IMG/VR virus record: IMGVR_UViG_3300022602_000025
Strand: one strand, 5' to 3'
Source: a virus
Taxonomy: Duplodnaviria > Caudoviricetes
Length of the DNA: 64,000 nucleotides
Translations under genes and position numbers: made by a program
Part shown: one piece after another, positions 1-64,000 of the stretch
Layout: every line of letters begins with the position of its first letter
How positions within the stretch are numbered: position 1 is the stretch's first letter
Notes under the pieces: generated by a model
Databases searched by the model: none
The model's input: the letters and a program-made list of their open reading frames with translations, nothing else
Told to the model about the DNA's origin: nothing

Positions 1-117
1 TTCCTGTAGTTAATTGCTACTGGCCTAGAATCACAAGTTTTGCATAGAGGTCTCATTTCCCGCCCTTTTTATCGCCTTTTCACACGTATTTAACAGAAGA
101 AAAAACCATCATATTAC

Positions 118-123
118 TAAATA
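118..123 (+). promoter_or_regulatory. Late promoter core TAAATA upstream of tail sheath (SD-led gene)
   Basis: TAAATA at 118-123, GGGGAG SD before ATG 158; resembles T4 late promoter TATAAATA. Confidence 0.6.
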
Positions 124-157
124 CTTCAACAAAACCATATTTGGGGAGATGTCTTAA

Positions 158-3100
158 ATGGCCAACACATTACAATCACCAGGCGTACAAGTTTCGATTA
201 TCGACGAAAGCTTCTACACACCTGCAGCACCAGGTACAGTACCTTTAATTTTTGTTGCTTCTGCAGCTAACAAAACGAATCCATCAGGAGTAACAGCACC
301 AGGAACAGTTCCAAGTGCCGCTGGTACAGTATACACAATTACAAGTCAACGTGACTTGACAGATACTTTTGGTGTACCACAATTTATTACAGACGCTAGT
401 GGAAATCCAGTTCACGGTAGCGAATTAAACGAATACGGTCTACAAGCTGCATATAGCTTGTTAGGCGTAAGCAGTCAAGCATACGTTGTACGTGCAGACT
501 TAGATTTAGCAAGTTTAACAGCTGAAGCTAGTGCACCTACAGGCGCTCCTAAAGACGGTAGCTACTGGTTTGATACAGGTAGCACAACTTATGGTATTTT
601 TGAATGGAACTCATCAACAGGTGCGTTTGCTAACAAAACTCCACTAGTAATCGATAATAACAATTATACAATTACTACTGTAAGCGGTGCTGGCACACAA
701 CCAAAACCAAGTTTTGGTACTGTAGGTTCTTATGCTATTGTTACAGATACAATGGCAGACATGCAAAACGCTGTATGGTTTAAAAATTCAGACGGTAACT
801 GGGTTGAAGTAGGTTCATTAGGCGAAGAAAACTTTGCAAGTAACTCATATCAAGATACATTTGTTTCTACAGTATGGTCTACAAGCTGGCCAGCTTTGAC
901 TAGTGCTGTTACAACAGGCACACAAAGTGGTGGTAATATAACACTAAACGGTCGTCAAGTTACAATTCCATCAGGAACAGTTGCTACTCTTGTAAGCACA
1001 ATCAACGACAATTATCACACAGTAGGTATTGGTGCTAAACTTAACGGCAACACAGTTGAATTCTTTGTAGATGCAACAGCAAATCCAGGTACAGGTGGCG
1101 GTGCAGTAGGTCAAATGGTCCTATCAGCTGACTCATCAATTTTAACAGCATTAGGTATTAGCAATGGTACTTACTCATCACCTGCAGTGTTTGTTGGTCC
1201 ACATACACAATATCCTAATTTCTCAGACAATCCATCAGGTTCTGTTTATGTTAAAACAACAAGTCCAAATGGTGGTGCAAATTGGGCTGTTAAGAAATTT
1301 AATGCAACTACAGGCGCATTTGGTCTAGTACCTGCTCCAATTTATAGTAACAAAGCAAACGCTACTTACAATCTAGATAAGATTGGTGGCGGTGCAAACA
1401 TTCCAGTCGGCACATTGTTTATTGAAAGCAACTATGACCACGGTGATGGTTACAATTCAACACTAACAAATAAATGCCGTCCAATTTTAGCAGAATTTGC
1501 TATCCAACGCCGTGTAGCAGTTGCTCCAACAACTATTACTAGCACAGATAATTCAGGTACAGTTTCAAATTCAACTGTTACTGTCGCTGTAAGCGTTCCA
1601 GGACAAGCTGCATTCTCAACAGGCACAGCACTTACAATTACAGGTGGTACAGACGCATTAGTTCAAGCAATTAACGCTTCTTCAATACCTAACCTAAGTG
1701 CGGTAACTAACGCAGACGGTTCTATTAGCATTGTTCATGCAACTGGCGGCGATATTGCGTTTAAAGATCCATCAAACGTACTATACAGCCTAGGATTTAC
1801 AGCAGGCACAACAGCTAACTTCTATACAGCAGGTGACTTTGAGCCAAACAAATTTACACAGTTTGCTTCAAATTGGGCACCTCTAAGTTACACAGCAAGT
1901 TCTATTGCACCAAGCAATACACCTGCAGACGGTCAACTATGGTATGATGCTATCACTGATCAAATCGACATTCTTTATCATAACGGTCAAGAGTGGACAG
2001 GTTACGGTGTAGCGTTCCCAAGCACAGATCCAAATGGTCCAATCGTAAGTGCTACAGCACCTACAACACAAAGCGACGGTGTAACAGCAGTTGTTAACGG
2101 CGATATTTGGGTAAGCACAGCGGTTGCTAACTTAGAAGAATACGGTCAACAGATTTATGTTTACAATGGCAACACATTGTCATGGGTACTACAAGATCCT
2201 ACAGATCACACAAGTCCAAATGGTTGGATCTTTGCAGATGCACGTTGGGCTACAAGTGGCCAAGCTGTACTAGCATCAAGCATTAGCGATCTACGTGCAA
2301 GCAACTACGTAGACCCAGATGCACCTGATCCTGCAGAATATCCACGTGGTACACGCCTATGGAACTTACGCCGTTCAGGTTTCAACATCAAGAAATATGT
2401 TAAAGGTTATATCGATATTAATTCTAACAACGGATTTAATATTCGTGTACCTAATGATCCAATGAATGGTTCAAATGATACAACACCATATAACGCAGAC
2501 CGTTGGGTTTCAGTAAGCCCTAACGATGCTAAAGGTGTAGGTACATTTGGTCGTCATGCACAAAGAGCATTTGTTGTTAAATCATTAAAAGCTCTAATTG
2601 ACAGCAACCAAAGAGTTCGTGATACAGATACACTAGTGTTCAACTTAATTGCATGTCCTGGTTATCCAGAGACTATTGCAAATATGGTTGGCCTGAATGC
2701 TGATCGTGCTCAAACAGCGTTTGTTGTAGGCGATACACCATTCCGCTTACAGCCAACAGGCACAGCACTAAAAGCATACGGTACAAACAGTAACGGTTCT
2801 TTAGACAACGATGAAAACGGTCTATTAAGCCACGATGATTACATGGCTGTTTGGTATCCAAGTGGTTACACAAATGACTTGTCAGGCAACTACATTGTTG
2901 TTCCACCAAGCCATATGATGTTACGCACTATTGCTGAAAGCGATCAGAAGAGCTATCCATGGTTTGCACCAGCAGGTATCCGCCGTGGTGTAATTGATAA
3001 CGCTACTTCAGTTGGTTATATTGATGCAACAGGTGAATTCCAATCAACAGCATTACCACAAAGTATTCGTGATGTAATGGCACAAAACGGTGCTATTAAC

Positions 3101-3508
3101 CCAATCGCTAATATTACAGGTGCTGGTATCGTTGCGTTTGGTCAATATACTCGCGCAAGTGCAGCAAGCTCATTAGATCGTATTAACGTAGCACGTTTAG
3201 TAGCTTATCTACGTCGTCAACTAGATGTATTGGCTCGTCCATACTTGTTTGAACCAAATGATAAGATTACACGTAACGAGATCAAGAATGCAGTTCAAAG
3301 CCTATTGTTAGAATTAGTAGGACAACGTGCATTGTATGACTTCATCGTAGTTTGTGATGAGTCTAACAATACACCAGATCGTATTGATCGTTCAGAACTA
3401 TGGGTAGACGTTGCTATTGAGCCTGTTAAGGCTGTAGAGTTCATCTACATACCAGTGCGTTTAGTTAACACTGGCTCTATTGCAGCTGGAACTTACACTC
3501 TAGCGTAA
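158..3508 (+). CDS. Contractile tail sheath protein (T4 gp18-like)
   Basis: N-term SPGVQVSIID; C-term sheath motifs WFAPAG.RRG, LDRINVARL, FEPND..TR, CDESNNTPDRID..L.VD..IEPVKAVEFI; 1116 aa. Confidence 0.95.
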   Translation: MANTLQSPGVQVSIIDESFYTPAAPGTVPLIFVASAANKTNPSGVTAPGTVPSAAGTVYTITSQRDLTDTFGVPQFITDASGNPVHGSELNEYGLQAAYSLLGVSSQAYVVRADLDLASLTAEASAPTGAPKDGSYWFDTGSTTYGIFEWNSSTGAFANKTPLVIDNNNYTITTVSGAGTQPKPSFGTVGSYAIVTDTMADMQNAVWFKNSDGNWVEVGSLGEENFASNSYQDTFVSTVWSTSWPALTSAVTTGTQSGGNITLNGRQVTIPSGTVATLVSTINDNYHTVGIGAKLNGNTVEFFVDATANPGTGGGAVGQMVLSADSSILTALGISNGTYSSPAVFVGPHTQYPNFSDNPSGSVYVKTTSPNGGANWAVKKFNATTGAFGLVPAPIYSNKANATYNLDKIGGGANIPVGTLFIESNYDHGDGYNSTLTNKCRPILAEFAIQRRVAVAPTTITSTDNSGTVSNSTVTVAVSVPGQAAFSTGTALTITGGTDALVQAINASSIPNLSAVTNADGSISIVHATGGDIAFKDPSNVLYSLGFTAGTTANFYTAGDFEPNKFTQFASNWAPLSYTASSIAPSNTPADGQLWYDAITDQIDILYHNGQEWTGYGVAFPSTDPNGPIVSATAPTTQSDGVTAVVNGDIWVSTAVANLEEYGQQIYVYNGNTLSWVLQDPTDHTSPNGWIFADARWATSGQAVLASSISDLRASNYVDPDAPDPAEYPRGTRLWNLRRSGFNIKKYVKGYIDINSNNGFNIRVPNDPMNGSNDTTPYNADRWVSVSPNDAKGVGTFGRHAQRAFVVKSLKALIDSNQRVRDTDTLVFNLIACPGYPETIANMVGLNADRAQTAFVVGDTPFRLQPTGTALKAYGTNSNGSLDNDENGLLSHDDYMAVWYPSGYTNDLSGNYIVVPPSHMMLRTIAESDQKSYPWFAPAGIRRGVIDNATSVGYIDATGEFQSTALPQSIRDVMAQNGAINPIANITGAGIVAFGQYTRASAASSLDRINVARLVAYLRRQLDVLARPYLFEPNDKITRNEIKNAVQSLLLELVGQRALYDFIVVCDESNNTPDRIDRSELWVDVAIEPVKAVEFIYIPVRLVNTGSIAAGTYTLA

Positions 3509-3513
3509 TTAGG

Positions 3514-3519
3514 TAAATA
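3514..3519 (+). promoter_or_regulatory. Late promoter core TAAATA upstream of tail tube (SD-led gene)
   Basis: TAAATA then AGGAG SD, ATG 3540. Confidence 0.6.
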
Positions 3520-3539
3520 TATAGGACAAGGAGCATAAT

Positions 3540-4166
3540 ATGCCAGTAGCAAGTTTAAGTAAATTGACAGTACCATTACCAGCAGGACAGAGCGCATCAA
3601 ACCAAGGTTTGTTGATGCCAAAACTGCAATATCGCTTTAGAGTGACACTTCAGAACTTTGGTGTAACATCACCAACAACTGAAATCACTAAGCAGGTAAT
3701 GAACGTAACTCGTCCAGAAGTTAGTTTTGAAGCCATGGAACTACATGTTTATAACAGCAAGATCAAATATGCTGGTAAACATAGCTGGGCTGACATTACT
3801 CTTACAGTACGTGATGATGTTACTGGTGCTGTTCAACAATTAGTAGGCGAACAAGTTCAGAAACAATTTGACTTCTTTGAACAAGCATCTGCAGCGTCTG
3901 GTGTTGATTACAAGTTTACAACTGTAATTGAAATCCTAGACGGTGGTAACGGTGCATTTGAACCAACAACATTAGAATCATTTGAATTAGAAGGTTGTTA
4001 CGTAAACAAAGTTGTTTATCAAGGTGCTGATTACAGTAAGAGCGATCCTTTAGATATCGCCCTAACTATTAGCTATGATAATGCAATCCAATTGAACGCA
4101 TCAGGCAACCCATTTGGTATTGGTGCAAACGTTGGTCGTTCACTACGTACATTAGCAACAGGTTAA
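3540..4166 (+). CDS. Tail tube protein (T4 gp19-like)
   Basis: Follows sheath; YRFRV, GK..W.DITLT.RDD, F.LEGCY...V.Y...DY, ISYDNA pattern. Confidence 0.8.
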   Translation: MPVASLSKLTVPLPAGQSASNQGLLMPKLQYRFRVTLQNFGVTSPTTEITKQVMNVTRPEVSFEAMELHVYNSKIKYAGKHSWADITLTVRDDVTGAVQQLVGEQVQKQFDFFEQASAASGVDYKFTTVIEILDGGNGAFEPTTLESFELEGCYVNKVVYQGADYSKSDPLDIALTISYDNAIQLNASGNPFGIGANVGRSLRTLATG

Positions 4167-4188
4167 TACGCATAGCGATTAAACTAAG

Positions 4189-4217
4189 AAGACCTGGTTT
4201 TTTCCAGGTCTTTTTTT
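4189..4217 (+). terminator. Rho-independent terminator after tail tube
   Basis: AAGACCTGG-TTTTTT-CCAGGTCTT plus T tract. Confidence 0.85.
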
Positions 4218-4233
4218 ACGGCTAAATATTATC

Positions 4234-5580
4234 ATGCCATCACTAGGTTCCTATTTACAACCCGTCTTAGGCGGGGATACAAGTTTAAAAGATTACGCAC
4301 ACGCCAGTAATCTATACCGCACGGGTAAATCTAATATACCATTTGCACTTGCTCCTAAAGCAGGGTGGATATATTATGTGGTTTTTAATTTTAACCCAGA
4401 TGCGGTTGCAGCCGCTGAAGGACCTGCTGCCGCAGCGGCAGCGTCTGGTAGTTTATTAGGTAGTGTAGCATCAGCATTAGGTGGACCTATCGCTAGTTTA
4501 ATTGGTGGTAATACTACTTCAAAGGGACTGTATTCAGATCCACAGGCGAAGTCAATAGTAGGTATGTTAGTTAAAAATGTTGACTTACCTAAATTTCAAA
4601 TCCAGACGGAAGTTGTAAATCAATACAATAGAAAAACTGTTATACAAAAAGGTATAACATATAATCCAGTTAATTTTACATTCCATGATGATCAGTACAA
4701 TGTAATACACAACATGTGGACTGATTATTACAAATATTATTTTGCAGATTCAAACTACGGTGGAACTGGTCCTATTGGAACTAACCAAGACGGTACTCCC
4801 TTCCAATTTGCAAATAACAAATACACTCCAATTAATTCAAAGAATACTCCAACAGCATATGGTTTAAATTCTCCTAAATTAGTAAATGACAGCCGTAGTC
4901 CTTTTAAGAGATTTTCATTTTTTGAAAACATTATTGTTTATCAAATGAATCAAAAAATGTTTACCAGTTTCCAATTAGTCAATCCTGTTATCGCAGGTTG
5001 GGAACATGATAGAATGGATCAAACACAGGGCAACAAATTAGTTGAAAGCAAGATGACTATCAACTACGAAGCGGTTATCTATGGATCAGGTAAAGTTAAA
5101 AAAGATACTCCTGCAGGGTTCGCTACGTTTGATTACGATACAAGTCCAAGCCCATTAAGTATCGCAGGTGGCGGTAACTCAAGTATATTTGGCCCAGGCG
5201 GTATTGTTAGTGGAGCTGAAAGTGTGTTCGGTGATGTGTCAAATATCGCTAACGGAACAGCAAGTCCATTGAATGTATTAGGCGCCGCGATTAGCACAGC
5301 TAACTTAGTAAGAAATGTTGGTAATATTTCTAAAGACAGTTTAAGAGCAGAAGGTTACAGCATTTTAACAAGTACCCTACAGAACGTTGCTAGGGGTGGA
5401 CTAAATGGTCTGGGTCTAAATCTTGGACTACAAAAAGGTAAAAATACACTAGCAACTGGAGAATATGTTGGAACACCGGTAGCCGTAACACCGCCAGCAA
5501 CTCCAGCGACACCAGCAGGCGGAGCCGGACCAGCAGCCGCCGCAGCTAATGCAGCCGCAAATGCAGCCGCAGGCAAATAA
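4234..5580 (+). CDS. Tail tube-like / baseplate-tube junction protein (gp54/gp48-like)
   Basis: VKNVDLPKFQIQTEVVNQYNRK...ITYNPVNFTFHDD tube-fold pattern; TAAATA-N5-ATG. Confidence 0.55.
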   Translation: MPSLGSYLQPVLGGDTSLKDYAHASNLYRTGKSNIPFALAPKAGWIYYVVFNFNPDAVAAAEGPAAAAAASGSLLGSVASALGGPIASLIGGNTTSKGLYSDPQAKSIVGMLVKNVDLPKFQIQTEVVNQYNRKTVIQKGITYNPVNFTFHDDQYNVIHNMWTDYYKYYFADSNYGGTGPIGTNQDGTPFQFANNKYTPINSKNTPTAYGLNSPKLVNDSRSPFKRFSFFENIIVYQMNQKMFTSFQLVNPVIAGWEHDRMDQTQGNKLVESKMTINYEAVIYGSGKVKKDTPAGFATFDYDTSPSPLSIAGGGNSSIFGPGGIVSGAESVFGDVSNIANGTASPLNVLGAAISTANLVRNVGNISKDSLRAEGYSILTSTLQNVARGGLNGLGLNLGLQKGKNTLATGEYVGTPVAVTPPATPATPAGGAGPAAAAANAAANAAAGK

Positions 5581-5589
5581 GGAACTGTT

Positions 5590-5991
5590 ATGTTTGATAG
5601 TAATACATATACAGCCAGTTTAGTTTACAATGCAAATAGCACATTGGTTCAATTACAGACTGCGCTGACCAATTTAACAATTTCAGAAAATGCAGACTTA
5701 GATTATGCTAGACAGTTTTTACCTTCATTAGTAAAATTTAAACAAAGCATTTTAGGTGCTACTACTGATGAAGAAGTTGCATACATTAAGTTAACTTACG
5801 AATCTAAAGTAACTGCATACGAAAATTTGATTTCAACGATTTCTAAAAAATATGCTGATCGAGATAGACTAACTCAATTGATCGCAAGTAAGACTAGTGG
5901 AATAACTGGCCCATCAACATTACAGACTTCAGCAGATCCTACATCAACAACACCTAGTCCAGAAAGCGTTTACATACCAACAATTTTATAA
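5590..5991 (+). CDS. Hypothetical protein
   Basis: 133-aa ORF in operon, AAGGAA upstream. Confidence 0.6.
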   Translation: MFDSNTYTASLVYNANSTLVQLQTALTNLTISENADLDYARQFLPSLVKFKQSILGATTDEEVAYIKLTYESKVTAYENLISTISKKYADRDRLTQLIASKTSGITGPSTLQTSADPTSTTPSPESVYIPTIL

Positions 5992-5992
5992 T

Positions 5993-6370
5993 ATGACTTT
6001 TTATAATAATCTACCACAAATTACAGCTACACAGGATAGTTCTCAAGCTACTCTAAAAGTGTTTGATGCTTATGCCGCAGCACCGTTGAATATTAATGCT
6101 ACAACATATGATGCTATGGTAGGATTTTTTAATAGCAAAGGATTCGGCATCGACTCATCTAAAAGCATGGCTTACATTATTATCAAGCAAGCGATATTAG
6201 ATAACATAAATCCTTTTACGATAATTGATACACTACGCAATCAAGATTCTATTGAGCTTAGTGCGTTAGTTACACAGATCGTAAATTACAATAGATACAA
6301 AACAAGTAGTTTAGGAACAGCTAGTACATATCAGCCAGCAGACGAAATAGCAAGGAATATTGTTGCATGA
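5993..6370 (+). CDS. Hypothetical protein (morphogenesis cluster)
   Basis: 125-aa ORF tightly coupled to neighbours. Confidence 0.6.
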   Translation: MTFYNNLPQITATQDSSQATLKVFDAYAAAPLNINATTYDAMVGFFNSKGFGIDSSKSMAYIIIKQAILDNINPFTIIDTLRNQDSIELSALVTQIVNYNRYKTSSLGTASTYQPADEIARNIVA

Positions 6371-6810
6371 GTTTAAAGTTTGCTCAAGGTGTATATGAAG
6401 TTAAAAACCCTGAGAAATATGTAGGACTAGGAAATCCTAGATACCGTAGCTCTTGGGAACTTGCCGTGATGAAAATGCTAGACGAAAATGATGGCATACA
6501 AAACTGGGCAAGTGAATCTGTCAAGATACCCTACCGTGATCCACTGACAGGAAAGCAAACAGTTTATGTACCTGATTTCCTTGTGGTGTACATTGATAAA
6601 GCAAAAAAGAAACATGCTGAATTATGGGAAATAAAACCTCGTAATCAAACCACATTAGAATCTGTAGGTAAGAATCCTTATAATCAAGGACAGTATGTAC
6701 GCAACATGGCCAAGTGGGAAGTAGCACGTATTTGGTGTAAGAAAAACGGGCTTCAGTTTCGTGTTATAACTGAAGATCAGATATTCCATATGGGTGGTAA
6801 AAGACGTTAA
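6367..6810 (+). CDS. Head completion nuclease (T4 gp4-like, TnsA-N PD-(D/E)xK)
   Basis: KY.G......YRSSWE, W.SE...IPY, Y.PDF, EIKP, N.AKW..A..WC. Confidence 0.85.
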   Translation: MSLKFAQGVYEVKNPEKYVGLGNPRYRSSWELAVMKMLDENDGIQNWASESVKIPYRDPLTGKQTVYVPDFLVVYIDKAKKKHAELWEIKPRNQTTLESVGKNPYNQGQYVRNMAKWEVARIWCKKNGLQFRVITEDQIFHMGGKRR

Positions 6811-6818
6811 ATAATACT

Positions 6819-7301
6819 ATGACAAAAAAGCTAGAAGAACTGTTAAATTTACCAGAAAGCGTGCCTGAGCCGGAATTGATTCCTGTTCCTAAAGAAGACA
6901 CAAAAACAGCCATTGTAAACCTGCAACATACTCTTGAAGAATTTGACAAGATTAGTTCAGCATTACCGCAGGTAAAAGGATTAGGCGATATGAGCGATGC
7001 AGAGCTTGATAGCCTTGCTAAAAAAGCTGAAGATGCCTTTGATGATCTAATGGACTTAGGTATGAACGTAGAAGCTAGATACGGCAGCAGAATGTTTGAA
7101 GTTGCGGCCAACATGCTAAACGCCGCAGTAACCGCGAAAACCAACAAAATCGATAAGAAATTAAAGATGGTTGAGTTGCAGTTAAAGAAACTAGCTATAG
7201 ATAAAAAGAACAACGAAAACGAGGACCCTGTAGAGGGCAAAGGTTACATCATTACTGACCGTAATAGCCTCCTTGAAAAACTTAAAAATGTTAATAAATA
7301 A
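6819..7301 (+). CDS. Putative small terminase subunit (gp16-like) or hypothetical
   Basis: Helical/coiled-coil, RMFEVAANML resembles gp16 RAYEV motif; upstream of terL; TAAATA-N5-ATG. Confidence 0.4.
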   Translation: MTKKLEELLNLPESVPEPELIPVPKEDTKTAIVNLQHTLEEFDKISSALPQVKGLGDMSDAELDSLAKKAEDAFDDLMDLGMNVEARYGSRMFEVAANMLNAAVTAKTNKIDKKLKMVELQLKKLAIDKKNNENEDPVEGKGYIITDRNSLLEKLKNVNK

Positions 7302-7318
7302 TATACCAGGAAACTAAT

Positions 7319-7933
7319 ATGAAGTCATTTACAGAATACCTAACAGAAAGCAAAAGAACCTATACTTTTAAAGTTAAGGTTGCTGGCGAATTAACTACCG
7401 AACAAGAAGGTTCTATGAGAACTTTATTGGATAAATTTAAGGTTGTAGATTTCGTAAAAACTGGAGTAACTCCAGTCCAAGCATTACCTTTAGATTTTCC
7501 AAGAATCCAAAATTCACAAGTAAGTATCTATGAAGTCGCACTAGACTATCCTGTTACAAGTTCCGAACTAACAAACTATTTAGGCAACGGTTTACGAATC
7601 AACGAACAAAACATTGTTGTTCGCCGTCCAGGTGAACCATCAGAACAGTATCAAGAGCCAGGCGAGAAACGTGAAGGCGCACTACTAAATGACCCAGACT
7701 ACAAAGAAGCAGGTAGCCCTAAATTTGAAGATTACTATGGTGACAAATACAATGTTAGTCTTATAAAGACATTGAATGACGACCTTAAAGCACAAAATAA
7801 AGCACGTGGCGAACAAATTCCAGCAGCGAAAGCAGATGACATTTTAAAAAATCCAGGTGCTACATCAAACGATTTACCACAAAACAACAAGAGTCCAATT
7901 AAACAAACGGACTATGATCCAAGGAAAAAATAA
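7319..7933 (+). CDS. Putative internal head protein (CTS-like N-terminus)
   Basis: Starts MKSFTEYLTE, similar to T4 capsid-targeting sequence MKTYQEFIAE; TAAATA at 7295-7300. Confidence 0.5.
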   Translation: MKSFTEYLTESKRTYTFKVKVAGELTTEQEGSMRTLLDKFKVVDFVKTGVTPVQALPLDFPRIQNSQVSIYEVALDYPVTSSELTNYLGNGLRINEQNIVVRRPGEPSEQYQEPGEKREGALLNDPDYKEAGSPKFEDYYGDKYNVSLIKTLNDDLKAQNKARGEQIPAAKADDILKNPGATSNDLPQNNKSPIKQTDYDPRKK

Positions 7934-7935
7934 TT

Positions 7936-8691
7936 ATGCAAATGATTGACGTACTTAAAAGATTAGCTGAGTTAGACGAGTCTAACCCTCGTGTTGAAAC
8001 AACACAAATTGCTCAAGAGCAATCATTGGCAACATTAACTAATCTATCAGGCCAAACAAAAAAGATTAATGAATCTACAGTCGCTGAATGCGGACCGATG
8101 GGAATGATGGGCGGCATGGATCGTCCTAGCACTCCAGCAAGTTTTAGCATTAATGCTTCTGCTGAATCAGGCGACGAAGTTGCAGGTATGCTTAGCCAAA
8201 TTTTAAATTTAGCAGGCGTTAAGGAAGTTGGTCCACAAGATATTAATCCACACACTGAAATTGAACTTGAGCCAGCACATGATGTTCAAGTAGACAAAGG
8301 TGGTGATGACATGGCTAGCTTGATCGGTCTAGTTGACAAGATCAATGGTCCTGCAGATGGTGGCGATGATACTCCTGACGTAGGCGACATGGCTGACGAA
8401 GTTCGCGGCATGGCTGATGAAATGGGCGGTAGTCCAGATGTAGGCGCTATGGCAGATGAAGTTCGTGACATGACAGACGAATTAAAAGACGAAGGCGTAG
8501 GTGCAGGGTTTGATACAGCAACTACAACTCCAGATGAAAAAATACAATCACACGATTATGGCAACAAAGAAGTAAAACCAAAACCACAAGGCTTCCCACA
8601 ACGTCAAGGCGATAATCCATATACTCAAGTTGAATCTGTAGCATCGCAACTATTAAAAGACTATCAGAACTTTATTAACGAACAAAAATAA
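7936..8691 (+). CDS. Acidic protein, putative prohead core/internal protein
   Basis: D/E-rich, internal repeat, ILNLAGV motif. Confidence 0.5.
   Translation: MQMIDVLKRLAELDESNPRVETTQIAQEQSLATLTNLSGQTKKINESTVAECGPMGMMGGMDRPSTPASFSINASAESGDEVAGMLSQILNLAGVKEVGPQDINPHTEIELEPAHDVQVDKGGDDMASLIGLVDKINGPADGGDDTPDVGDMADEVRGMADEMGGSPDVGAMADEVRDMTDELKDEGVGAGFDTATTTPDEKIQSHDYGNKEVKPKPQGFPQRQGDNPYTQVESVASQLLKDYQNFINEQK
8374..8483 (+). repeat. Two-copy 60-nt coding tandem repeat (PDVGxMADEVRxMxDE)
   Basis: Units start at 8374 (cctgacgtaggc) and 8434 (ccagatgtaggc). Confidence 0.85.
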
Positions 8692-8708
8692 TAATAAAAA
8701 GTACTACC

Positions 8709-8736
8709 AAATAGGCTCTACGGAGCCTATTTTTTT
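8709..8736 (+). terminator. Rho-independent terminator with UACG tetraloop
   Basis: AAATAGGCTC-TACG-GAGCCTATTT plus T tract. Confidence 0.9.
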
Positions 8737-8750
8737 CATTAAATAAAAGT

Positions 8751-10328
8751 ATGGCAAAATCATTAGACGGCGTATTAGTAAAAACCGCCCATAAAAAAGA
8801 AAGATTTACAGAACAGGACGTCCTTGACATCCAAGGGTGTATGAGCGATCCTCATTATTTCCTAGATCGTTTCTTTCATATCCAACATCCAACAAAGGGT
8901 AAACTTCTTTACAAACCTTTTGAATATCAAAAACGATTAATTGACAGTTATCACGACCATCGTTTTAACGTAAACTTGTTACCACGTCAAACTGGTAAAA
9001 CTACAACAGCTGCAGGATATCTGCTGTGGTACGCTATGTTTGTTCCAGACAGCACGATTCTAATTGCCGCACACAAATACACAGGCGCACAGGAAATTAT
9101 GAACCGTATTCGTTATGCTTACGAATTGTGCCCTAATCATATACGTTGCGGAGTTACTAGCTATAACAAACAAAGTATAGAATTTGACAACGGCTCACGT
9201 ATTGTAGCGCAGACAACTACAGAAACAACAGGTCGTGGTATGTCATTATCACTACTATACTGTGACGAGTTTGCGTTCGTACCGCCCAACATCGCCACTG
9301 AATTCTGGACTTCAATTTCGCCTACATTAGCAACTGGTGGTAAGGCAATTATTACATCAACGCCAAACTCAGACGAAGACCAATTTGCTCTAATATGGAA
9401 CGAAGCTAACAAACGAGAAGATGAGTACGGAAATCTTCAAGAAGTAGGACGCAACGGATTCTTTCCGTTTAAGGCACATTGGAGAGAACATCCAGATCGT
9501 AACGATCAATGGGCCGCAGAAGAAAAAGGTCGTATTGGTGAAGAGCGGTTCCGTCGTGAACACGAGTGCGAATTCTTAATCTTTGACGAAACACTGATCA
9601 ACAGTATCAGCTTGTCAGATATGGAAGGAATAGAGCCTATAATGAAAATGGGCCAGGTCCGCTGGTACAAAAAAGTTAATCCTGATTGTACATACATCAT
9701 AAGTCTAGACCCTAGTTTAGGTACAGGTGGCGACTATGCAGGACTTGAAGTATTTGAATTACCCACATTTGAACAGGTAGCAGAGTGGCACCATAATACT
9801 ACCCGTGTACAAGAACAGGTGCGAATAATGCGAGATATCGCTAAGTTTATCGATGACGAATGTAATAAGGAAGATAAAAATTCTAACATATATTACTCCG
9901 TTGAAAACAACGCCCTAGGTGAAGGTGCTTTAGTTGCTATTAACGAATTAGGCGAAGAATCCTTTCCAGGTCTGTTTTTAAGTGAACCTATTAAGAAAGG
10001 GCATGTACGCAGATTCCGCAAAGGATTTAACACTACTAGCAAGAGCAAAATCGCTATTTGTGCAAAGCTAAAACAGTTAATTGAAAATCGAGTCTTAAAA
10101 ATCTATTCTAAGCCCTTAATAAGCCAGTTGAAAGCATACGTAGCCAAGGGGTTAGGTTTTGAGGCAAAAGTAGGCGAACATGACGACTTAGTGGCGTCAT
10201 TATTGCTGAATTTACGCATGATTATGCTGTTACAAGACTGGGATCCTAGTGTATACGAAAAAATGCACGAACACGTAACAGAAGACCTATTATTACCGAT
10301 GCCTATCTACATAGGCGCATCAATATAA
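8751..10328 (+). CDS. terL: Large terminase subunit (T4 gp17-like)
   Basis: Walker A PRQTGKTT, Walker B LLYCDEFAFV, RNase H-like SLDPSLG..GDY and HDDLV; TAAATA-N5-ATG. Confidence 0.95.
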   Translation: MAKSLDGVLVKTAHKKERFTEQDVLDIQGCMSDPHYFLDRFFHIQHPTKGKLLYKPFEYQKRLIDSYHDHRFNVNLLPRQTGKTTTAAGYLLWYAMFVPDSTILIAAHKYTGAQEIMNRIRYAYELCPNHIRCGVTSYNKQSIEFDNGSRIVAQTTTETTGRGMSLSLLYCDEFAFVPPNIATEFWTSISPTLATGGKAIITSTPNSDEDQFALIWNEANKREDEYGNLQEVGRNGFFPFKAHWREHPDRNDQWAAEEKGRIGEERFRREHECEFLIFDETLINSISLSDMEGIEPIMKMGQVRWYKKVNPDCTYIISLDPSLGTGGDYAGLEVFELPTFEQVAEWHHNTTRVQEQVRIMRDIAKFIDDECNKEDKNSNIYYSVENNALGEGALVAINELGEESFPGLFLSEPIKKGHVRRFRKGFNTTSKSKIAICAKLKQLIENRVLKIYSKPLISQLKAYVAKGLGFEAKVGEHDDLVASLLLNLRMIMLLQDWDPSVYEKMHEHVTEDLLLPMPIYIGASI

Positions 10329-10336
10329 ATATACAA

Positions 10337-12994
10337 ATGAAACCAATTGAAATTATTGCCAGCGATTTATTCGACAAAGTACGCAGTCGTTTTACCAACT
10401 TACAAATGGGTGACGAGGGCGGTGCTGTTACAGTAACCCCTGAAGATGCTAGATTTTTTGACTTTGACTTCGTTATTGAGGGCAATAATTTAGGCCGCGT
10501 TAGTATCAGTATTAACGAAACAGGCAATTTAAAGATTTATTACAGTCAGGGCATTACAGAAGCATCTGACAGTATTTCACAATCAATGTGGTATGATTTC
10601 TTACGTGAAATGCGTTTCTTTGCTAAACGCAGACTGTTAAGATTTGATACTAGAGATATAACCAAAGGTAACTTGGACAAGACAGATTTCCAGTACCTTG
10701 CACAGAATGGAAACAAGGATCCCAATATGAACGAATCAGCCATGTACGGAAGTTCTAAAACTTCACATAGAAAACTAGAAGACACTGATCTTATTATACG
10801 CCACTCAGAAGCAATTGATCCAACAAAGCCAGGCGCCCGTAGCCGTAAAATTAAGAACTTGTTTATTCAAAATTCTGAAGGCGAGCGTTTTAAATTTCCA
10901 TTCATTTATTTGCCTGGTGCCCGTGCTATGCAACGTCATATTGCTAACGGTGGTGTTCCACACGATGATGCAGGTAAACACATTATTAAAACTTGTGAAG
11001 AAATTGCCAAGTTAGGCGAGTTCCACAAGAAAGTAAAATACAGTACACTAAACGATAATGCACATGCTATCATTGAACGTGCTATTGATAAACTAAAAAA
11101 ATTACGCCATCACTGTGAGTGCATGAGCAAGCAAGGTTATTACGAGCAATGGAAAGAAGCGTTCCATCCAGATGAAGATAGCATTACAGAATTAGATGAT
11201 GCTACTATGGAAAGCTATCGTGATACATTTACACAAGAAAAGTTTGACGAAGCATTACAAGACATGTTCCCACTGATCCATCGTATCATGCAAGAAGCAG
11301 GTATAGTTGATTTAGAAGATTATGTAGGTGAAGATGTTAGTGGTCCAGCAGATGAGGAAGATGATCACGATCGTGGTTACAACGCATTTGAAACTTTTGA
11401 AGGTTGGGCAGATGCTATTGTTGAAAATACATTAGAGCCAGAAACAGTTACTCAGTTAAGCGCATTAATGACACAAGGTCTACCAGAGGGTGGGCAAGGT
11501 GTTGATGCGTACATTCAATCATTAAATGCTATGGGCATCGATGATGATTCACTAATGGATGCGTTAGAAAAGATCAATCAAATGAATCCTAACGCTGATG
11601 ATCAAACAATTAGATCAGTTATTGCAACTTGGTTGGAAGGAGAAGATCCACAAGCGGCTCAATCTATCCTATCACAAGCTCAGCCACAACAACAAGCACA
11701 AGCTGAACCTGCAGAGTCATTTGATATCGGTATGGGACAAGCTAATATGGGCGAAGATGCAGATCAATATATTGCATGTGTTGTTGACTTTGATCGTAGC
11801 GGACAACCTAAAGTTGCCCGTACAAAACCAGTTAGCAAAGAACGTGCTGAAGAAATTATTGCAGGTGCAAAAACTAAAAACACATTTACAAATCCTCCGT
11901 TCATGACAATCTATCCAGCAAGCGAAGGCAAACTAGACGGAGAAACAATCATGAAAAAATTCCCAGACATGAGCAAAGAAGATTCAGCGGCTATGGAAGA
12001 AACAATGAAGAATAAAGATGTTGCTGATAAGAGCTACTTAAAAACAGCAGGCAAAAAACAAGGTGTAGTAGGTAAGACTATCGACACAATGAAGCAAGCT
12101 GGTAAGTGGTTAGCAGGCAAAGGTGGCCCAGGTAAAGAAGGCCCAACATATGAAGGTTACTACCTAGGTCCAGAAGATCTTCCAGATTGGACTAAGGATG
12201 CTGTACATCGTGTTGCCGCAGGTAAAGTAAAAGATTGGACAGAATTATATGCTGAACTAATCAGCGATTTAGGCATCGAAGGCGACAAAGCAGAACGCAT
12301 CGCTCGTAGAATATACGGCCATGATTCACTTGCAAAATACAAAGTAAAAGCACAAGGCGATATGGAAAAAGATATCCCAAGCGACTCTGATAGCAGTGAC
12401 GACGATGCAGAGTTTTTAAGCAAGATGCGTAGTCAAGCACGTTCTGGTAGTATCAAATCAAACGACTTTGGTGCTGAAAAAGATGAAGATAGCATTGATC
12501 CAGACACAAGTGATGATGAGAAATTAATTGAACCAGAGGGTCCAAAACAAGCTAGCAAGGAAGATATTGCTAAAGCTGTTATTGGTTTCTTTGATAAAGA
12601 ACACGGCACATGGACTAAAGGTCGTCCTGGTATCGTAGCATCAGTAACACGTGAGTTTGGTGAAGAAGCAGGCGAACTAGCTAAACACTTAATCATCGCA
12701 CTAAGTAAAAAATATCCAATGCGTGATGAGCCAGAAACAGATGAGCCAGAAGTAGAATCTCAAATGGAATCAATTCGCAAGTTAGCAGGACTACCTGCAC
12801 TAACAGAAGCAGAAAAGAAAAAATGGGTCAAGGATGCTGTTAAGGGCGTTAAGAAAGGCGCACTAAGCAAGCAAGAAGGTAAAAAGAAAGGCGAGAAGTT
12901 TTCCAAAAGCGAACTAAAAGGTTTGAAAAAATCAGGTACACCGTTGGAAAAGAAACGTGCTAACTTTGCACTAAACATCCAAAAGAAAAAATAA
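10337..12994 (+). CDS. Large acidic multi-domain protein, putative internal virion protein
   Basis: 885 aa; TATAAATA-N5-ATG; acidic blocks, IRKLAGL motif, Lys-rich C-terminal module. Confidence 0.55.
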   Translation: MKPIEIIASDLFDKVRSRFTNLQMGDEGGAVTVTPEDARFFDFDFVIEGNNLGRVSISINETGNLKIYYSQGITEASDSISQSMWYDFLREMRFFAKRRLLRFDTRDITKGNLDKTDFQYLAQNGNKDPNMNESAMYGSSKTSHRKLEDTDLIIRHSEAIDPTKPGARSRKIKNLFIQNSEGERFKFPFIYLPGARAMQRHIANGGVPHDDAGKHIIKTCEEIAKLGEFHKKVKYSTLNDNAHAIIERAIDKLKKLRHHCECMSKQGYYEQWKEAFHPDEDSITELDDATMESYRDTFTQEKFDEALQDMFPLIHRIMQEAGIVDLEDYVGEDVSGPADEEDDHDRGYNAFETFEGWADAIVENTLEPETVTQLSALMTQGLPEGGQGVDAYIQSLNAMGIDDDSLMDALEKINQMNPNADDQTIRSVIATWLEGEDPQAAQSILSQAQPQQQAQAEPAESFDIGMGQANMGEDADQYIACVVDFDRSGQPKVARTKPVSKERAEEIIAGAKTKNTFTNPPFMTIYPASEGKLDGETIMKKFPDMSKEDSAAMEETMKNKDVADKSYLKTAGKKQGVVGKTIDTMKQAGKWLAGKGGPGKEGPTYEGYYLGPEDLPDWTKDAVHRVAAGKVKDWTELYAELISDLGIEGDKAERIARRIYGHDSLAKYKVKAQGDMEKDIPSDSDSSDDDAEFLSKMRSQARSGSIKSNDFGAEKDEDSIDPDTSDDEKLIEPEGPKQASKEDIAKAVIGFFDKEHGTWTKGRPGIVASVTREFGEEAGELAKHLIIALSKKYPMRDEPETDEPEVESQMESIRKLAGLPALTEAEKKKWVKDAVKGVKKGALSKQEGKKKGEKFSKSELKGLKKSGTPLEKKRANFALNIQKKK

Positions 12995-13005
12995 TCAAAT
13001 AAATC

Positions 13006-13034
13006 TTGACTAACTAAGAAAACTAGCATATAAT
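13006..13034 (+). promoter_or_regulatory. Sigma70-type promoter overlapping a terminator hairpin
   Basis: TTGACT(13006)-17-TATAAT(13029). Confidence 0.8.
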
Positions 13035-13053
13035 AATGTATGCTAGTTTTTTT
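13019..13053 (+). terminator. Terminator hairpin after 885-aa gene
   Basis: AAAACTAGCATA-8-TATGCTAGTTTT plus T tract. Confidence 0.8.
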
Positions 13054-13070
13054 ATCTCTGAAGGTTTCTT

Positions 13071-13631
13071 ATGAATTATAATTGCCCTTGGTATTTCAAA
13101 ATACCAAATCACGTACCTCCAACAGTATGCGATGCTATTATTAGTCAAGCTCGAGAGCTGGAACTTAGACAAGCTAGAATTGGATTAAACCCAGATCAAT
13201 CTGTATTAGATGATCAAACTAGAAATAATAAAATTGCATTTATTAGCCGCGATAGTTGGTTAAGCGGAATCCTAACAAGTTTTGGTGCGATGGCAAATGA
13301 CAAAGCCCACTGGAATTTTCATATTGCAGAATCTGATGATATACAAATAGCATCTTACAAAGAAGGCGAAAAATACGACTGGCACACTGACGAAAGCATC
13401 CTATCTCGCATGGGTGCAGTACAACGTAAAATAACAGTGGTATTACAGCTAAACAACACTAGTGAATTTACAGGTGGCGGACTATTCCTAAAAGGAGTAG
13501 AAGGTAATTTATTAGCCAATCAAGGCGACATCGTTGCGTTTCCTTCTTATATGGAACACATCGCAGAAACAGTAACCTCAGGTGAACGGCTTTCTGCAGC
13601 AACTTGGATAATGGGAAATTATTTTTCATGA
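13071..13631 (+). CDS. 2OG-Fe(II) oxygenase, PKHD/PiuC-like
   Basis: Y.EGEKYDWHTD, RKITVVLQL, F.GG.L, FPSY..H...VTSGER. Confidence 0.85.
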   Translation: MNYNCPWYFKIPNHVPPTVCDAIISQARELELRQARIGLNPDQSVLDDQTRNNKIAFISRDSWLSGILTSFGAMANDKAHWNFHIAESDDIQIASYKEGEKYDWHTDESILSRMGAVQRKITVVLQLNNTSEFTGGGLFLKGVEGNLLANQGDIVAFPSYMEHIAETVTSGERLSAATWIMGNYFS

Positions 13632-14248
13632 TTAAAGATAACGTAATTATAATTGACAACGCAATCAGCGAAGGTCAACAAGACATATTAGAACAACTGT
13701 GTACCAGTGTAGACTTTCCTTGGTACTATCAGCAATCTGCGGCCTATAGTCCAGAGATGTATAAGCTGATGGGAGACAACTTGTATTTCCCAGTTACTGA
13801 TCAATCTCGCGAAACTCCGTTTTTATGTCATGTAGTGTATAACTCAGTGGAAAAGGCTGTAACACACTTTTTACATTATTTTACACCATTGATTACAGCG
13901 GTACCTACTACAGTTGATCAACTGATTAGTATCAGAACTAATCTAACATATCCAGACCCTAGTGCAGGTCCTAATACTCACGGAATGCCACACGTAGATT
14001 GTGATCATCCAAGATTAATCACAGCGATCTATTATGTAAACGACAGCGATGGTGAAACTATTATTTTTAACCAACGCAGAGGATCACCCGATGAGCTCAC
14101 AATCAAACAACGAATCATGCCAAAGCGTGGCAGACTGGTTGTATTTGATGGCACATTCTTACACGCAGGCAACACTCCACGCAACGGTGGACCACGAATT
14201 GTTGTTAATTTGAATATGATTGGATATACCAATAATACGGCAAATTAA
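13628..14248 (+). CDS. 2OG-Fe(II) oxygenase (cyanophage-type)
   Basis: PHVD, TAIYYVNDSDG.T, PKRGRLVVFDG..LHAG, R.V.N; start chosen at ATG 13628. Confidence 0.75.
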   Translation: MIKDNVIIIDNAISEGQQDILEQLCTSVDFPWYYQQSAAYSPEMYKLMGDNLYFPVTDQSRETPFLCHVVYNSVEKAVTHFLHYFTPLITAVPTTVDQLISIRTNLTYPDPSAGPNTHGMPHVDCDHPRLITAIYYVNDSDGETIIFNQRRGSPDELTIKQRIMPKRGRLVVFDGTFLHAGNTPRNGGPRIVVNLNMIGYTNNTAN

Positions 14249-14272
14249 TATCAAAATTATTATGTTATTCTA

Positions 14273-14301
14273 TTGACATGATAAATAAACTAGCATACAA
14301 T
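14273..14301 (+). promoter_or_regulatory. Composite sigma70 plus late promoter for ssb
   Basis: TTGACA(14273)-17-TACAAT(14296) with TAAATA (14282-14287) in the spacer. Confidence 0.8.
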
Positions 14302-14384
14302 GTAATGTATGCAAAGATTCTTAGATGTAGTTGCATTTAAGAAACAGGCATAAAACAAAGGCACATAATATAAGGAGAAATAAC

Positions 14385-15398
14385 ATGGCATCTTTGGCAG
14401 AAATTAGAGCAAAACTTCAGGCATCAAGCCAACAAAACACTGGCGGTTCCGCTGGTGGTGACAACGCAATTTTCGCACACTGGAACATCAAAGAAGGTAG
14501 TACTACAACAGTACGTTTCCTACCTGATGCAGACCCAAACAACACTTTCTTCTGGATTGAACGAGCAATGATCAAATTGCCATTCGCCGGAATCAAAGGT
14601 GAAACAAATTCCAAACCCGTAACAGTACAAGTACCTTGCATGGAAATGTGGGGAGAAACTTGTCCTATTCTTACTGAGGTTCGTCCTTGGTTTAAAGACA
14701 AGAGCTTGGAAGATATGGGTCGTAAGTATTGGAAAAAGCGTAGTTACTTGTTCCAAGGTTTTGTAACTAACACCGATTTACAAGAAGATAAAACACCAGA
14801 AAATCCAATCCGTCGTTTTATCATTGGTAGCCAAATTTTCAATCTTGTTAAGAATGCTCTTATGGATTCTGAGATTGAAGAACTACCAACAGACTATGTT
14901 CGTGGTTTAGATTTCAAAATCACAAAAACATCAAAGGGTGGTTATGCAGACTATTCAACATCAACTTGGGCTCGTCGTGAACGTACTTTGAGCGATGAAG
15001 AAAAAGCCGCTATTGACACTCATGGTTTGTTTGATTTAAAATCATTCTTACCTAAGAAACCAGGCGAAGTAGAACTCAAGGTTATCAAAGAAATGTTCGA
15101 AGCATCAGTAGATGGCGAAGCATTTGATATGGACCGTTGGGGACAATACTACAAGCCAGCAGGTATGGGTGGTAGTGGTCAAGCAACTGGTGCTCCAAAA
15201 GCATCAGCAGCTGTGTCAACAACCGCAGGAGAAGATGATGAGGCCCCTTTTGAGACAGCGGCGTCAGCACCCGCAGCTCAAGTTGCTGAAAAGGCTCCTG
15301 TGGCAGAGAAAACTGAATCAGCGTCAGCAGGTTCGGATGCAAGTGATAGAGCAAAAGATATCCTTGCAATGATTCGCAATCGCCAAGCAAAACAATAA
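14385..15398 (+). CDS. Single-stranded DNA-binding protein (T4 gp32-like)
   Basis: VRFLP, VPC.E.WGETCPI, KKRSY, G..IF, G.DF...K..KGGYADY; acidic/Ala-rich tail; AAGGAG SD gives start 14385. Confidence 0.85.
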   Translation: MASLAEIRAKLQASSQQNTGGSAGGDNAIFAHWNIKEGSTTTVRFLPDADPNNTFFWIERAMIKLPFAGIKGETNSKPVTVQVPCMEMWGETCPILTEVRPWFKDKSLEDMGRKYWKKRSYLFQGFVTNTDLQEDKTPENPIRRFIIGSQIFNLVKNALMDSEIEELPTDYVRGLDFKITKTSKGGYADYSTSTWARRERTLSDEEKAAIDTHGLFDLKSFLPKKPGEVELKVIKEMFEASVDGEAFDMDRWGQYYKPAGMGGSGQATGAPKASAAVSTTAGEDDEAPFETAASAPAAQVAEKAPVAEKTESASAGSDASDRAKDILAMIRNRQAKQ

Positions 15399-15411
15399 TT
15401 AGGAGATAGGC

Positions 15412-16479
15412 ATGACAAAGAGCTTTGATATTTCGAAGTTCCGTAAGTCTATCACTAAATCTATTGATGGCTTAGGAATTGGTTTCAACGATCCAACAGA
15501 TTGGATCTCAACTGGCAACTATGCACTAAACTATCTTATCTCAGGGGACTTCTTTAAGGGAGTTCCCCTTGGTAAGGTTACAGTTTTTGCAGGAGAGTCG
15601 GGCGCAGGTAAATCATATATCTGTTCAGGTAACATTATTAAGTCCGCACAAGAACAGGGCATTTTTGTTGTCTTAATTGACACAGAAAACGCACTAGATC
15701 AAGCGTGGTTAGAAGCATTAGGTGTTGATATTTCAGAAGAAAAACTTTTGAAACTTAACATGGCGATGATTGATGATGTTGCAAAAACTATCAACGAGTT
15801 CATGAAAGAATACAAATCAATGCCAGACGAAGAACGTCCAAAGGTATTGTTTGTAATCGACTCACTTGGTATGTTGCTTACTCCAACTGACGTAAATCAG
15901 TTTGAAGCAGGCGACTTAAAAGGTGATATGGGCCGTAAACCTAAAGCACTTACAGCATTAGTTCGTAACTGTGTAAATCAGTTTGGTAACTATAATGTTG
16001 GACTTGTTTGTACAAATCACACATACGCTAGTCAAGATATGTTTGATCCAGATGATAAAATCTCAGGCGGACAAGGCTTCGTTTACGCAAGTTCTATCGT
16101 GGTTGCCATGAAGAAGTTGAAGTTGAAAGAAGACGAAGATGGTAATAAAGTAAGTGATGTATTGGGTATTCGTAGTGCTTGTAAGATTATGAAAACTCGT
16201 TACGCAAAACCGTTTGAAAGTGTACAAGTTAAGATTCCGTACTCAACAGGTATGGCTCCTACTTCCGGATTAGTTGACATGTTCGAGAAAATGGGTGTAT
16301 TATCTAAAGTCGGGAATAAATTAGCATACACTAGTAAGGAAACTGGTGAGATTGTTGCAGAGTTCCGTAAAAACTGGACTGAAGATAAGTTACATATCAT
16401 CATGAAAGAATGGGATGCTAACGCTCTCGCAACTACTACAACAACAACTACTACTGACGCAGAGGAAGAAGAAGCATAA
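15412..16479 (+). CDS. uvsX: RecA-like recombinase
   Basis: ISTGNYALN, GESGAGKS, LIDTENA, VIDSLG, NHTY, SGGQG..YASS. Confidence 0.92.
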   Translation: MTKSFDISKFRKSITKSIDGLGIGFNDPTDWISTGNYALNYLISGDFFKGVPLGKVTVFAGESGAGKSYICSGNIIKSAQEQGIFVVLIDTENALDQAWLEALGVDISEEKLLKLNMAMIDDVAKTINEFMKEYKSMPDEERPKVLFVIDSLGMLLTPTDVNQFEAGDLKGDMGRKPKALTALVRNCVNQFGNYNVGLVCTNHTYASQDMFDPDDKISGGQGFVYASSIVVAMKKLKLKEDEDGNKVSDVLGIRSACKIMKTRYAKPFESVQVKIPYSTGMAPTSGLVDMFEKMGVLSKVGNKLAYTSKETGEIVAEFRKNWTEDKLHIIMKEWDANALATTTTTTTTDAEEEEA

Positions 16480-16728
16480 ATGGATGAACATCTAATTATG
16501 ACAATTTGGGATATGTTCCGTGAATATATCCCTGAGAAAAATCGTGAAATGGCAGCAAATCAATATGTTGATTTTTTGTTGGGTAATGATATTGACGTGG
16601 ACACACTTCAATCTTACACAGGATATGATCCTCATCTTGATGAAGCTATAAAATCTGTAACCGATGAAGAAGAATCTTTTGAAGAAGAAGATGACGGCTA
16701 CGGGTACGACGAAGACGAGGATTATTAA
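16480..16728 (+). CDS. Hypothetical protein with acidic tail
   Basis: 82 aa, coupled between uvsX and uvsY. Confidence 0.65.
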   Translation: MDEHLIMTIWDMFREYIPEKNREMAANQYVDFLLGNDIDVDTLQSYTGYDPHLDEAIKSVTDEEESFEEEDDGYGYDEDEDY

Positions 16729-17183
16729 TGAGCTGGTACTCAAAAGTTAGTAAAGATATTAGTCATCTGCCTGACTGTATTGAGTACTATTACGGCGAAT
16801 TAACCACAGCACGGCAAGAGGTTAAGGTCTATGGAAACTTAGAAAAAACCTCTGCTGCGCTGCCCGGAATTGTTGAACACAGATTTAATCAATTGCAGGA
16901 AATCGAAGGTGTGTTGGAGTATCTGAACATCGAACTCCGACGCACTCGTTCGAAAGCATTTAAAAAATATTTGGAAAACTATCAACGTGCTTTGAGCAGT
17001 CGTGATTGCGAAAAGTATTGTGAAGGTGAGCCAGATGTTGTTGATCTAGAAAAGATCGTAAACGAATTTGCTCTATTAAGAAATCAATGGTTAGGCATTA
17101 TTAAGGCGTTAGATATCAAGCAATGGCAAGTATCTAATATTATTAAACTACGTACCGCAGGTATGGAAGACGTGCAAATTTAA
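16728..17183 (+). CDS. uvsY: Recombination mediator (UvsY-like)
   Basis: Helical; Y..ALSSRD.EKY..GE..V, W.GIIKAL..K.W.....I.LR.AG; between uvsX and uvsW. Confidence 0.7.
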   Translation: MSWYSKVSKDISHLPDCIEYYYGELTTARQEVKVYGNLEKTSAALPGIVEHRFNQLQEIEGVLEYLNIELRRTRSKAFKKYLENYQRALSSRDCEKYCEGEPDVVDLEKIVNEFALLRNQWLGIIKALDIKQWQVSNIIKLRTAGMEDVQI

Positions 17184-17184
17184 T

Positions 17185-18408
17185 ATGTTCATTGAAGACA
17201 TTATCTTAAAAGTTACCAACTTTAATTCGTGGGTAATTGGCGGCACATCAGTATCTATTAACTGGGCGCCTCAAGACGAGAAGTTTATCTACAGTATTGC
17301 TGAGCAGATTGCGTATTCTAAAAATTCGCTAACAGAAAAGCAAGCCATATACATAGTTAGACTATTGAATAGAAATAGAGATCAAATCATTCCTTACATT
17401 CCTCATCTTGATTCTTTTTTGATTAGTCCTAAATGGAAGGATCCGTTTAGAGTATTGCCTAGATCTAAGAAATTAGACATTGAAAAACTGAATGACGAAT
17501 TAGTCATTACAGCTGAGTTTCCATTTGACACAATTATCGTAGAAACCCTGCGTAAACAAAATTCAACAGCACGTATGTTTGAAAAAGGTGCGTGGAGTAA
17601 TGACGTTAGAAAGTGGGTATACCCGTTGAATGAAAACAATATTCTCAAACTTGGTGATATGCTATTGCCACGAGAATTTTCAGCATCAGACGAATTTCTA
17701 AATCTCTATCAAGAAGCAAAAGTCATTCGTGATGATATAGAAAAGCACTTACCGATGGTAGTGTTGGACGACAACAAATACCAAATTAAAAACGCACACC
17801 GTAATATACCTCAGCCAGAAACAGACAATGTTACTACGGCTCTGTTCCATGCTAGAAAATATGGAATACACATTTGGGATGACGAAATCCAAAAACAATT
17901 TGATGATCAAGTCAAGCCTATTACCAAAAAAATACTATTGCATCAGTCTGGTACTAATGAACAGCTATGGATTGACAGTCGTGTAATTCCACTTGATGCG
18001 TTTGACGACTTGATTAATAACAGCGAAAAAATATTGGTAATCATTCCTGGTGGAAGTGAACTAGAAATGATTAAACAATGGAATGAGCTTGCACTACGCA
18101 ACGGATTATCTCGTGAACGTTTGTCAGTATTGTTCCGCTTGCCTAACGAACAAGCAGACTTTAACAAATACGTGAAAGATAATCTTTTAAACAACCCAAT
18201 TGATGAAAATACCAAAATTGTTTTCATCAGTACTAAAATCACTAAACCATTAGTAAAAGCAGGTCTACAGTTTGACACAATTTTTAATCTAGGCTATTAT
18301 AGCTCGATGCATTTTAGTGTTTCCGCTGTGGTTGAAAATGTTTGTAATTTAGTGTATTATAGTATGAAGGAACCGAATCCACGCAGACAATGGCAACAGC
18401 TAAGATAA
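17185..18408 (+). CDS. Hypothetical protein
   Basis: 407-aa ORF in replication operon. Confidence 0.7.
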   Translation: MFIEDIILKVTNFNSWVIGGTSVSINWAPQDEKFIYSIAEQIAYSKNSLTEKQAIYIVRLLNRNRDQIIPYIPHLDSFLISPKWKDPFRVLPRSKKLDIEKLNDELVITAEFPFDTIIVETLRKQNSTARMFEKGAWSNDVRKWVYPLNENNILKLGDMLLPREFSASDEFLNLYQEAKVIRDDIEKHLPMVVLDDNKYQIKNAHRNIPQPETDNVTTALFHARKYGIHIWDDEIQKQFDDQVKPITKKILLHQSGTNEQLWIDSRVIPLDAFDDLINNSEKILVIIPGGSELEMIKQWNELALRNGLSRERLSVLFRLPNEQADFNKYVKDNLLNNPIDENTKIVFISTKITKPLVKAGLQFDTIFNLGYYSSMHFSVSAVVENVCNLVYYSMKEPNPRRQWQQLR

Positions 18409-19850
18409 CAATTAAAGACGAAGTCAATGTTAAAATTGAAGGATTAGATCTTGACACACGGAAAGATTTAGTTAAGAAATTTAAGTATTTTGACCAAAAG
18501 GCCCGCTATATGCCGGCCTACCGCCTTGGGCGTTGGGATGGATGTACTCCATTTTTTGGACTAGGTGGAACCACTTATGTTAGTCTATTAGACAGGGTGT
18601 TACCACTTTTAGACCAGTGGGGATACTACATTGAAGTAGAGGACCTAAGACGCCCAATTACCCTGGAATTTCCCAAAGTTCAGGCAGATTTTTGGGGTGA
18701 TGCGACATGGCCAGAAGGACACAGATTTGCTGGTGAGCCAATTCGTTTACGTGATGACCAAGTTGAGGTAGTCAACAAGTTCCTTGAGAATCCACAATGT
18801 ATCCAAGAAATTGCCACTGGCTTTGGTAAGACAATTACCACCGCAACTTTGGCGAAAATTTGTGAAAAATACGGTCGAACAGTGACTATTGTTCCAAACA
18901 AAAGTTTAGTTGAACAAACTGAAGAAGACTTTATCAACTGTGGTTTAGACGTTGGTGTGTACTACGGCGACAGAAAAGATTTAGATAAAACGCACACAAT
19001 CTGTACTTGGCAAAGTTTGAATATTTTGGACAAAAAAGGCAAAAATGCCTCAGAAAATGAGGAAATTTTGACCGTTGCAGAATTGCTGGATAATGTGAAA
19101 ACTGTCATGGTTGACGAAGTTCATATGGCCAAGGCAGAAGTTTTAAAAAACTTGCTAACTCGCAACCTTGCTTACACACCAATCCGTTGGGGTTTAACAG
19201 GAACCATTCCAAAAGAGGATATTGACTTCGAAAATATCCGTGCAAGCCTGGGAGAAGTGGTTCATCGTGTCAAGGCACATGAATTGCAAGAAGCAGGTGT
19301 GTTAAGCGATTGTCATGTGAATATTGTACAGACGCAAGAGTGGAAAGAGTTTGGAAGTTACCCAGAAGAATTAAAATATCTTGTCACAGATGATAACAGA
19401 ATGGCATGGGTAGCCAAGCTAATTAACAAAATTTCTGATTCAGGAAACACTCTAGTACTAGTAGATAGAATTGAATCAGGAAAGTTTTTAGTAAATGAAT
19501 TACCTGACTCAGTTTTTATCAGCGGTGCTGTAAAAACAAAAGATAGAAAAGAAGAATATGATGAAGTTAAAACTGCTGATAACAAGATTATTGTGGCGAC
19601 TTACGGTGTGGCCGCTGTGGGTATTAATATTCCTCGGATTTTCAATATGGTGCTTCTGGAGCCCGGAAAGAGCTTTGTCCGCGTTATCCAATCTATTGGA
19701 CGAGGCATTCGCAAAGCAGACGATAAAGACTTCGTCCAAATCTGGGACATAACAGCAAATTCAAAATATGCGAAACGACACTTGACAGAGCGAAAAAAAT
19801 ACTACAAAGAAGCCAAGTACCCGTTTACAATTGAAAAGGTTAAAATATAA
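18390..19850 (+). CDS. uvsW: SF2 DNA helicase (UvsW-like)
   Basis: ATGFGKT, VDEVH, GLTGT, ATYGVAAVGINIP, QSIGRGIR. Confidence 0.92.
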   Translation: MATAKITIKDEVNVKIEGLDLDTRKDLVKKFKYFDQKARYMPAYRLGRWDGCTPFFGLGGTTYVSLLDRVLPLLDQWGYYIEVEDLRRPITLEFPKVQADFWGDATWPEGHRFAGEPIRLRDDQVEVVNKFLENPQCIQEIATGFGKTITTATLAKICEKYGRTVTIVPNKSLVEQTEEDFINCGLDVGVYYGDRKDLDKTHTICTWQSLNILDKKGKNASENEEILTVAELLDNVKTVMVDEVHMAKAEVLKNLLTRNLAYTPIRWGLTGTIPKEDIDFENIRASLGEVVHRVKAHELQEAGVLSDCHVNIVQTQEWKEFGSYPEELKYLVTDDNRMAWVAKLINKISDSGNTLVLVDRIESGKFLVNELPDSVFISGAVKTKDRKEEYDEVKTADNKIIVATYGVAAVGINIPRIFNMVLLEPGKSFVRVIQSIGRGIRKADDKDFVQIWDITANSKYAKRHLTERKKYYKEAKYPFTIEKVKI

Positions 19851-20353
19851 TGCAAATACTAACGTTAGATAACAAGACATTCTATCTGAATGATCTTCCA
19901 GAAGAAATAGATGAGGATCTTAGATATGCTGTCATGGATAACAGTGACCCGCATAATCCAGATTATTTTTATCTACCCTTAATCTTTTTAGAATCATTTA
20001 GTGGTCCTGCCGCTGTATTGAGAATAGGAAAACATGAAGTAACCATGCCGTTAGACTGGTGTACGATCGTAGGAGATCCTACAGGACCAGAGATGGAAGT
20101 GCTTCCGTTAACCAGTTTGAATGATCGTGGGTTTAAGACTTTCTGTTTTAATCCGCTGAAGAGCTTTAGACCAGAGTTCCATGAAATTGACATCATTAAT
20201 GTGTACCCAGAAGTTAAATGGTACTTCCCTAAAATGAAACCAGGACAGCTATTATGTACACCGTTGCATAGTGGAGGAAATCCGTTGTGCGCCTACTTTG
20301 TTAAAGAAGTCAGCAGACAAAGCGAAGTAGTATATTATACTAAGTGTTGGTAA
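19850..20353 (+). CDS. Hypothetical protein (beta-rich)
   Basis: 167 aa, coupled to uvsW. Confidence 0.65.
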   Translation: MQILTLDNKTFYLNDLPEEIDEDLRYAVMDNSDPHNPDYFYLPLIFLESFSGPAAVLRIGKHEVTMPLDWCTIVGDPTGPEMEVLPLTSLNDRGFKTFCFNPLKSFRPEFHEIDIINVYPEVKWYFPKMKPGQLLCTPLHSGGNPLCAYFVKEVSRQSEVVYYTKCW

Positions 20354-20354
20354 T

Positions 20355-20639
20355 ATGGGCAGTCTTAAACCAGGTGCAACATACATTTATGAACGTCAAG
20401 GCGGGACAATATATGCTCGCGAATTTGGCGCACCTCATGAAGAGAGATTCGCTATAGGTTGGGATTGGGAACCAGAAAACAATCCAGCAAGAGTTAGAGG
20501 AGCGAGCGTGGACGATATTAGAGAATCACACCTTTGGCACGAAATTAAAAAAGCATCACTAACCAATCCTGCTTTACATGAAGCAATTGAACGTGTTAAA
20601 ATATTATATTACTTGAGCCAAGAAAAAGATGCCACTTGA
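20355..20639 (+). CDS. Hypothetical protein
   Basis: 94 aa in operon. Confidence 0.6.
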   Translation: MGSLKPGATYIYERQGGTIYAREFGAPHEERFAIGWDWEPENNPARVRGASVDDIRESHLWHEIKKASLTNPALHEAIERVKILYYLSQEKDAT

Positions 20640-21084
20640 TATTAAACGTGAACTAGCAGGTGTAGATCTTAGAAATTACGATTTCTATGATAAGTTACCT
20701 CCAGAAGAGCAAAAAGAATTCTCACCATATGTGTTGATGCGATACGTATCAAATGTTGATGGCGATAGAGATGCTCAGGAATATTTTATTGAAATGACTA
20801 ATGAGCTAGTCAATAAAAATCACTGGGTGTTGAGTAAAAATCATAAGGCATTGTTGTGGAAACTGTTTGCAGGATGTGGTGCAGGTGTTAAGATGTATCA
20901 CCCATATCTTAAAGCAAATTCAAAAGAAAAAGCAAACAAGATTGAAAAGTTGCTTGTAGAATTGTACCCAGCGGCCAAACTATCAGACATCAAATTACGA
21001 GCTAAGATGATGACTAAAGCAGACAAAGAAGAACTGTTTGATAAGATGGGTTTTGATAAGAAACAACGAAAAGAATACGAATGA
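20629..21084 (+). CDS. Clamp loader small subunit (T4 gp62-like)
   Basis: FSPYVLMRYVS, N.LVN..HW.L...HK.L.WKL pattern; replication context. Confidence 0.55.
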   Translation: MPLDIKRELAGVDLRNYDFYDKLPPEEQKEFSPYVLMRYVSNVDGDRDAQEYFIEMTNELVNKNHWVLSKNHKALLWKLFAGCGAGVKMYHPYLKANSKEKANKIEKLLVELYPAAKLSDIKLRAKMMTKADKEELFDKMGFDKKQRKEYE

Positions 21085-21776
21085 TGCAATTAGCAGACCA
21101 ACCGTTTAGCTGTACACATTGTGGCAAGGCTTTCATGAAAGAAAAGACCTTGTTTGCCCACATGTGTGAGCCAAAGCGCCGTGCTATGCAACAAAGTGAA
21201 AAGCGTGTACAAGCAGGCTTCATGGCATTCAATCGTTGGTTTAGACTCGCACAAGGCAGTAAGAAAGATAAGACATACGAAGATTTTTGTAAGTCAGCAT
21301 ACTACAATGCCTTTGTAAAATTTGGCAGTTTCGTTAATAACGTAATGCCATTGTATCCAGAAAAGTTTGTAGACTTTGTGATCAAAAGCGGAGTTAAACT
21401 AGACCATTGGTGTCGTGACGAACTGTACGAAACATATCTGTATGAGATGTTAAAAGTTGAACCAGTTGAAGCTGCCGTACAACGTACTATCACAACAATG
21501 ATGGAGTGGAGTGATTCTAGCGGAGCCCAGTGGTATCATTATTTTAACTATGCAAACTTTAATCGTGTAGTGCATGATATTCGCAACGGTAAGATCAGTG
21601 CGTGGGTGATTTTAAACTGTGCCACTGGCAAAAGTATGTTAGAAAATTTCAATGACGAACAACTTGAACTTATCCAGCCAGCACTTGATATTGCCTATTG
21701 GGTCAAACACTTTAAATCAAATCCAGCTGATGTTGCCTTGGTTAAGGAAATATGCAAGGAGAGCGGAATTGACTAA
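21081..21776 (+). CDS. Hypothetical protein with N-terminal zinc finger
   Basis: F.CTHCGKAF.KE.TL.AHMC (C2H2/C2HC-like). Confidence 0.65.
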   Translation: MMQLADQPFSCTHCGKAFMKEKTLFAHMCEPKRRAMQQSEKRVQAGFMAFNRWFRLAQGSKKDKTYEDFCKSAYYNAFVKFGSFVNNVMPLYPEKFVDFVIKSGVKLDHWCRDELYETYLYEMLKVEPVEAAVQRTITTMMEWSDSSGAQWYHYFNYANFNRVVHDIRNGKISAWVILNCATGKSMLENFNDEQLELIQPALDIAYWVKHFKSNPADVALVKEICKESGID

Positions 21777-22131
21777 ACCATTAGCTACTTCTCAAGAGTT
21801 GCAAGACTTTTGCCAAACATTTGAAGCTCATGCAGAAAAAAGTCCACGAGTATTTAGACGTGCAGTTAAACACGAATACAATTGGTATTGTGATCCGGAC
21901 GCTCTATCAACCGATGATTTTGGTTCTTATCAGATGAAGATAGAAAATATTGAAGCATTAGCAATACATATTCCTTATCATAGACTTGATGATTTTTATC
22001 AGGTAGTAAGTGATAAAAGAAAATATAAAGAGATGGAAATTAGGAATAGAGTGCCTGCCGTTAAGCTAGCATACGAACGTTATCAGATGTTGTTAAAGAT
22101 GTGTGGCGGAGATTACGATGCCGGATATTGA
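21769..22131 (+). CDS. Hypothetical protein
   Basis: AAGGAG followed by TTG at 21769, in frame with ORF 21652..22131. Confidence 0.6.
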   Translation: MTKPLATSQELQDFCQTFEAHAEKSPRVFRRAVKHEYNWYCDPDALSTDDFGSYQMKIENIEALAIHIPYHRLDDFYQVVSDKRKYKEMEIRNRVPAVKLAYERYQMLLKMCGGDYDAGY

Positions 22132-22684
22132 TATCGACTTTGCTGACAGAACTAAAGTGCTCGATGTTATTGAGCATATTCCTGCACGTATAGACACTCA
22201 CAAAAAACATAACACAGGTGTATTTTGTCAAAAGATACCTGTTGATCCGATGACAGGGTTAGCTAGTATAAACTACAAAGAAGCAGAAGAAAGAGGCTAT
22301 TTTAAAATAGACTTTTTAAATGTCAGTATCTATGAAAAAGTTAAAGATGAAGAACATCTCATCAATTTAATGAATAAGGAGCCACTATGGGATCTAATGG
22401 AACAGGACGACTTCACGAATCTTCTCTTTCACGTGAATGGGCACGGGCACGTATTGAGGCTGATGAAACCGAGAAGTATAGAACAGCTCGCGGCTTGTCT
22501 GGCAATCATACGCCCCGCAAAGAAACATCTCTTAGGGAAATCGTGGAAGGAAGTTATGCAAGACGTGTGGACGAAACCAACGACTGACGAGTACTACTTT
22601 AAGAAGGCTCACGCAATGGCGTATGCTATAGCGGTAGTAGTACAGATGAATTTAATTTGCGAAGAACTTAACGAACACGTCTAG
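22118..22684 (+). CDS. Miniature DnaE (DNA polymerase III alpha)-like protein
   Basis: PDIDIDF, KHNTGV, GYFKIDFL, KPRSIEQLAACLAIIRP, YYFKKAHAMAY, collinear with DnaE palm/fingers motifs; ~188 aa. Confidence 0.8.
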   Translation: MPDIDIDFADRTKVLDVIEHIPARIDTHKKHNTGVFCQKIPVDPMTGLASINYKEAEERGYFKIDFLNVSIYEKVKDEEHLINLMNKEPLWDLMEQDDFTNLLFHVNGHGHVLRLMKPRSIEQLAACLAIIRPAKKHLLGKSWKEVMQDVWTKPTTDEYYFKKAHAMAYAIAVVVQMNLICEELNEHV

Positions 22685-23054
22685 GGTTTTTAACTAGCTG
22701 TATTGATTTACGTTTGATACGTTTTTCAGCTATGTCGCTAAGATTAACTGTAGGACCAAAGACTATTGTAACGTCTTTGCTGTTGAATGTTTTTATTGTA
22801 GGGCGGAATTGTAGCATGTCCGCTTTTAAGAATATGTTGATGGGTATTTTACGATTAGATTCCCACCACCAAACTTCGCCTAGTTCTAGAAATCGCTGTT
22901 TCTCTAGATCTGTACGAATAACCCCGAGATCATATATGCTGGTAACATTCATATCGTAATTTATAATGATACCGACGTATTCCTCATCACAGGATCTTAT
23001 ACAAGTAATAAATGGAAAATTTTGTTGAAATTGGTCAGTTTTTTGTGCTGTCAT
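22668..23054 (-). CDS. Hypothetical protein
   Basis: 128-aa ORF, convergent with mini-DnaE. Confidence 0.65.
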   Translation of the reverse strand: MTAQKTDQFQQNFPFITCIRSCDEEYVGIIINYDMNVTSIYDLGVIRTDLEKQRFLELGEVWWWESNRKIPINIFLKADMLQFRPTIKTFNSKDVTIVFGPTVNLSDIAEKRIKRKSIQLVKNPRRVR

Positions 23055-23073
23055 TATCTAATAAATACGTATT

Positions 23074-24174
23074 ATGAACAAGTTACCAGTCTATTTATAT
23101 CCCAATACTTTAACGGTACTGCTAGATTTGGACGAAAATAGGAGCACGAATAACGTTATGTATCAACGCAAACTAACCATCCAAAAAGGTTACAGAGATA
23201 GTATCCAAATCCAGTTTAAGAACTCGGATCAAAAGCCTTTACCTCTTTCTTCAACTACTTATGTATTTGATATGATAGACCCTGACGGAAGAGAATTAGT
23301 ATTAAGCAAACCGTTAGTAATGATAGACGATACTGTGGTCTATACATTAAATCAAGCTCAGACTGGAACTAATGGCACACTAACATTTGATAACACTACA
23401 GGTATTATTCCTGGACAGGCTGTAACAGGGTTTGGCCTACAAGCCAACACTATAGTAACCAATGTTCAAAGCGGTACAGTCAGCATCAGTGCACCTACTA
23501 TCTATCAATTAACAACTTCAACAACGATTACATTCAGTACTGTGGCTAAACGTGGTCTAGCTCTAGCACAGTTTGAACCAATTGAAACTATTAACCTATC
23601 ATCAGGTGACTACAAGTTCATAGTTAAACAAGACAACGGTGATGGTACATTTACTCCTGCGTATGCTAACACTTACTATGGCATCACAGGCGAAGTTAGT
23701 GTTGTAGATGACGGATTCCCAATTGGATTCCCAGTACAAACAATCGCACGTAATCAACTTACTACCAGCGGTAGCCAATTCAATAGAACATTTGGCACAC
23801 AAGGCTATAATTTCTATTCAGGTTGGTTCCGTCCAATATCACATTCTGTAACTACATCAACAGCGCAGAGCGTTTTAATTGCTCTAAGCAATTTTGCTGG
23901 AACAGTTACAGTTGAAGGTACATTAGATAACGTACCTAGCGGAATTGGTGCCGCTAATGCTCAAGCATTCACCATAACCAACTATGTTTCTACATTACCT
24001 ACACAAGGAAATGTCCAATTAAGTTGGAACACAGCAGCCGTAGCCATTCGTGTAGTGGTTGTACCTGCTAGTGATGCATTTGGTAATAATTATTATCCAA
24101 GTGGCAATCCGCCCGGAAGCAATATCAATCAATTCCCAAGCGGTTTCGTTGACTCTATCCAATATTTCAGTTAA
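23074..24174 (+). CDS. Putative virion structural protein (beta-rich, T/S/G-rich)
   Basis: TAAATA-N6-ATG; composition and KGxRDSIQIQFKNSDQK N-domain typical of baseplate/adaptor proteins. Confidence 0.45.
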   Translation: MNKLPVYLYPNTLTVLLDLDENRSTNNVMYQRKLTIQKGYRDSIQIQFKNSDQKPLPLSSTTYVFDMIDPDGRELVLSKPLVMIDDTVVYTLNQAQTGTNGTLTFDNTTGIIPGQAVTGFGLQANTIVTNVQSGTVSISAPTIYQLTTSTTITFSTVAKRGLALAQFEPIETINLSSGDYKFIVKQDNGDGTFTPAYANTYYGITGEVSVVDDGFPIGFPVQTIARNQLTTSGSQFNRTFGTQGYNFYSGWFRPISHSVTTSTAQSVLIALSNFAGTVTVEGTLDNVPSGIGAANAQAFTITNYVSTLPTQGNVQLSWNTAAVAIRVVVVPASDAFGNNYYPSGNPPGSNINQFPSGFVDSIQYFS

Positions 24175-24177
24175 AAT
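24149..24177 (+). promoter_or_regulatory. Sigma70 promoter placing +1 at the primase ATG
   Basis: TTGACT(24149)-17-TAAAAT(24172)-N6-ATG(24184). Confidence 0.7.
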
Positions 24178-24183
24178 AGCAGT

Positions 24184-25176
24184 ATGAATCTCATACTCGC
24201 AACTGTACAAGCAGCCTTGCCACCTAAACGTAAAATTACGCCTAGTGGCTGGACCAGCTTCAATGCGGTTTGCTGTACACACAATGGCGAAAGGCCAGAT
24301 AATCGTAAGAGAGGTGGATTTTTACTCAGTGGCGATGGCTTCCAATACCACTGTTTCAACTGTAACTTCAAAGCAGGGTGGACTCCTGGTAAAACACTAA
24401 GTAAAAACACTAAAAATCTCTTGAAGTGGTTAAACATATCAGACGAAGAAATCAACAAGTGTGTCATTGAAGCACTAAAAAGCAAAGATGAGATCCAAGC
24501 AACACCTGTGCCTAAGAATTTTGTCATTGAGCCAAGACAATTACCAGATAATGCTCTTCCAATAGAAGCATGGATGGACGCAGGTTGCGAAGAACCAGAA
24601 TTTTTAGAAGTGGTTGCGTACATTTTAGACAGAGGCATGGAACTTGATTGGTACAACTGGCACTGGACTCCAGAAGCAGGTTATCGTGATCGTGTGATAG
24701 TGCCATTTTACCTAGAAAAGAAGGTTGTAGGCTATACAGCACGAAAAATACGACCAGGCAATCCAAAATATTTGACTCACATTAGTCCAGGTTATGTTTT
24801 TAACATCGACGCACAGGACTGGGATAGAAAATATGTGATAGTGGTTGAAGGGCAGTTTGACGCTATCGCGGTAGATGGTGTTGCTATTGGTCATAATGAC
24901 CCAAATGAAGCCCAAATTTCCAGAATTAACGCATTGGGCAAGGAAGTCATAATCGTGCCTGACAACGACCGTCCTGGGGCTAAATTAATATCCGCGGCAC
25001 TTGAAAATAATTGGTCAGTGAGTTTACCTGACTGGGGCGACGATGTAAAAGACGTTGCAGATGCGGTTAAAAAATATGGCAGAATTTACACACTTTTCAC
25101 GATTTTACAGTATCGCGAACAAAATCAAATAAAAATACAATTACTAAAGAAGAAACTAGAACATGGCGCAGAATAA
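24184..25176 (+). CDS. DNA primase (Zn-binding plus TOPRIM)
   Basis: CCTHN...HCFNC zinc motif; VVEGQFDA and IIVPDNDRPG TOPRIM motifs; adjacent to helicase. Confidence 0.88.
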   Translation: MNLILATVQAALPPKRKITPSGWTSFNAVCCTHNGERPDNRKRGGFLLSGDGFQYHCFNCNFKAGWTPGKTLSKNTKNLLKWLNISDEEINKCVIEALKSKDEIQATPVPKNFVIEPRQLPDNALPIEAWMDAGCEEPEFLEVVAYILDRGMELDWYNWHWTPEAGYRDRVIVPFYLEKKVVGYTARKIRPGNPKYLTHISPGYVFNIDAQDWDRKYVIVVEGQFDAIAVDGVAIGHNDPNEAQISRINALGKEVIIVPDNDRPGAKLISAALENNWSVSLPDWGDDVKDVADAVKKYGRIYTLFTILQYREQNQIKIQLLKKKLEHGAE

Positions 25177-26605
25177 TAAAGACACAGTGGTTCCAAATTA
25201 CAGTTACGAGATACAAAAACTGTATCTTGAAATGTTTATGAGTGATGCAGTTACGTTTGTACGCTGTCAAAACATTTTTGATCCTGAAAATTTTGACAGA
25301 AAATTGCATGACACAGCCAAATTTATTACTGAGTATGTAAACGAATATAAAGTGATGCCAGAAGCATCAATCGTTAACGCTAGCTGTAACGTAGACCTTA
25401 ATCCAGTTGAATTACCCGAAGAAAATTACTCTTGGTTGATGAACGAATTTGAGCAATTTTCACGTCACAAAGGGCTTGAACGTGCGATTTTAAAATCAGC
25501 TGATCTGTTGGAAAAAGGCGACTACGGTCCTGTTGAAAAGATGATCAAAGACGCTGTACAAATCAGTCTGCAGAAGGATATGGGTACAGATTACTTTGAA
25601 GATCCTAGGGCACGTCTTGAAGCATTGAAGAACTCAAATGGTCAAATTTCAACAGGTTGGCCCACTGTCGACAAGAAATTGTATGGTGGATTTAATCGCG
25701 GCGAATTGAACATTTGGTGTGCGGCATCAGGTGGCGGTAAATCATTATTCTTAGCAAACTTAGGCTGTAACTGGGCACTAGCAGGATTAAATGTGCTTTA
25801 TCTAACCTTTGAGTTGAGTGAAAATCTAGTGGCTATGCGTATGGATAGTATGCTGACTAATATACCAACTCGTGAAGTTTTTAAGAACTTAGATGACGTT
25901 GAACTTAAGGTTAAAATGATGGGCAAGAGTGCAGGATCAGTACAGATCAAGTATATGCCATCAGGTAAAACTTGTAATGACCTGCGAGCTTATCTCAAAG
26001 AATATCAGGTCAAAAAAGGGCATAAACCAGACATTCTATTAATTGACTATTTGGACTTGATGATGCCAATGTCAGTCAAAGTTAGCCCAAGCGACCTGTT
26101 TGTCAAAGACAAATATGTGTCAGAAGAACTGCGTAACTTGGCCATGGAAACACAAGCTATCGTAGTAACAGCGAGTCAGTTAAATCGTGCGGCAGTTGAA
26201 GAAATTGAGTTTGATCACTCACACATTTCAGGTGGCTTATCCAAGATCCAAACAGCGGATAACGTGATTGGTATCTTTACATCAAGGGCTATGAAAGAGC
26301 GTGGACGCTATCAAATCCAGTTTATGAAAACTCGTAGTTCAAGCGGTGTGGGTCAAAAGGTAGACTTAGAATTTGACCTAGATAGCCTGCGTATCCGTGA
26401 CTTGGGTGAAGAAGATGAAGGCAGTTTTGCCAAACCTAAACAGAGCATCTATGATGGCCTAAAGAAAACTAGCACAGTAGTAGACACAGAAACTGGGGAG
26501 ATTAAAGATCCTACTCAGGGTATTGCTGTGAACAAGATCAAGAACGTAGCAGCAACTTCAAAAGTGCGAGAATTGCTGGCTAATTTAAATTCGGAAAAAG
26601 ACTAA
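25163..26605 (+). CDS. Replicative DnaB-family helicase (T4 gp41-like)
   Basis: ISTGWP.VD..LYGGF, AASGGGKS, LLIDYLD, TASQLNR, MKTRSS. Confidence 0.92.
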   Translation: MAQNNKDTVVPNYSYEIQKLYLEMFMSDAVTFVRCQNIFDPENFDRKLHDTAKFITEYVNEYKVMPEASIVNASCNVDLNPVELPEENYSWLMNEFEQFSRHKGLERAILKSADLLEKGDYGPVEKMIKDAVQISLQKDMGTDYFEDPRARLEALKNSNGQISTGWPTVDKKLYGGFNRGELNIWCAASGGGKSLFLANLGCNWALAGLNVLYLTFELSENLVAMRMDSMLTNIPTREVFKNLDDVELKVKMMGKSAGSVQIKYMPSGKTCNDLRAYLKEYQVKKGHKPDILLIDYLDLMMPMSVKVSPSDLFVKDKYVSEELRNLAMETQAIVVTASQLNRAAVEEIEFDHSHISGGLSKIQTADNVIGIFTSRAMKERGRYQIQFMKTRSSSGVGQKVDLEFDLDSLRIRDLGEEDEGSFAKPKQSIYDGLKKTSTVVDTETGEIKDPTQGIAVNKIKNVAATSKVRELLANLNSEKD

Positions 26606-27162
26606 AACAGTTCAGAGATACGGGTAGTAACACATTGGTCTATGGCAAAAGCCCACTGTGATTCGCCCGTTTCGTTTAAGCAGATGTCTGCACTAGCGGG
26701 TGCAGTCAACCATTGATGTTTAGGCGTCCAGGGTGCTTCTCCGCTCATTTCACCATCCAACTGCCCAGCTGACCAAACAGCTAGCCCTATACCAGCTCTC
26801 CACAGTCTAGGGCCTTCACCCCCTGCGATAGCGGCCAATATTGAACGATCACCTGTGATACCCAATTCGTCATTGATGCGTAGGGTACTGGTGCTGAACC
26901 AATCTAGCGTATGCACTACCTGTACCCTATTAGATTCTACAGGACCCCCAATGTACACAGGCTCATCTAGATCGCTGTCAATACCAGCAGCAGTCATGAT
27001 AGCGGCCATGTTGACCGTGATACTGCGTTTGTTAACTACAACACCCCAAGCACCCTGAGCTCCATGCTGGGCAACTAGTATGACACTTTTAGCAAAGTGC
27101 CCATCAGTATTTTGTGGCTGTGCTACCAGCACTTGACCCATTAAATTTTGTTTGTCCGTCAT
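26602..27162 (-). CDS. YqgE/AlgH (DUF179) family protein
   Basis: LVAQP....HF..SV..V.QHG..GA.G.VVNK, VY.GGPV, G.A.W..GQL..E..G...W; start moved to 27162 (TAAATA-N5-ATG). Confidence 0.85.
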   Translation of the reverse strand: MTDKQNLMGQVLVAQPQNTDGHFAKSVILVAQHGAQGAWGVVVNKRSITVNMAAIMTAAGIDSDLDEPVYIGGPVESNRVQVVHTLDWFSTSTLRINDELGITGDRSILAAIAGGEGPRLWRAGIGLAVWSAGQLDGEMSGEAPWTPKHQWLTAPASADICLNETGESQWAFAIDQCVTTRISELF

Positions 27163-27188
27163 AGCCATATTTAATCAATAAATACACC

Positions 27189-27884
27189 ATGACTAACCAT
27201 TTTGAAGTTCCGGCCCAACAGCATGATCAACTGAACCCTGCTATATGGGACGGCCAAGATCTAAAACCCCAAGTACAGCTGACTCTACTGCGTATAGCAC
27301 GTGAGTACTATCGTTTTCTAGATCTAGACATCAAAATAGACGACATAGTCATATCAGGAAGTCAAGCCAACTATAACTATTCACCGCACTCAGATCTAGA
27401 TCTGCATCTTATAGTAGACTACAGTCAAGTTGAGTGTGATTTGCCAGTAGACGAACTGTTCAAGACCAAACGTGATCTATGGCGTGAAGAGCATCAGATA
27501 CACATATACGGTATACCTGTAGAGCTGTACGCAGAAGATCGCGCTAAACCAGCTACCAGCAGTGTATACAGTATCATGGACAATCGTTGGATCAAACGGC
27601 CTGAAAAGATTGACAATCTTGATTTAGATATTGCTCACATAGAGTCTGTATGCACCGCTTGGATACGTGTGATCACACACAGTCTACGCACTCGTGATAT
27701 AGACGCTATTGAGCGAACCAAAAATCTACTATGGGCTTATCGTCGCCAGGGACTTCGAGTCCACGGTGAAATGGGTGAGCCAAATGTAGTTTTTAAAGCT
27801 CTTAGGAACGCAGGAGTAACAGATCAACTGTTAACAGCTCTACGCGGTCTTAAGGATCATAAACTTAGTTTAGAAGGACTATAA
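27189..27884 (+). CDS. Pol beta-superfamily nucleotidyltransferase
   Basis: GSQANYNY...SDLDLH (GS...DxD) plus PVELYAE third acidic residue; TAAATA-N4-ATG. Confidence 0.8.
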   Translation: MTNHFEVPAQQHDQLNPAIWDGQDLKPQVQLTLLRIAREYYRFLDLDIKIDDIVISGSQANYNYSPHSDLDLHLIVDYSQVECDLPVDELFKTKRDLWREEHQIHIYGIPVELYAEDRAKPATSSVYSIMDNRWIKRPEKIDNLDLDIAHIESVCTAWIRVITHSLRTRDIDAIERTKNLLWAYRRQGLRVHGEMGEPNVVFKALRNAGVTDQLLTALRGLKDHKLSLEGL

Positions 27885-27885
27885 A

Positions 27886-28059
27886 ATGAAAAAGTTATTA
27901 GCTATCCTCGTATTAGCAGCAGTCGCAGCAACACCAGCCGTAGCAGCAGAAAAAACCAAAGCTAAAGCCACAAAAGCACCAGCTGTAGAGCAAAAGAAAC
28001 ATCCGCACTACGAACACAAAAAGGCACCTGCTCCTACTACTGCAAAAAAGAAAAAGTAA
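27886..28059 (+). CDS. Small exported Lys/Ala-rich peptide (57 aa)
   Basis: Hand-translated MKKLLAILVLAAVAATPAVAA-EKTKAKATKAPAVEQKKHPHYEHKKAPAPTTAKKKK; AAGGA SD; Sec signal with AVA site. Confidence 0.7.
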   Translation: MKKLLAILVLAAVAATPAVAAEKTKAKATKAPAVEQKKHPHYEHKKAPAPTTAKKKK

Positions 28060-28085
28060 TAGAAACAGTCAACATAAGCAAAATT

Positions 28086-28110
28086 AGGTCTATATACTAG
28101 ACCTTTTTTT
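28086..28110 (+). terminator. Rho-independent terminator
   Basis: AGGTCTA-TATAC-TAGACCT plus T tract. Confidence 0.75.
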
Positions 28111-28361
28111 GTGGAGTCAAACAGGCAAAAACAGAACCGTTTAGGTTCAAAAATGCACCAAATTTGAGCCAGAATCAGGCCGAATCAAGCAAAAGAGAGC
28201 GCGAAGCGCCGAGCGAAGCGACAAGCGGTTAAAGAGATTTTTAGTGGCTATTATGTATACGGATAATGATTCCGGTCTATACGTAGCCCAAAAAACTGCT
28301 AGCGTAAAATTTTCAATGCACCAAATCTATTTTGACTGAAAGTCTACAGCTTATTGTAGCT

Positions 28362-28466
28362 TTACAGCGCAAGTGTCCAAATCCATCCTATACACAAGCC
28401 CGTGCCAAATGACCATATCGCAGCTAGCACAAGATAGCCAATGTATAGCCATTCTTCTTGACGCAT
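28362..28466 (-). CDS. Small membrane peptide (34 aa)
   Basis: Hand-translated MRQEEWLYIGYLVLAAIWSFGTGLCIGWIWTLAL. Confidence 0.4.
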   Translation of the reverse strand: MRQEEWLYIGYLVLAAIWSFGTGLCIGWIWTLAL

Positions 28467-28501
28467 GTGATAATTGCGCTGATATAATGCGTTAAAGTAC
28501 T

Positions 28502-28717
28502 TCAATCGTGTAGACCTCCAAGTTCGTAGTTAGTGGACTCTACCGGTGGACATGTGTCTGCAAAGCGTAGTGCAAACTCCGTATACGCTAGTGAGTGAGG
28601 ATCAATCCAAAAGCGAGTACGATTAGCGTGTATTTCACACGTAAGCCCGTAAGACTTAATAAAGCCAAATACATCGGCTAAGTGGGGATCACGATTTAAT
28701 ATGTAGTACTGCAGCAT
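28502..28717 (-). CDS. Hypothetical protein
   Basis: 71-aa ORF. Confidence 0.55.
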   Translation of the reverse strand: MLQYYILNRDPHLADVFGFIKSYGLTCEIHANRTRFWIDPHSLAYTEFALRFADTCPPVESTNYELGGLHD

Positions 28718-29017
28718 ATAGTGAGAAGGCTATTGCGCCAGTAGATACTGTATATAAGCTAGATATTCTTCTAGCGTGTAGTCAGGGTGGGGAATGGGAA
28801 CATACATAAGGCTTGTATTTACAGACCGGTCTATAGTGCGGGTAAAAATTTGGGCTACAGTAAAAAAAGGGAGTGGAGAACCTAACCCCTGGTGATTTTA
28901 ATCTAACTGGTGGTGTTTTTAAGGAATAATTTGCATGCCAACTTTTGCAAGCGCAAGCAAGCGGGCGGGAGCACCCCCTGGTGCCCCCATCTGACCACCA
29001 CCACCTCTATGGTCAAC

Positions 29018-29335
29018 CTACGCTAGAGCCTCATCAATAGGTTTCAGATCAAAGTCGTAACCTTCACCTTCTAGCTCTGAGACTGCTTCGTTGAACAGGC
29101 TTTCCCACTCACGCACAGTCGCGGCCCGCTTGATATCCTTGGCTCGCTTGCGCAGTGCTGTGCCCTTTTGATACATCTTAGGATAATGCTCTGCACAGTA
29201 TACACTGCTTCCCACTAAGCTCTTACAGCCACAGTAGGGTGTAGGCTGTGTACGACTGTGTAGATCGCGTGGGTCATAGTCTGGGCCTAGGTATTGACAG
29301 CCTAGGCTGCGTACTATGTATAAGTCCTTGTCCAT
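29018..29335 (-). CDS. Cys/His protein resembling the GcrA C-terminal domain
   Basis: CQY...YCGCKSLVGSSVYCAEH..KMYQK resembles GcrA C+W...FCG....G.PYC..H...AY. Confidence 0.45.
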   Translation of the reverse strand: MDKDLYIVRSLGCQYLGPDYDPRDLHSRTQPTPYCGCKSLVGSSVYCAEHYPKMYQKGTALRKRAKDIKRAATVREWESLFNEAVSELEGEGYDFDLKPIDEALA

Positions 29336-29345
29336 AAGTATCTCC

Positions 29346-30212
29346 TTAAGTGCGACGCATACAAGTTGTCTTGGCCATAGCTTGCCAGTTAAGCGGAAAG
29401 CTCTTACGCAAGTCTGCTACCTTGAGTACCATACGCAGGGATAGCTCACGCAGCTTGCTCTTGTTACTATCAATGAATGCGATCAGCTCATCCTTGACCA
29501 CAGGTTCAAACTCATAGTGATCCAGCATGCCACCATCGTTGACTACCTGCTTGATACGCAAGATCTTCTCGCGATCAGTATCCATCTGTAGATCGATATA
29601 GTGACAGCGTGACTCTAGTGCGTCCAAGTGATCACGCAAGCGTTTGCTCTTCACGTGCTCAAACTTGATGTTAGTGATAAAGATCGCTGCGCCCTTGAAC
29701 TCGAATGAGTTAGGCACTCCTTCTGAACGTAGTAGACGGCTGTCAGTGTTCCAAGCGATAGTACGCTTCTTGCTAGAGTCTAGTGCGCCCTTTAGGATGT
29801 TCAGGGAGAGGTCTTCCATAAGGATCGAGTCACAGTCATCAAACACCAGCACGTGGTTTTTGTCTGAGAACTCGTAGAGCTTTGAGTAGAGTCCAATAGC
29901 TGACATAGCACCCTTGACGATCTCATACTTGGGCTTACGCTCGCCTAGTGTATCAAACAGGCCGTCTTTAGATAGCACAGCTTCAACACCGTGTGATTTA
30001 CCTACACCTGGAGGACCTGATACGATCATAGCACGGACATCACCTGACTTCACAGCGCGGGTCATGTCAGTGAGGATATCAAAACGCTCTTTGAGACGAG
30101 CAAGGATCTCTTCGTCTGACTCTTTGGCTACTTCACGCTCTCTGAGTGCGATAGCTTCTTTGTCAAATTCCAGCACAGTTACTGCTTTTGATGCTTTTGC
30201 TTTAGTTGCCAT
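29346..30212 (-). CDS. AAA+-type P-loop ATPase
   Basis: SGPPGVGKS Walker A, LVFDDCD Walker B, FITN sensor, ALESR. Confidence 0.85.
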   Translation of the reverse strand: MATKAKASKAVTVLEFDKEAIALREREVAKESDEEILARLKERFDILTDMTRAVKSGDVRAMIVSGPPGVGKSHGVEAVLSKDGLFDTLGERKPKYEIVKGAMSAIGLYSKLYEFSDKNHVLVFDDCDSILMEDLSLNILKGALDSSKKRTIAWNTDSRLLRSEGVPNSFEFKGAAIFITNIKFEHVKSKRLRDHLDALESRCHYIDLQMDTDREKILRIKQVVNDGGMLDHYEFEPVVKDELIAFIDSNKSKLRELSLRMVLKVADLRKSFPLNWQAMAKTTCMRRT

Positions 30213-30242
30213 TTAGTTGCTTCCTGTAGTGTTTAAATGTGT

Positions 30243-30271
30243 ATTATACTATCGTTTTCGTATGTTGTCAA
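30243..30271 (-). promoter_or_regulatory. Early sigma70 promoter P1
   Basis: TTGACA-17-TATAAT then ACACAT leader and AGGA. Confidence 0.85.
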
Positions 30272-30473
30272 TCAGTTCTAGGGTTGATTCTTCCACATGA
30301 TCGCAACCGTCTAGGGTCACAGCTACCATCATGTTGAGCACCACACGGGCATCAGCACGTGATCCCTCGTTGAGGGTTTCAACGAATCTCAAGACCTGAT
30401 CACGGCCTTCCATCATCCACAGAACGTCTGCGATCGCACGTTGCCTGCGGGTGAGTCCTTCAATCTTGATCAT
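30249..30473 (-). CDS. Hypothetical protein
   Basis: MIKIEG... ends IDNIRKR inside promoter P1. Confidence 0.65.
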   Translation of the reverse strand: MIKIEGLTRRQRAIADVLWMMEGRDQVLRFVETLNEGSRADARVVLNMMVAVTLDGCDHVEESTLELIDNIRKR

Positions 30474-30474
30474 A

Positions 30475-30861
30475 TTATGCCCCATAGTATACAGCGTCCT
30501 GATCAGCAGCTGAGTCTGCGTAGGTGTTCAGTTCAATCATACGCAGATCCAAGTAGTCAAACTCGGGTTCTGCGTAGGTGATCTCACCCTCATACTCCTG
30601 CTGTGATCTTTCAAACTCTGAGAGCCATCCATTGTCTTCCACGTGGACTCCTAGGATGTATTCGCGGCAGTAGTCGTTTGATCTTTCGATATCACCGCGG
30701 ACCATATCAACGATCACTTCAGTGTCCACGTTGCGAGGAACATTGGTGATCTTGTAACAGGAGCCGCCCTTCATCTTCCAGTGCTGAGGGCACTCACCCT
30801 CGCCATCCCACGCATGGGCGCCATAGTTCTCCATGTACTGCGTGTCAATTACTAGAATCAT
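30475..30861 (-). CDS. Hypothetical protein
   Basis: 128 aa, AGGAG SD, downstream of P2. Confidence 0.75.
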   Translation of the reverse strand: MILVIDTQYMENYGAHAWDGEGECPQHWKMKGGSCYKITNVPRNVDTEVIVDMVRGDIERSNDYCREYILGVHVEDNGWLSEFERSQQEYEGEITYAEPEFDYLDLRMIELNTYADSAADQDAVYYGA

Positions 30862-30893
30862 TCGAGCTCCTGTTTTGTTAGTGTATGTGTAGT

Positions 30894-30922
30894 ATTATAC
30901 TACAGGTTTTACCGTTTGTCAA
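30894..30922 (-). promoter_or_regulatory. Early sigma70 promoter P2 with GGTAAAACC box
   Basis: TTGACA-AACGGTAAAACCTGTAG-TATAAT. Confidence 0.88.
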
Positions 30923-31229
30923 TACGGATGATTACACCCTGTGGCGTAGAAACAACACCATACCCGTTAGCCTCAAACAAGCAGATCACCTGTTTAGCCA
31001 TAGCATCCTTAGCACGAGCTCCCTCTGCTTTGATAGCGATGAACTTCTTGCGGTAGTTGATGTAGAGTTTTGAGTAAGAGAACGCTGTGTCTAACAGATC
31101 GCGGGCTGTGATAGCCTTACGCTGTTGTTCAATTGAATATGTGCTGCGATTGTTTGAGTTGCGACGCTGTGCATCCATAGCTGCTGCAAATGCAAATCCG
31201 CCTGCTTCTTTAGTGTCTAGTTCTTTCAT
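30909..31229 (-). CDS. Hypothetical protein
   Basis: 106 aa, AGGAG SD; ends IDKR with stop in GGTAAAACC. Confidence 0.75.
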   Translation of the reverse strand: MKELDTKEAGGFAFAAAMDAQRRNSNNRSTYSIEQQRKAITARDLLDTAFSYSKLYINYRKKFIAIKAEGARAKDAMAKQVICLFEANGYGVVSTPQGVIIRIDKR

Positions 31230-31259
31230 TTCTCGCTCCTGTAGTGTTAGTGTATGTGT

Positions 31260-31288
31260 AGTATAGCATCAATCTATCTGTATGTCAA
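31260..31288 (-). promoter_or_regulatory. Early sigma70 promoter P3
   Basis: TTGACA-17-TATACT-ACACATACACT. Confidence 0.85.
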
Positions 31289-31460
31289 CGATTTTACCAT
31301 CTCTAAAGATGAAATATTCGTTGATAGCACCGTAGTAGGCCCAGATACAGTCGTTGCCCTGGGAGAGTGTGTAATGCTCTACTCCCCGCTCTTCGTAGTG
31401 AGCTGCTACCAGCATGACCTCTAAGGGGTTCAACGTGGGTGCTATCCTGATCATCCCCAA
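31269..31460 (-). CDS. Hypothetical protein
   Basis: 63 aa, ends VDIQID inside P3. Confidence 0.65.
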   Translation of the reverse strand: MGMIRIAPTLNPLEVMLVAAHYEERGVEHYTLSQGNDCIWAYYGAINEYFIFRDGKIVDIQID

Positions 31461-31708
31461 TCCTTCTTATCACCGTACTGTTCATTGTAACGGTAACCAG
31501 CCATGTACTCAGCCACTGATTCTTCGTCAGTAACCGCTACACGATCCCCTGAATCGCCACCAACACCGCCATAGTGTGGGTTAGGGCTGCGATCATAGTA
31601 ACTGTCTGCTGAGCCACGATCATACAAGCTGCCGTGACGATCGCGTACGAACTGGGGTCCCTTCAGGGCGCGGATGATCCGCTCTTGTTTTGTGAGTTGT
31701 GGATACAT
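31451..31708 (-). CDS. Hypothetical protein
   Basis: MYPQLTKQE..., GGAGG SD; HGSLYDRGSADSYY motif. Confidence 0.7.
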   Translation of the reverse strand: MYPQLTKQERIIRALKGPQFVRDRHGSLYDRGSADSYYDRSPNPHYGGVGGDSGDRVAVTDEESVAEYMAGYRYNEQYGDKKDWG

Positions 31709-31709
31709 A

Positions 31710-31850
31710 TTAACCTCCAAATGCCAACATACCAACGATAAAACCCAACGCAAAGATGCAGGTGTAGCCTACTAGCTTGTCGCCCTGTTCAGGGGTTGGG
31801 ACCGGGATTGCTTCAATTAGTTGCTCTAGTTTACGACCGATTAATTCCAT
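31710..31850 (-). CDS. Small membrane protein (46 aa)
   Basis: Hand-translated MELIGRKLEQLIEAIPVPTPEQGDKLVGYTCIFALGFIVGMLAFGG; AGGAG SD, directly under P4. Confidence 0.65.
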   Translation of the reverse strand: MELIGRKLEQLIEAIPVPTPEQGDKLVGYTCIFALGFIVGMLAFGG

Positions 31851-31879
31851 TTCTGCTCCTAGTGTTTCAGTGTATGTGT

Positions 31880-31908
31880 AGTATAGCACAGGTTTTACCG
31901 TTTGTCAA
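31880..31908 (-). promoter_or_regulatory. Early sigma70 promoter P4 with GGTAAAACC box
   Basis: TTGACA-AACGGTAAAACCTGTGC-TATACT. Confidence 0.88.
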
Positions 31909-31909
31909 C

Positions 31910-32104
31910 CTAAATTAGCATGAAGGGCTGGATCTCTGGGATACCTTCCATGCTTTCGCCCATCTCTTCCGGTGTGTTGAATGAAGTACTGAACACTGGC
32001 ATAGCGTCATCTACATCGCCGGCATAGACCATAGCGGGCAGGGCCAACTGCTCAGGTGTTAAGGTTTCAATGAATGCTTTGAGTTCTTGGTAGGTAATCT
32101 GCAT
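31910..32104 (-). CDS. Hypothetical acidic protein
   Basis: 64 aa, AAGGAG SD. Confidence 0.7.
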   Translation of the reverse strand: MQITYQELKAFIETLTPEQLALPAMVYAGDVDDAMPVFSTSFNTPEEMGESMEGIPEIQPFMLI

Positions 32105-32187
32105 ATCTGCTCCTTAGAGTTTAGTGATAATCCAGCATTTGATTGCAAATAGGGCTAGGACTGCGAATGTTGCTCTTTGGAATTGGA

Positions 32188-32271
32188 TTATTTGCCACGC
32201 ATAACCTCCATGATATAGTTGACTACAATGAAAAGTACCACGCCAAGCAAAAAGTAATATAAGTGTTCCAT
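32188..32271 (-). CDS. Small membrane peptide (27 aa)
   Basis: Hand-translated MEHLYYFLLGVVLFIVVNYIMEVMRGK; AGGAG SD under P5. Confidence 0.55.
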   Translation of the reverse strand: MEHLYYFLLGVVLFIVVNYIMEVMRGK

Positions 32272-32305
32272 TTCGTTTGCTCCTACGTTTTGTTAGTGTA
32301 AGTGT

Positions 32306-32334
32306 AGTATAGCATCAAAGGTAAAACCTGTCAA
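32306..32334 (-). promoter_or_regulatory. Early sigma70 promoter P5 with inverted box (GGTTTTACC)
   Basis: TTGACA-GGTTTTACCTTTGATGC-TATACT. Confidence 0.85.
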
Positions 32335-32361
32335 CCCCTAGAGTGTTGTATTTGTGCCACA

Positions 32362-32402
32362 AAAGGTGAACCCCGGAATATCTTGCGATAGACCGGGGTT
32401 CA
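32362..32402 (-). terminator. Long hairpin/terminator with GCAA tetraloop
   Basis: TGAACCCCGG..TATC-GCAA-GATA..CCGGGGTTCA followed by CCTTTT on minus strand. Confidence 0.65.
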
Positions 32403-32445
32403 GGGGTTTGCCTGGGACACTACCCCCAGGACTTGGAGCGACTGT

Positions 32446-32718
32446 TTAGAGTGTGATGCCCATTGCGGCAGCTTTGTAACCTAAAGCTACGATCTGACGG
32501 CTTGGACGACCCAACTCATATTCTGTAACGGTAACGCCATTGCCAGCTTTGCGGCTGTTAGCGTAGACTGCGTAACCAGCTGCACGAAGACGGCTTGCTT
32601 CTGCGCTCAAGTTGCCTACGCCAAAACGCTTCTTAGCTTCTGAAGCTGTTAGCTTCTCACCAGCTTGAAGAGCTGTAAATACCTTACCAGTTTTAGTTTC
32701 TAAATTGATACGTTTCAT
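32446..32718 (-). CDS. Winged helix-turn-helix DNA-binding protein
   Basis: VFTALQAGEKLTASEAKKRFGVGNLSAEASRLRAAGYAVY pattern; basic. Confidence 0.65.
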   Translation of the reverse strand: MKRINLETKTGKVFTALQAGEKLTASEAKKRFGVGNLSAEASRLRAAGYAVYANSRKAGNGVTVTEYELGRPSRQIVALGYKAAAMGITL

Positions 32719-32767
32719 TATTGTTATTTCCTCTATTAGTATTGATGTGTACTCACATCGTAGAACT

Positions 32768-32796
32768 ATTGTAACACAATCCTATACCCTATGCAA
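32768..32796 (-). promoter_or_regulatory. Sigma70 promoter P6 for the HTH gene
   Basis: TTGCAT-17-TACAAT; leader hairpin GATGTG-AGTA-CACATC. Confidence 0.7.
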
Positions 32797-33229
32797 GACC
32801 TTTTCTTGCCATTTCTAACTGATGCTGTTTAGCCATGTCCCAAGCACGGTTCAGATTAGGTCCGCCTGAGAGTTTATCAACTAGGTAATTCCAAATAGGG
32901 CTAGACCCTACTACTTCTTCTGCGGGTTCCCACCAGTTGTAATCGATCTTAGGTCCTTCATTGATCGTTCCCGTTTGGCGTAATCCCGTTTCCTTTAGTC
33001 TTACAGCGTGTTTCCACTTGCGTAAGATGATCTGCTCATTGAGGCGCCACTTGGTTAGTGCCCAGTGATCCTCGGGCTTTTCCCACGATTCTAACCGCTT
33101 GATCGCCTCACGAGTTGCATCTAGACGAGCGCCTAGACGCTCTATTTCATACGATGCGTTACCCCAGTCCTTGTAGAACTCAGGGGTAATGTACTCAGTT
33201 CTTTTCTTTTTTGATCGAAACATTAGCAC
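32789..33229 (-). CDS. Hypothetical protein
   Basis: 146-aa ORF. Confidence 0.6.
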   Translation of the reverse strand: MLMFRSKKKRTEYITPEFYKDWGNASYEIERLGARLDATREAIKRLESWEKPEDHWALTKWRLNEQIILRKWKHAVRLKETGLRQTGTINEGPKIDYNWWEPAEEVVGSSPIWNYLVDKLSGGPNLNRAWDMAKQHQLEMARKGLA

Positions 33230-33395
33230 GGAAGAACGCTCCTAGAATAACAACAGCCAACCAAGTGTCGAAGCTGTATGCGATTGTATATCCTGTGAAC
33301 AGGGTGTTCCAGGCCCAGATAGTTGCCAGTGGACCGATCACGATCAACAGCACAACGAAAGCGATGAGACCCAAGATAGCAATAAGTGATTTCAT
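33195..33395 (-). CDS. Two-TM membrane protein
   Basis: Two hydrophobic segments; AAGGAA SD. Confidence 0.7.
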   Translation of the reverse strand: MKSLIAILGLIAFVVLLIVIGPLATIWAWNTLFTGYTIAYSFDTWLAVVILGAFFRANVSIKKEKN

Positions 33396-33408
33396 AATTT
33401 GTTCCTTA

Positions 33409-33431
33409 AAATTGGGGGAACTAGTCCCCCA
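33409..33431 (-). terminator. Terminator-like hairpin
   Basis: TGGGGGA-CTAGT-TCCCCCA-ATTTT on minus strand. Confidence 0.6.
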
Positions 33432-33435
33432 GTGA

Positions 33436-33843
33436 TCACATCAACGCTGAACCAACAGCTGCTTCTGCCTTGGCGATCGCCTCAGCTTCAGTCTGTACAG
33501 CTGCTTTCACAGTTGCTTGACCAGTTGCTGTCTTAGCTTTGGCCTGTGGCTTTTCTGCAACAGTCTTTGCCTTAGCTACGGGCTTGGCCTTAACAACAGT
33601 TACCCCGCGTTTATCAGCGGCAGCTTCCAGTGCGGCTTGTACTTCTTTGTTACCGTTTGCGAAGTCAATGCTCATCAAATAGGCAACAGCAGCTTCTTTG
33701 GTCATTGGCTCACGAAGCTCAACGATATCGATATCCTTGTGACCATTCTTAGCAAGTACTTTGACACGTAGCGCATCATTGCAAAAACGTACCTTGAACT
33801 CGCCATTCTGACGTGAAACACCTGCATGTGTAAAAACTGACAT
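33436..33843 (-). CDS. Hypothetical protein with Ala/Lys-rich C-terminus
   Basis: 135 aa, AAGGAG SD; VKAKPVAKAKT tail. Confidence 0.75.
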   Translation of the reverse strand: MSVFTHAGVSRQNGEFKVRFCNDALRVKVLAKNGHKDIDIVELREPMTKEAAVAYLMSIDFANGNKEVQAALEAAADKRGVTVVKAKPVAKAKTVAEKPQAKAKTATGQATVKAAVQTEAEAIAKAEAAVGSALM

Positions 33844-33899
33844 AACTAACTCCTTCTGTGTGTGTAAAAAATCTGTTAGAAACTTCTCTAACTGTTAAT

Positions 33900-33928
33900 A
33901 GTATACTACCAAACTGCTCAAATGTCAA
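33900..33928 (-). promoter_or_regulatory. Early sigma70 promoter P7
   Basis: TTGACA-17-TATACT. Confidence 0.85.
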
Positions 33929-34083
33929 GCTGTTTGTTGTGGCTTTTCTGCCACAGTCAATCTAACCCAACCATCGACGATCGCTCCCAAAGGTGCGGTG
34001 TCAACTCCTTCCCAATCGAGCTCATCGTCTGATAACTCGACTTCGTACTCGGGGTCCTCATAAACAACAGCGAATCTACTCAT
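33925..34083 (-). CDS. Hypothetical acidic protein (52 aa)
   Basis: Hand-translated MSRFAVVYEDPEYEVEL...AEKPQQTA; stop is the TGA of TTGACA. Confidence 0.6.
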   Translation of the reverse strand: MSRFAVVYEDPEYEVELSDDELDWEGVDTAPLGAIVDGWVRLTVAEKPQQTA

Positions 34084-34291
34084 CGTATGCTTCCTCTCCC
34101 ATTTCAGTTACTTTCTCTTCCACAACGCCAAGATCGACGATGCGGGCTGTCTGCTCTTCATTGCTCACACCCTGGAAGGCTGTGCGGAATGACTGATTCT
34201 CAGCGAGGAAATCAAACACATCCTCACGCTCCCAGTTGTCAGGAACTTCGAGCTCTTGTGTTAAGAGTGTTTCAACTCGTACTGTTTTCAT
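34076..34291 (-). CDS. Hypothetical acidic protein
   Basis: 71 aa, GGAG SD. Confidence 0.7.
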   Translation of the reverse strand: MKTVRVETLLTQELEVPDNWEREDVFDFLAENQSFRTAFQGVSNEEQTARIVDLGVVEEKVTEMGEEAYDE

Positions 34292-34770
34292 ACAGTCTCC
34301 TCCACGTTAACTGTCTTGAGAGCCTCTGTGAGAGGTACAAGACCTTCCTTAATTACGCCAGCTGTTTCATATACAGCGCCAGCGTACCATACTTCATCCT
34401 TCATGATATAGTAGTACTCAGCGCCACAGTTGTGAACCTGATCAAGGAACTCTTCAAATGTGTGTGCTACCTTCCAGCTAGTGTTTTCTTCGCCACGATC
34501 TCGACCGTAGAATGTGCAGGAGTCGCCGTGTTCCGTCTCAAATGCTGCCGCTTGATCTTCTGGGATATCCAGCTTGCTGAATGCGTGTTCGACCCCAATG
34601 TTAGCTCGCAGGCTACTCAAGTCTCCCAGCGCGACCAAGTTGTTGGCCTTTGTGCTATCGTAGTGCTCTTGCAGGATAGCGCCATTGTGTTCAAGATAGC
34701 CGTCCCAGTGACAGTATACAGACTTGACCTTGTCACCGTGCATAACGCCAATTCGTGATCTAGTTCCCAT
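34288..34770 (-). CDS. Hypothetical phage protein (YCHWDGY family)
   Basis: MGTRSRIG...SVYCHWDGY; start at 34770 after AGGAG. Confidence 0.75.
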   Translation of the reverse strand: MGTRSRIGVMHGDKVKSVYCHWDGYLEHNGAILQEHYDSTKANNLVALGDLSSLRANIGVEHAFSKLDIPEDQAAAFETEHGDSCTFYGRDRGEENTSWKVAHTFEEFLDQVHNCGAEYYYIMKDEVWYAGAVYETAGVIKEGLVPLTEALKTVNVEETV

Positions 34771-34799
34771 TTCAGCTCCTAGTTGTTCAGTGTATGTGT

Positions 34800-34828
34800 A
34801 GTATAACACAAGGGGGCCTAAATGTCAA
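34800..34828 (-). promoter_or_regulatory. Early sigma70 promoter P8 with -35 in a stem-loop
   Basis: TTGACA-17-TATACT; AACACAGGGGGC/GCCCCCTTGTGTT arms enclose the -35. Confidence 0.85.
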
Positions 34829-34846
34829 GCCCCCTGTGTTGCGTTA

Positions 34847-35206
34847 TTACAACGCCTCGTAGTTAGCCAATGCTTCGCTTGCAGTTGCGTCCAGCATTAC
34901 CGCATCCAATGCTTTTTGGCGCTCTGCTTTTAGCGTTGCTTTGTAAGCGTCCAACTCTGCTTTCTTTGCTTCCATAGCAGGCCATACAACATCGTTCGGA
35001 GTTAAGTAAGCGTTAGTATTGTCCTCCGTGCCCTCTTTAAGCGTAATCTCGCCTGCTTTAATCGCCGCAAATACTGTGCCCCATGTAGGGCTCTCAGGGC
35101 GTCCAGCAGGGCCATAAAGCTCAGTTGCCTTTGCTTTAATTTTGTCAGCAGTAATCTCGTCCAAACGACGGATAAAGTAGTTGCGTTGTTCAGTTGTCAT
35201 TTCCAT
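34847..35206 (-). CDS. Hypothetical protein
   Basis: 119 aa, AAGGAG SD. Confidence 0.75.
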   Translation of the reverse strand: MEMTTEQRNYFIRRLDEITADKIKAKATELYGPAGRPESPTWGTVFAAIKAGEITLKEGTEDNTNAYLTPNDVVWPAMEAKKAELDAYKATLKAERQKALDAVMLDATASEALANYEAL

Positions 35207-35240
35207 TTAAAGCTCCTTTGTGTTAAGTGTTTAAGTGCAT

Positions 35241-35269
35241 AGTATAGCACAGGATTTACCAGTTGTCAA
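35241..35269 (-). promoter_or_regulatory. Early sigma70 promoter P9 (GGTAAATCC variant box)
   Basis: TTGACA-17-TATACT. Confidence 0.85.
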
Positions 35270-35481
35270 GCTCTAATTAATAACCCTACAAGGTAAATGG
35301 TTAATAGTGCACCGTTAATCACTATCAGATTCAGCTCGCGTATACGTACGGCCCATATCAAGTACAACAACGCCCCGAGATTCAGCAGCACAACGTTTGC
35401 TGGATCCAGTTTGAGAGCTGTACATAGAGCCCCTGCTAGTGTAACAGCACAAGCTGTCCACTTTAAAATATTATCTAACAA
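35266..35481 (-). CDS. Small three-TM membrane protein
   Basis: 71 aa, three hydrophobic helices; stop is the TGA of TTGACA. Confidence 0.7.
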   Translation of the reverse strand: MLDNILKWTACAVTLAGALCTALKLDPANVVLLNLGALLYLIWAVRIRELNLIVINGALLTIYLVGLLIRA

Positions 35482-35508
35482 GGTACCACTCCTCTCACTG
35501 TAGCATAT

Positions 35509-35537
35509 AGTATAGCACAGGTTTTACCAAATGTCAA
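35509..35537 (-). promoter_or_regulatory. Early sigma70 promoter P10 with GGTAAAACC box
   Basis: TTGACA-17-TATACT. Confidence 0.87.
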
Positions 35538-36058
35538 GCCTTTGCGTAAAAAATGTGCTGCCCAATCCGTTGTATTTTCACAACACTCTTGGCCCAGACT
35601 GGCTCTTTGATGTAGTCAGCGTGGTAAAGGATGCTGTCCTTCAGGTTAGCCACGCGATAACCATCGGCTAGCACACTCCTGGCCACCTCACGGCTCTGAG
35701 TCCACAGCGGACCCTTAGGCTGGGCATAACGCTGTTTCTTGTAAAGAGTCCATGAGAACTGACTAGGGGCATACACGACCTTACAGATGTTATGACCCCA
35801 CCGTCCATCGCGCAGCCTATTCAGGGTGACCTGAGCAACAGCGAACTTACCTAGGGTTGGTTCAACTCCTGCTTCGTGATAGATGTTCTTGGCCAAGCAG
35901 TCTTCATCAGCCTTCGTGTAACTGATACGATCGTTCGTCTTGATGATGTAGGCCTTGATATCCTGAACATCCTCATGGACAGACTCGATCTCCATCTGCT
36001 GGAAACCAAGAACCGCCACAGCGACGGTTCCGGTTATGATCGTAGTGAGTTTACTCAC
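35534..36058 (-). CDS. Cell wall hydrolase, SleB/Hydrolase_2 family (copy 1)
   Basis: CLAKNIYHEAG.EP..GK.AVA.V.LNR, SQFSW, YHA.Y..P.W, IG.HIFY; GTG start at 36058 after GGAGG; N-terminal hydrophobic anchor. Confidence 0.88.
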   Translation of the reverse strand: MSKLTTIITGTVAVAVLGFQQMEIESVHEDVQDIKAYIIKTNDRISYTKADEDCLAKNIYHEAGVEPTLGKFAVAQVTLNRLRDGRWGHNICKVVYAPSQFSWTLYKKQRYAQPKGPLWTQSREVARSVLADGYRVANLKDSILYHADYIKEPVWAKSVVKIQRIGQHIFYAKA

Positions 36059-36629
36059 TGTCGGCCTCCATAGACTCATACTCAGCCATAGTCTCTGAAA
36101 TGCCAAACATCTCGTCAAGCACAGCAGGGATCTCATCAACAACAGCATCACTTGAACCTGGCAACTCGTAGAACTCATCGTTACCGTTGTCCCAGATGCC
36201 TGCAAAGTTCATGCCTGGCTCGTAGTAATAAGCACGGACCTCAAAGCCTTGCTCAACCAATGCTTCATACACACCAATAGGTGGACTCCACGCACTATCA
36301 AAGCACAGGGTCGTATTGTCCTGGCCTTCTTCAAGCTCGATCTGATCACCGTCACCACCACAGTCCCACTTGGTGCCCCACTCATTAACGCAGAAGTCAT
36401 ACCAAGTCTTGTAACCGTGTGTCTCAAGATTACGCTTCTCTTGTGCTTCAAGCTCGATCTGTTTAGGATCATTGTCATCACCTACGCGACCAGCCACGAT
36501 ATGAAGATCTGAAGGCACTGGAATAGCATAGGAACAGAACTTACCATCATTGTAAGCCTCAACGAGGGCCTTGAGTTTAGCAGGATCTTTGTGTGCGATC
36601 TCTACTGTGTTATTGCACCAATTTGGCAT
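36051..36629 (-). CDS. YubB/Api92-like ferredoxin-fold protein
   Basis: MPNWCNN, WYDFC...WGTKWD, FDSAWSPP, YYEPG..FAG. Confidence 0.8.
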   Translation of the reverse strand: MPNWCNNTVEIAHKDPAKLKALVEAYNDGKFCSYAIPVPSDLHIVAGRVGDDNDPKQIELEAQEKRNLETHGYKTWYDFCVNEWGTKWDCGGDGDQIELEEGQDNTTLCFDSAWSPPIGVYEALVEQGFEVRAYYYEPGMNFAGIWDNGNDEFYELPGSSDAVVDEIPAVLDEMFGISETMAEYESMEADSE

Positions 36630-36638
36630 ATCGTCTCC

Positions 36639-36842
36639 TTAAGCAAATACGGGTTTAGAAAGAATCTCGTCCTCTACCAACTGGTAACAGGCGTTGAGAG
36701 TCAGTTGCATGATCAAGTAGGCCTGGGCCTTCTCTTTGGCATTCATTGACTCAACATACTCCTGCAACTCTGGAAGAGTCTTAGTTGCGAACAATCCACT
36801 GCGTGGGATTGGGTTTTGGACTGCATCATAGATACCGCTCAT
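36639..36842 (-). CDS. Hypothetical protein
   Basis: 67 aa under P11. Confidence 0.7.
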   Translation of the reverse strand: MSGIYDAVQNPIPRSGLFATKTLPELQEYVESMNAKEKAQAYLIMQLTLNACYQLVEDEILSKPVFA

Positions 36843-36874
36843 TTTCTGCTCCTTTTCGTTTAGTGTATGTGTAT

Positions 36875-36903
36875 ATTATAGCACAGGTTTTACCATTTGT
36901 CAA
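36875..36903 (-). promoter_or_regulatory. Early sigma70 promoter P11 with GGTAAAACC box
   Basis: TTGACA-17-TATAAT. Confidence 0.9.
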
Positions 36904-37064
36904 CCGTGGGTGACTTCAGTGTTTTTCAGGGCCTCGTGACGCATGACGTAGAAGCGGAACAACAAGTTAGGATCTACACGGATATCACCATCCTCGCTAT
37001 TGTCGTCTAGATCTGCCCCTAGAAGGATTTCAATGGCCAACTCGCCGAGTTCTTGTCTAGTCAT
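36900..37064 (-). CDS. Hypothetical protein (54 aa)
   Basis: Hand-translated MTRQELGELAIEILLG...EVTHG; stop is the TGA of TTGACA. Confidence 0.65.
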   Translation of the reverse strand: MTRQELGELAIEILLGADLDDNSEDGDIRVDPNLLFRFYVMRHEALKNTEVTHG

Positions 37065-37096
37065 TTTCTGCTCCTTTTCGTTTAGTGTATGTGTAT

Positions 37097-37125
37097 ATTA
37101 TAGCACAGGTTTTACCACTTGTCAA
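37097..37125 (-). promoter_or_regulatory. Early sigma70 promoter P12 with GGTAAAACC box
   Basis: TTGACA-17-TATAAT. Confidence 0.9.
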
Positions 37126-37460
37126 CCAATAGTTGCCAGCTGTTGCGTTTCTGCCACATGCTTACAAGTGCCTCGGAACTTGAATCCCGGGCATGTGCAG
37201 GTCTGAGCTGCTGTATCCACCTCGTAGACTTCGCCCTTAGAACCGGTCACCGTCTTTGTGCTCGCTGCAGCGACTGGGGCGAACTCTTTGACCTTAACAA
37301 ATGTTCTCCTACGCAGATCGAACCTCAATGGCTTGGCAAAGACCTTGTGTTCGTTAGATCCAGCCATCACATAGGCATGACAGTTGTCACCTTCCATCAA
37401 GTAGAGATGGTTGGGTGTGGCTTCATCCCACACCGTAGTTTCACGCATCCACTTCATCAC
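37122..37460 (-). CDS. SWIM zinc-finger protein
   Basis: GSKGEVYEV...TCTCPGFKFRGTCKHV (CxC-x8-CxH). Confidence 0.8.
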   Translation of the reverse strand: MMKWMRETTVWDEATPNHLYLMEGDNCHAYVMAGSNEHKVFAKPLRFDLRRRTFVKVKEFAPVAAASTKTVTGSKGEVYEVDTAAQTCTCPGFKFRGTCKHVAETQQLATIG

Positions 37461-37720
37461 ATGCTCCAGTAGGCTTCTGAACTAGGCGAACAATAGCGAG
37501 GAGTATCATAGCGTTCCTGATACTCTGCTCCGCCCATCAAGTTGGTGCGGGTCACATAGGTCTCGTAGATCTCAAAGCGGTAACCTTTGCTGGCAGGATA
37601 CTTCTTAGCATAGACCTCTGCGATAGCTGCGCGGTCTGCTGTGGAATGATCTACCTTGCGATCCAATCGTTCTCCCGTCTTCTTGCGGGCATCCTTTTTG
37701 TAAAGTTCTACTGTATACAT
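37457..37720 (-). CDS. Hypothetical protein
   Basis: MYTVELYKKD...YCSPSSEAYWSM; start after AGGAG. Confidence 0.72.
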   Translation of the reverse strand: MYTVELYKKDARKKTGERLDRKVDHSTADRAAIAEVYAKKYPASKGYRFEIYETYVTRTNLMGGAEYQERYDTPRYCSPSSEAYWSM

Positions 37721-37746
37721 CTTGCTCTCCTTAGTGTCTAGTGTAT

Positions 37747-37775
37747 AGTATAACACAGGTTTTACCAAAGGTCAA
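37747..37775 (-). promoter_or_regulatory. Early sigma70 promoter P13 with GGTAAAACC box
   Basis: TTGACC-17-TATACT. Confidence 0.85.
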
Positions 37776-37777
37776 CC

Positions 37778-37811
37778 AAAAAAACGGGGTGTTGCATATA
37801 AACAACACCCC
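37778..37811 (-). terminator. Rho-independent terminator containing the 18-bp palindrome
   Basis: GGGGTGTTG-TTTATATG-CAACACCCC-GTTTTTT on minus strand. Confidence 0.8.
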
Positions 37812-37915
37812 ACAAAGGCCAACGTTGCGTTGACCGGAGCAATTAATCAAACCAACCCTCCCTGGGATGCTACAAGGTAGCTTATCATCGTTTGACCCAG
37901 GGTGGGCGGTATCCT

Positions 37916-38236
37916 TTAGTCCAGTCTACTACCAGCATAGGCCTTCAAGCCCAACTTGGTTAGGTACTCTGCGTAGGCATAGGCGCCTGCTTCTTTGACT
38001 GAAATGCTCTGTGTAGGGATGCCTGCTGGGTCCCACATGCTAAGGCATTTGGGTTTGTAGTCCTTGCGGAAGCCTGCGGCCAATAACTCCTTAGCCTGCT
38101 TTGAATTGGTGCGATCCACATAGACCTCAACCCAACCAAAACCACATGCATCACGCTCGCCGACTTTCGCGTACATTGCCTGGCCAGCTTGCTCGGCAAA
38201 AACCTTACCTGCTTTGATGAATTCTGCTGTAACCAT
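37916..38236 (-). CDS. Hypothetical phage protein (DACGFGWV family)
   Basis: MVTAEFIKAG...; AAGGAG SD. Confidence 0.75.
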   Translation of the reverse strand: MVTAEFIKAGKVFAEQAGQAMYAKVGERDACGFGWVEVYVDRTNSKQAKELLAAGFRKDYKPKCLSMWDPAGIPTQSISVKEAGAYAYAEYLTKLGLKAYAGSRLD

Positions 38237-38264
38237 TTTCAACTCCTTTAGTGTATAAGTGTAT

Positions 38265-38293
38265 AGTATAGCACAGGTTTTACCGCTTGTCAA
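38265..38293 (-). promoter_or_regulatory. Early sigma70 promoter P14 with GGTAAAACC box
   Basis: TTGACA-17-TATACT. Confidence 0.88.
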
Positions 38294-38972
38294 CCACTGA
38301 ATGAATACGGATTACGAATCCAGTGGTGTCCTTCTTAGCACGGCCCTTGGCCTTCAAGCCAATGATGCCCACTTTGGGATCTAAGAAGCGTAGGTCCGTC
38401 TCGTCCGCTGAGAACACTCCCTCTGGGATCTCATCGTAGACCACTGCCACGTTCATGCCCTGAGCAACAGCCTTAGGCACGTCTGCTGCGTTACCATCAG
38501 CGCGGCTGAACGTGAGATGATAGTTCTTTAAGTGGGCGACCTTGCGTCCTAGTACTTTAGTATAGTCATAGAACTGTACTTCAGGAAACTTTTGGATGAT
38601 ACCGTACTTTTCCCACGCAAGATCACTCGTACCATTCAGACGAAACACTGGCTTCAATCCCTGCTTTTCAGCGAACTTGATGCCCTTGCGGATGTCAGCC
38701 TCTAGATCACGTAAGAACCCCTCGCGATCATTAAAGAAGTATTCAGTCTTACGTATACGAGCCTTTTGGATAGCATTCGTATTCTCACCCTTCTTAAACA
38801 TGCCTCCACGTCCGGCGGTATTGAGGCAAGCGGCAGTGCAGCCAGCTGTACGTTTGGGGCATACTTCTCGACCGCTTAGATCAGCGGGCGCCAAATGCAG
38901 GATGAATGACAAGTAACCTAGCTTAGTACCCTTTTGGATCTTAGGGTTCGCAGTGCTTAATAGTTTGAACAT
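38280..38972 (-). CDS. GP88-family protein (Cys cluster, possible Fe-S)
   Basis: LLS..NPK..K, LHLAPA..SG, CPKRTAGCTAACL..AGRG, FRLNGTSD..W, QFYDYTK, HLTFS, DETDLRFLD. Confidence 0.75.
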   Translation of the reverse strand: MFKLLSTANPKIQKGTKLGYLSFILHLAPADLSGREVCPKRTAGCTAACLNTAGRGGMFKKGENTNAIQKARIRKTEYFFNDREGFLRDLEADIRKGIKFAEKQGLKPVFRLNGTSDLAWEKYGIIQKFPEVQFYDYTKVLGRKVAHLKNYHLTFSRADGNAADVPKAVAQGMNVAVVYDEIPEGVFSADETDLRFLDPKVGIIGLKAKGRAKKDTTGFVIRIHSVVDKR

Positions 38973-38999
38973 CGTTGCTCCTTTTTAGTGTATGTGTAC

Positions 39000-39028
39000 A
39001 TTGTAGCATAGGTTTTACCACTTGTCAA
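39000..39028 (-). promoter_or_regulatory. Early sigma70 promoter P15 with GGTAAAACC box
   Basis: TTGACA-17-TACAAT. Confidence 0.87.
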
Positions 39029-39032
39029 CCCC

Positions 39033-39206
39033 TTATGCTGTACAAATGCCTCTCTCGATAAGATCACGTGCTGTACGGCCGAACCATCCCTGGAGGCTCC
39101 AAGCCATGCCAGTGTCAATCAAGTGCTGCCAAGCAGCTATGATCTGATCTTCTGATTCAGCTTCAACGAAGCCCTCTGCTATGCCTACTGCTGTATATGA
39201 GTCCAT
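39033..39206 (-). CDS. Hypothetical phage protein (57 aa)
   Basis: Hand-translated MDSYTAVGIAEGF...AWQHLIDTGMAWSLQGWFGRTA; AAGGAG SD. Confidence 0.75.
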   Translation of the reverse strand: MDSYTAVGIAEGFVEAESEDQIIAAWQHLIDTGMAWSLQGWFGRTARDLIERGICTA

Positions 39207-39234
39207 TGTCGCTCCTTTCAGTTAACTAGCCATA

Positions 39235-39263
39235 ACTATAGCACAGGTTTTACCAGTTGTCAA
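39235..39263 (-). promoter_or_regulatory. Early sigma70 promoter P16 with GGTAAAACC box
   Basis: TTGACA-17-TATAGT. Confidence 0.85.
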
Positions 39264-39276
39264 CCGAAAACATCCT

Positions 39277-39327
39277 TGCGCAAAATATTGCGCAAAACCC
39301 TGTAAAATGCGCAAAATATTGCGCAAA
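39277..39327. repeat. Two 20-bp direct repeats TGCGCAAAATATTGCGCAAA (four TGCGCA palindromes)
   Basis: Copies at 39277-39296 and 39308-39327. Confidence 0.85.
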
Positions 39328-39336
39328 TAACAGGAT

Positions 39337-39362
39337 AAAAAATGGGCACCCAAAGAGTGCCC
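39337..39362 (-). terminator. Rho-independent terminator
   Basis: GGGCAC-TCTTTGG-GTGCCC-ATTTTTT on minus strand. Confidence 0.75.
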
Positions 39363-39367
39363 TAGGG

Positions 39368-39571
39368 TTATCTCAAACGGACCCAGCCGCAGAAGTTCTC
39401 GTAGTCGTATACAACATTGTCGCTATAGACTATGAGCCCGCCTATGTCCTCGCCGTCTGCTACATGAAACTCCCGTTCAAAACGCTCTGTAAGCGTCTCA
39501 ATTGGGTCCTCAATGCCCTCGTAAGCATAGCGAACGCTGGGATGTGTATCGTTAATCCAATCTATATTCAT
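39368..39571 (-). CDS. Hypothetical acidic protein
   Basis: 67 aa, GGGAG SD, under P17. Confidence 0.7.
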   Translation of the reverse strand: MNIDWINDTHPSVRYAYEGIEDPIETLTERFEREFHVADGEDIGGLIVYSDNVVYDYENFCGWVRLR

Positions 39572-39627
39572 ATAAGCTCCCTGTAGTGTTTAAAGAACGC
39601 AGTAATAACTTCTTACTGTATGTGTAC

Positions 39628-39656
39628 ATTGTAGCATAGGTTTTACCAGTTGTCAA
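39628..39656 (-). promoter_or_regulatory. Early sigma70 promoter P17 with GGTAAAACC box
   Basis: TTGACA-17-TACAAT. Confidence 0.87.
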
Positions 39657-39705
39657 CCACTTCATGAAAATGACCCTATGCAGCAGTCGGGTATTAAAAA
39701 AGCAG

Positions 39706-39734
39706 TTGACATTTTGGACAAGTGACAGTATACT
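39706..39734 (+). promoter_or_regulatory. Divergent early sigma70 promoter P18
   Basis: TTGACA-17-TATACT-ACACATACACTAAAGGAG. Confidence 0.88.
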
Positions 39735-39759
39735 ACACATACACTAAAGGAGCGACACT

Positions 39760-39957
39760 ATGCTAACAACTAAACAATTTAAACAGCTGCAAGCCCGCAT
39801 CCTAGCAGATGCAAAACAATTAACTAATGTAGCTAACGACAATGACAACGAGCAGCGTATGCTTGCTATTATAATGGACGTGTGCGAGCTAGCGCAAAGT
39901 TTCGATTATAATGTACGGGACATGCTAGAGACAGCCGAAGACATCGGAATGTACTAG
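39760..39957 (+). CDS. Hypothetical helical protein
   Basis: 65 aa, AAGGAG SD under P18. Confidence 0.75.
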   Translation: MLTTKQFKQLQARILADAKQLTNVANDNDNEQRMLAIIMDVCELAQSFDYNVRDMLETAEDIGMY

Positions 39958-40184
39958 CACTGGGGGTGGGTCCCCTGACTCTGCCAGCTCAGGTCAGGGA
40001 CCGCTCGCCACTCCTCTTTTTCTGAGAGTATGGAACCGCTGACGACGGTAGGCAATTCACAGTGATTACGCAATGATATCTCACGATATGGCTAGGACTA
40101 GGTCCCGGGCTTAGGTTGACAGAGCTAGATCCTGACGTCAGTTCTCACCTAGAATCCTCAACTTCGATCACTGTTACGGCTAAC

Positions 40185-40263
40185 TGGTGGGCCTCCCGTG
40201 AGTCGAACACGGCACCCAACGATTATGAGTCGTTTGCTCTAACCAGACATGAGCTAGAGGCCC
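40185..40263 (-). tRNA. tRNA with CAU anticodon, probably tRNA-Ile2 (lysidine type)
   Basis: GGGCCTC TA GCTC ATGTCTGGTTA GAGC A AACGA CTCATAA TCGTT GGGTG CCGTG TTCGACT CACGG GAGGCCC A CCA; full cloverleaf, encoded CCA, C4:G69 and C5:G68. Confidence 0.92.
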
Positions 40264-40282
40264 TATACTATATATTATACAC

Positions 40283-41158
40283 TCATTTCTTCACAGCGTA
40301 CATGAAGTTTTGGGGAATTTGCCCGCCGGCTTGGAAAGGTGCGTGTGAGCTCATGCCCGCTGACTGACCCCTCATTTTAAGCGTTTGCTGTGCAGGATTC
40401 ACCCTTTGTGGATCAGTCGTAGGTAGATCCGCGGGCACCCAAGTCCATTGACTGTGCTGTACGGGCGTTAGATCCCATCCGCTCCTACGTATCCAGTAGA
40501 GATCAGGTCCTTCTATCCCCATTTGATCAATGATGTTAGCGTATACAGAGTCCACACATACTACAGCGGCAGCTGCTTCGATGGCACTGATCCAGTCCCA
40601 GATATTGTCAGTACGTGCTCGGATCTCTATGATCTCTGCAGCGGGGTATTGCTCACTTAGCCACCCTAGATCTATATCGGCCCTGTGTGTGCTGCCCTCT
40701 AGGTGTACTAGCACATATTCTCCCTTGACTCCCAGCGATTCAGTCAGCTGACTCTCACGAGCAGGATCACGTGTGATGCACTCTGACAACCGCCACTTAC
40801 GACCAAAGGGCACTCCCGCGATCGCATACTTGTACTGATCAAACTTTAACAAACTGAAGAACTCTGGATCAGTTAGATCTGGACGGGTGTTTAAGTACTG
40901 ATATAAGTATAGGTTCTCGTTGGGATCACAGCCCGCTTTCATCAACTCCTGCAGCGGGGTCTCTAGGAAGAACTTACCAGCAGCGTCCGTCTCTATAGGA
41001 ATCCAAGAGACCCACGGTGCAGAGTCTTTAAACGACTCATAGAACTCTACACATATGGGCCACACGATCTCATCACCTTGATCCGCATAATACTTCGCGA
41101 TTGGTAATGCTATTACTATATCCCCTAGACCTCTCGACTGTATAATACCTCTCTTCAT
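40283..41158 (-). CDS. Glycosyltransferase-like protein (GT9/heptosyltransferase-like)
   Basis: IIQSRGLGDIVIALP N-terminus; YVLVH, W..AIE.A...V.VDS..AN C-terminal pattern. Confidence 0.6.
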   Translation of the reverse strand: MKRGIIQSRGLGDIVIALPIAKYYADQGDEIVWPICVEFYESFKDSAPWVSWIPIETDAAGKFFLETPLQELMKAGCDPNENLYLYQYLNTRPDLTDPEFFSLLKFDQYKYAIAGVPFGRKWRLSECITRDPARESQLTESLGVKGEYVLVHLEGSTHRADIDLGWLSEQYPAAEIIEIRARTDNIWDWISAIEAAAAVVCVDSVYANIIDQMGIEGPDLYWIRRSGWDLTPVQHSQWTWVPADLPTTDPQRVNPAQQTLKMRGQSAGMSSHAPFQAGGQIPQNFMYAVKK

Positions 41159-41304
41159 TCATATATCCTTGTATAATTGAGCACATTACCTGCGCCATAC
41201 TGTGCTTCACCTAGCTGTTTAGCATGATAGTCTGAATCAGCGAATACTACTGTGTTAGCAGTCTGCAGCTGATTGATACGCACCCACAATTGATATTTGT
41301 ACAT
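41155..41304 (-). CDS. Hypothetical protein (49 aa)
   Basis: Hand-translated MYKYQLWVRINQLQTANTVVFADSDYHAKQLGEAQYGAGNVLNYTRIYE; ATGA overlap with GT gene. Confidence 0.65.
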   Translation of the reverse strand: MYKYQLWVRINQLQTANTVVFADSDYHAKQLGEAQYGAGNVLNYTRIYE

Positions 41305-41814
41305 ACTAGTGAACCTTTCTTAGTTATAGTGCAGCGGGGTCTTGTATATAGTATACTGATCCTACTGTGTATACGCAATATTATACTGGAATTACCGTAG
41401 AAAGTCAACGGAAATGTTGTGGAGATCGGTGAACCACTGTAGGAAATCTGGTCCAGAATGAGTCAAATCTGGCTCAGAATAGGCTCAAATTGGCGCCGTT
41501 TTGGTTCAGAATCTGGTAAAAATACTAGGAATTTAAGGTAAAAAAATTTTTGGAGAGTGTGGTCGTGACAGACTATGCTAAATGGTTCCAACCATTTTTC
41601 CCATTCTTTCCCCCGGGCGCCGCCAGCCCTGACTCACCCTATCAACTATCTTCTATTAGTGAGAGAGTATCGTAGATACGATCCTTTGCAGCGGGGTCTT
41701 GCACACTAGACTATCGAGACTGTATAATAGTCACACACATATACATATACATCAAGTTAGAGTCACTGTGCGTAGCGAAATTAAAGCACGTATACACAGA
41801 GATAATTACTGTAT

Positions 41815-42015
41815 ATGTTATATCACTGTTATCGTAGTTACTTGCCATTACAAGAAGGCGATGCTCTATCACTAGCTGTACAGCGAGCGGGTGGTTGGAT
41901 GCACATACGCAGTCTAGACTGTGTGGATTATCTAGTGCCCGAGACTCGTTCTTCACTAGTATATTTGTATGACTCTAGGGCGGAAAGAATACCTAAATTA
42001 GACTACATACAGTAA
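41815..42015 (+). CDS. Hypothetical protein
   Basis: 66 aa; TAATTA-N6-ATG. Confidence 0.55.
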   Translation: MLYHCYRSYLPLQEGDALSLAVQRAGGWMHIRSLDCVDYLVPETRSSLVYLYDSRAERIPKLDYIQ

Positions 42016-42023
42016 ATATCTGT

Positions 42024-42281
42024 ATGCGTTACTTGGTTGATCATCCTGTACAACCTTACTTTCCACATATAGCACTAGCTCCGTGGCCCATATCATATCG
42101 TGAACAACAAAGCGATTGGATTGAAACTATAGGCGTATTAGAAGAGTGGTTGAAGTCACATGTAGGCAGTCACTATACCGCTTGGATCTACGCTACAACT
42201 AGTGAGCAGGAATCGTGGCAGGCCTGCATAGCTTTCAGTCAAGCCAAATACAAATCCTTATTCTTATTACGTTGGGCTTAA
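42024..42281 (+). CDS. Hypothetical protein
   Basis: 85 aa; TAAATA-N5-ATG. Confidence 0.7.
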   Translation: MRYLVDHPVQPYFPHIALAPWPISYREQQSDWIETIGVLEEWLKSHVGSHYTAWIYATTSEQESWQACIAFSQAKYKSLFLLRWA

Positions 42282-42379
42282 CTTTGTTTGTATATCAAAT
42301 ATACTAGAGCTAGTTCTGCTGCGCCTAGTATCAATAAGCTAATCCACATTACGATTCTCACGCGAGTTTCTGAGTTCAT
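42278..42379 (-). CDS. Small membrane peptide (33 aa)
   Basis: Hand-translated MNSETRVRIVMWISLLILGAAELALVYLIYKQS; TATATA-N5-ATG; shares TTAA stop with + gene. Confidence 0.5.
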   Translation of the reverse strand: MNSETRVRIVMWISLLILGAAELALVYLIYKQS

Positions 42380-42659
42380 ACTAGTATATAGCTCTTTTGC
42401 CTGCTGAGGGCAAAATTTTGCGCTCTGCGCTGCCACTTCGTGGGAAATCTTTGTTGGACTCTCGGCTCTGAGGTTTTACCATTAAATAGGCATATGACTC
42501 GTTCAATCAAGTGTTATGCTTATTATCCCGTGCGGTTGACATCGGGGGCTTGTGTATGTGATTGTGTTTATTGGATCGTGGGACTGGATCAGCATTGGGT
42601 CGCTACTCATCATACACAGCTACTATCAGAACGGGAATATGTTCTGCACCTGCTGACTG

Positions 42660-42923
42660 TTACTGTATAAGTGGACGGTCGGGGTCGTCTGAACCAATAG
42701 CTGGGCGTGGGGGAGTTGGTGCAGGTGCTACTTCAAAGGCTGCGATACGACTCTTATACGCTTCTATGTTCTTAGTCACGCGAGCTAGGGCACGTTCTAT
42801 GTCTGCGATGCGTCTAGGATTGGGTACAACTTCGCCCTGTTGTTCTTTTAAGTAGCGAGTCAACTTCATCTGCTCAAACTCTAGCATCTTGATATGACCA
42901 CGGATTTTGTTTAAGTTATACAT
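42660..42923 (-). CDS. Hypothetical coiled-coil protein with Pro-rich tail
   Basis: 87 aa; TAAATA-N5-ATG. Confidence 0.7.
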   Translation of the reverse strand: MYNLNKIRGHIKMLEFEQMKLTRYLKEQQGEVVPNPRRIADIERALARVTKNIEAYKSRIAAFEVAPAPTPPRPAIGSDDPDRPLIQ

Positions 42924-43012
42924 ATGACTATTTAGGTCGAGTCAGCAGTTAGGTCTGTGGTTCTGGTTCTTAGATAATTAAGTGTACAGATATTTTACAT
43001 TAAAGGAATCCA

Positions 43013-43207
43013 ATGTTAAAACCAACAGCAAACTTCAAGATGCCCAAAGAATACAAACGCTGGGCCGCTACTTACGTAGATAAAGCTGCTCGCCGCAGTT
43101 TCCTAAACGATATGGTACAGGCCGTGCTACAAAGCCAAATCGCTCCACCACGCAAAGAAAAGCGAGCATCTGCACCTAACCCTACAGCTACAACTTCAGA
43201 AGAGTAA
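43013..43207 (+). CDS. Hypothetical basic protein
   Basis: 64 aa; AAGGAA SD. Confidence 0.7.
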   Translation: MLKPTANFKMPKEYKRWAATYVDKAARRSFLNDMVQAVLQSQIAPPRKEKRASAPNPTATTSEE

Positions 43208-43734
43208 TGAGTCTACACTGGGCTGGCACTATCAAACACCGTGATGTCGTATGGGCTGAGCAATTAGCACAGCTAGGTCAGGGCCAGCAGGGCACGATTG
43301 ATCCTGAGCAATCTGAACAGTGGACTGAATGGGGGCATGACCCTAGTACAGTTGAATGGCTAGAGTGGGACTACGCAGCCCTATACCCCCAGACCCTAGC
43401 CCTCATAGCTAAATGGACTAACCTTATACCCAGGTTCGCTACCCTAACTTGTTTGAAACCCGGGGGTATGGTACCCTTCCGCAGTCTACGGATAACCCGA
43501 GCACAAGAATGGACTAGGGTACCCGGACAGCTGATCAAACGCTATACCATATGGGTCAACCCTAAGACGCCTGGGCAAGTATGGATGCTGGATGCACTGG
43601 GTCAGCAGACCCTGAGCCAGATACCCGAGGGTGACTGTTGGCTATGGGAAGATTGGACCAAGCCCTGGGCCCAGATAAATCTAAGCGATCAGGACTTTTG
43701 GCTACTAGACTTTGTGGGTACTACTAGACTATGA
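43207..43734 (+). CDS. Cupin/Asp-beta-hydroxylase-like fold protein (degenerate metal site)
   Basis: L.PGGMVP, RYTIWV...PGQVW, GD.W.W..W..PWAQ.N pattern shared with 53753 and 54325. Confidence 0.45.
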   Translation: MSLHWAGTIKHRDVVWAEQLAQLGQGQQGTIDPEQSEQWTEWGHDPSTVEWLEWDYAALYPQTLALIAKWTNLIPRFATLTCLKPGGMVPFRSLRITRAQEWTRVPGQLIKRYTIWVNPKTPGQVWMLDALGQQTLSQIPEGDCWLWEDWTKPWAQINLSDQDFWLLDFVGTTRL

Positions 43735-44132
43735 TCAACTTTCACGGCAACTATAACTTTATTGATTGGAATTGGCTAATTGATCAGTTAAAGGATCAGC
43801 AGGCTCAAGATAATCAGTATGAGCTAGGGGGTATACTAACCCCCGAGCAACAGCGGGCTTATGCTGACTATTGTGGCATCAGTGACTACTCACGCTGTTG
43901 GGTTATTAGGATTGACCCAGGGCAGACATACACAGACTCAGGTGCTATGGGTAAGGGTCCTAGGGCTCATACACACATGGCTCCTTGTGATCCCGGACAC
44001 GTATGGTTCGCTGACGGGTTTAACTTTTACAACAAGTTCCAGGGCGATACGTTCAAATGGTCCAAAGCTGATTTGCCCCTACGTGCGGGCAACTGTGGGC
44101 GTATACCCATGTGGATTATGAATGTGGCCTAG
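43731..44132 (+). CDS. Cupin/Asp-beta-hydroxylase-like fold protein (degenerate)
   Basis: WVIRIDPGQ, PGHVWF, GDTFKW, AGNCG pattern shared with 54325. Confidence 0.5.
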   Translation: MINFHGNYNFIDWNWLIDQLKDQQAQDNQYELGGILTPEQQRAYADYCGISDYSRCWVIRIDPGQTYTDSGAMGKGPRAHTHMAPCDPGHVWFADGFNFYNKFQGDTFKWSKADLPLRAGNCGRIPMWIMNVA

Positions 44133-44565
44133 ACTGTAGCCACTTATCTAAAAGCCAACTGCTAGAATTAGCTTTTGTAGTACCCCCAACACCAAACTCA
44201 AATCTTAGCCTAGGATCCACTAGGGTCATTTCTGGCACATTGTCTGCACCACGATCGCCCCCGTTGGCAAATATGATCTGATCGTTAGGGTATAAGGCTA
44301 GCACGTTGCGTATGGCTTCTATGGCTGTGTCATCGTTGTCATTGAATAGGATAACTCCATCTACAGCTCTAAGGTTTTCTAAGATTATCACACGCTCCGG
44401 GATGGGCAAGAATGCGGCACCCTTTTTACGAGTTAACCACGCATCTGAATTGACACCTACTATTAGTCTATCACCCAGGGCCCTAGCAGAGTTTAGTAAC
44501 GCAATATGGCCCGAATGTATAGGGTCAAAGCCGCCTGTTACTAGAACTGTAGTTGATGTGTGCAT
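44116..44565 (-). CDS. Cytidylyltransferase-like (TagD/RfaE domain II)
   Basis: VTGGFDPIHSGHI (HIGH-type), LIVGVNSD, ER...L..L..VD.V, FANGGDR, NSSS; TAAATA-N5-ATG. Confidence 0.88.
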   Translation of the reverse strand: MHTSTTVLVTGGFDPIHSGHIALLNSARALGDRLIVGVNSDAWLTRKKGAAFLPIPERVIILENLRAVDGVILFNDNDDTAIEAIRNVLALYPNDQIIFANGGDRGADNVPEMTLVDPRLRFEFGVGGTTKANSSSWLLDKWLQSRPHS

Positions 44566-44622
44566 GTGCGTATTTAAAGTCAGAACTGGCCCTAGTAAAA
44601 TTTGTGGCTGATATATACTAAT

Positions 44623-45402
44623 ATGACCGAAAGAATACTAATAATGGGTTTACCAGGTGCAGGTAAAACTACCCTAGCAAAAGCACTAGCAGAGAAAATA
44701 GACGCCGTACAGTTCAATGCAGATGATGTTCGTAAACATTACAACGATTGGGATTTCAGTTATGAAGGACGCATACGTCAAAGTAAACGTATGCGTGATC
44801 TAGCAGATGAAAGTGGTGATAGATTCGTAATCTGTGATTTTGTTGCGCCCTTAGTGGAAATGCGTAATAACTTTAAAGCTGATTGGACTATCTGGGTAGA
44901 CACTATCCGTGAAAGCAGATACGCTGATACTAACGCTATGTTCCAAGAGCCCGAGTACTATGACTTCCGTATCACAGAACAGGACGCTAACAAGTGGGCA
45001 GACTTTATAGCTGATCATATCCTAGACCGCCGCCGTCGCCCTACATTTGATTGGCGGAAGGAAACTGTACAGATGCTGGGCCGTTGGCAACCTTGGCATG
45101 ATGGACATCGTGCTCTATTTGAACGTGCTATCGCTAAAACAGGGCAGGTAGTAATACAGATACGTGACTGCCAAGGATGGCAAGGATCAAATCCTTTTGA
45201 AATTGAAAAAGTTAAGAGTTTTATCCGCCGTGATCTGGATCCCCTATATCAAGGACAGTATCTAATACAGGTTGTACCAAATATAGTAAACATTACCTAC
45301 GGACGTGATGTAGGATATCGTATTGAACAAGAATCATTTGATGAAGCTGTAACCCAAATCAGTGCTACTAAGATAAGACGTAGCATGGGCATTGACAAAT
45401 AA
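44623..45402 (+). CDS. APS kinase-like P-loop domain fused to HxGH nucleotidyltransferase domain
   Basis: ILIMGLPGAGKTT, NAD.VR, DFS.EGR.RQ, DFVAP; C-terminal GRWQPWHDGH...ISAT.IR. Confidence 0.8.
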   Translation: MTERILIMGLPGAGKTTLAKALAEKIDAVQFNADDVRKHYNDWDFSYEGRIRQSKRMRDLADESGDRFVICDFVAPLVEMRNNFKADWTIWVDTIRESRYADTNAMFQEPEYYDFRITEQDANKWADFIADHILDRRRRPTFDWRKETVQMLGRWQPWHDGHRALFERAIAKTGQVVIQIRDCQGWQGSNPFEIEKVKSFIRRDLDPLYQGQYLIQVVPNIVNITYGRDVGYRIEQESFDEAVTQISATKIRRSMGIDK

Positions 45403-45420
45403 GTTAAATGCGTATATAAT
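45392..45420 (+). promoter_or_regulatory. Sigma70 promoter for SleB copy 2
   Basis: TTGACA-17-TATAAT; upstream gene ends IDK with its stop inside the spacer. Confidence 0.85.
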
Positions 45421-45562
45421 GTATTAAACGGGCCATTTTGAGCCTATTTTAGTCCTGTATATGGTCATTTGAAGTAATTATATACACGGCCACTACATTT
45501 GTTAGTGGCTTTTTGTTTTAAACACACACAGAGAGGAATTAACAACAAAGGAGGACAACGAT

Positions 45563-46261
45563 ATGTCTATAATACGCAAAGCAGTTTGTGCGCTAGTAGT
45601 ATTATCGGTTCTGGCTTTCCAAAGTGTCAGTCATGCCGAGACCCCGCAAGTGACAGAAGAGGGTCAACCCAATCTAGCTGGGTATGTAGTAGCAGATGCT
45701 AGAGATAGGATTGGATCGTTCGTAACTGCGATTTCAACTCCCGTAGTCAATATGAAAGAGTTACAATGCCTAGCCCGTAACATATTCTTCGAAGCGGCCA
45801 ATGAGCCGGAAGAGGGTAAGGTAGCAGTAGGCCTAGTTACACTGAACCGTGTCCAAGATGGACGTTTCGGTCGTTCAGTATGTAACGTGGTCGACCAAAA
45901 GACGATCTTTAATGTTCCCAAACATATTGTCGTGGAAAAGCGTCAGTTTTTCCGTACAGTTGAGGAAACTCAAACTGTCTACGTCAATCGTGCTGTGTGT
46001 CAATTCTCATGGCGCTGTGTGTTTGTCAAGACTCCAAAAGGAGAAGACGAACGTTGGGTAGAAAGTCAACAAATTGCTCGAGAGTTATTGTCTAGTGACG
46101 ATACTTACAGTGATTGGCGCAACAAGTATGACGGTGCATTGTACTTTCATGCTACGAATGTCAGACCGCCCTGGGCTCATCAAAAGACAGCCATTGGACG
46201 TGTCGGAGGACATTGGTTTTATCAAGACAAAGAAGCAACACAACGAGTTGTCTATAGATAA
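45563..46261 (+). CDS. Cell wall hydrolase, SleB/Hydrolase_2 family (copy 2)
   Basis: Signal peptide; CLARNIFFEAANEPEEGKVAVG.VTLNRV, CQFSW, GALYFHA..V.PPW, VGGHWFY; AGGAGG SD. Confidence 0.9.
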   Translation: MSIIRKAVCALVVLSVLAFQSVSHAETPQVTEEGQPNLAGYVVADARDRIGSFVTAISTPVVNMKELQCLARNIFFEAANEPEEGKVAVGLVTLNRVQDGRFGRSVCNVVDQKTIFNVPKHIVVEKRQFFRTVEETQTVYVNRAVCQFSWRCVFVKTPKGEDERWVESQQIARELLSSDDTYSDWRNKYDGALYFHATNVRPPWAHQKTAIGRVGGHWFYQDKEATQRVVYR

Positions 46262-46269
46262 ATATTGTT

Positions 46270-46485
46270 ATGAGAGCCCATGAATTTATAACAGAAAAAA
46301 CCAGCGCAGCACTTTGCCATTCAGGTCGCCGTCTAGGACGTAGCGATTATGCTAGTTGTGTGAGCCAAGGGCTCCGAGCTCACACTTCTAAAGGCAAAGG
46401 TCATACAGATGGCAAAGGCCACTACTTAAAAGGCAAGAAGAAAAAGTCTACTAAGTACGGTGGCGATGTTCCAGATTACAGCTAA
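46270..46485 (+). CDS. Small basic protein with CTS-like N-terminus
   Basis: MRAHEFITE...; K/G/H-rich; TAAATA-N5-ATG. Confidence 0.7.
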   Translation: MRAHEFITEKTSAALCHSGRRLGRSDYASCVSQGLRAHTSKGKGHTDGKGHYLKGKKKKSTKYGGDVPDYS

Positions 46486-46512
46486 TCAACAGGTGCGTAT
46501 TTTAAATACGCT

Positions 46513-47805
46513 ATGTTCGATAAACTACCCTGGCTAACCACAGCCAAACCAATAACATTTCAAACAACAGCAACTAATAGAGAACAAAGTCTCTGTGTAG
46601 TCCCATGGATACATCTTAACATCGAACCTGATGGTAGAATGACTCCTTGCTGTCTTACCAGTACTAAGGTTAAGAATCTAGGCAACATCAACGAAACCTC
46701 TATAGAAGAAGTGTGGAACAGTGAAGTTCTACGTACAATGCGTACACAAATGTTAAACGGAAAGCGTCCAGAAATTTGTAGCCGTTGTTGGAAGCAAGAA
46801 GAAGTCACCGGAGAAAGCAGCAGGATCCATCGCAATAGAGAATTTGGGCATGTTGTTGAACGTATTCCAGATATGACTGAGCCTGATGGTACAGTCAAAG
46901 ACATGAAGTTGTTGTATTGGGACTTCCGCTTTAGCAATATATGTAACCTTAAATGTCGTTCATGTGGCCCGCAATATAGTAGTGCATGGAAACCAGATGC
47001 TGAAGCATTGGGTTGGATCAAACCTAATGAGATAGGTAAAGTTATTCAAGTAGACTCTGTAAGTGATAAAACTAACTTTGACTTTATAGTGGAACAATCG
47101 AAGTATGTTGAACGCATTTACTTTGCTGGAGGTGAGCCGTTGCTCATGGATGAGCATTGGCAAATACTAGACTTACTTGAACAACAGGATCGATTTGATG
47201 TTACAATTACATATAACACTAATTGTAGTAGCCTTACGCACAAAGGTAAGAATGTATTAGACTACTGGCGCAAGTGGAAGAAAGGACATATTGAAATATG
47301 GCCTAGCATTGATGAGATTGGACCACGTGCTGAACTTATTCGTAGTGGGTCCGATTGGAATAAGATTGAGCGTAATCTTATCGCAATGAGTGAATTAGAT
47401 AACTTAATCGTTCGCCCTAATATTACAGTTGGTGCATTGAACGCACATCGTATTCCGGAGATTGTCGAGCATCTGACTAGTATTGGAGTTATTAACTCTA
47501 AGCAACACTATCACAATTGGTACATTAATCTTATTTTAGAACCTGATAACTTGCATGTTAGTATTTGGAATGAAACATTTAGAATGCAAACTATTGATAA
47601 GTTAACAGCATGGGCCGCCGAATACGAAAAGAAGTATCGTACTATGCGTATCTTACCTAAGTTAAATCAAATTATACATGAGCTTCGCCAACCTACTAAT
47701 CAAGGTGCTAAGAATCGCTTTTTGCAACTGACTAAACAAATGGATGTGCTACGCCAAGAAGATACGTATGCTACAATTCCAGAATTAGTTGAAGCACTTA
47801 AATGA
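46513..47805 (+). CDS. Radical SAM protein with N-terminal Twitch/SPASM domain
   Basis: CVVPW...DG...PCC...CSRC; CNLKCRSC; FAGGEP; TAAATA-N4-ATG. Confidence 0.92.
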   Translation: MFDKLPWLTTAKPITFQTTATNREQSLCVVPWIHLNIEPDGRMTPCCLTSTKVKNLGNINETSIEEVWNSEVLRTMRTQMLNGKRPEICSRCWKQEEVTGESSRIHRNREFGHVVERIPDMTEPDGTVKDMKLLYWDFRFSNICNLKCRSCGPQYSSAWKPDAEALGWIKPNEIGKVIQVDSVSDKTNFDFIVEQSKYVERIYFAGGEPLLMDEHWQILDLLEQQDRFDVTITYNTNCSSLTHKGKNVLDYWRKWKKGHIEIWPSIDEIGPRAELIRSGSDWNKIERNLIAMSELDNLIVRPNITVGALNAHRIPEIVEHLTSIGVINSKQHYHNWYINLILEPDNLHVSIWNETFRMQTIDKLTAWAAEYEKKYRTMRILPKLNQIIHELRQPTNQGAKNRFLQLTKQMDVLRQEDTYATIPELVEALK

Positions 47806-48728
47806 AACAACTGATAGAGATTAAACAACTTGAACCTGTGTTATATTTAACATGGATTATCAATAATATTTGTACAAACAAATGTAGCTATTGTCCGCCT
47901 ATAACACATAATGGAACTAATCATCATTACGAATGGAGTCATGCCGAACAATTTATTAAATTACTGTTAACCAAGTACCCTCGTATAAATGTAGCGATAA
48001 GCGGTGGCGAGCCCACAGTAAGCCCCTGGTTCCGTGATTTAGTTAAACTGTTCTTTGATAACGGACATGCTGTTGGAATGACCACTAATGGTGCAAGAAG
48101 TGTTAGATACTTTGATGACATAGCACAGTATATGAGTTACATTGTATTCAGCTATCATCCTAGCTTTGAAGATCCAACACTAATAGACAAAGCTCTAGTT
48201 TCTGCAAAGCACACACCTACTTGCATATCAGTTATGATGGACAGTAGACACTTTGATAAAAGTGTCGAAATGTATCACAAATTATGTGAATACGAACAGT
48301 TAACAGTTGAGCCTGTGCGTATTACTCCTTGGATTAAAAGTACAGTAGGTTGTGATTATACAGAAGAACAAATCAAAATACTAACTTCGTTGCAATCAAA
48401 AAAAGCTACAAAAGGAGTTAGTCCAAAGATTAAAAGTCGCATAGGTGGAACATTCTACTATGAAGACGGAACAGTAGATGAGCGAGGAGATGCTCAAGAT
48501 ATTATTAATAAGAAATTAACTAATTTTCAAGGATGGCAATGTAACATAGGACTTGAAAGTTTATTTGTTTATTTTAATGGTATTATTAGAACAGGAAATT
48601 GTAATAGTAGTTTAAGAATCGGTAGCTTACTCGATATAGACAATATACAATGGCCTAGTGAAGCTGTAACATGCCCTCAGACATTTTGTCATTGTACTAC
48701 GGATGTATATGTATCAAAAAGAAAATAA
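47802..48728 (+). CDS. Radical SAM protein with C-terminal Twitch/SPASM domain
   Basis: CTNKCSYC; SGGEPT; CNIG...G....GNC...CPQTFCHC. Confidence 0.92.
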   Translation: MKQLIEIKQLEPVLYLTWIINNICTNKCSYCPPITHNGTNHHYEWSHAEQFIKLLLTKYPRINVAISGGEPTVSPWFRDLVKLFFDNGHAVGMTTNGARSVRYFDDIAQYMSYIVFSYHPSFEDPTLIDKALVSAKHTPTCISVMMDSRHFDKSVEMYHKLCEYEQLTVEPVRITPWIKSTVGCDYTEEQIKILTSLQSKKATKGVSPKIKSRIGGTFYYEDGTVDERGDAQDIINKKLTNFQGWQCNIGLESLFVYFNGIIRTGNCNSSLRIGSLLDIDNIQWPSEAVTCPQTFCHCTTDVYVSKRK

Positions 48729-49692
48729 TATACCTTGGCAATCAATAACACACTTTGGACAGCAGACTATGCTGGACCAAGACTTGTTTAACGTAAGTTG
48801 GATATTAGGACGCTTTTGTAATTACAAGTGTAGCTATTGCTGGCCGTATGCACGAAGTGATGTATTAGATCATCAGCCCTTATCTGTGTATATGAATACA
48901 GTAGATGAGATTAAACGACAAGCAAGAGAAAATGGATTTACTCGTTTTCATTGGAGCTTCAGTGGCGGTGAACCTACTGCCTACAAACACTTTCTCGAAC
49001 TAATTAAACATTTGGATGATGGCCCTAAAGGTAGTGCATACCAAAGTATACATATGACTACTAATCTTAGTCCAGGAAGCAAGTGGTGGAAGAGTTGGTG
49101 TGATGCAACAGCTATGTTACAACGCCGTAGTATCACAGCCAGCTATCACGATGAGTTTGCTAAAGAGCAGGAGTTTGGGGACAAGTGTTTACAGTTGATG
49201 TACGAAACTGTTCATGTAACAGTTAACCAAGTAATGGTTCCTGAGAAGTTTGATGAGCTGTACGAACGATGCTTACGTTTACGCAAGCGTGGTATCAACG
49301 TAACACTAAAGCCGCAGAGCAATGAAACAGCCAGTGCTATTGTTAGTGGATATACAGAAGAGCAAATAAAGATAATGCAAAATGATTTCCAACAAGAATC
49401 ATTAGGTGTGCCTGTGTACCAAATTAGATTAACAGATGGTAAAGACAATTACTATATAGATCAAGCAGAACGATTTAATGCTTTTGGTTTTAATCAGTTT
49501 AAGGATTGGACTTGCAATAGCGGGTACCAAAGTGTTATAATACGTAGTAATGAAGTCAAGCGTGGCTACAGTTGCCACGATGATATCCTAGGCACACTAA
49601 CAGATGGATTTGATTTATTCAAACAACCACAGAAGTGTATTACTCCTAGCTGTGTTAGCTCGGCAGACTCAAAGATACCTAAATGCAAATAG
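48703..49692 (+). CDS. Radical SAM protein with C-terminal Twitch/SPASM domain
   Basis: CNYKCSYC; SGGEPT; CNSG...YSC...CITPSC. Confidence 0.92.
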   Translation: MYMYQKENNIPWQSITHFGQQTMLDQDLFNVSWILGRFCNYKCSYCWPYARSDVLDHQPLSVYMNTVDEIKRQARENGFTRFHWSFSGGEPTAYKHFLELIKHLDDGPKGSAYQSIHMTTNLSPGSKWWKSWCDATAMLQRRSITASYHDEFAKEQEFGDKCLQLMYETVHVTVNQVMVPEKFDELYERCLRLRKRGINVTLKPQSNETASAIVSGYTEEQIKIMQNDFQQESLGVPVYQIRLTDGKDNYYIDQAERFNAFGFNQFKDWTCNSGYQSVIIRSNEVKRGYSCHDDILGTLTDGFDLFKQPQKCITPSCVSSADSKIPKCK

Positions 49693-50273
49693 ATACTGAT
49701 CACTTACATTATTGGATGTGTGCTATCCGTGAAAGCAAAGATCCTATGCGGACTCTTGATGCGTTCTGGAGTGGGCAGATACAAAGTAAAGAGTGGTTAA
49801 TCAGAGAACTTCGTAAGCACGTTAAGAAAGTTGTTAGCATAGATATATACGGCGGATGGGTAGGAGTTCTTGCCAGCATGTTATTCCAATCAGATATCTA
49901 CTGTGGTAAAATACGCAGTATCGATATAGATCCAGAATGTGAATCTGTTGCTAACATGATGAACAAAGCAGAAGAAATGGTAGGCAAGTTCCGTGCTATT
50001 ACAGCAGACATGTGTACCATACGAAGTGATGCAGATGTTGTAATCAATACCAGCTGTGAACATATTACACAAGATCAGTATGACTTATGGTTAAGCGGAA
50101 TGCCTCACAACAGTCTGTTGGTACTACAGAGTAATAACTACAATATAGCAGAGCATATTAGGATCGCTAATAGCCTAGATGAATTTAAACAACAATGTCA
50201 TATTAATACGTTGTGGGCAGGTGAGCTACAGTTACCTAACTACACTAGATATATGATAATAGGACGACAATGA
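49683..50273 (+). CDS. Class I SAM-dependent methyltransferase-like protein
   Basis: IDIYGGWVG, SIDIDP, ADMC, VVINTSCEH. Confidence 0.7.
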   Translation: MQIDTDHLHYWMCAIRESKDPMRTLDAFWSGQIQSKEWLIRELRKHVKKVVSIDIYGGWVGVLASMLFQSDIYCGKIRSIDIDPECESVANMMNKAEEMVGKFRAITADMCTIRSDADVVINTSCEHITQDQYDLWLSGMPHNSLLVLQSNNYNIAEHIRIANSLDEFKQQCHINTLWAGELQLPNYTRYMIIGRQ

Positions 50274-51193
50274 AAATATTAATGACAGGAAGCTCGGGCT
50301 TCATAGGATCGCATTTAGGTCCGTTAATTGAACAAGAACACGAAGTACATCATTTGGTTAGCGACTTAACTGATCACAAGTCTGTGACTCAAGAAGTTTT
50401 AGCATTTGCTCCGGACATCATAGTACATTTGGCTGCACGTACAGAAGTTGAAAAAAGCTTCTATGAACAATTAACTTTTAGTGAAGTAAACTATGTAGGA
50501 TCTGTTAACCTAATTGAAACGGCTGCACGTATTCCTAACTTTAAAAACTTTGTGTTTGCTAGCACGATGGAAGTATACGGTTGGCAACCAATCAGTGATG
50601 AAGTAGAACAAAACGGAATACCAAATGAGTTTGTAGCGTTTGATGAAAACACAGTTCCTTATCCTAATGCTCCTTACTCTGTTGCTAAGTTTGGTGTAGA
50701 GAAATACTTAGAATACATGCACCGTACCTGCGACTTTCCATTTGCCGCTATTAGACAAACTAATTCGTATGGACGTAAAGACAATGAGTTCTTTGTAACA
50801 GAACAGATCATCTGGCAGATGCTGACTAACTCTCGTGAGATACGTTTAGGATATGCAGAACCATATCGTAACTTTATCTACATTGATGACCTGCTTGATG
50901 CGTGGATGGCTGTGATTAGTAATCCAGACAAAGTGCAAGGTAAGATATTCACGATAGGTCCTAACAATCCAATTAAGATACGCGACTATGCTAACCTTAT
51001 CGCTCGTAAGCTAGGATGGGATGGAGAGATCCGTTGGGATATGAAACCTAAGCGTCAAGGGGAGATATATTGGCTAAACAGCAATCACAATCTAATTACA
51101 CAAACATTAGGTTGGGAACCAAAAGTATCATTAAGCGATGGCTTAGATAGAACTATAGAAATTTGGAAACAAAAACTGAATGTACAAGTATAA
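50270..51193 (+). CDS. NAD-dependent sugar epimerase/dehydratase (extended SDR)
   Basis: TGSSGFIG, HLAA, ASTMEVYG, YSVAK (YxxxK), N.YG, RNFIYIDD, LGWEP. Confidence 0.92.
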   Translation: MKILMTGSSGFIGSHLGPLIEQEHEVHHLVSDLTDHKSVTQEVLAFAPDIIVHLAARTEVEKSFYEQLTFSEVNYVGSVNLIETAARIPNFKNFVFASTMEVYGWQPISDEVEQNGIPNEFVAFDENTVPYPNAPYSVAKFGVEKYLEYMHRTCDFPFAAIRQTNSYGRKDNEFFVTEQIIWQMLTNSREIRLGYAEPYRNFIYIDDLLDAWMAVISNPDKVQGKIFTIGPNNPIKIRDYANLIARKLGWDGEIRWDMKPKRQGEIYWLNSNHNLITQTLGWEPKVSLSDGLDRTIEIWKQKLNVQV

Positions 51194-52271
51194 CGAACTA
51201 CAACAAGTACACTTAGAGATATCTTCTCTATGTCAAGCCAGTTGCCCTATGTGTGCAAGGAATAACCACGGCGGGTTACCCAATCCTAACTTACCAGAAA
51301 AGAATCTCAGTCTAGACTTTTATAAAAAGATACTACCGCCTGAACTACTAAAGCAATTAGTATCTATATCTATGTGTGGTAACTTTGGCGATCCTATCAT
51401 GAACAATGATTTGATTGACATGATTAGACATACAGCAGAACATAATCCAAACATTGATATTCATGTGCATACAAATGGTAGTGCTAGAACAAAGCAATGG
51501 TGGATTGATCTAGCACAAGCATTACCTAAGAATCATCTAGTGCTATTTGGTATTGACGGCTTAGAAGATACACACAGTTTGTATCGTGTTGGTACTAACT
51601 GGAAAAAGATTATAGAAAATGCAAAAGCATTTATAGGTGCAGGTGGTAAAGCTCGTTGGAACTTTATTACATTTAGACACAACGAACATCAGTTAGAAGC
51701 ATGTCGTCAAATGAGTAAAGACTTAGGGTTTGACAGCTTCCAAGAAAAGCAAACAAGTCGCTTTATTGGTAATCCATACTTTGAAGTATATGATAAACTA
51801 GGTAATGTTACACACAAGTTAGAACAGCCTAATGAACAGAAGTTAGTGTTTATTGATCGCAAAACTGTAGAGAACTACAAAGAAGTATTTTCTAAAGCAA
51901 CAGTTAAGTGTGAAGTAGAACAATGGCCTAGCGTATATGTAGATGCACAAGGACACTTATATCCTTGTTGTTTCTTAGGTAGTGTTCCTTATCAGTATTC
52001 AACTCCAGATAGACTAGTGTGGAACTTTATGCAAGAAAGCACAGGCGGTCTGTTAAAGAAACTAGAAGCCTTTGGTGGACTAGACGGATTAGATCTTAAC
52101 AAGCATGATATGAAAGATATCATTGATAGCGAAGTGTGGCAGACTATGTGGGATAAGAGTTTTGATAACAACGAAATCCTTATGTGTGCTAGAGTCTGTG
52201 GCAAGTTTCCAGAACCTGTGATCAGTCAGTGCAGAGATCAATTCTTAGACTTAGATACCTTTATGAGTTAA
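51180..52271 (+). CDS. Radical SAM protein with C-terminal Cys cluster
   Basis: CQASCPMC; CGNFGDP; C...VDAQG.LYPCC...CARVC. Confidence 0.92.
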   Translation: MYKYNELQQVHLEISSLCQASCPMCARNNHGGLPNPNLPEKNLSLDFYKKILPPELLKQLVSISMCGNFGDPIMNNDLIDMIRHTAEHNPNIDIHVHTNGSARTKQWWIDLAQALPKNHLVLFGIDGLEDTHSLYRVGTNWKKIIENAKAFIGAGGKARWNFITFRHNEHQLEACRQMSKDLGFDSFQEKQTSRFIGNPYFEVYDKLGNVTHKLEQPNEQKLVFIDRKTVENYKEVFSKATVKCEVEQWPSVYVDAQGHLYPCCFLGSVPYQYSTPDRLVWNFMQESTGGLLKKLEAFGGLDGLDLNKHDMKDIIDSEVWQTMWDKSFDNNEILMCARVCGKFPEPVISQCRDQFLDLDTFMS

Positions 52272-52272
52272 C

Positions 52273-53070
52273 ATGGAATACGGCACAGTTAAATGGTACA
52301 ACGATAGCAAAGCACAAGGAGTCATTAATGCGCTTGTCAGTGGCTATTCTGTGTATGTGTCTGCTGAGGATATAGTTGATGCACAATATCTGTGCGAACA
52401 TCAATTCGTATCTTTCTATACAGACACTGATAGCATGGGCACACGTATTGCTAGAAATGTAAAGATCATTCCTGTTAAAGAAACAGTACTATGCGAAGTA
52501 CCTCGTATCAGTGTATTTGAAAATGTTATTCCTCCTGAATACTGTAAGTCTCTTGTGAACTATTACAATCAAGCAGGTATGAATCCTAACTCGGGATATG
52601 TTAGCCGTGAGCAAGCAAGCGGACAAGTAACTGAACTAGTTGAGCAACGTGGAATCAGTAATGGCATGTTGCCCGTCCATGTAAACTATCTTGCAGATCT
52701 AATACACAATACAATACGTTTGCCATATAGTCATATAGAAGCTATTGATATCTACAATTATGAAGTAGGGCAATACTTAGATCTACATCACGACTATCCT
52801 TATGATCCTACACTCATACCTTATTATAAGAACGGCGGAGATCGAGTAGGCACAGGCATCTTTTGGCTGAACACAGACTACGAAGGTGGCGATACATACT
52901 TCCCACAACTAGATGTTAATGTAAAACCTACACTAGGCGGATTCCTATACTTTGAACAAGGATACGATGAAGCAACCAATTGGAAAACAATACACGAAAG
53001 CACTTTGATTACTAAAGGAACTAAATGGATATCAGCTTGTTTCTTTGCTAATCAACCTAGAGTAAAATGA
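52273..53070 (+). CDS. Cold-shock domain fused to prolyl-4-hydroxylase-like 2OG-Fe(II) oxygenase
   Basis: GTVKWYNDSKAQG...ARNV N-domain; Y..GQY...HHD, YEGG.T.FP, HES..I..G.KW. Confidence 0.8.
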   Translation: MEYGTVKWYNDSKAQGVINALVSGYSVYVSAEDIVDAQYLCEHQFVSFYTDTDSMGTRIARNVKIIPVKETVLCEVPRISVFENVIPPEYCKSLVNYYNQAGMNPNSGYVSREQASGQVTELVEQRGISNGMLPVHVNYLADLIHNTIRLPYSHIEAIDIYNYEVGQYLDLHHDYPYDPTLIPYYKNGGDRVGTGIFWLNTDYEGGDTYFPQLDVNVKPTLGGFLYFEQGYDEATNWKTIHESTLITKGTKWISACFFANQPRVK

Positions 53071-53756
53071 TATTAGATAACTGGACACCTTTCTGGAAAA
53101 TAGATAGCGAGGATCATACACGTTGTATGGCACAGCAAACCTACGAACCTTTAATCAATCCAGAACGTACAGTATTCTGTGCAAACTACGATTGGGCTAA
53201 CAAATATCAACGACACGAAGATCCTGTTAGAGAAAAGTATACACAAGAAGTTGTTGATTGGTTTTGGGAAAATGAATTATATCATATTCTTAAGTACCAA
53301 GACAAAGAGTATATGCCTAAGGTAATAGACGTTGATCACGATAAGCGTAGAATATTCTTTAGATGGCAAGGTGAGACCTGTAATGAAATTATATATTCTG
53401 GTCGTAACCTAGATGATTACTGTCCTACATGGCGAGAGCAAATTAAGCATATCTTTGTTGACCTGCATAACGAAGGAACTTATAAATTAACAATGTATCC
53501 TCACTGTCATTACATAGAAGATGGACAGATTAAAGCGATTGATTGGTATGGATGTATTCCTGTAACTAATCCTTTAGTTGATGCAAAGTACATGGATGGC
53601 ATAGTACATGAAACAGCTAAGTTCCGTTTAGCTGAAACAGGCGCACTAATAGATAACAAGTATAATCTAGAAACAATGTTTAAGCGTTCTATGAGCGAAC
53701 ATGTTACTTGGGGCAACCAATCTATGATGTATATCTATAACGAGATATTCAAATGA
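53067..53756 (+). CDS. Protein kinase-like fold protein (atypical active site)
   Basis: NE...., MPKVIDVD, W.EQI..IF.DLH, YKLTMYPH, IKAIDW. Confidence 0.55.
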   Translation: MILDNWTPFWKIDSEDHTRCMAQQTYEPLINPERTVFCANYDWANKYQRHEDPVREKYTQEVVDWFWENELYHILKYQDKEYMPKVIDVDHDKRRIFFRWQGETCNEIIYSGRNLDDYCPTWREQIKHIFVDLHNEGTYKLTMYPHCHYIEDGQIKAIDWYGCIPVTNPLVDAKYMDGIVHETAKFRLAETGALIDNKYNLETMFKRSMSEHVTWGNQSMMYIYNEIFK

Positions 53757-54328
53757 AGTTTATAGCAAACACAGATAATCTTATCAATTGGAATAACGTA
53801 ATTGAGTTATGCCAATCAAGCACTACGGGTGATAAGAATACAGTTAGTTCTGTTGTAGATAGAAGCGAAGCAGAAGCTGTAGGCAATCGCGGATTATTAG
53901 ATTCATATAGAAAAGTAATAGGCACATGGCAACAAGCAGGATACGACCTAAATCAGATAGAATGGTATGATTACTATCCTGGAGAACATTTTGATATCAG
54001 TGTACAAGATACGTTTGCTAAACTAATAGGTGCAGAACCGTTGCGTGTGTTTGTTAGTGAAGTATATCCAGGAGTTACTATTCCTTATCATTGGGACGTA
54101 GAAGATAAAGAAGAAGAATGGTTAGCTGAGTACGGTATGCTATATCGATATGTATGTTGTATGGATGTACCTAAACCCGCTAGCGTACTAATGTTCGATA
54201 CTGAAGCACTTACATTAAACACACAAGGCGATATCTACGAATGGAATCATTATAAAGATTTCCATAGTGCTGTTAACGGTAGCGACAGCCCACAATACTA
54301 TTTTCATTTCTTAGGATATAAAAAATGA
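53753..54328 (+). CDS. Asp/Asn beta-hydroxylase-like cupin
   Basis: PG..IPYHWD, GDIYEW..Y..FHSAVN. Confidence 0.7.
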   Translation: MKFIANTDNLINWNNVIELCQSSTTGDKNTVSSVVDRSEAEAVGNRGLLDSYRKVIGTWQQAGYDLNQIEWYDYYPGEHFDISVQDTFAKLIGAEPLRVFVSEVYPGVTIPYHWDVEDKEEEWLAEYGMLYRYVCCMDVPKPASVLMFDTEALTLNTQGDIYEWNHYKDFHSAVNGSDSPQYYFHFLGYKK

Positions 54329-54840
54329 AATACTTAGGTATATGCGATATAATAGATTGGGATAGTGTAATCAAATCACTAGAACATCAAACACCTACAT
54401 ACATTGGACCTAGCCACAAGTTAGGAGATCCTATTCCCGGACTAAGCGAAGTAACAGATATATGGCAACGTGCTAAGTTTGGAGCCAATGCTGAATGGGA
54501 TATGTTTATATCTGGTGATGCTTTTGATATATCTATCGCAGAACAGTTTATGGACTATGTGGGCATAGACAATTATAATACCTGTTGGATCAGTAGAATA
54601 CGTCCAGGTAAGATGGCACCCTGGCATTGGGATGTAAATGATAATGAAGCAGAGCTAGGAGAGTTCCGTAGGTTCCATTGTCATATTGGTAAACCTGTAC
54701 ATGGACATGTATTAGTAGTAGATGATAAATGTTTATACAATCAGCCGCAGGGATCTACTTACGAGTGGAATAGTAGAAAGTCTTGGCATGCAGGAATGAA
54801 TGCAGGACTTACTCCTAAATATCTTTTTAACATTTGGTAA
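54325..54840 (+). CDS. Asp/Asn beta-hydroxylase-like cupin
   Basis: ISRIRPGKMAPWHWD, GHV..V, YEW.....WHAGMN. Confidence 0.75.
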   Translation: MKYLGICDIIDWDSVIKSLEHQTPTYIGPSHKLGDPIPGLSEVTDIWQRAKFGANAEWDMFISGDAFDISIAEQFMDYVGIDNYNTCWISRIRPGKMAPWHWDVNDNEAELGEFRRFHCHIGKPVHGHVLVVDDKCLYNQPQGSTYEWNSRKSWHAGMNAGLTPKYLFNIW

Positions 54841-54843
54841 ATT

Positions 54844-55017
54844 ATGACACCGATTACAGATACATTTTATATTGAAAAGTTTATGGAAATACAACAGCAG
54901 AATGTTGTTATGTATAAACTATTGCTTAAGATAAACGAGTCGCCTAAATTAAAGGAACAAGTTGAATTGGAATTGGGCGTTAACATCTCTGATGTGATTA
55001 AGAATTGCCCTGCGTAA
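54844..55017 (+). CDS. Small hypothetical protein (57 aa)
   Basis: Hand-translated MTPITDTFYIEKFMEIQQQ...IKNCPA; 3 nt after previous stop. Confidence 0.55.
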   Translation: MTPITDTFYIEKFMEIQQQNVVMYKLLLKINESPKLKEQVELELGVNISDVIKNCPA

Positions 55018-55536
55018 TTCGTCTAAGTTTGTAGGCTGATGTGTTTTAGGGCCTAGTTCTTCAAAGTATCCAAGCTGTTCGTATGTTGTATCTAAATCAA
55101 ACTTCACTGTAGATTCTGCTAATAACTTATCGTTATAACGAATAGTACGAACTGCGTTATCTAATATAGCTGTATCAATATCTACTTCATAATCCTCTAC
55201 AACAACATCTGGATCAGTATGCCATCTATCTGTGTATGATGCGATATAAAAACTAGCAATCTGATCTATCTTATTTTCTCTAGTCAGTCTAATCTTATAA
55301 CAATCGCTAGCTAGTATCTTTTGATATATAGGATAGTCGGCAATTTGATCTGGCATAAACTTTACAACATAATTTGATGTTTGCCAATCTTGTTTTAGTT
55401 TTGATAACTTATCTATATCGTAGTGCGGTTCCGAATATCTTTCTAATCCGTACTTGATTGCAAGTGCAGACAATAAAGGAGAACTACCTGTTCTATAGTT
55501 TGCGTAGATCAGTATAGGAAACTTATTGATTTGCAT
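54949..55536 (-). CDS. Sulfotransferase-like protein (Stf0-type P-loop)
   Basis: ILIYANYRTGSS (PAPS 5-PSB-like), EP, I.L.REN..DQ.AS, YE.L. Confidence 0.55.
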   Translation of the reverse strand: MQINKFPILIYANYRTGSSPLLSALAIKYGLERYSEPHYDIDKLSKLKQDWQTSNYVVKFMPDQIADYPIYQKILASDCYKIRLTRENKIDQIASFYIASYTDRWHTDPDVVVEDYEVDIDTAILDNAVRTIRYNDKLLAESTVKFDLDTTYEQLGYFEELGPKTHQPTNLDELRRAILNHIRDVNAQFQFNLFL

Positions 55537-56413
55537 GTTTAGTTAATGGAATGTCTGCCGCGCAGGTACAGAAATTACGATCGCAAACTACTGGTTCGCT
55601 AGGTACGACAAATGTGCCTTCGTAAATGTTACCAAGGCTTCCTCCAACTCTACAAGTTGCCCTGTGTACGTCTCCGTCCCAATTTATCATTAGGCTTTCT
55701 ATACCTGCGTTGCAAGTCCAACCTTTGTATTTGTTAAGATGTAGTTTGATTACATCATTAGCATGTATTATTGTTGTATCATCTATGACAGTATTACCTT
55801 GTACTGTAGATTCTTGTTTCTTAATCCATTTTAAATCATCTGGATGATATCGCATATCGTCAAATAGATCGTGATCACCTTCAGTCCATCTTATTCGTCT
55901 TAGTGTACAAGATATCTGATCAGTTAAGCATCTAGCAAACAATGTATATGCAGATGGCATATGATCGTGATGGCACATAATCTGTGCAATCAATCTTACT
56001 TTAGAATCTTCTTTTAATTTACTTAACGTGCTATAAACTCGTTGCCAATCGTATTCTAAATGTAGACTAAACACATATTGATCAACATTAAGGCTTTGAT
56101 AAAATTCATAAGGTAATGTTCCGTTAGTTGTTACACTGATCCAACTAACTCCTACATGTTTACAGTATTGGATAAGTTCTTTGAACTTAGGATGTACAGT
56201 AGGCTCTCCACCTGTAAAACTTAAACGGATAGGTTTACCTAGTAGTACTAGATTATCCACAGCACCTTTAAGTATTTCTATATCAGTATGCGGGCTTGAG
56301 TTGTCGTGTATGCTAGCTGGACAATAACTACAGTCGTAGTTGCATCTTTTACCTAAGTTCCATTCTACCTTAATAGAATCCTGATGCGGCCAACGACTGG
56401 TTACCTTAAACAT
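55523..56413 (-). CDS. Radical SAM protein with C-terminal Twitch/SPASM domain
   Basis: CNYDCSYC; TGGEPT; CNAG...DG....ATC...CDRNFCTC. Confidence 0.92.
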   Translation of the reverse strand: MFKVTSRWPHQDSIKVEWNLGKRCNYDCSYCPASIHDNSSPHTDIEILKGAVDNLVLLGKPIRLSFTGGEPTVHPKFKELIQYCKHVGVSWISVTTNGTLPYEFYQSLNVDQYVFSLHLEYDWQRVYSTLSKLKEDSKVRLIAQIMCHHDHMPSAYTLFARCLTDQISCTLRRIRWTEGDHDLFDDMRYHPDDLKWIKKQESTVQGNTVIDDTTIIHANDVIKLHLNKYKGWTCNAGIESLMINWDGDVHRATCRVGGSLGNIYEGTFVVPSEPVVCDRNFCTCAADIPLTKHANQ

Positions 56414-57674
56414 ACTTTACAAACTCCGGATTAACCATTTCAAATGTTTTGCTAAGTCGTGAACGATCTAATCGTCTGTTAAACATAATACAGTCTTGCC
56501 ATAGCTCGCTTTGATCACGTGCTTGTAGATAGTTAATGTTGTCTTGTATTTGTCCAAGTGTGTATTCTAATACTTCTGGATTATCCTTGCACATCTTAAA
56601 GTCTTTGACACGTAGGCTTACAGCTTGTAATCTTTCAACAGCTAGCTCACGTAACTCTTTAGGTAATACTTGTGCTGACAACAGCTTAGGATATTCTACA
56701 CGATGTGTATGGAATATAATACCTAAGTCGTTTAAGAAGTACTCTATCATCTTATCTAAGGTTAGTACGTTGCTTACTTGTACAGTAACGGCTCCGACGA
56801 TTCTACGGACATTCGGGATCGTTTGTATCTCTTTAATATTCTGTACAACCTGAGTCCAGTCAGCGTTACCACGTATGTAGTCGTAAACAGACCCAATGCC
56901 ATCAAGGCTGACGTTAACGGCAACTGATCTAAAAGCTGGCCAATATTCATGTATAGTTCTTCCTTTTGAAATTCCTAATGTTGTGCCATTAGTCGCATAC
57001 TTTAATTCTATTTGATGCCCGTAAGGTTTAAGCATATCTAATATACGATAGTGCTGTGGATCCATTAAAGGCTCGCCGCCCGCAAACTCTACTCGTCTAA
57101 AATAGGGCAATAGTTTTTCTAAACTCGCCCACCATTCTGGGCTGTCTTGAAACTTATCAAGAAATGGTTTTTCTTCTAAGTTATGTTGTTCTACGATAGC
57201 ATACATGATGTTACCTTCACGTCTATAGAACTCTTTAACTTCACTCCAGTCGTTCCAGCTTGTGCTATCCATAGGATGACACATTCGACATTTAAGATTA
57301 CACAGGTTGTTTAGTTTAAGTTCCATTGTAGGAATCTCAAACGGCATTGAGTAATCTTCTTTTAGTTTATCTAATGCGTTAGGATATAAGTTAATACGTG
57401 CTTCTGGAATTTTACCTGCGATGTGTCGCATTCGTAAACTCTCTACACCCTGATCCTCTAAACTAAAACAAGGTTCACACTCTGGAGGACGCTCGTTGTT
57501 AAGCACTTGTTTACGAATACGCTTCATTGTAGTGTTATTCCAAATACCTTCTAAAGTATCATCTTGTATAAAGCCAATAGGATGGCTACGACAGCAAGCA
57601 CATATGGCGCCGTCTTCTCTAGTTGCTAACCCCGTGAATGGGTGCATACAAAATGTTTTACTTGTTTTGTTCAA
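56406..57674 (-). CDS. Radical SAM protein with N-terminal Twitch/SPASM domain
   Basis: CMHPF...DG..CACC...CEPC; CNLKCRMC; FAGGEP; probable TTG start at 57674. Confidence 0.9.
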   Translation of the reverse strand: MNKTSKTFCMHPFTGLATREDGAICACCRSHPIGFIQDDTLEGIWNNTTMKRIRKQVLNNERPPECEPCFSLEDQGVESLRMRHIAGKIPEARINLYPNALDKLKEDYSMPFEIPTMELKLNNLCNLKCRMCHPMDSTSWNDWSEVKEFYRREGNIMYAIVEQHNLEEKPFLDKFQDSPEWWASLEKLLPYFRRVEFAGGEPLMDPQHYRILDMLKPYGHQIELKYATNGTTLGISKGRTIHEYWPAFRSVAVNVSLDGIGSVYDYIRGNADWTQVVQNIKEIQTIPNVRRIVGAVTVQVSNVLTLDKMIEYFLNDLGIIFHTHRVEYPKLLSAQVLPKELRELAVERLQAVSLRVKDFKMCKDNPEVLEYTLGQIQDNINYLQARDQSELWQDCIMFNRRLDRSRLSKTFEMVNPEFVKYV

Positions 57675-58389
57675 TCGCCCACTCTCGTTCTTTACACCAG
57701 AAACATTCTCCACATGTTGGAACTACTTGTCCTGGCTTGTATGTTTTATAATCTAATCCTTCAAACTCACCTTCACAACTGCGAGTTATATCAAACAACT
57801 CCATGATATCTAATCTCTTATATTGTGCAACTATCCATGACTTATCAATAAAACGGAAAGGATGACTAGCAACAATATCCATGTGTATCATGTACTCTAG
57901 ATGTTCAGTGTCGGCATTACGTTCAACATTACGTTCCGTCATACCTCCTAGGTCTATATCTCTAGGATTGTGTGTTACAGCATTGTAATAGGCTTTGACA
58001 TTGTACTTGTGACAAAGCCATTCTGCGTATGCTCTTTGTTGTATATTATCTCCGCTGACAAATTTATTGTATTCATCAGGAATACTAGGACCTATGTTAC
58101 CGTACTCTATATCTGGTGCAATGAAATTAACATGCCGTATCATTTTTATTTTTGGAAATCTTACAGACAACCAATTAAAAACTCTCTTGCTATCTTCCTG
58201 TTGCCACGGGCGAGTCTTCCACATCCTAGTATGGCTAATAACGTGTACTAACATATCGTTTGGTATTAGGCTACACAATAGGTAGGCTAGCAAGGCACTA
58301 TCAGCACCTCCACTTAAACTTATAGCAATACTATTCCAGTCTTTATTAAATGGAATACGCACACCGTCTATATCATGAAACATCTGCAT
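57658..58389 (-). CDS. PP-loop ATPase (QueC/adenine nucleotide alpha-hydrolase-like)
   Basis: ISLSGGADS; HPF....K..I; TRSCE...CGECFWC.ER. Confidence 0.75.
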   Translation of the reverse strand: MQMFHDIDGVRIPFNKDWNSIAISLSGGADSALLAYLLCSLIPNDMLVHVISHTRMWKTRPWQQEDSKRVFNWLSVRFPKIKMIRHVNFIAPDIEYGNIGPSIPDEYNKFVSGDNIQQRAYAEWLCHKYNVKAYYNAVTHNPRDIDLGGMTERNVERNADTEHLEYMIHMDIVASHPFRFIDKSWIVAQYKRLDIMELFDITRSCEGEFEGLDYKTYKPGQVVPTCGECFWCKEREWAIEQNK

Positions 58390-59236
58390 TTTCTAAATAC
58401 CTTATTAACGGACTTACTCCTACAGGCTGTCCATCACGTAGTGCTAGATAGATACTGTTAGTTGGCATGAGATTAAAGTCATAACAAACTTTATAGTAAC
58501 TACGGCTGTGCGTTGTCCATAGGTAATCTACAGGAAACTTTCTAATAAAGTGTAACCCAATCATTGCAGGTGCCCGTAGATTCATACGAAAGTCGTTCAT
58601 GATAGTAATTGAATCAGCTTCAGTATCTCTAGTCCAGCGCAGCCCTATACGATTCCAGCCAAGCCCAAGACCTTTGGAAAGACTAATTCCAAACGAACGT
58701 ATAGCTGGGTGATTGAAATCAAACTCAATATCACGGCAACAGCTAATCCAAGCCCCATCAATGTGTACAGCAATCTGTTTATCCAAACACTCATCTAATA
58801 TATCCTTCATTTGTATATGCGGCGCTCCTGTGCTTGGGAACGGCATAGCAATTATTAATGGTAATCCTTTACGCAAGTATCCTGGGATACTATAAACTAA
58901 ATTTGGATTTAGCCTGCTGTGATATCTATAATCACCTTTTAGTGTTTGTACAGGACCTTTCATATACAAACTATCAATAAACTGTGTACACCCGTTGATA
59001 ATGTCTACACGATTGAATTGATCAAATCCAGATATAGTATTAATTTTACTATCTTTTAACCAATCTGTCATTTCTTTTTTAAAATTGGTGTAGACTGTGT
59101 CTGTAATATCACGATCCATTTTACCAGAAAGTACATCTTGTATTGTTGACTCGATAAGATTGTCAGAAAGTGGTTGAGGTCTTTCAACTTCTAGATATTC
59201 TGCAGAGTATGATGGAGCGATCTTATAGCGTGTCAT
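58373..59236 (-). CDS. PLP-dependent transferase-like protein
   Basis: P.PSTG, VHIDGAW (PLP Asp), SLSKGLG (Schiff-base Lys), RIG; start at 59236 by TAAATA-N5-ATG. Confidence 0.65.
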   Translation of the reverse strand: MTRYKIAPSYSAEYLEVERPQPLSDNLIESTIQDVLSGKMDRDITDTVYTNFKKEMTDWLKDSKINTISGFDQFNRVDIINGCTQFIDSLYMKGPVQTLKGDYRYHSRLNPNLVYSIPGYLRKGLPLIIAMPFPSTGAPHIQMKDILDECLDKQIAVHIDGAWISCCRDIEFDFNHPAIRSFGISLSKGLGLGWNRIGLRWTRDTEADSITIMNDFRMNLRAPAMIGLHFIRKFPVDYLWTTHSRSYYKVCYDFNLMPTNSIYLALRDGQPVGVSPLIRYLENADVS

Positions 59237-59281
59237 GCGAATATTTATGGTCATTATAGTAGCATATAAATATTCGCATGA
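59233..59281. repeat. Perfect 16-bp inverted repeat forming two divergent late promoter plus ATG units
   Basis: TCATGCGAATATTTAT (59233-59248) and ATAAATATTCGCATGA (59266-59281), 17-nt spacer. Confidence 0.9.
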
Positions 59282-60705
59282 ATGACACAGCAAAGGTTTT
59301 TTGGTTACAGCCTGAAGACACACAACTTGGTAAATGGCAAAAACAATTAGCCGATGTTACAGGATCTCAATCGCTGTGTGTCCTACCATGGATACACTTA
59401 GCAACTCGCCCAAATGGTGATATGCGTATATGCTGTGTTGCTAATGCCAGTGGCGCAGACAGTGGTGACTATACTGTTGGCCTAGTTAAAATGGAAGATG
59501 GTAAACCTGCTAACTTTGCACAGGATTTACCAACAGAAGCATTTAACAATGACTACATGAAAAGTGTACGTAAGACAATGCTTGCTGGAGAAGTTCCCGC
59601 CAGCTGTTTAAAATGCTATGAAGAAGAAGCCAAAGGTATTGTAAGCAAACGTGTTTGGGAAACAGGTACATGGCATCTAGAAGAACAGCTAGACATTAAA
59701 GAACTTATTGCAGAAACTGAAGCAGACGGAACTGTTCCTTATAAGTTACAATACTTAGACTTACGCTTAGGACACACCTGTAACTTAAAATGTATTATGT
59801 GTAGTCCACATGATAGTAGCATGTGGGTTCCTGAACATAAGAAAGTCTATCCTATATTCCAAAGTCCGTTAATTAAAAAACAAATGGATTGGACCGCTGA
59901 TGACTTTAATAACAAGTGGCATGAGAATCCTGCGTTCTGGGAACAGATATACGATCAAATTCCTAACATCAAACAGTTATATTTTGCTGGCGGTGAGCCC
60001 TTGCTGATCAAAGAACACAAGATGTTCCTAGAAGAAATAATCCGTCGTGGATTTGCAAACCAAATTAGCCTACGTTACAATACTAATGGTCTTCTACTTA
60101 ATGAAGAAATCATTGAGATATGGACACAGTTTAAAAAAGTTAAAGTTGGATTTAGTTTAGATGGTATGGGCGAGCGCAATCATTACATCCGTTATCCTAG
60201 CGACTGGGCTACTATAGAACAGAACTTGCGTAGATTAGATAACACACCCGACAACATACAAACTAACATAGCACTTGCTGTACAGATCTTAAACATCAAA
60301 CATATTCCAGAGTTTATCAAATGGAAAGTTAAGAGCGACTTTAAAAAGATTAACATGGATACAAACGCATCTGGTCAGATAATGGGCGGCGGACTTGTAG
60401 GAGTACACCTGCTATGGATCCCTACGTGGTTAAGTCTACGTGTATTGCCTAAAGAAGATAAAGCAGAAGTGCGTAAACTATTTGCAGAGTTGCAGGATTG
60501 GTTATGGAAACACTATACACAGGATAAGGAATTCTGGGAAGTTAATCCGTACGGATGGAAACGCTGGGAAAGTATATTAGATTGGATGGATGCTGAGGAT
60601 CATACAAACTTGCTTCCTGACTTTAAAGAATATGTAACAACTATGGATGCACAACGTAAGACCAACTTCAAAGAAACATTTCCAGAGCTAGGGCATCTAA
60701 TATGA
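59278..60705 (+). CDS. Radical SAM protein with N-terminal Twitch/SPASM domain
   Basis: CVLPW...NG...ICC...CLKC; CNLKCIMC; FAGGEP. Confidence 0.92.
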   Translation: MNDTAKVFWLQPEDTQLGKWQKQLADVTGSQSLCVLPWIHLATRPNGDMRICCVANASGADSGDYTVGLVKMEDGKPANFAQDLPTEAFNNDYMKSVRKTMLAGEVPASCLKCYEEEAKGIVSKRVWETGTWHLEEQLDIKELIAETEADGTVPYKLQYLDLRLGHTCNLKCIMCSPHDSSMWVPEHKKVYPIFQSPLIKKQMDWTADDFNNKWHENPAFWEQIYDQIPNIKQLYFAGGEPLLIKEHKMFLEEIIRRGFANQISLRYNTNGLLLNEEIIEIWTQFKKVKVGFSLDGMGERNHYIRYPSDWATIEQNLRRLDNTPDNIQTNIALAVQILNIKHIPEFIKWKVKSDFKKINMDTNASGQIMGGGLVGVHLLWIPTWLSLRVLPKEDKAEVRKLFAELQDWLWKHYTQDKEFWEVNPYGWKRWESILDWMDAEDHTNLLPDFKEYVTTMDAQRKTNFKETFPELGHLI

Positions 60706-61370
60706 TCAACGCAACAATATGGCAATGTCCTCCTGGACTTATAGAACAAGCATTAGCAGAACATCCAATCACAGGTAATCGTATTGTATTGAATAAGCCA
60801 ACAGGCGATTTCTTTTACGACCCTTGGATCATTAGCGATGAGTTTAAAGGAACAGTATGGGAACAAGTATTAGATACATTACCTTATAGTATAGGTGAAG
60901 CTCGTATTATTACTTTAGAGCCCGGAGCGAGTTATATGGCACATGCTGATATTGATAATCGTTGGCATTTAAATTTAACAGGCGAACATTCTTATCTAAT
61001 TGATTTAGATAAAAAAGAAATGTATAAACAACTACAGGATAATCGTTGGAGATATATGTTTGCTAATAGAATACATACAGCCAGTAACTATGGTAGTGTG
61101 CCACGCAGACAATTAGTAGTGCGTGAGCCTTTAAAACATAGCCATCACACTGACCTAGTAGCTGTTGAAATAACTCCAACGTATGATCAGTTTGATTATC
61201 GCTATCAGTTTGACAATCAAATAAGTCCTTGGCTTAATCGTAAGAACCAAGAAGGCACATTAGATAATTTTGTCTACAAAGATACGTTTGTATCGTTTAG
61301 TATAGCAGAACATGTAAAAGATGAATTGTCTGCTTTCGACAGCAAAAGGTTTGATATCAAATATGTCTAA
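60702..61370 (+). CDS. Asp/Asn beta-hydroxylase-like cupin
   Basis: ARII.LEPG.SY.AHADID.RWH, IHTASNYG. Confidence 0.7.
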   Translation: MINATIWQCPPGLIEQALAEHPITGNRIVLNKPTGDFFYDPWIISDEFKGTVWEQVLDTLPYSIGEARIITLEPGASYMAHADIDNRWHLNLTGEHSYLIDLDKKEMYKQLQDNRWRYMFANRIHTASNYGSVPRRQLVVREPLKHSHHTDLVAVEITPTYDQFDYRYQFDNQISPWLNRKNQEGTLDNFVYKDTFVSFSIAEHVKDELSAFDSKRFDIKYV

Positions 61371-61827
61371 GGTTTGTATAACAGGAACAACACGCGGCAT
61401 TGGTAAATCTCTAGCTGAACACTTTAATCAATTAGGGTGGGAAGTTGTAGAGCTTAATCGTGGAGATAAGATAATTGAATCTGCTGTAGGTTGCGACTTG
61501 TTTATCAACAACGCATACATAACAGGACTTCAAATAGATATCTTTAACCAACTGTACGCTAGCGTTGCTAAGATGGTTGTAATGGGCAGCATAGCTTCCG
61601 ATTATCCAGATCCTGAAATGCCCTTGTACAGCATACATAAGAAAGAACTAAAAGAACGTGTGTTAGAAGTTGCTAACAGTTCTGCTACCAAAGCAGACAT
61701 CTTGTTACTACAGCTGACAGGTGAAAGCCACAACAATCCTAAATTGATAACAGACACAATAGACTTTTGGTTAGCCAATCCTACAGTAAACTGTGTAGCA
61801 TTTAATCCCGGAGAACCTAATAGATGA
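61363..61827 (+). CDS. Short-chain dehydrogenase/reductase-like (small)
   Basis: ITGTTRGIG, FINNA, MGS, YSIHK (YxxxK). Confidence 0.8.
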   Translation: MSKVCITGTTRGIGKSLAEHFNQLGWEVVELNRGDKIIESAVGCDLFINNAYITGLQIDIFNQLYASVAKMVVMGSIASDYPDPEMPLYSIHKKELKERVLEVANSSATKADILLLQLTGESHNNPKLITDTIDFWLANPTVNCVAFNPGEPNR

Positions 61828-62417
61828 AAGTTGTAATCACAGGACATACTAGTGGCATTGGTAAATCTATATACGAATACTTCCAATCGTTAGGTAACTG
61901 GGAAGTTGAAGGGCTTAGTCGTAGCAACGGATACGATATTGAAACAGACTTTGACAAGGTAGTAGAAGCTGCAAGTGGCTGTGCATTGTTTATCAATAAC
62001 GCATATCGTGATCAGCAACAGTTAAAGTTACTTAATGCCTTAAAAGATAATGTAAAGAAGATGGTAGTTATGGGTAGTGTTAGTCGCTTCTATCCTGAGA
62101 TTATTCCAACTCAATATGTACACGACAAACAAGAATTAGCAGAAGCCTGCAGACTTGCTAGTATAGATCCTAAGTCTATTCCAATCCTGCATTTAGATTT
62201 AAGTTTTATAGAAGGCACTACTATAGAAGAAAAAGATGAATCAGCGTTTGTTAGCGACAATACAACTAGTCATAAAGACATCGTTGATACTATTGCGTTT
62301 TGGTTGAATCATCCTTCTATTAGGCAAGCTGAGTTTAGATGGAAACTAACACCTTTTGTCTACAGCGAATTTAAACGCATCAATCCCGGATTAGATCCAT
62401 CTAGGATAACGTTCTAG
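61824..62417 (+). CDS. Short-chain dehydrogenase/reductase-like (small)
   Basis: ITGHTSGIG, FINNA, MGS, YVHDK (YxxxK). Confidence 0.8.
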   Translation: MKVVITGHTSGIGKSIYEYFQSLGNWEVEGLSRSNGYDIETDFDKVVEAASGCALFINNAYRDQQQLKLLNALKDNVKKMVVMGSVSRFYPEIIPTQYVHDKQELAEACRLASIDPKSIPILHLDLSFIEGTTIEEKDESAFVSDNTTSHKDIVDTIAFWLNHPSIRQAEFRWKLTPFVYSEFKRINPGLDPSRITF

Positions 62418-62942
62418 GTTCTCAAGGAACTTGTCTGGATAGATGCGCCAGACAGTTTGATCTGTGTTACGATAATTCATTTCGCATACTCTTTCTGCGA
62501 TACCTAACTTGGCCAGTGTAGGAAAATAATGTCTGTGTACTAGACGTTGACTGGCAACTGTGCTTTCGTTGCTGGTAGCATACAATTCTCCTTTGGCCCA
62601 CTCAATACACGTTGGTAACAAGAATTGATCTGTTAAGTTCTGATGTTCAGCAATTAGTTTCTTAGTAGTAATAAGTCCGCCGTTAGGTCTTGCATCTCCA
62701 AACGTACATGTACGTGCAAGCACACGATAAGCATTAGGACCCATCTCTGGAAATGAATGTGCCGCGACAGATCCTACAGCACGATCATCTTGATACAAAA
62801 TCCAAACAGCCCACTCACGTTCATTCTTAAAACAATCTATCATTGCCTTTTGACTAGAGTTATTAGCAAAGCCTCTACGTTCTGCTTCTGCATAAAACTC
62901 CGTTAAGCGTAACGGCTGTGTCCACTGTATGACTTTATACAT
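62391..62942 (-). CDS. GNAT-like acyltransferase
   Basis: W.LY.DD.AVG.VAAH, YRV.ARTC pattern; start at ATG 62942. Confidence 0.5.
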   Translation of the reverse strand: MYKVIQWTQPLRLTEFYAEAERRGFANNSSQKAMIDCFKNEREWAVWILYQDDRAVGSVAAHSFPEMGPNAYRVLARTCTFGDARPNGGLITTKKLIAEHQNLTDQFLLPTCIEWAKGELYATSNESTVASQRLVHRHYFPTLAKLGIAERVCEMNYRNTDQTVWRIYPDKFLENLERYPRWI

Positions 62943-63627
62943 AGATCTCTTTGGCACGCTCGATAAACTCTTTAGGATAGTCTGCACTAAAACTATTAAA
63001 GGCCAGCATCTGTATATCTTTAATAGGTGCAGGCTTATCCCAATCTATGCCCATAGCATCAGAATGTTTCTTAAGTTCTATCCTGCGGCCTTCGCTAATA
63101 TGACTAAGGAAACTGTTTACTGTAATAGGTGCTTCTTTATCATCATAGGTAAAGAAGTAGTTGATGCTCTTTAACTTTCCGTCTACAATAAAATAACTGT
63201 TAGGATGTAGACTAATCTTATACCATCCCAAGTCTTTGTGTGCTTGTAAGATAGCCAGCATCTGTTCTTGCCAATCTGGTAATACCGCATCAAAGTCGCA
63301 AGCTCTGTTCAAGCTACGTTGCCATAGATCAGGTCCATCTATTTCTAAATAGATCTTACGTTCTGGAACATTTACTTCGCGGATCTTAGGAACCATATCT
63401 GGATTGTGCCATGCCATGTTAGATAAGAAGTGCATCTCACGTTGCCATTTATCTTTCATTAGTGCAGGATCTACTTGGTTCATACCTTTGTGATATTCGC
63501 TATCATTATTAAACCATTGACAAAATACTGTTTTGTCTTTGTTTACCAAACTGGTATAAACTAAGTTGTTTCTCCAGGGCTCGCCCCCAGGTATTTGATT
63601 GTAGTAGTATTCAAAGTTGTCTTGCAT
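62935..63627 (-). CDS. Protein kinase-like fold protein (atypical), paralog of 53067
   Basis: WQRE, MVPKI..V, W.EQM..IL, YKISLHPN, LKSINY; TAATTA-N5-ATG. Confidence 0.55.
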   Translation of the reverse strand: MQDNFEYYYNQIPGGEPWRNNLVYTSLVNKDKTVFCQWFNNDSEYHKGMNQVDPALMKDKWQREMHFLSNMAWHNPDMVPKIREVNVPERKIYLEIDGPDLWQRSLNRACDFDAVLPDWQEQMLAILQAHKDLGWYKISLHPNSYFIVDGKLKSINYFFTYDDKEAPITVNSFLSHISEGRRIELKKHSDAMGIDWDKPAPIKDIQMLAFNSFSADYPKEFIERAKEIYV

Positions 63628-63654
63628 ACCCTTAATTATAGCATAAGTACGTGC

Positions 63655-64000
63655 ATGATACGCGGAATTGGCGGAAAGCCCTACATCAGTTTAGACGAAC
63701 ATCTTGATATACAAGGATTTGTAGATCTGCATCCAGAAATATGCAGAGGCTTTGCGTTGGCCAGAGATTATGCTAAAGAAGGCACATGGATGAAACCTGG
63801 CTTTGATTGGAAAGACGCTAGCTATACAGTCAATTGGAAACCTATCTATAAAGCTGTTGAAGAATATCTGGCATTACCTACTGAACATCCTATTCGTAAG
63901 AATGGTGATGACTTATACTTTACTGACCTAAGTGATTTTAAGAATCGCAATACATTTACCAGATATCTAAAAAGCGTACTAGGTGCAAGCGATCCTTACA
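63655..64000 (+). CDS. Hypothetical protein, truncated by window end
   Basis: TAAGTA-N5-ATG; hand-translated MIRGIGGKPYISLDEHLDIQGF... open to 64000. Confidence 0.7.
   Translation, partial: MIRGIGGKPYISLDEHLDIQGFVDLHPEICRGFALARDYAKEGTWMKPGFDWKDASYTVNWKPIYKAVEEYLALPTEHPIRKNGDDLYFTDLSDFKNRNTFTRYLKSVLGASDPY

Follow-up and report, generated by a model that had tools for sequence, protein, structure and literature searches.

In the 64,000-nucleotide stretch of viral DNA analysed here (the window), from an uncultured giant phage of fresh water, late promoters of the gp55 type are probably fused to start codons, an arrangement that would yield leaderless mRNAs. In the proposed mechanism, the hexamer TAAATA, which at 15-16 genes is separated from the ATG by 5 nt (in a few cases 4 or 6), would serve as the −10-like core element of late promoters of the T4 type, recognised by the host RNA polymerase together with a phage sigma factor of the gp55 family. 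Given this short distance, transcription would start on the A of the start codon or within 1-2 bases of it, and every late unit would have its first gene translated from a leaderless 5′-AUG mRNA, without a Shine-Dalgarno sequence (SD). Downstream genes of the late units would depend on weak SDs or on coupling through overlapping stops and starts, and the most abundant tail proteins (sheath and tube) would keep the same promoter core followed by an SD-bearing leader of 15-30 nt. The sites are collected in Table 1.

The window contains 12 instances of TAAATA-N5-ATG, where 1.24 would be expected and none of 100 dinucleotide shuffles reaches 12; 2 cases stand at N4 (1.33 expected) and 1 at N6 (1.66 expected). 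Both strands together hold 30 copies of the hexamer: 16 stand at N4-6 upstream of an ORF-opening ATG, 3 further ones precede the SD-led genes for sheath (N34), tube (N20) and 7319 (N18), and copies away from starts are depleted (10 vs 48.8 expected). When hexamers were counted without preselection at each set distance from the ORF starts of the window, TAAATA at spacer 5 ranked first (8 of 93), above the SD words. The 14 exact TAAATA-N(4-6)-ATG sites of the original prediction all proved real at their listed spacings: 11 have N5, the two with N4 are 27189 and 46513, and the single N6 site is 23074. Its five one-mismatch variants also exist, including TAATTA-N6 before 41815 and TAAGTA-N5 before 63655; the one at 63627(-), a TAATTA-N5, is probably no late site, since it sits within a sigma70-like TGCTATAAT-N7-ATG.

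Table 1. TAAATA sites, variants and contrast class in the window (positions on the 64,000-nt stretch)
Feature	Position	Strand	Remarks
TAAATA-N5-ATG, tail-tube paralogue gene (4234-5580)	4223..4236	+	terminator adjoins upstream; N5 in 30/32 orthologues
TAAATA-N5-ATG, gene 6819-7301	6808..6821	+	TAA = stop of head-closure gene 6367-6810
TAAATA-N5-ATG, large terminase (TerL) gene 8751-10328	8740..8753	+	terminator adjoins upstream; conserved in orthologues
TAAATA-N5-ATG, 885-aa virion protein gene (10337)	10326..10339	+	TAA = TerL stop codon
TAAATA-N6-ATG, virion structural gene 23074-24174	23062..23076	+	
TAAATA-N5-ATG, AlgH-like gene 26602-27162	27160..27173	-	divergent pair with 27189
TAAATA-N4-ATG, gene 27189-27884	27179..27191	+	divergent partner of AlgH-like gene
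TAAATA-N5-ATG, 85-aa gene (42024)	42013..42026	+	TAA = stop codon of ORF 41815-42015
TAAATA-N5-ATG, 58-codon ORF, ATG 42494	42483..42496	+	absent from the original prediction
TAAATA-N5-ATG, 87-aa gene 42660-42923	42921..42934	-	
TAAATA-N5-ATG, cytidylyltransferase-like gene 44116-44565	44563..44576	-	
TAAATA-N5-ATG, 71-aa gene (46270)	46259..46272	+	TAA = stop of 45563-46261
TAAATA-N4-ATG, first gene of radical SAM/SPASM operon 46513-54840	46503..46515	+	
TAAATA-N5-ATG, first gene of minus-strand operon 59236 to 54949	59234..59247	-	
TAAATA-N5-ATG, first gene of radical SAM operon 59278-62417	59267..59280	+	
Leadered late promoter, tail sheath gene	118..160	+	TAAATA 118-123; predicted ~29-nt leader with GGGGAG; ATG 158
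Leadered late promoter, tail tube gene	3514..3542	+	TAAATA, N20 with AAGGAG, ATG
Leadered TAAATA, gene 7319	7295..7321	+	N18 with AGGAA
Variant TATATA-N5-ATG, 33-codon ORF (42379)	42377..42390	-	
Variant TATATA-N5-ATG, kinase-like gene 44623-45402	44612..44625	+	
Contrast class: small early gene array	28000..41200	-	TTGAC..TGCTATAAT promoters, conserved leader, strong AGGAG SD

The counting of TAAATA-to-start distances, which had been proposed as a check, revealed the N5 peak not only in the window but also in a comparison set of 80 related IMG/VR loci. In these relatives 186 sites fall at N5 against a background of about 15, counts that, like the p-values, overstate independence because many of the sites are orthologous. 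The peak is one spacing wide, 179 of the 186 sites stand at the head of an ORF with 60 codons or more, and the fused motif is found in most of the 80 relatives. A complete relative (G001) holds 15 TAAATA-ATG pairs at N5 vs roughly 2-7 at other spacings, and, unlike the window, shows no genome-wide depletion of the hexamer. At the level of single genes, TAAATA is kept at N4-6 in 63 of 77 TerL orthologues, with spacer letters free to vary, and at N4-7 in 78 of 80 orthologues of gene 10337. Replication genes offer a different picture: TAAATA is missing from 40 of 50 orthologue starts of SSB and from 55 of 58 of UvsX, and neither ever has the fused motif.

A short, A/T-only motif in a genome of 40% GC could in principle reflect chance, base composition or mis-called start codons, an explanation to which we give almost no credence. 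It was rejected on the shuffles, the one-spacing peak, the conservation in orthologues and the N-terminal alignments, which begin at residue 1-3 for TerL, 6819 and 10337; with the tube paralogue 4234, the majority of alignments start further in than residue 3. Moreover, no SD-led alternative start occurs within 40 codons downstream of the fused ATGs, except for a weak candidate in 23074 (codon 29, −6.5 kcal/mol).

It had also been claimed that the motif is followed by neither an SD nor space for one, and no motif gene indeed has an SD-like match. In the window the SD duplex energy averages +0.24 kcal/mol at motif genes and −3.7 kcal/mol at the remaining genes (p = 9e-6), and no motif gene reaches a match of −6 kcal/mol, a level attained by 27% of the other genes. 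Start codons at fused sites are ATG in 147 of 149 cases, whereas SD-led genes have ATG in 158 of 169 (p = 0.02), and at the N5 spacing in relatives GTG appears 0 times and TTG twice. The base at −1 is a pyrimidine at 144 of 149 fused sites (97%) vs 89 of 169 SD-led starts (p = 4e-21), a pattern that, joined to the A at +1, looks like a signature of start-site choice. From this pattern and from the promoter geometry we infer the position of +1; the RNA data covered were metatranscriptome contigs of low depth, which do not resolve transcript starts.

The late promoter of T4, TATAAATA, spans −13 to −6 (PMC1524935), so that a core at N5 would place +1 on the A of ATG. In phage Aeh1 the late core is CTAAATA, and the first T is relaxed in other T4-like phages (PMC1524935). 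In our sites TAAATA is invariant and positions −12 and −13 are weakly A/G, which corresponds to the A/T-only, −10-like core expected of T4-type late promoters; sequences 5′ of the motif are unconserved except for terminator T-runs, with no −35 or other upstream element. Taken alone, a core of 6 bp is weak. The hexamer precedes the genes for sheath, tube, tube paralogue, TerL and virion proteins and is missing from the early gene array of the window. Further sites lie at the start of radical SAM, cytidylyltransferase and AlgH-like genes, which are not classical late genes and whose late timing we infer. A sigma factor of the gp55 family is encoded by G001, by a second relative (G002) and by phage PA5oct (phrog_12791, E ~1e-85; the T4 gp55 family phrog_234, E ~1e-24), has at least 8000 environmental homologues, and has no match within the 64-kb window. 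Queries with phrog_223 and T4 gp33 gave no match in G001, G002 and PA5oct, and no gp45 homologue was matched in relatives, empty answers that are uninformative for this kind of search; the authors of the CBB genome likewise found no gp33/gp45 (PMC5259590). Altogether, the original inference of a leaderless late programme agrees with all the sequence tests run, with a predicted +1 at the A of ATG, and its sigma factor is known from relatives only.

The early array is led by TTGAC..TGCTATAAT promoters and strong AGGAG SDs, which indicates that translation in the host uses SD sequences. Early genes of G001 follow the layout TTGACA-N17-TATAAT-N6-ATG, with 13 sites at N6; thus TATAAT at N6 and TAAATA at N5 would each keep their own canonical distance from the ATG. 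These features bear on a very improbable reading in which TAAATA would work at the RNA level: longer transcripts would carry it as an enhancer or a ribosome-binding element of a non-SD kind, for instance an S1 site rich in A/U or a sequence bound by a phage factor. The 5-nt gap does resemble an SD-to-ATG spacing, and the motif stands in for the SD at fused genes, but the −1 pyrimidine and the TATAAT-N6-ATG class with its −35 boxes are signatures of transcription, and the hexamer is identical to the late core of the T4 family, whose gp55 is present in relatives. Sheath, tube and 7319, as originally claimed, combine the same core with a longer SD-containing leader, and at 18-34 nt upstream the hexamer can have no ribosome-binding role there. 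Furthermore, a terminator hairpin and T-run often end 3-4 nt before TAAATA, so that few transcripts from upstream would include the motif, and most of the roughly 10 copies unlinked to starts lie, as judged by eye, on the strand opposite to the gene at that place, as a signal in DNA could.

The local geometry also favours promoters fused to start codons. A terminator hairpin (4189-4212) with its T-run lies directly 5′ of the motif at 4223, and another (8709-8732) directly 5′ of that at 8740; both TerL and the tube paralogue keep a terminator in this position in most relatives. The divergent ATGs 27162(-)/27189(+) and 59236(-)/59278(+) are separated by 26 and 41 nt, a separate TAAATA serving each ATG, and over 14 nt the site at 59234..59247 repeats the one at 59267 perfectly in inverted orientation. 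Abutting terminators and tight divergent pairs therefore leave no space for another promoter or a leader. A real promoter could still be fused mainly for genome economy, the first genes being made chiefly from read-through transcripts by coupling or reinitiation, with little protein from the leaderless ones. In this regard, four of the 16 motifs reuse the TAA stop of the upstream gene, 8 nt before the ATG, so that termination-reinitiation could add to translation; operon-internal genes of the window often lack an SD and overlap their neighbours, and in genes 7319 and 6819 the layout changes freely from relative to relative, fused in some and leadered in others. We consider this reading unlikely, as the terminators 5′ of TerL and the tube paralogue and the divergent pairs, which have no upstream gene for coupling, speak against it, and ATG-only starts with a −1 pyrimidine suggest selection on a 5′-AUG transcript.

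Whether the two layouts tune stoichiometry, as the original prediction proposed, is a matter of correlation. The sheath gene is leadered with an SD in 34 of 34 orthologues and the tube gene is leadered in 33 of 45 and fused in none of the 45; both are SD-led in the relatives with found starts, whereas TerL, 4234 and 10337 stay fused. Genes 7319 and 6819 switch layouts (for 6819, 5 orthologues at N5, 15 leadered and 31 without the motif). Tentatively, and with low confidence in the whole, a large freshwater clade of T4-related jumbo phages might practise a two-tier late translation, with fused enzymes and minor virion parts, SD-led bulk tail proteins and a split conserved gene by gene, accompanied by a late shift of the translation apparatus toward leaderless initiation, the promoter-ATG distance serving as an evolvable dial for dosage and timing.

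If 5′ ends match this geometry, a widespread group of uncultured giant phages would produce one particular class of its late proteins from mRNAs that lack ribosome-binding sites, in the same hosts that, to judge from the phage's own early genes, recognise strong SDs. The T4 model of late transcription would be extended to a fused promoter/start layout, and a natural system for leaderless translation in dosage or timing would become available outside Thermus, Actinobacteria and archaea, with fused and leadered layouts conserved gene by gene and testable with reporters. Start codons and late promoters in such genomes could also be called by a simple rule. SD-tuned gene finders will mis-call them; GeneMarkS-2 reportedly includes a gene-finding model of leaderless transcription.

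Leaderless genes are known from lambda cI (transcribed from PRM), other single genes of enterobacterial elements, Actinobacteria and mycobacteriophages. They share with the present sites a −10 element set a short, constant distance before the ATG, the absence of an SD and the requirement for a 5′-AUG, but they depend on the primary sigma factor of the host, whereas the present sites imply a late sigma class specific to the phage and follow a systematic layout. In poxvirus late promoters the TAAATG initiator overlaps the start codon, and a late-class core is likewise joined to the ATG, by analogy only and without homology, since poxviruses are eukaryotic viruses with their own polymerase and poly(A) leaders made by slippage. 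Our literature search found no report combining leaderless layouts with fused late promoters in T4-related phages.

The closest parallels are the gp55-dependent late promoters of T4, with TATAAATA at −13 to −6 (PMC1524935, PMC7892883), and a predicted motif, ATAAATA, that precedes structural genes in CBB and GAP32, two Rak2-like jumbo phages (PMC5259590). As in those phages, an A/T-only −10-like core without a conserved upstream element precedes virion rather than replication genes, and relatives encode a gp55-family sigma, of about 300 aa vs 185 aa in T4. Unlike in T4, the core comprises 6 bp, because the upstream TA is not conserved, and it is fused at N5 to many start codons; T4 itself has 10 N5 matches vs 5 for a control pattern, and the CBB paper makes no mention of leaderless layouts (PMC5259590). 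PA5oct, the nearest cultured relative, has no N5 peak; its counterpart of the structural gene 23074, matched by position (before primase and DnaB helicase), carries TATAAATA-N5-ATG. According to a preprint that cites the earlier YS40 work, the Thermus phages YS40 and Lalka27a begin most of their transcripts with the A or G of the initiator codon, and their late promoters have their own −10 element, suggesting a phage-modified polymerase (bioRxiv 10.64898/2026.04.20.719267). A late shift of the translation apparatus toward leaderless initiation has been proposed for YS40. Starts at the initiator codon, predicted here, and a separate late −10 element would be shared with these phages, which are unrelated to the present one and use the late motif TAGGGT. 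Leaderless expression is already common in Deinococcus-Thermus hosts (PMC12340547); in our case, early genes and bulk tail proteins carry strong SDs, and the leaderless layout would therefore be specific to a class of genes, unlike that of the Thermus phages.

The T4-type late promoter core TAAATA, followed by exactly five nucleotides and an ATG (N5), was found 12 times in the window in comparison with 1.24 expected, a count reached by none of 100 shuffles, and TAAATA-N4-ATG and TAAATA-N6-ATG stayed at chance level. Moreover, when hexamers were tallied at fixed distances from ORF starts with no motif preselected, TAAATA at spacer 5 ranked first, above the Shine-Dalgarno (SD) words. The two strands together carry 30 copies of the motif, 16 of them lying 4-6 nt ahead of an ORF-opening ATG in a fused layout that leaves no leader. 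About 20 copies are linked to starts: these 16, three in which an SD-bearing leader follows the motif, and one within a sigma70-like promoter. The 10 remaining copies compare with 48.8 expected under a fourth-order Markov model (z = -5.6), and TAAATA would be the most depleted hexamer of the window once its start-linked copies are removed; the variants TATATA and TAATTA are likewise among the most depleted A/T hexamers. SD-like pairing is missing at the motif genes (mean of +0.24 vs -3.7 kcal/mol, p = 9e-6), 13 of the 16 motif ATGs have no in-frame start upstream, and a single motif gene shows an SD-led in-frame start, a weak one, within 40 codons downstream. Thus, the original prediction of a short and fixed spacing before ATG, of motif genes devoid of SDs, and of the same core preceding longer SD leaders in the sheath, tube and 7319 genes was borne out. 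A sigma70-like promoter of the gp32-like SSB gene (TTGACA..TACAAT, 14265-14300) contains TAAATA by chance in its spacer; the start of this gene in the ORF list, a TTG at 14331, is possibly mis-called.

The late promoter of T4, TATAAATA, spans positions -13 to -6 (PMC1524935). TAAATA would accordingly correspond to -11 to -6, with a spacer of five nucleotides putting +1 on the A. On these grounds we infer that TAAATA is a promoter with a predicted +1 on the A of the ATG, and a programme of gp55-type late promoters giving leaderless mRNAs is the probable reading. Of 149 distinct N5 sites, 144 have a pyrimidine at -1 (T in 116, C in 28), in comparison with 89 of 169 AGGAG-led starts (p = 4e-21), and ATG is the start codon in 147 of the 149; bacterial RNA polymerase prefers to start with a pyrimidine at -1 and a purine at +1. 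A second element was found in G001, a complete relative genome of 322,512 bp with terminal repeats, whose early genes at 120-135 kb carry TTGACA-N17-TATAAT exactly 6 nt before ATG (13 sites at N6 against a background of 1-2). These early genes look leaderless, whereas those of the window are leadered with strong SDs. The N6 of TATAAT and the N5 of TAAATA place each type of -10 element at its own textbook distance, which fits a transcription signal; such element-specific distances to the ATG are what a transcription signal, and not a ribosome-binding signal, would predict. The strong SDs of the small-gene array indicate, in turn, that SDs are used by the host translation system.

The geometry of the sites would exclude leaders at several of them. 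Terminators adjoin the motif at 4234 (tube paralogue) and 8751 (TerL), and in divergent pairs each gene has its own TAAATA, with ATGs 26 nt apart at 27162(-)/27189(+) and 41 nt apart at 59236(-)/59278(+). The inverted duplicate of the latter pair points to a bidirectional promoter unit that is either duplicated or co-regulated, and the junction at 63625-63657 may combine fused promoters of early and late type. The TAA stop of the upstream gene is reused in 4 fused sites, where reinitiation may contribute; as a complete explanation, stop-codon overlap was rejected because only these 4 of 16 sites show it. In four lake RNA-library runs, sheath, tube and SSB are covered by identical contigs, but with a depth of only 1-5, starts not readable from contigs and DNA carry-over possible, these speak neither for nor against the predicted starts.

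Location and layout of promoter and sigma factor features (window coordinates unless G001 is given)
Feature	Position	Strand	Description
Sheath gene			TAAATA at 118 with SD leader, N34
Tube gene			TAAATA at 3514 with SD leader, N20
Gene 7319			TAAATA with SD leader, N18
Small-gene array	28-41 kb	minus	each gene with TTGAC..TGCTATAAT promoter, conserved leader and strong AGGAG SD
Additional fused site	ATG 42494		absent from the original prediction
Two divergent radical SAM operons	59234-59280	both	perfect 14-nt inverted duplicate (TAAATA, identical 5-nt spacer, ATG), copies separated by 19 nt
Divergent pair	63625-63657	both	ATGs 27 nt apart; minus gene with sigma70-like TGCTATAAT 7 nt before ATG, plus gene with TAAGTA-N5-ATG
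G001 early genes	~120,600-135,600	plus	6-nt spacer often ACACAC; several read ATGACGACGCAA; SD absent
G001 gp55-family sigma	215,364-216,152	minus

The same organization was followed in 80 IMG/VR loci (1.1 Mb in total) obtained through a TerL-based scan, with TerL identities of 62-83%. The distance from TAAATA to ATG peaks at the single position N5, with 186 sites, 179 of which open at least 60 codons. N4 (45), N6 (23) and N7 (37) form shoulders, the background being ~15; sites in relatives are partly orthologous, and the statistics overstate their independence. Ahead of TerL, TAAATA occurs at N4-6 in 63 of 77 loci with freely variable spacer letters, and an upstream hairpin with a T-run usually ends 3-4 nt short of the motif. 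The tube paralogue 4234 keeps N5 in 30 of 32 loci and the virion protein gene 10337 keeps the motif at N4-7 in 78 of 80. Sheath orthologues are SD-leadered in 34 of 34 loci, and those of the tube are leadered in 33 of 45 and fused in none; for SSB and UvsX a nearby TAAATA is essentially absent, and never fused. In this large clade the layout is conserved at the level of individual genes. For most relatives, N-terminal alignments of TerL, 6819 and 10337 begin no later than residue 3, confirming the start codons of these three genes; most of those of the tube paralogue begin later than residue 3. It had also been proposed that the choice between SD-led and leaderless mRNAs tunes protein stoichiometry. 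The conserved split between SD-led sheath and tube on one side and fused TerL, 4234 and 10337 on the other fits this idea as a correlation only, but genes 6819 and 7319 alternate among fused, leadered and motif-free layouts in the relatives.

The window belongs to an uncultured jumbo myovirus from fresh water, a member of the T4 superfamily, and the DNA runs that contain it are lake and other freshwater metagenomes. According to PHROG matches, the region 158-13000 contains genes for a tail sheath, two tail-tube-like proteins, head closure, TerL and virion proteins, and the region 13-27 kb those for SSB, UvsX, UvsY, helicases and primase. Phage records gave no match to the window by megablast. 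The nearest cultured relatives are Pseudomonas phage PA5oct (syntenic, with 54% identity in TerL), Atu_ph07 and Rak2-like phages. Radical SAM/SPASM, cytidylyltransferase and kinase-like genes form a large block at 44116-62417, in three units with TAAATA-fused starts at their heads. From the motif we infer late timing for these genes and for the AlgH-like gene, and with all three units late, a biosynthetic pathway would be co-expressed with virion genes. Palindromic hexamers are the most under-represented in the window (observed/expected: AAGCTT 4/29, ATGCAT 6/30, GTGCAC 6/21, GCATGC 6/20, AGCGCT 0/8), in what looks like restriction-site avoidance.

No gp55 is encoded within the 64-kb window, and a gp55-family sigma of ~300 aa is present in G001, in a second relative genome (G002) and in PA5oct (phrog_12791, E ~1e-85; T4 gp55 family phrog_234, E 1e-18 to 1e-25). 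Its environmental homologues number at least 8000 at E < 1e-20 in a protein search, and it is highly conserved, hundreds of these proteins sharing ~80% identity. This sigma is longer than T4 gp55 (185 aa), and its C-terminus is acidic, with a T4-like clamp-binding peptide not obvious by eye. Searches of G001, G002 and PA5oct for gp45 (phrog_223), T4 gp33 and T4 RegB gave no usable match, empty results that are not evidence of absence; for phage CBB, too, gp33 and gp45 homologues have been reported as not detected. An SD-cutting RegB-like nuclease as the reason for leaderless late mRNAs was dropped, as the RegB search returned nothing usable.

T4-type late promoters and their recognition by gp55 are textbook knowledge. 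T4 itself lacks the fused pattern, with 10 N5 matches against 5 for a control pattern. PA5oct was rejected as a model, since it has 3 N5 sites and no peak, and sigma70-like promoters are the only ones in its published description; TATAAATA-N5-ATG stands in PA5oct at 144,985 (gp262), and the PA5oct gene whose position corresponds to that of window gene 23074 has this layout. The published analysis of the Rak2-like phages CBB and GAP32 predicts a gp55-like gene and an ATAAATA motif related to TAAATA, with no mention of leaderless layouts (PMC5259590). Leaderless transcripts are programme-wide in the Thermus phages YS40 and Lalka27a (bioRxiv 10.64898/2026.04.20.719267), in whose host phylum the -10 element commonly adjoins ORFs (PMC12340547); early phiKZ transcripts and AR9 transcripts are not leaderless. 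No description of leaderless gp55-type late mRNAs came up in our literature searches, and what would therefore be new here is the systematic combination of two known mechanisms, conserved in one environmental clade.

Follow-up and report, generated by a model that had tools for sequence, protein, structure and literature searches.

Phages M6, ViI and PaMx11 use a kinase, a PLP enzyme, a radical SAM (rSAM) enzyme and an acetyltransferase to sculpt a macromolecule stepwise, and such thymidine hypermodification clusters vary combinatorially among metagenomic phages (PMC8989533). The locus described here lies in a 64,000-nucleotide stretch (the window) of an uncultivated freshwater T4-like jumbo phage, and likewise has a phage-encoded set of kinase-fold, PLP, rSAM and GNAT-like genes; but the P-loop 5-HMUDK, the aGPT-Pplase/AADT and the dUMP hydroxymethylase of those clusters were not found here, the kinases here have a protein-kinase fold, and there are nine rSAMs where those clusters have one. 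The locus also resembles a variable block of T4-like aquatic phages, the pelagimyophage and cyanomyophage host-recognition cluster (PMC7029224), in that a freshwater relative has its island 7-19 kb from giant tail-fibre-like genes, whereas the island on the window's contig is flanked by non-fibre genes; the anatomy and function of its cassettes are not given in that paper. A marine locus (L095) carries an N-Twi::rSAM fusion together with the methyltransferase-like and rSAM4 families described below.

At the level of single proteins, three of our rSAMs (rSAM1, rSAM6, and rSAM7) score above the cut-off of NF033640 (N_Twi_rSAM, twitch domain-containing), with a Cys-rich twitch/SPASM-like domain before the CxxxCxxC core. 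We found no paper on the function of this family, which is catalogued only. Its cellular members are mostly paralogue arrays without PLP, PP-loop or Cpz10-like partners, in contrast to the three copies beside six other rSAMs in the phage island. The STM4011 family (NF038073; to our knowledge itself uncharacterised) gives the best or near-best NCBIfam matches for rSAM2, rSAM3 and rSAM5, and rSAM5 also matches the C-terminal part of the model (positions 192-253); we rejected membership for all three, since their scores of 32-48 bits fall short of the cut-off (200). The profile of the oxygenase family at 60702 aligns with the Cpz10 beta-hydroxylase over its HxD..H..R core (PDB 7v4f; PMC9814697; E 7e-17), but the match covers ~100 residues of the catalytic barrel, and the caprazamycin genes named in the abstract of that paper have no evident counterparts among the annotated island genes. 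Our literature search found no paper describing the function of the island.

Extent and enzymes of the island

The island is ~35 kb long, tightly packed, and made up of modifying enzymes only: at least nine rSAM enzymes, several O2-dependent hydroxylases, and helpers. The window holds its first half; the same metagenome contig carries it on to ~81.5 kb (~17.5 kb past the window end). Because two further rSAM genes lie on that part of the contig, the count of seven rSAMs in an earlier note on this DNA, right for the window, is a lower bound. Early-type small genes border the island on one side; on the other lie a DNA ligase and a phage IscU-ErpA pair (NifU_N and Fe-S_biosyn matches, respectively), the latter marking the island end. 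APS-kinase-like and cytidylyltransferase-like genes lie just upstream, and no fibre gene was found within reach of the island on the window's own contig. None of the island scans found a scaffold enzyme, a precursor peptide or a DNA-insertion enzyme. The rSAM genes of the window are:

46513..47805 (+), rSAM1: N_Twi_rSAM, head of operon A; Cys28/46/47/89/92 cluster before the CxxxCxxC at 144; 361 bits to NF033640 (cut-off 170)
47802..48728 (+), rSAM2: short rSAM whose C-terminal domain has five Cys; weak likeness to STM4011 (Pfam, NCBIfam, motifs)
48703..49692 (+), rSAM3: rSAM2 subfamily, core gene; 64-78% identity in relatives
51180..52271 (+), rSAM4: rSAM core first, then a C-terminal twitch-like Cys domain (unpermuted order; Pfam, motifs)
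55523..56413 (-), rSAM5: C-terminal-Cys subfamily, core gene; immediately downstream of rSAM6 in all cases
56406..57713 (-), rSAM6: N_Twi_rSAM, core gene; 318 bits to NF033640 (cut-off 170); start uncertain, the GTG at 57713 retaining the invariant first Cys
59278..60705 (+), rSAM7: N_Twi_rSAM, head of operon C; 407 bits to NF033640 (cut-off 170); the best-conserved core gene (60-86% identity in relatives)

All seven match Pfam PF04055 at the start positions given in the earlier note, and each has an intact CxxxCxxC, intact GGEP motifs and 4-8 additional Cys, so the earlier description of seven rSAMs with auxiliary Cys clusters is confirmed. They form three subfamilies: three N_Twi_rSAMs, in which the auxiliary cluster precedes the core, three with a C-terminal Cys domain, and one with a C-terminal twitch. 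None of the seven reaches the curated cut-offs of MoaA, NrdG, QueE or viperin, which places them outside these families and, for the housekeeping ones, supports the interpretation in the earlier note. Four partner enzymes belong, like five of the rSAMs, to a conserved core:

49683..50273 (+): Rossmann-type SAM-methyltransferase-like protein (DIxGGWxG and SIDIDP motifs; language-model neighbours); 48-81% identity in relatives
57658..58389 (-): PP-loop ATP pyrophosphatase carrying SGGADS and, C-terminally, the QueC-type Zn motif TRSCEG..CGECFWCKER
58373..59236 (-): short PLP fold-type I enzyme, head of operon B; invariant SLSK lysine
60702..61370 (+): 2OG/Fe(II) hydroxylase, Cpz10 family; H81, D83, H125 and R135 invariant

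The 49683 protein has no match in Pfam, PDB or PHROG, and its motifs and language-model neighbours weakly suggest a methyltransferase. The PP-loop protein scores only 17 bits against Pfam QueC, a model that some of its orthologues reach; its C-terminus matches a QueC-like PHROG (phrog_1550, E 4e-7), and its profile lies no nearer to QueC than to TtuA/NcsA or NadE. The PLP enzyme (AF2 pLDDT 89) has an aminotransferase class I/II fold and is C-S lyase-like; its start, previously put at 59323, is corrected to 59236. The remaining genes are variable or lie at the window end:

50270..51193 (+): NAD-dependent sugar-nucleotide epimerase/4,6-dehydratase (Pfam E 3e-36)
52273..53070 (+): P4H-type 2OG-Fe(II) oxygenase (PF13640, 30.9 bits, cut-off 27)
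53067..53756 (+): small protein-kinase-fold protein, variable accessory (pLDDT 94.7; Z 12.8 to protein kinases)
53753-54328 and 54325-54840 (+): two paralogous HxD..H proteins, variable accessory, distant relatives of the 60702 family (hhalign probability 59.5%, E 9e-5)
54949..55536 (-): protein with a Stf0/NodH-like sulfotransferase fold, closing operon B (Atlas structure, TM 0.70-0.73 to the Stf0/NodH families)
61363-61827 and 61824-62417 (+): two SDR-like proteins, variable accessory (TGxxxGIG, NNAY and YxxxK motifs)
62391..62942 (-): GNAT-like protein, variable accessory (language-model neighbours only)
62935..63627 (-): second kinase-fold protein, head of operon D, with a one-mismatch TAATTA element ahead
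63655..64000 (+): start of a 271-aa protein, head of operon E (corrected start, ATG 63655); faint GT10 match

The epimerase (top NCBIfam match LegB, 120 bits, under the cut-off of 475), the 52273 oxygenase (whose N-terminal cold-shock-like region is weak, at 19 bits and under its cut-off) and the sulfotransferase are not kept in relatives. The 53067 kinase-fold protein has a DFG-like Asp and the alpha-C Glu, without conservation of the Asp usual in the catalytic loop; kinase-fold matches include Bud32/Rio/PknB-like kinases and WbdD, and the 62935 protein is a paralogue with 16% identity. The SDR-like proteins are short (154-197 aa), with Rossmann matches in the N-terminal part only, and the 62391 protein may, on weak support, be GNAT-like. 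The enzyme calls of the earlier note therefore hold for the epimerase, the 2OG oxygenases, and the PLP, PP-loop, kinase-fold and sulfotransferase-like proteins, but are weak for the methyltransferase, GNAT and SDRs.

Conservation and promoter-like elements

The core (five rSAMs, the methyltransferase-like protein, the PP-loop ATPase, the PLP enzyme, and the Cpz10-like hydroxylase) recurs in 84 related viral loci at 41-86% identity with shuffled gene order, bearing out the earlier proposal of an uncharacterised set of many enzymes whose genes are conserved together. Five of the genes listed with it as one set (rSAM1, rSAM2, the epimerase, the 52273 CSD-oxygenase, and the sulfotransferase) nevertheless lie outside this core; for rSAM1 and rSAM2 the relatives hold only paralogues of 24-32% and 22-28% identity, respectively. 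In relatives, the gene after rSAM3 is almost without exception of the 49683 family, and the rSAM4 family, part of the core, has several paralogues per relative. A 270-kb relative contains 10 rSAMs inside 28 kb. Extra genes in the relatives include a Trp-halogenase-like gene, a class III aminotransferase and more hydroxylases. The pair of N-Twi and partner rSAM is also found in Bdellovibrionota MAGs, in a phage lineage of another kind, and fused into one protein; in another lineage a PP-loop gene lies immediately upstream of an N-Twi gene.

The operons are tightly coupled, as previously described. Of the operon heads, for which TAAATA-type promoters had been noted, three of the five have a perfect TAAATA (46513, 59236, and 59278), which is present too at 46270 just upstream; the heads at 63627 and 63655 have one-mismatch variants. 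The element sits 4-6 nt upstream of the ATG, and relatives retain it at head genes regardless of gene order. Of 30 TAAATA hexamers in the window, 15 sit 3-7 nt before an ORF-opening ATG, which exceeds chance (0-21% for hexamers of the same composition). Two features belong here:

46270..46485 (+): 71-aa basic Lys/Gly/His-rich ORF with its own TAAATA-N5-ATG, adjoining operon A upstream; no Pfam match
59238..59276: inverted repeat; ATAAATATTCGC lies in each arm, right ahead of a divergent gene's ATG

The repeat may represent paired, almost leaderless late-type promoters for 59236 (-) and 59278 (+). Since the genes for the tail tube, the terminase and one virion protein carry TAAATA-N4-6-ATG like the island heads, late transcription of the island is suggested. 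No RNA run was found to contain this sequence.

Candidate substrates

We read the locus as a modular island of tailoring enzymes specific to phages (probability about 0.7), which most likely acts stepwise on a substrate already present in the infected cell, since there is no scaffold-building gene. The repeating unit is an N_Twi_rSAM with a short rSAM bearing a C-terminal Cys domain, surrounded by the third rSAM type, the methyltransferase-like protein, the PLP enzyme, O2-dependent hydroxylases, and the PP-loop ATPase, which may adenylate and then amidate or thiolate. Kinase-fold proteins, SDRs and the GNAT-like protein form a lineage-specific accessory layer, which in this phage also includes a carbohydrate-type sulfotransferase and the sugar-nucleotide dehydratase/epimerase. 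Transcription of the operons apparently starts from T4-style late promoters that adjoin the start codon directly, and the IscU-ErpA pair probably feeds the many Fe-S clusters. The observation of the earlier note stands as a whole, and its interpretation, a multistep pathway acting during assembly on virion proteins, glycans or packaged DNA, is partly supported. rSAM enzymes are oxygen-sensitive and 2OG oxygenases require oxygen; their presence in one island is a difficulty for a pathway that uses both.

Tentatively, and at somewhat less than even odds, the substrate is of carbohydrate type, a rare sugar or glycan ending on virion fibres or the host envelope. Hints of sugar chemistry are the epimerase/dehydratase, the sulfotransferase coupled to operon B, the upstream APS-kinase-like and cytidylyltransferase-like genes, WbdD among the kinase-fold matches, the fibre-like genes near a relative's island, and cellular N-Twi genes found in a Paenibacillus ACP/KS/KR/GT2 operon and close to a polysaccharide cluster. 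Against sugar, the clearest sugar genes (epimerase and sulfotransferase) lie outside the conserved core, no clear glycosyltransferase or sugar nucleotidyltransferase was found in the window part beyond the faint GT10 match, and the PLP enzyme resembles class I/II aminotransferases rather than the DegT type, which is usual for amino sugars.

Protein modification is another typical setting for SPASM/twitch rSAMs, the protein-kinase fold, and oxygenases of the P4H and Asp/Arg-hydroxylase types. The island, which contains all of these, might thus modify a phage protein encoded elsewhere (e.g., a tail fibre or other virion protein) by rSAM cross-links or epimerisation, hydroxylation, phosphorylation and methylation, as in proteusin-type RiPP pathways. 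The two kinase-fold proteins with Bud32/Rio/PknB-like matches, PCMT-type language-model neighbours of the methyltransferase-like protein (0.88-0.89, a lead only), a TPR-repeat fusion in one N-Twi homologue, late-type promoters common to island and virion genes, and fibre-like genes close to one relative's island agree with this, and missing scaffold genes fit a substrate encoded elsewhere. We nonetheless consider it unlikely: no conserved small ORF or precursor accompanies the core (the sole candidate, 46270, is in 0 of 84 loci), Pfam scans of the window genes gave no PqqD/RRE match, a Cys-repeat peptide was looked for and not found, and the cellular N-Twi genes lie in lipid, polyketide or glycan settings, not RiPP.

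Trp-halogenases, class III aminotransferases and hydroxylases are typical secondary-metabolite tailoring genes, and their presence in relatives, together with the Paenibacillus operon, would suit a diffusible nucleoside-type antibiotic, signal or cofactor directed at host or competitors and not attached to the virion. The core hydroxylase is also a family member of Cpz10, the enzyme that hydroxylates an aminoacyl-uridine intermediate of caprazamycin (PMC9814697), but this likeness is of fold family, not of substrate; genes for transport, resistance or a scaffold were not seen, and late-type promoters would leave a metabolite little time to act before lysis. Such a product is quite improbable.

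Base hypermodification of phage DNA or tRNA (for example, a 7-deazapurine elaborated by the QueC-like PP-loop enzyme together with the FolE, QueD and QueE-like products of genes elsewhere in the genome) is slightly less probable again: the QueC-type Zn motif, QueC-reaching orthologues and phrog_1550 match, the FolE, PTPS/QueD and split QueE-like ORF of the 270-kb relative (without a canonical QueC), the cold-shock-like fusion and the shared thymidine-hypermodification enzyme classes (PMC8989533) are set against a PP-loop profile no nearer QueC than TtuA/NcsA or NadE, QueD and FolE genes 13-67 kb from the island, a CSD-oxygenase fusion that is not conserved, kinases that lack the P-loop fold of 5-HMUDK, and Pfam scans with no TGT/DpdA or ThyA-type hydroxymethylase in that 76%-complete relative and no aGPT-Pplase among the island genes scanned. 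Among virion protein, glycan and packaged DNA, DNA has the least support.

Consistent with the preferred reading of an Fe-S-rich tailoring island, Fe-S genes accompany it elsewhere: of four relatives searched, all have an A-type carrier and three have IscU, and in two relatives these genes are adjacent to each other, ~10-18 kb from the island.

Radical SAM genes and accompanying enzymes of the island

We identified Radical_SAM domains (Pfam PF04055) in seven ORFs of the window, exactly at the start positions proposed in the earlier note; six score above 29.5 bits, and rSAM1 reaches 28.6 bits, although it scores 361 bits on NF033640 (N_Twi_rSAM). All seven contain CxxxCxxC, each with 4-8 further cysteines, and they belong to three subfamilies (of three, three, and one members) in an island of about 35 kb of tailoring-enzyme genes, whose classified members within the window are as follows (start positions or ranges; - marks the reverse strand).

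46513, rSAM1, N_Twi_rSAM; head of operon A
47802, rSAM2, short radical SAM
48703, rSAM3, short radical SAM
49683, methyltransferase-like
50270, sugar-nucleotide epimerase/dehydratase
51180, rSAM4
52273, P4H-type 2OG oxygenase
53067-53756, kinase-fold protein
53753 and 54325, HxD..H proteins
54949 (-), sulfotransferase fold of the Stf0/NodH type
55523 (-), rSAM5, short radical SAM
56406 (-), rSAM6, N_Twi_rSAM
57658 (-), PP-loop ATPase
59236 (-), PLP enzyme; head of operon B
59278, rSAM7, N_Twi_rSAM; head of operon C
60702, Cpz10-like 2OG hydroxylase
62935-63627 (-), kinase-fold paralogue; head of operon D
63655, head of operon E

Two of these starts are corrections: the PLP gene had been placed at 59323 and begins at 59236, and the last gene of the window begins at 63655.

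rSAM1, rSAM6, and rSAM7 are members of NF033640 (rSAM6 with 318 bits and rSAM7 with 407, against a curated cut-off of 170 bits; model positions 1-398 are covered); the remaining four score 22-48 bits and are non-members. In N_Twi_rSAM proteins a Cys-rich twitch/SPASM-like domain lies ahead of the core, and in an alignment of 29 sequences C28, C46, C89, and C92 are invariant, preceding C144/C148/C151. rSAM4 has the usual order, core and then twitch-like domain, and the three short enzymes share a C-terminal W-x-C..C..C-x4-C-x-C domain, 24-26% mutual identity, and weak similarity to the STM4011 family. None of the seven comes near the curated equivalog cut-offs for housekeeping radical SAM families or viperin: the best scores are 37.5 bits for MoaA (cut-off 284), 28.9 for NrdG2 (131), 37.5 for QueE (260), and 53.7 for viperin (180); a reading of any of them as QueE was rejected on these sub-threshold scores. 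PDB sequence searches returned no close solved relative for the window enzymes (nothing informative for rSAM7 and rSAM4; viperin-type similarity, N-terminal only, for rSAM5). Radical SAM enzymes are rare in phages; T4 has one, NrdG.

Among the accompanying genes, the epimerase/dehydratase and the P4H-type oxygenase were confirmed by sequence. The family profile of the hydroxylase at 60702 matches Cpz10 (PDB 7v4f; E = 7e-17) with invariant HxD..H..R residues, and the proteins at 53753 and 54325 are distant HxD..H relatives; Cpz10 is named as a caprazamycin hydroxylase in PMC9814697. Oxygen-sensitive and oxygen-requiring enzymes stand side by side in one gene set, which is a biochemical puzzle. 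The PLP gene, which follows a divergent promoter, has a predicted fold (pLDDT 89) of short aminotransferase class I/II or C-S lyase type, with an invariant SLSK lysine. The PP-loop ATPase carries a QueC-type zinc motif; it scores 17.2 bits on Pfam QueC, far under the cut-off of 22, and was rejected as a genuine QueC. In the PDB its profile matched NcsA/TtuA and NadE, over their PP-loop regions only and at E = 0.2 or worse, and it came no nearer to QueC than to TtuA/NcsA. The methyltransferase, GNAT, and SDR identities draw on motifs and language-model neighbours only and are kept as provisional. No PDB match was obtained with the PLP-like and methyltransferase-like family profiles, Pfam gave chance-level matches for the kinase-like and HxD..H families, and in PHROGs the core families have no match or a generic "radical SAM" one.

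The protein at 53067 is predicted to be a small protein-kinase-like domain (pLDDT 94.7; Z = 12.8), and its paralogue at 62935 shares 16% identity. Both retain the alpha-C Glu, the catalytic-loop Lys, and a DFG-like Asp, but the Asp of the catalytic loop is not conserved and no beta-3 Lys is obvious; their activity may be that of atypical kinases or a different nucleotide-dependent one.

Extent, transcription, and conservation

The source phage is a T4-like jumbo myovirus, whose window encodes a tail sheath, tail tube, gp32-type SSB, UvsX, replicative helicases, and a large terminase with 54% identity to that of Pseudomonas phage PA5oct. None of 50,697 phage records matches the island at the nucleotide level. 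The window sequence overlaps a 50.5-kb lake-metagenome contig (JGI 3300013094), and is nearly complete in two lake-water runs, from which it may originate, with two thirds of its sampled words in a third, freshwater run. A secreted cell-wall hydrolase of SleB/CwlJ type (45563-46261; PF07486, E = 1e-17), likely a lysis or entry enzyme, lies immediately ahead of the island. The segment 28000-44000 has a GC content of 46-48% (37-40% elsewhere), dense small ORFs, and one tRNA-Met (40185-40263, reverse strand), and resembles a compositionally distinct block of early genes.

The window ends within the island, which extends about 17.5 kb further on the same contig with two more radical SAM genes, two oxygenases of Asp/Arg-hydroxylase type, a cupin-like protein, and many unclassified genes. 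Its far end holds an adjacent pair, followed by a DNA ligase gene:

81632-82331 in window-equivalent positions (19101-19800 of locus L184), IscU (NifU_N) and ErpA-like A-type carrier (Fe-S_biosyn)

Every one of the four related phage records searched has the A-type carrier, and three have IscU; the two are adjacent in two records (about 10-18 kb off the island) and apart in the third, and the fourth has the A-type carrier alone. Because the phage brings its own Fe-S scaffold beside nine or more Fe-S enzymes, these enzymes are very probably in use by the phage. A nine-radical-SAM island with its own Fe-S assembly genes, conserved across an abundant group of freshwater and marine jumbo phages, points to a costly late-infection chemistry.

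The hexamer TAAATA is under-represented in the window, and 15 of its 30 occurrences sit 4-6 nt ahead of the ATG of a real ORF (between 4223 and 59278, e.g., at 4223, 8740, 10326, 46503, 59247 on the reverse strand, and 59267); hexamers of the same composition do so in 0-21% of cases. Operons A, B, and C open with such ORFs, and the genes for the tail tube, the terminase, and one virion protein also carry the element; the 16-mer ATAAATATTCGCATGA is identical at the divergent heads 59236 and 59278, forming an inverted repeat. Among relatives, the element precedes head genes (PLP, 38 of 55; hydroxylase, 31 of 47; rSAM3, 27 of 57) and hardly ever internal ones (methyltransferase-like, 0 of 71; rSAM6, 1 of 61). 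Since the element resembles the T4 late promoter, TATAAATA, the analogy suggests that island transcription is late and nearly leaderless. The TAAATA heads are probably late promoters fused to start codons, with leaderless or near-leaderless mRNAs, as a distance of 4-6 nt leaves no space for a Shine-Dalgarno (SD) sequence. An SD-like 4-mer occurs in 18 of 57 long ORFs against a background of 6.5%; SD is therefore in use in the host, and its lack at the heads stems from the fusion of promoter and ATG.

We defined the core of the island as the gene set recurring across 84 related loci:

Core genes and their amino acid identity in relatives
rSAM7: 60-86%
rSAM6: 63-80%; rSAM5 (57-82%) always next
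rSAM3: 64-78%; methyltransferase-like gene (48-81%) usually next
rSAM4-type: one to three genes per locus
PP-loop gene: 50-81%
PLP gene: 41-74%
Cpz10-like hydroxylase: 26-58%

The co-occurrence expected in the earlier note is thus borne out for the core, but not for rSAM1, rSAM2, the epimerase, the CSD-oxygenase, and the sulfotransferase, which, like the small ORF at 46270, are not conserved in the 84 loci. Gene order and strand of the core are reshuffled among relatives, and accessory genes (kinase-fold, HxD..H paralogues, SDR-like, and GNAT-like) vary; some relatives add genes for a class III aminotransferase and a Trp-halogenase-like protein. A 270-kb relative (IMGVR_UViG_3300017917_002434, 76% complete) has 10 radical SAM genes inside 28 kb. 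The best 120 of more than 4,000 rSAM7 homologues are 79-84% identical to it and nearly all metagenomic. The island is real, conserved, and functionally uncharacterised, and its first description was essentially right.

Substrate of the island enzymes

All classifiable island genes encode tailoring enzymes, and no glycan polymerase, NRPS/PKS, precursor peptide, or base-insertion enzyme was found among them; therefore the substrate is most likely made elsewhere. A more far-reaching reading, to which we assign a probability of about 0.3, is that at least nine radical SAM enzymes, fed by phage IscU/ErpA, would act in series with the oxygenases to produce a heavily modified structure on the virion, borne by a fibre protein or taking the form of an unusual glycan. 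In the 270-kb relative, giant genes that look fibre-like are 7 and 19 kb away from the island; no fibre gene was found in the roughly 84 kb read of the window's own genome.

As to the class of substrate, a carbohydrate is the leading candidate, at somewhat under even odds: the island includes the dehydratase/epimerase and a carbohydrate-type sulfotransferase coupled to operon B, APS-kinase-like and cytidylyltransferase-like genes lie directly upstream, WbdD is among the kinase-fold matches, and cellular N-Twi genes occur in a Paenibacillus ACP/KS/KR/GT2 operon and close to a polysaccharide cluster in a Bacteroidales MAG. PP-loop amidotransferases, PLP aminotransferases, GNATs, and LpxO/KdoO-type hydroxylases are known from rare-sugar and LPS pathways. 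However, the clearest sugar genes fall outside the conserved core, and the Pse/Leg nonulosonic-acid pathway is represented in the island only by a LegB-like dehydratase match (120 bits; cut-off, 475), with no match to NeuB or CTP_transf_3 in island scans and a PLP enzyme of class I/II, whereas the rare amino-sugar pathways use a DegT-type aminotransferase. The upstream genes (44116-45402) are a cytidylyltransferase-like gene (reverse strand, with a TAAATA head) and a P-loop kinase that matches APS kinase (31 bits) and ends in a fused cytidylyltransferase-like part; their role could lie in NAD salvage, as with NadR, or in supplying the adjoining island with PAPS or activated sugars.

Hypermodification of a protein is less likely. 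It would suit the SPASM-like domains, the oxygenases of P4H and Asp/Arg-hydroxylase type, and the protein-kinase fold, but no precursor turned up, nor a recognition element by Pfam. Compared with RiPP maturases, the island has no precursor gene and almost no intergenic space, its sole small ORF (46270) being missing from all 84 loci; no poly-Cys, Cys-repeat, or Cys-tail fibre peptide was found here, and no island protein has a Pfam match to a PqqD-like domain (RRE), although divergent RREs escape Pfam. A free metabolite as the product, suggested by the Cpz10 family hydroxylase and the halogenase-type accessories, seems improbable. Nucleic-acid modification is the least probable: it draws on the QueC-like motif of the PP-loop protein and on three genes elsewhere in the 270-kb relative, but no DpdA/TGT or ThyA-type hydroxymethylase was found by Pfam in the available part of that genome, nor an aGPT-Pplase match among the island genes. 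The three genes have these positions in the relative:

45720-46196, PTPS/QueD
99382-99888, FolE
104649-105104, QueE-like ORF with a split cluster motif

For 7-deazaguanine DNA modification, the available 76% of that genome has no canonical QueC and no match to the TGT-family model PF01702, which can miss divergent clades of DpdA, and the island PP-loop protein differs from canonical QueC in its sub-threshold score. By Pfam, the island has none of the genes of thymidine hypermodification clusters (5-HMUDK P-loop kinase, aGPT-Pplase/AADT, dUMP hydroxymethylase), the 270-kb relative has no match to PF00303, and the island's kinases have the protein-kinase fold, unlike 5-HMUDK.

Among described phage systems, the "Host-interface island" of Flavobacterium jumbophages (PMC13573597) is made up of other genes, including ACPs and lipoproteins, and a preprint on amoC phages mentions HpnH alone. 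The island may shed light on the role of the "radical SAM cassettes" that T4-like phages of aquatic habitats carry in their variable host-recognition regions. If a virion structure is indeed modified, this would be a viral biosynthetic machinery of a previously undescribed kind, cassette swaps would vary host recognition or protect the particle, and the N-terminal-twitch radical SAM family (>6,000 sequence clusters) would gain its first biological role.

N_Twi_rSAM genes outside this lineage

The island offers a way into the function of this very large uncharacterised family: NF033640 comprises 6,132 clusters at 50% identity (E up to 1e-10) and is catalogued, and we found no paper on its function. 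Cellular members are common in Bdellovibrionota and Bacteroidota, with at least two copies in 41 of 79 loci, often as arrays. Unlike in the island, the PLP, PP-loop, and kinase-fold families are never alongside; a C-terminal-Cys radical SAM sometimes is, the methyltransferase-like family rarely, and the Cpz10-like family gave one marginal match (14.5 bits). In another phage-like contig, an rSAM1 homologue (56% identity) is paired with a C-terminal-Cys radical SAM, with PTPS and Fe-S_biosyn genes nearby. A further homologue (41% identity), in another lineage, has a QueC-like PP-loop gene directly upstream. In a marine locus, the N-Twi/partner pair is fused as a single protein, beside members of the methyltransferase-like and rSAM4 families. 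Of ten fused homologues scanned, nine show no partner domain that is informative; TPR repeats are present in one and a second radical SAM core in one. Among cultivable phages, Ralstonia phage RsoM2USA has one N-Twi gene, and Vibrio phages K566 and K567 have a cluster of four paralogues. In the cultured, KVP40-like K566 these four N-Twi radical SAM genes stand among hypothetical genes (13968-20710), close to its NAD-salvage genes.
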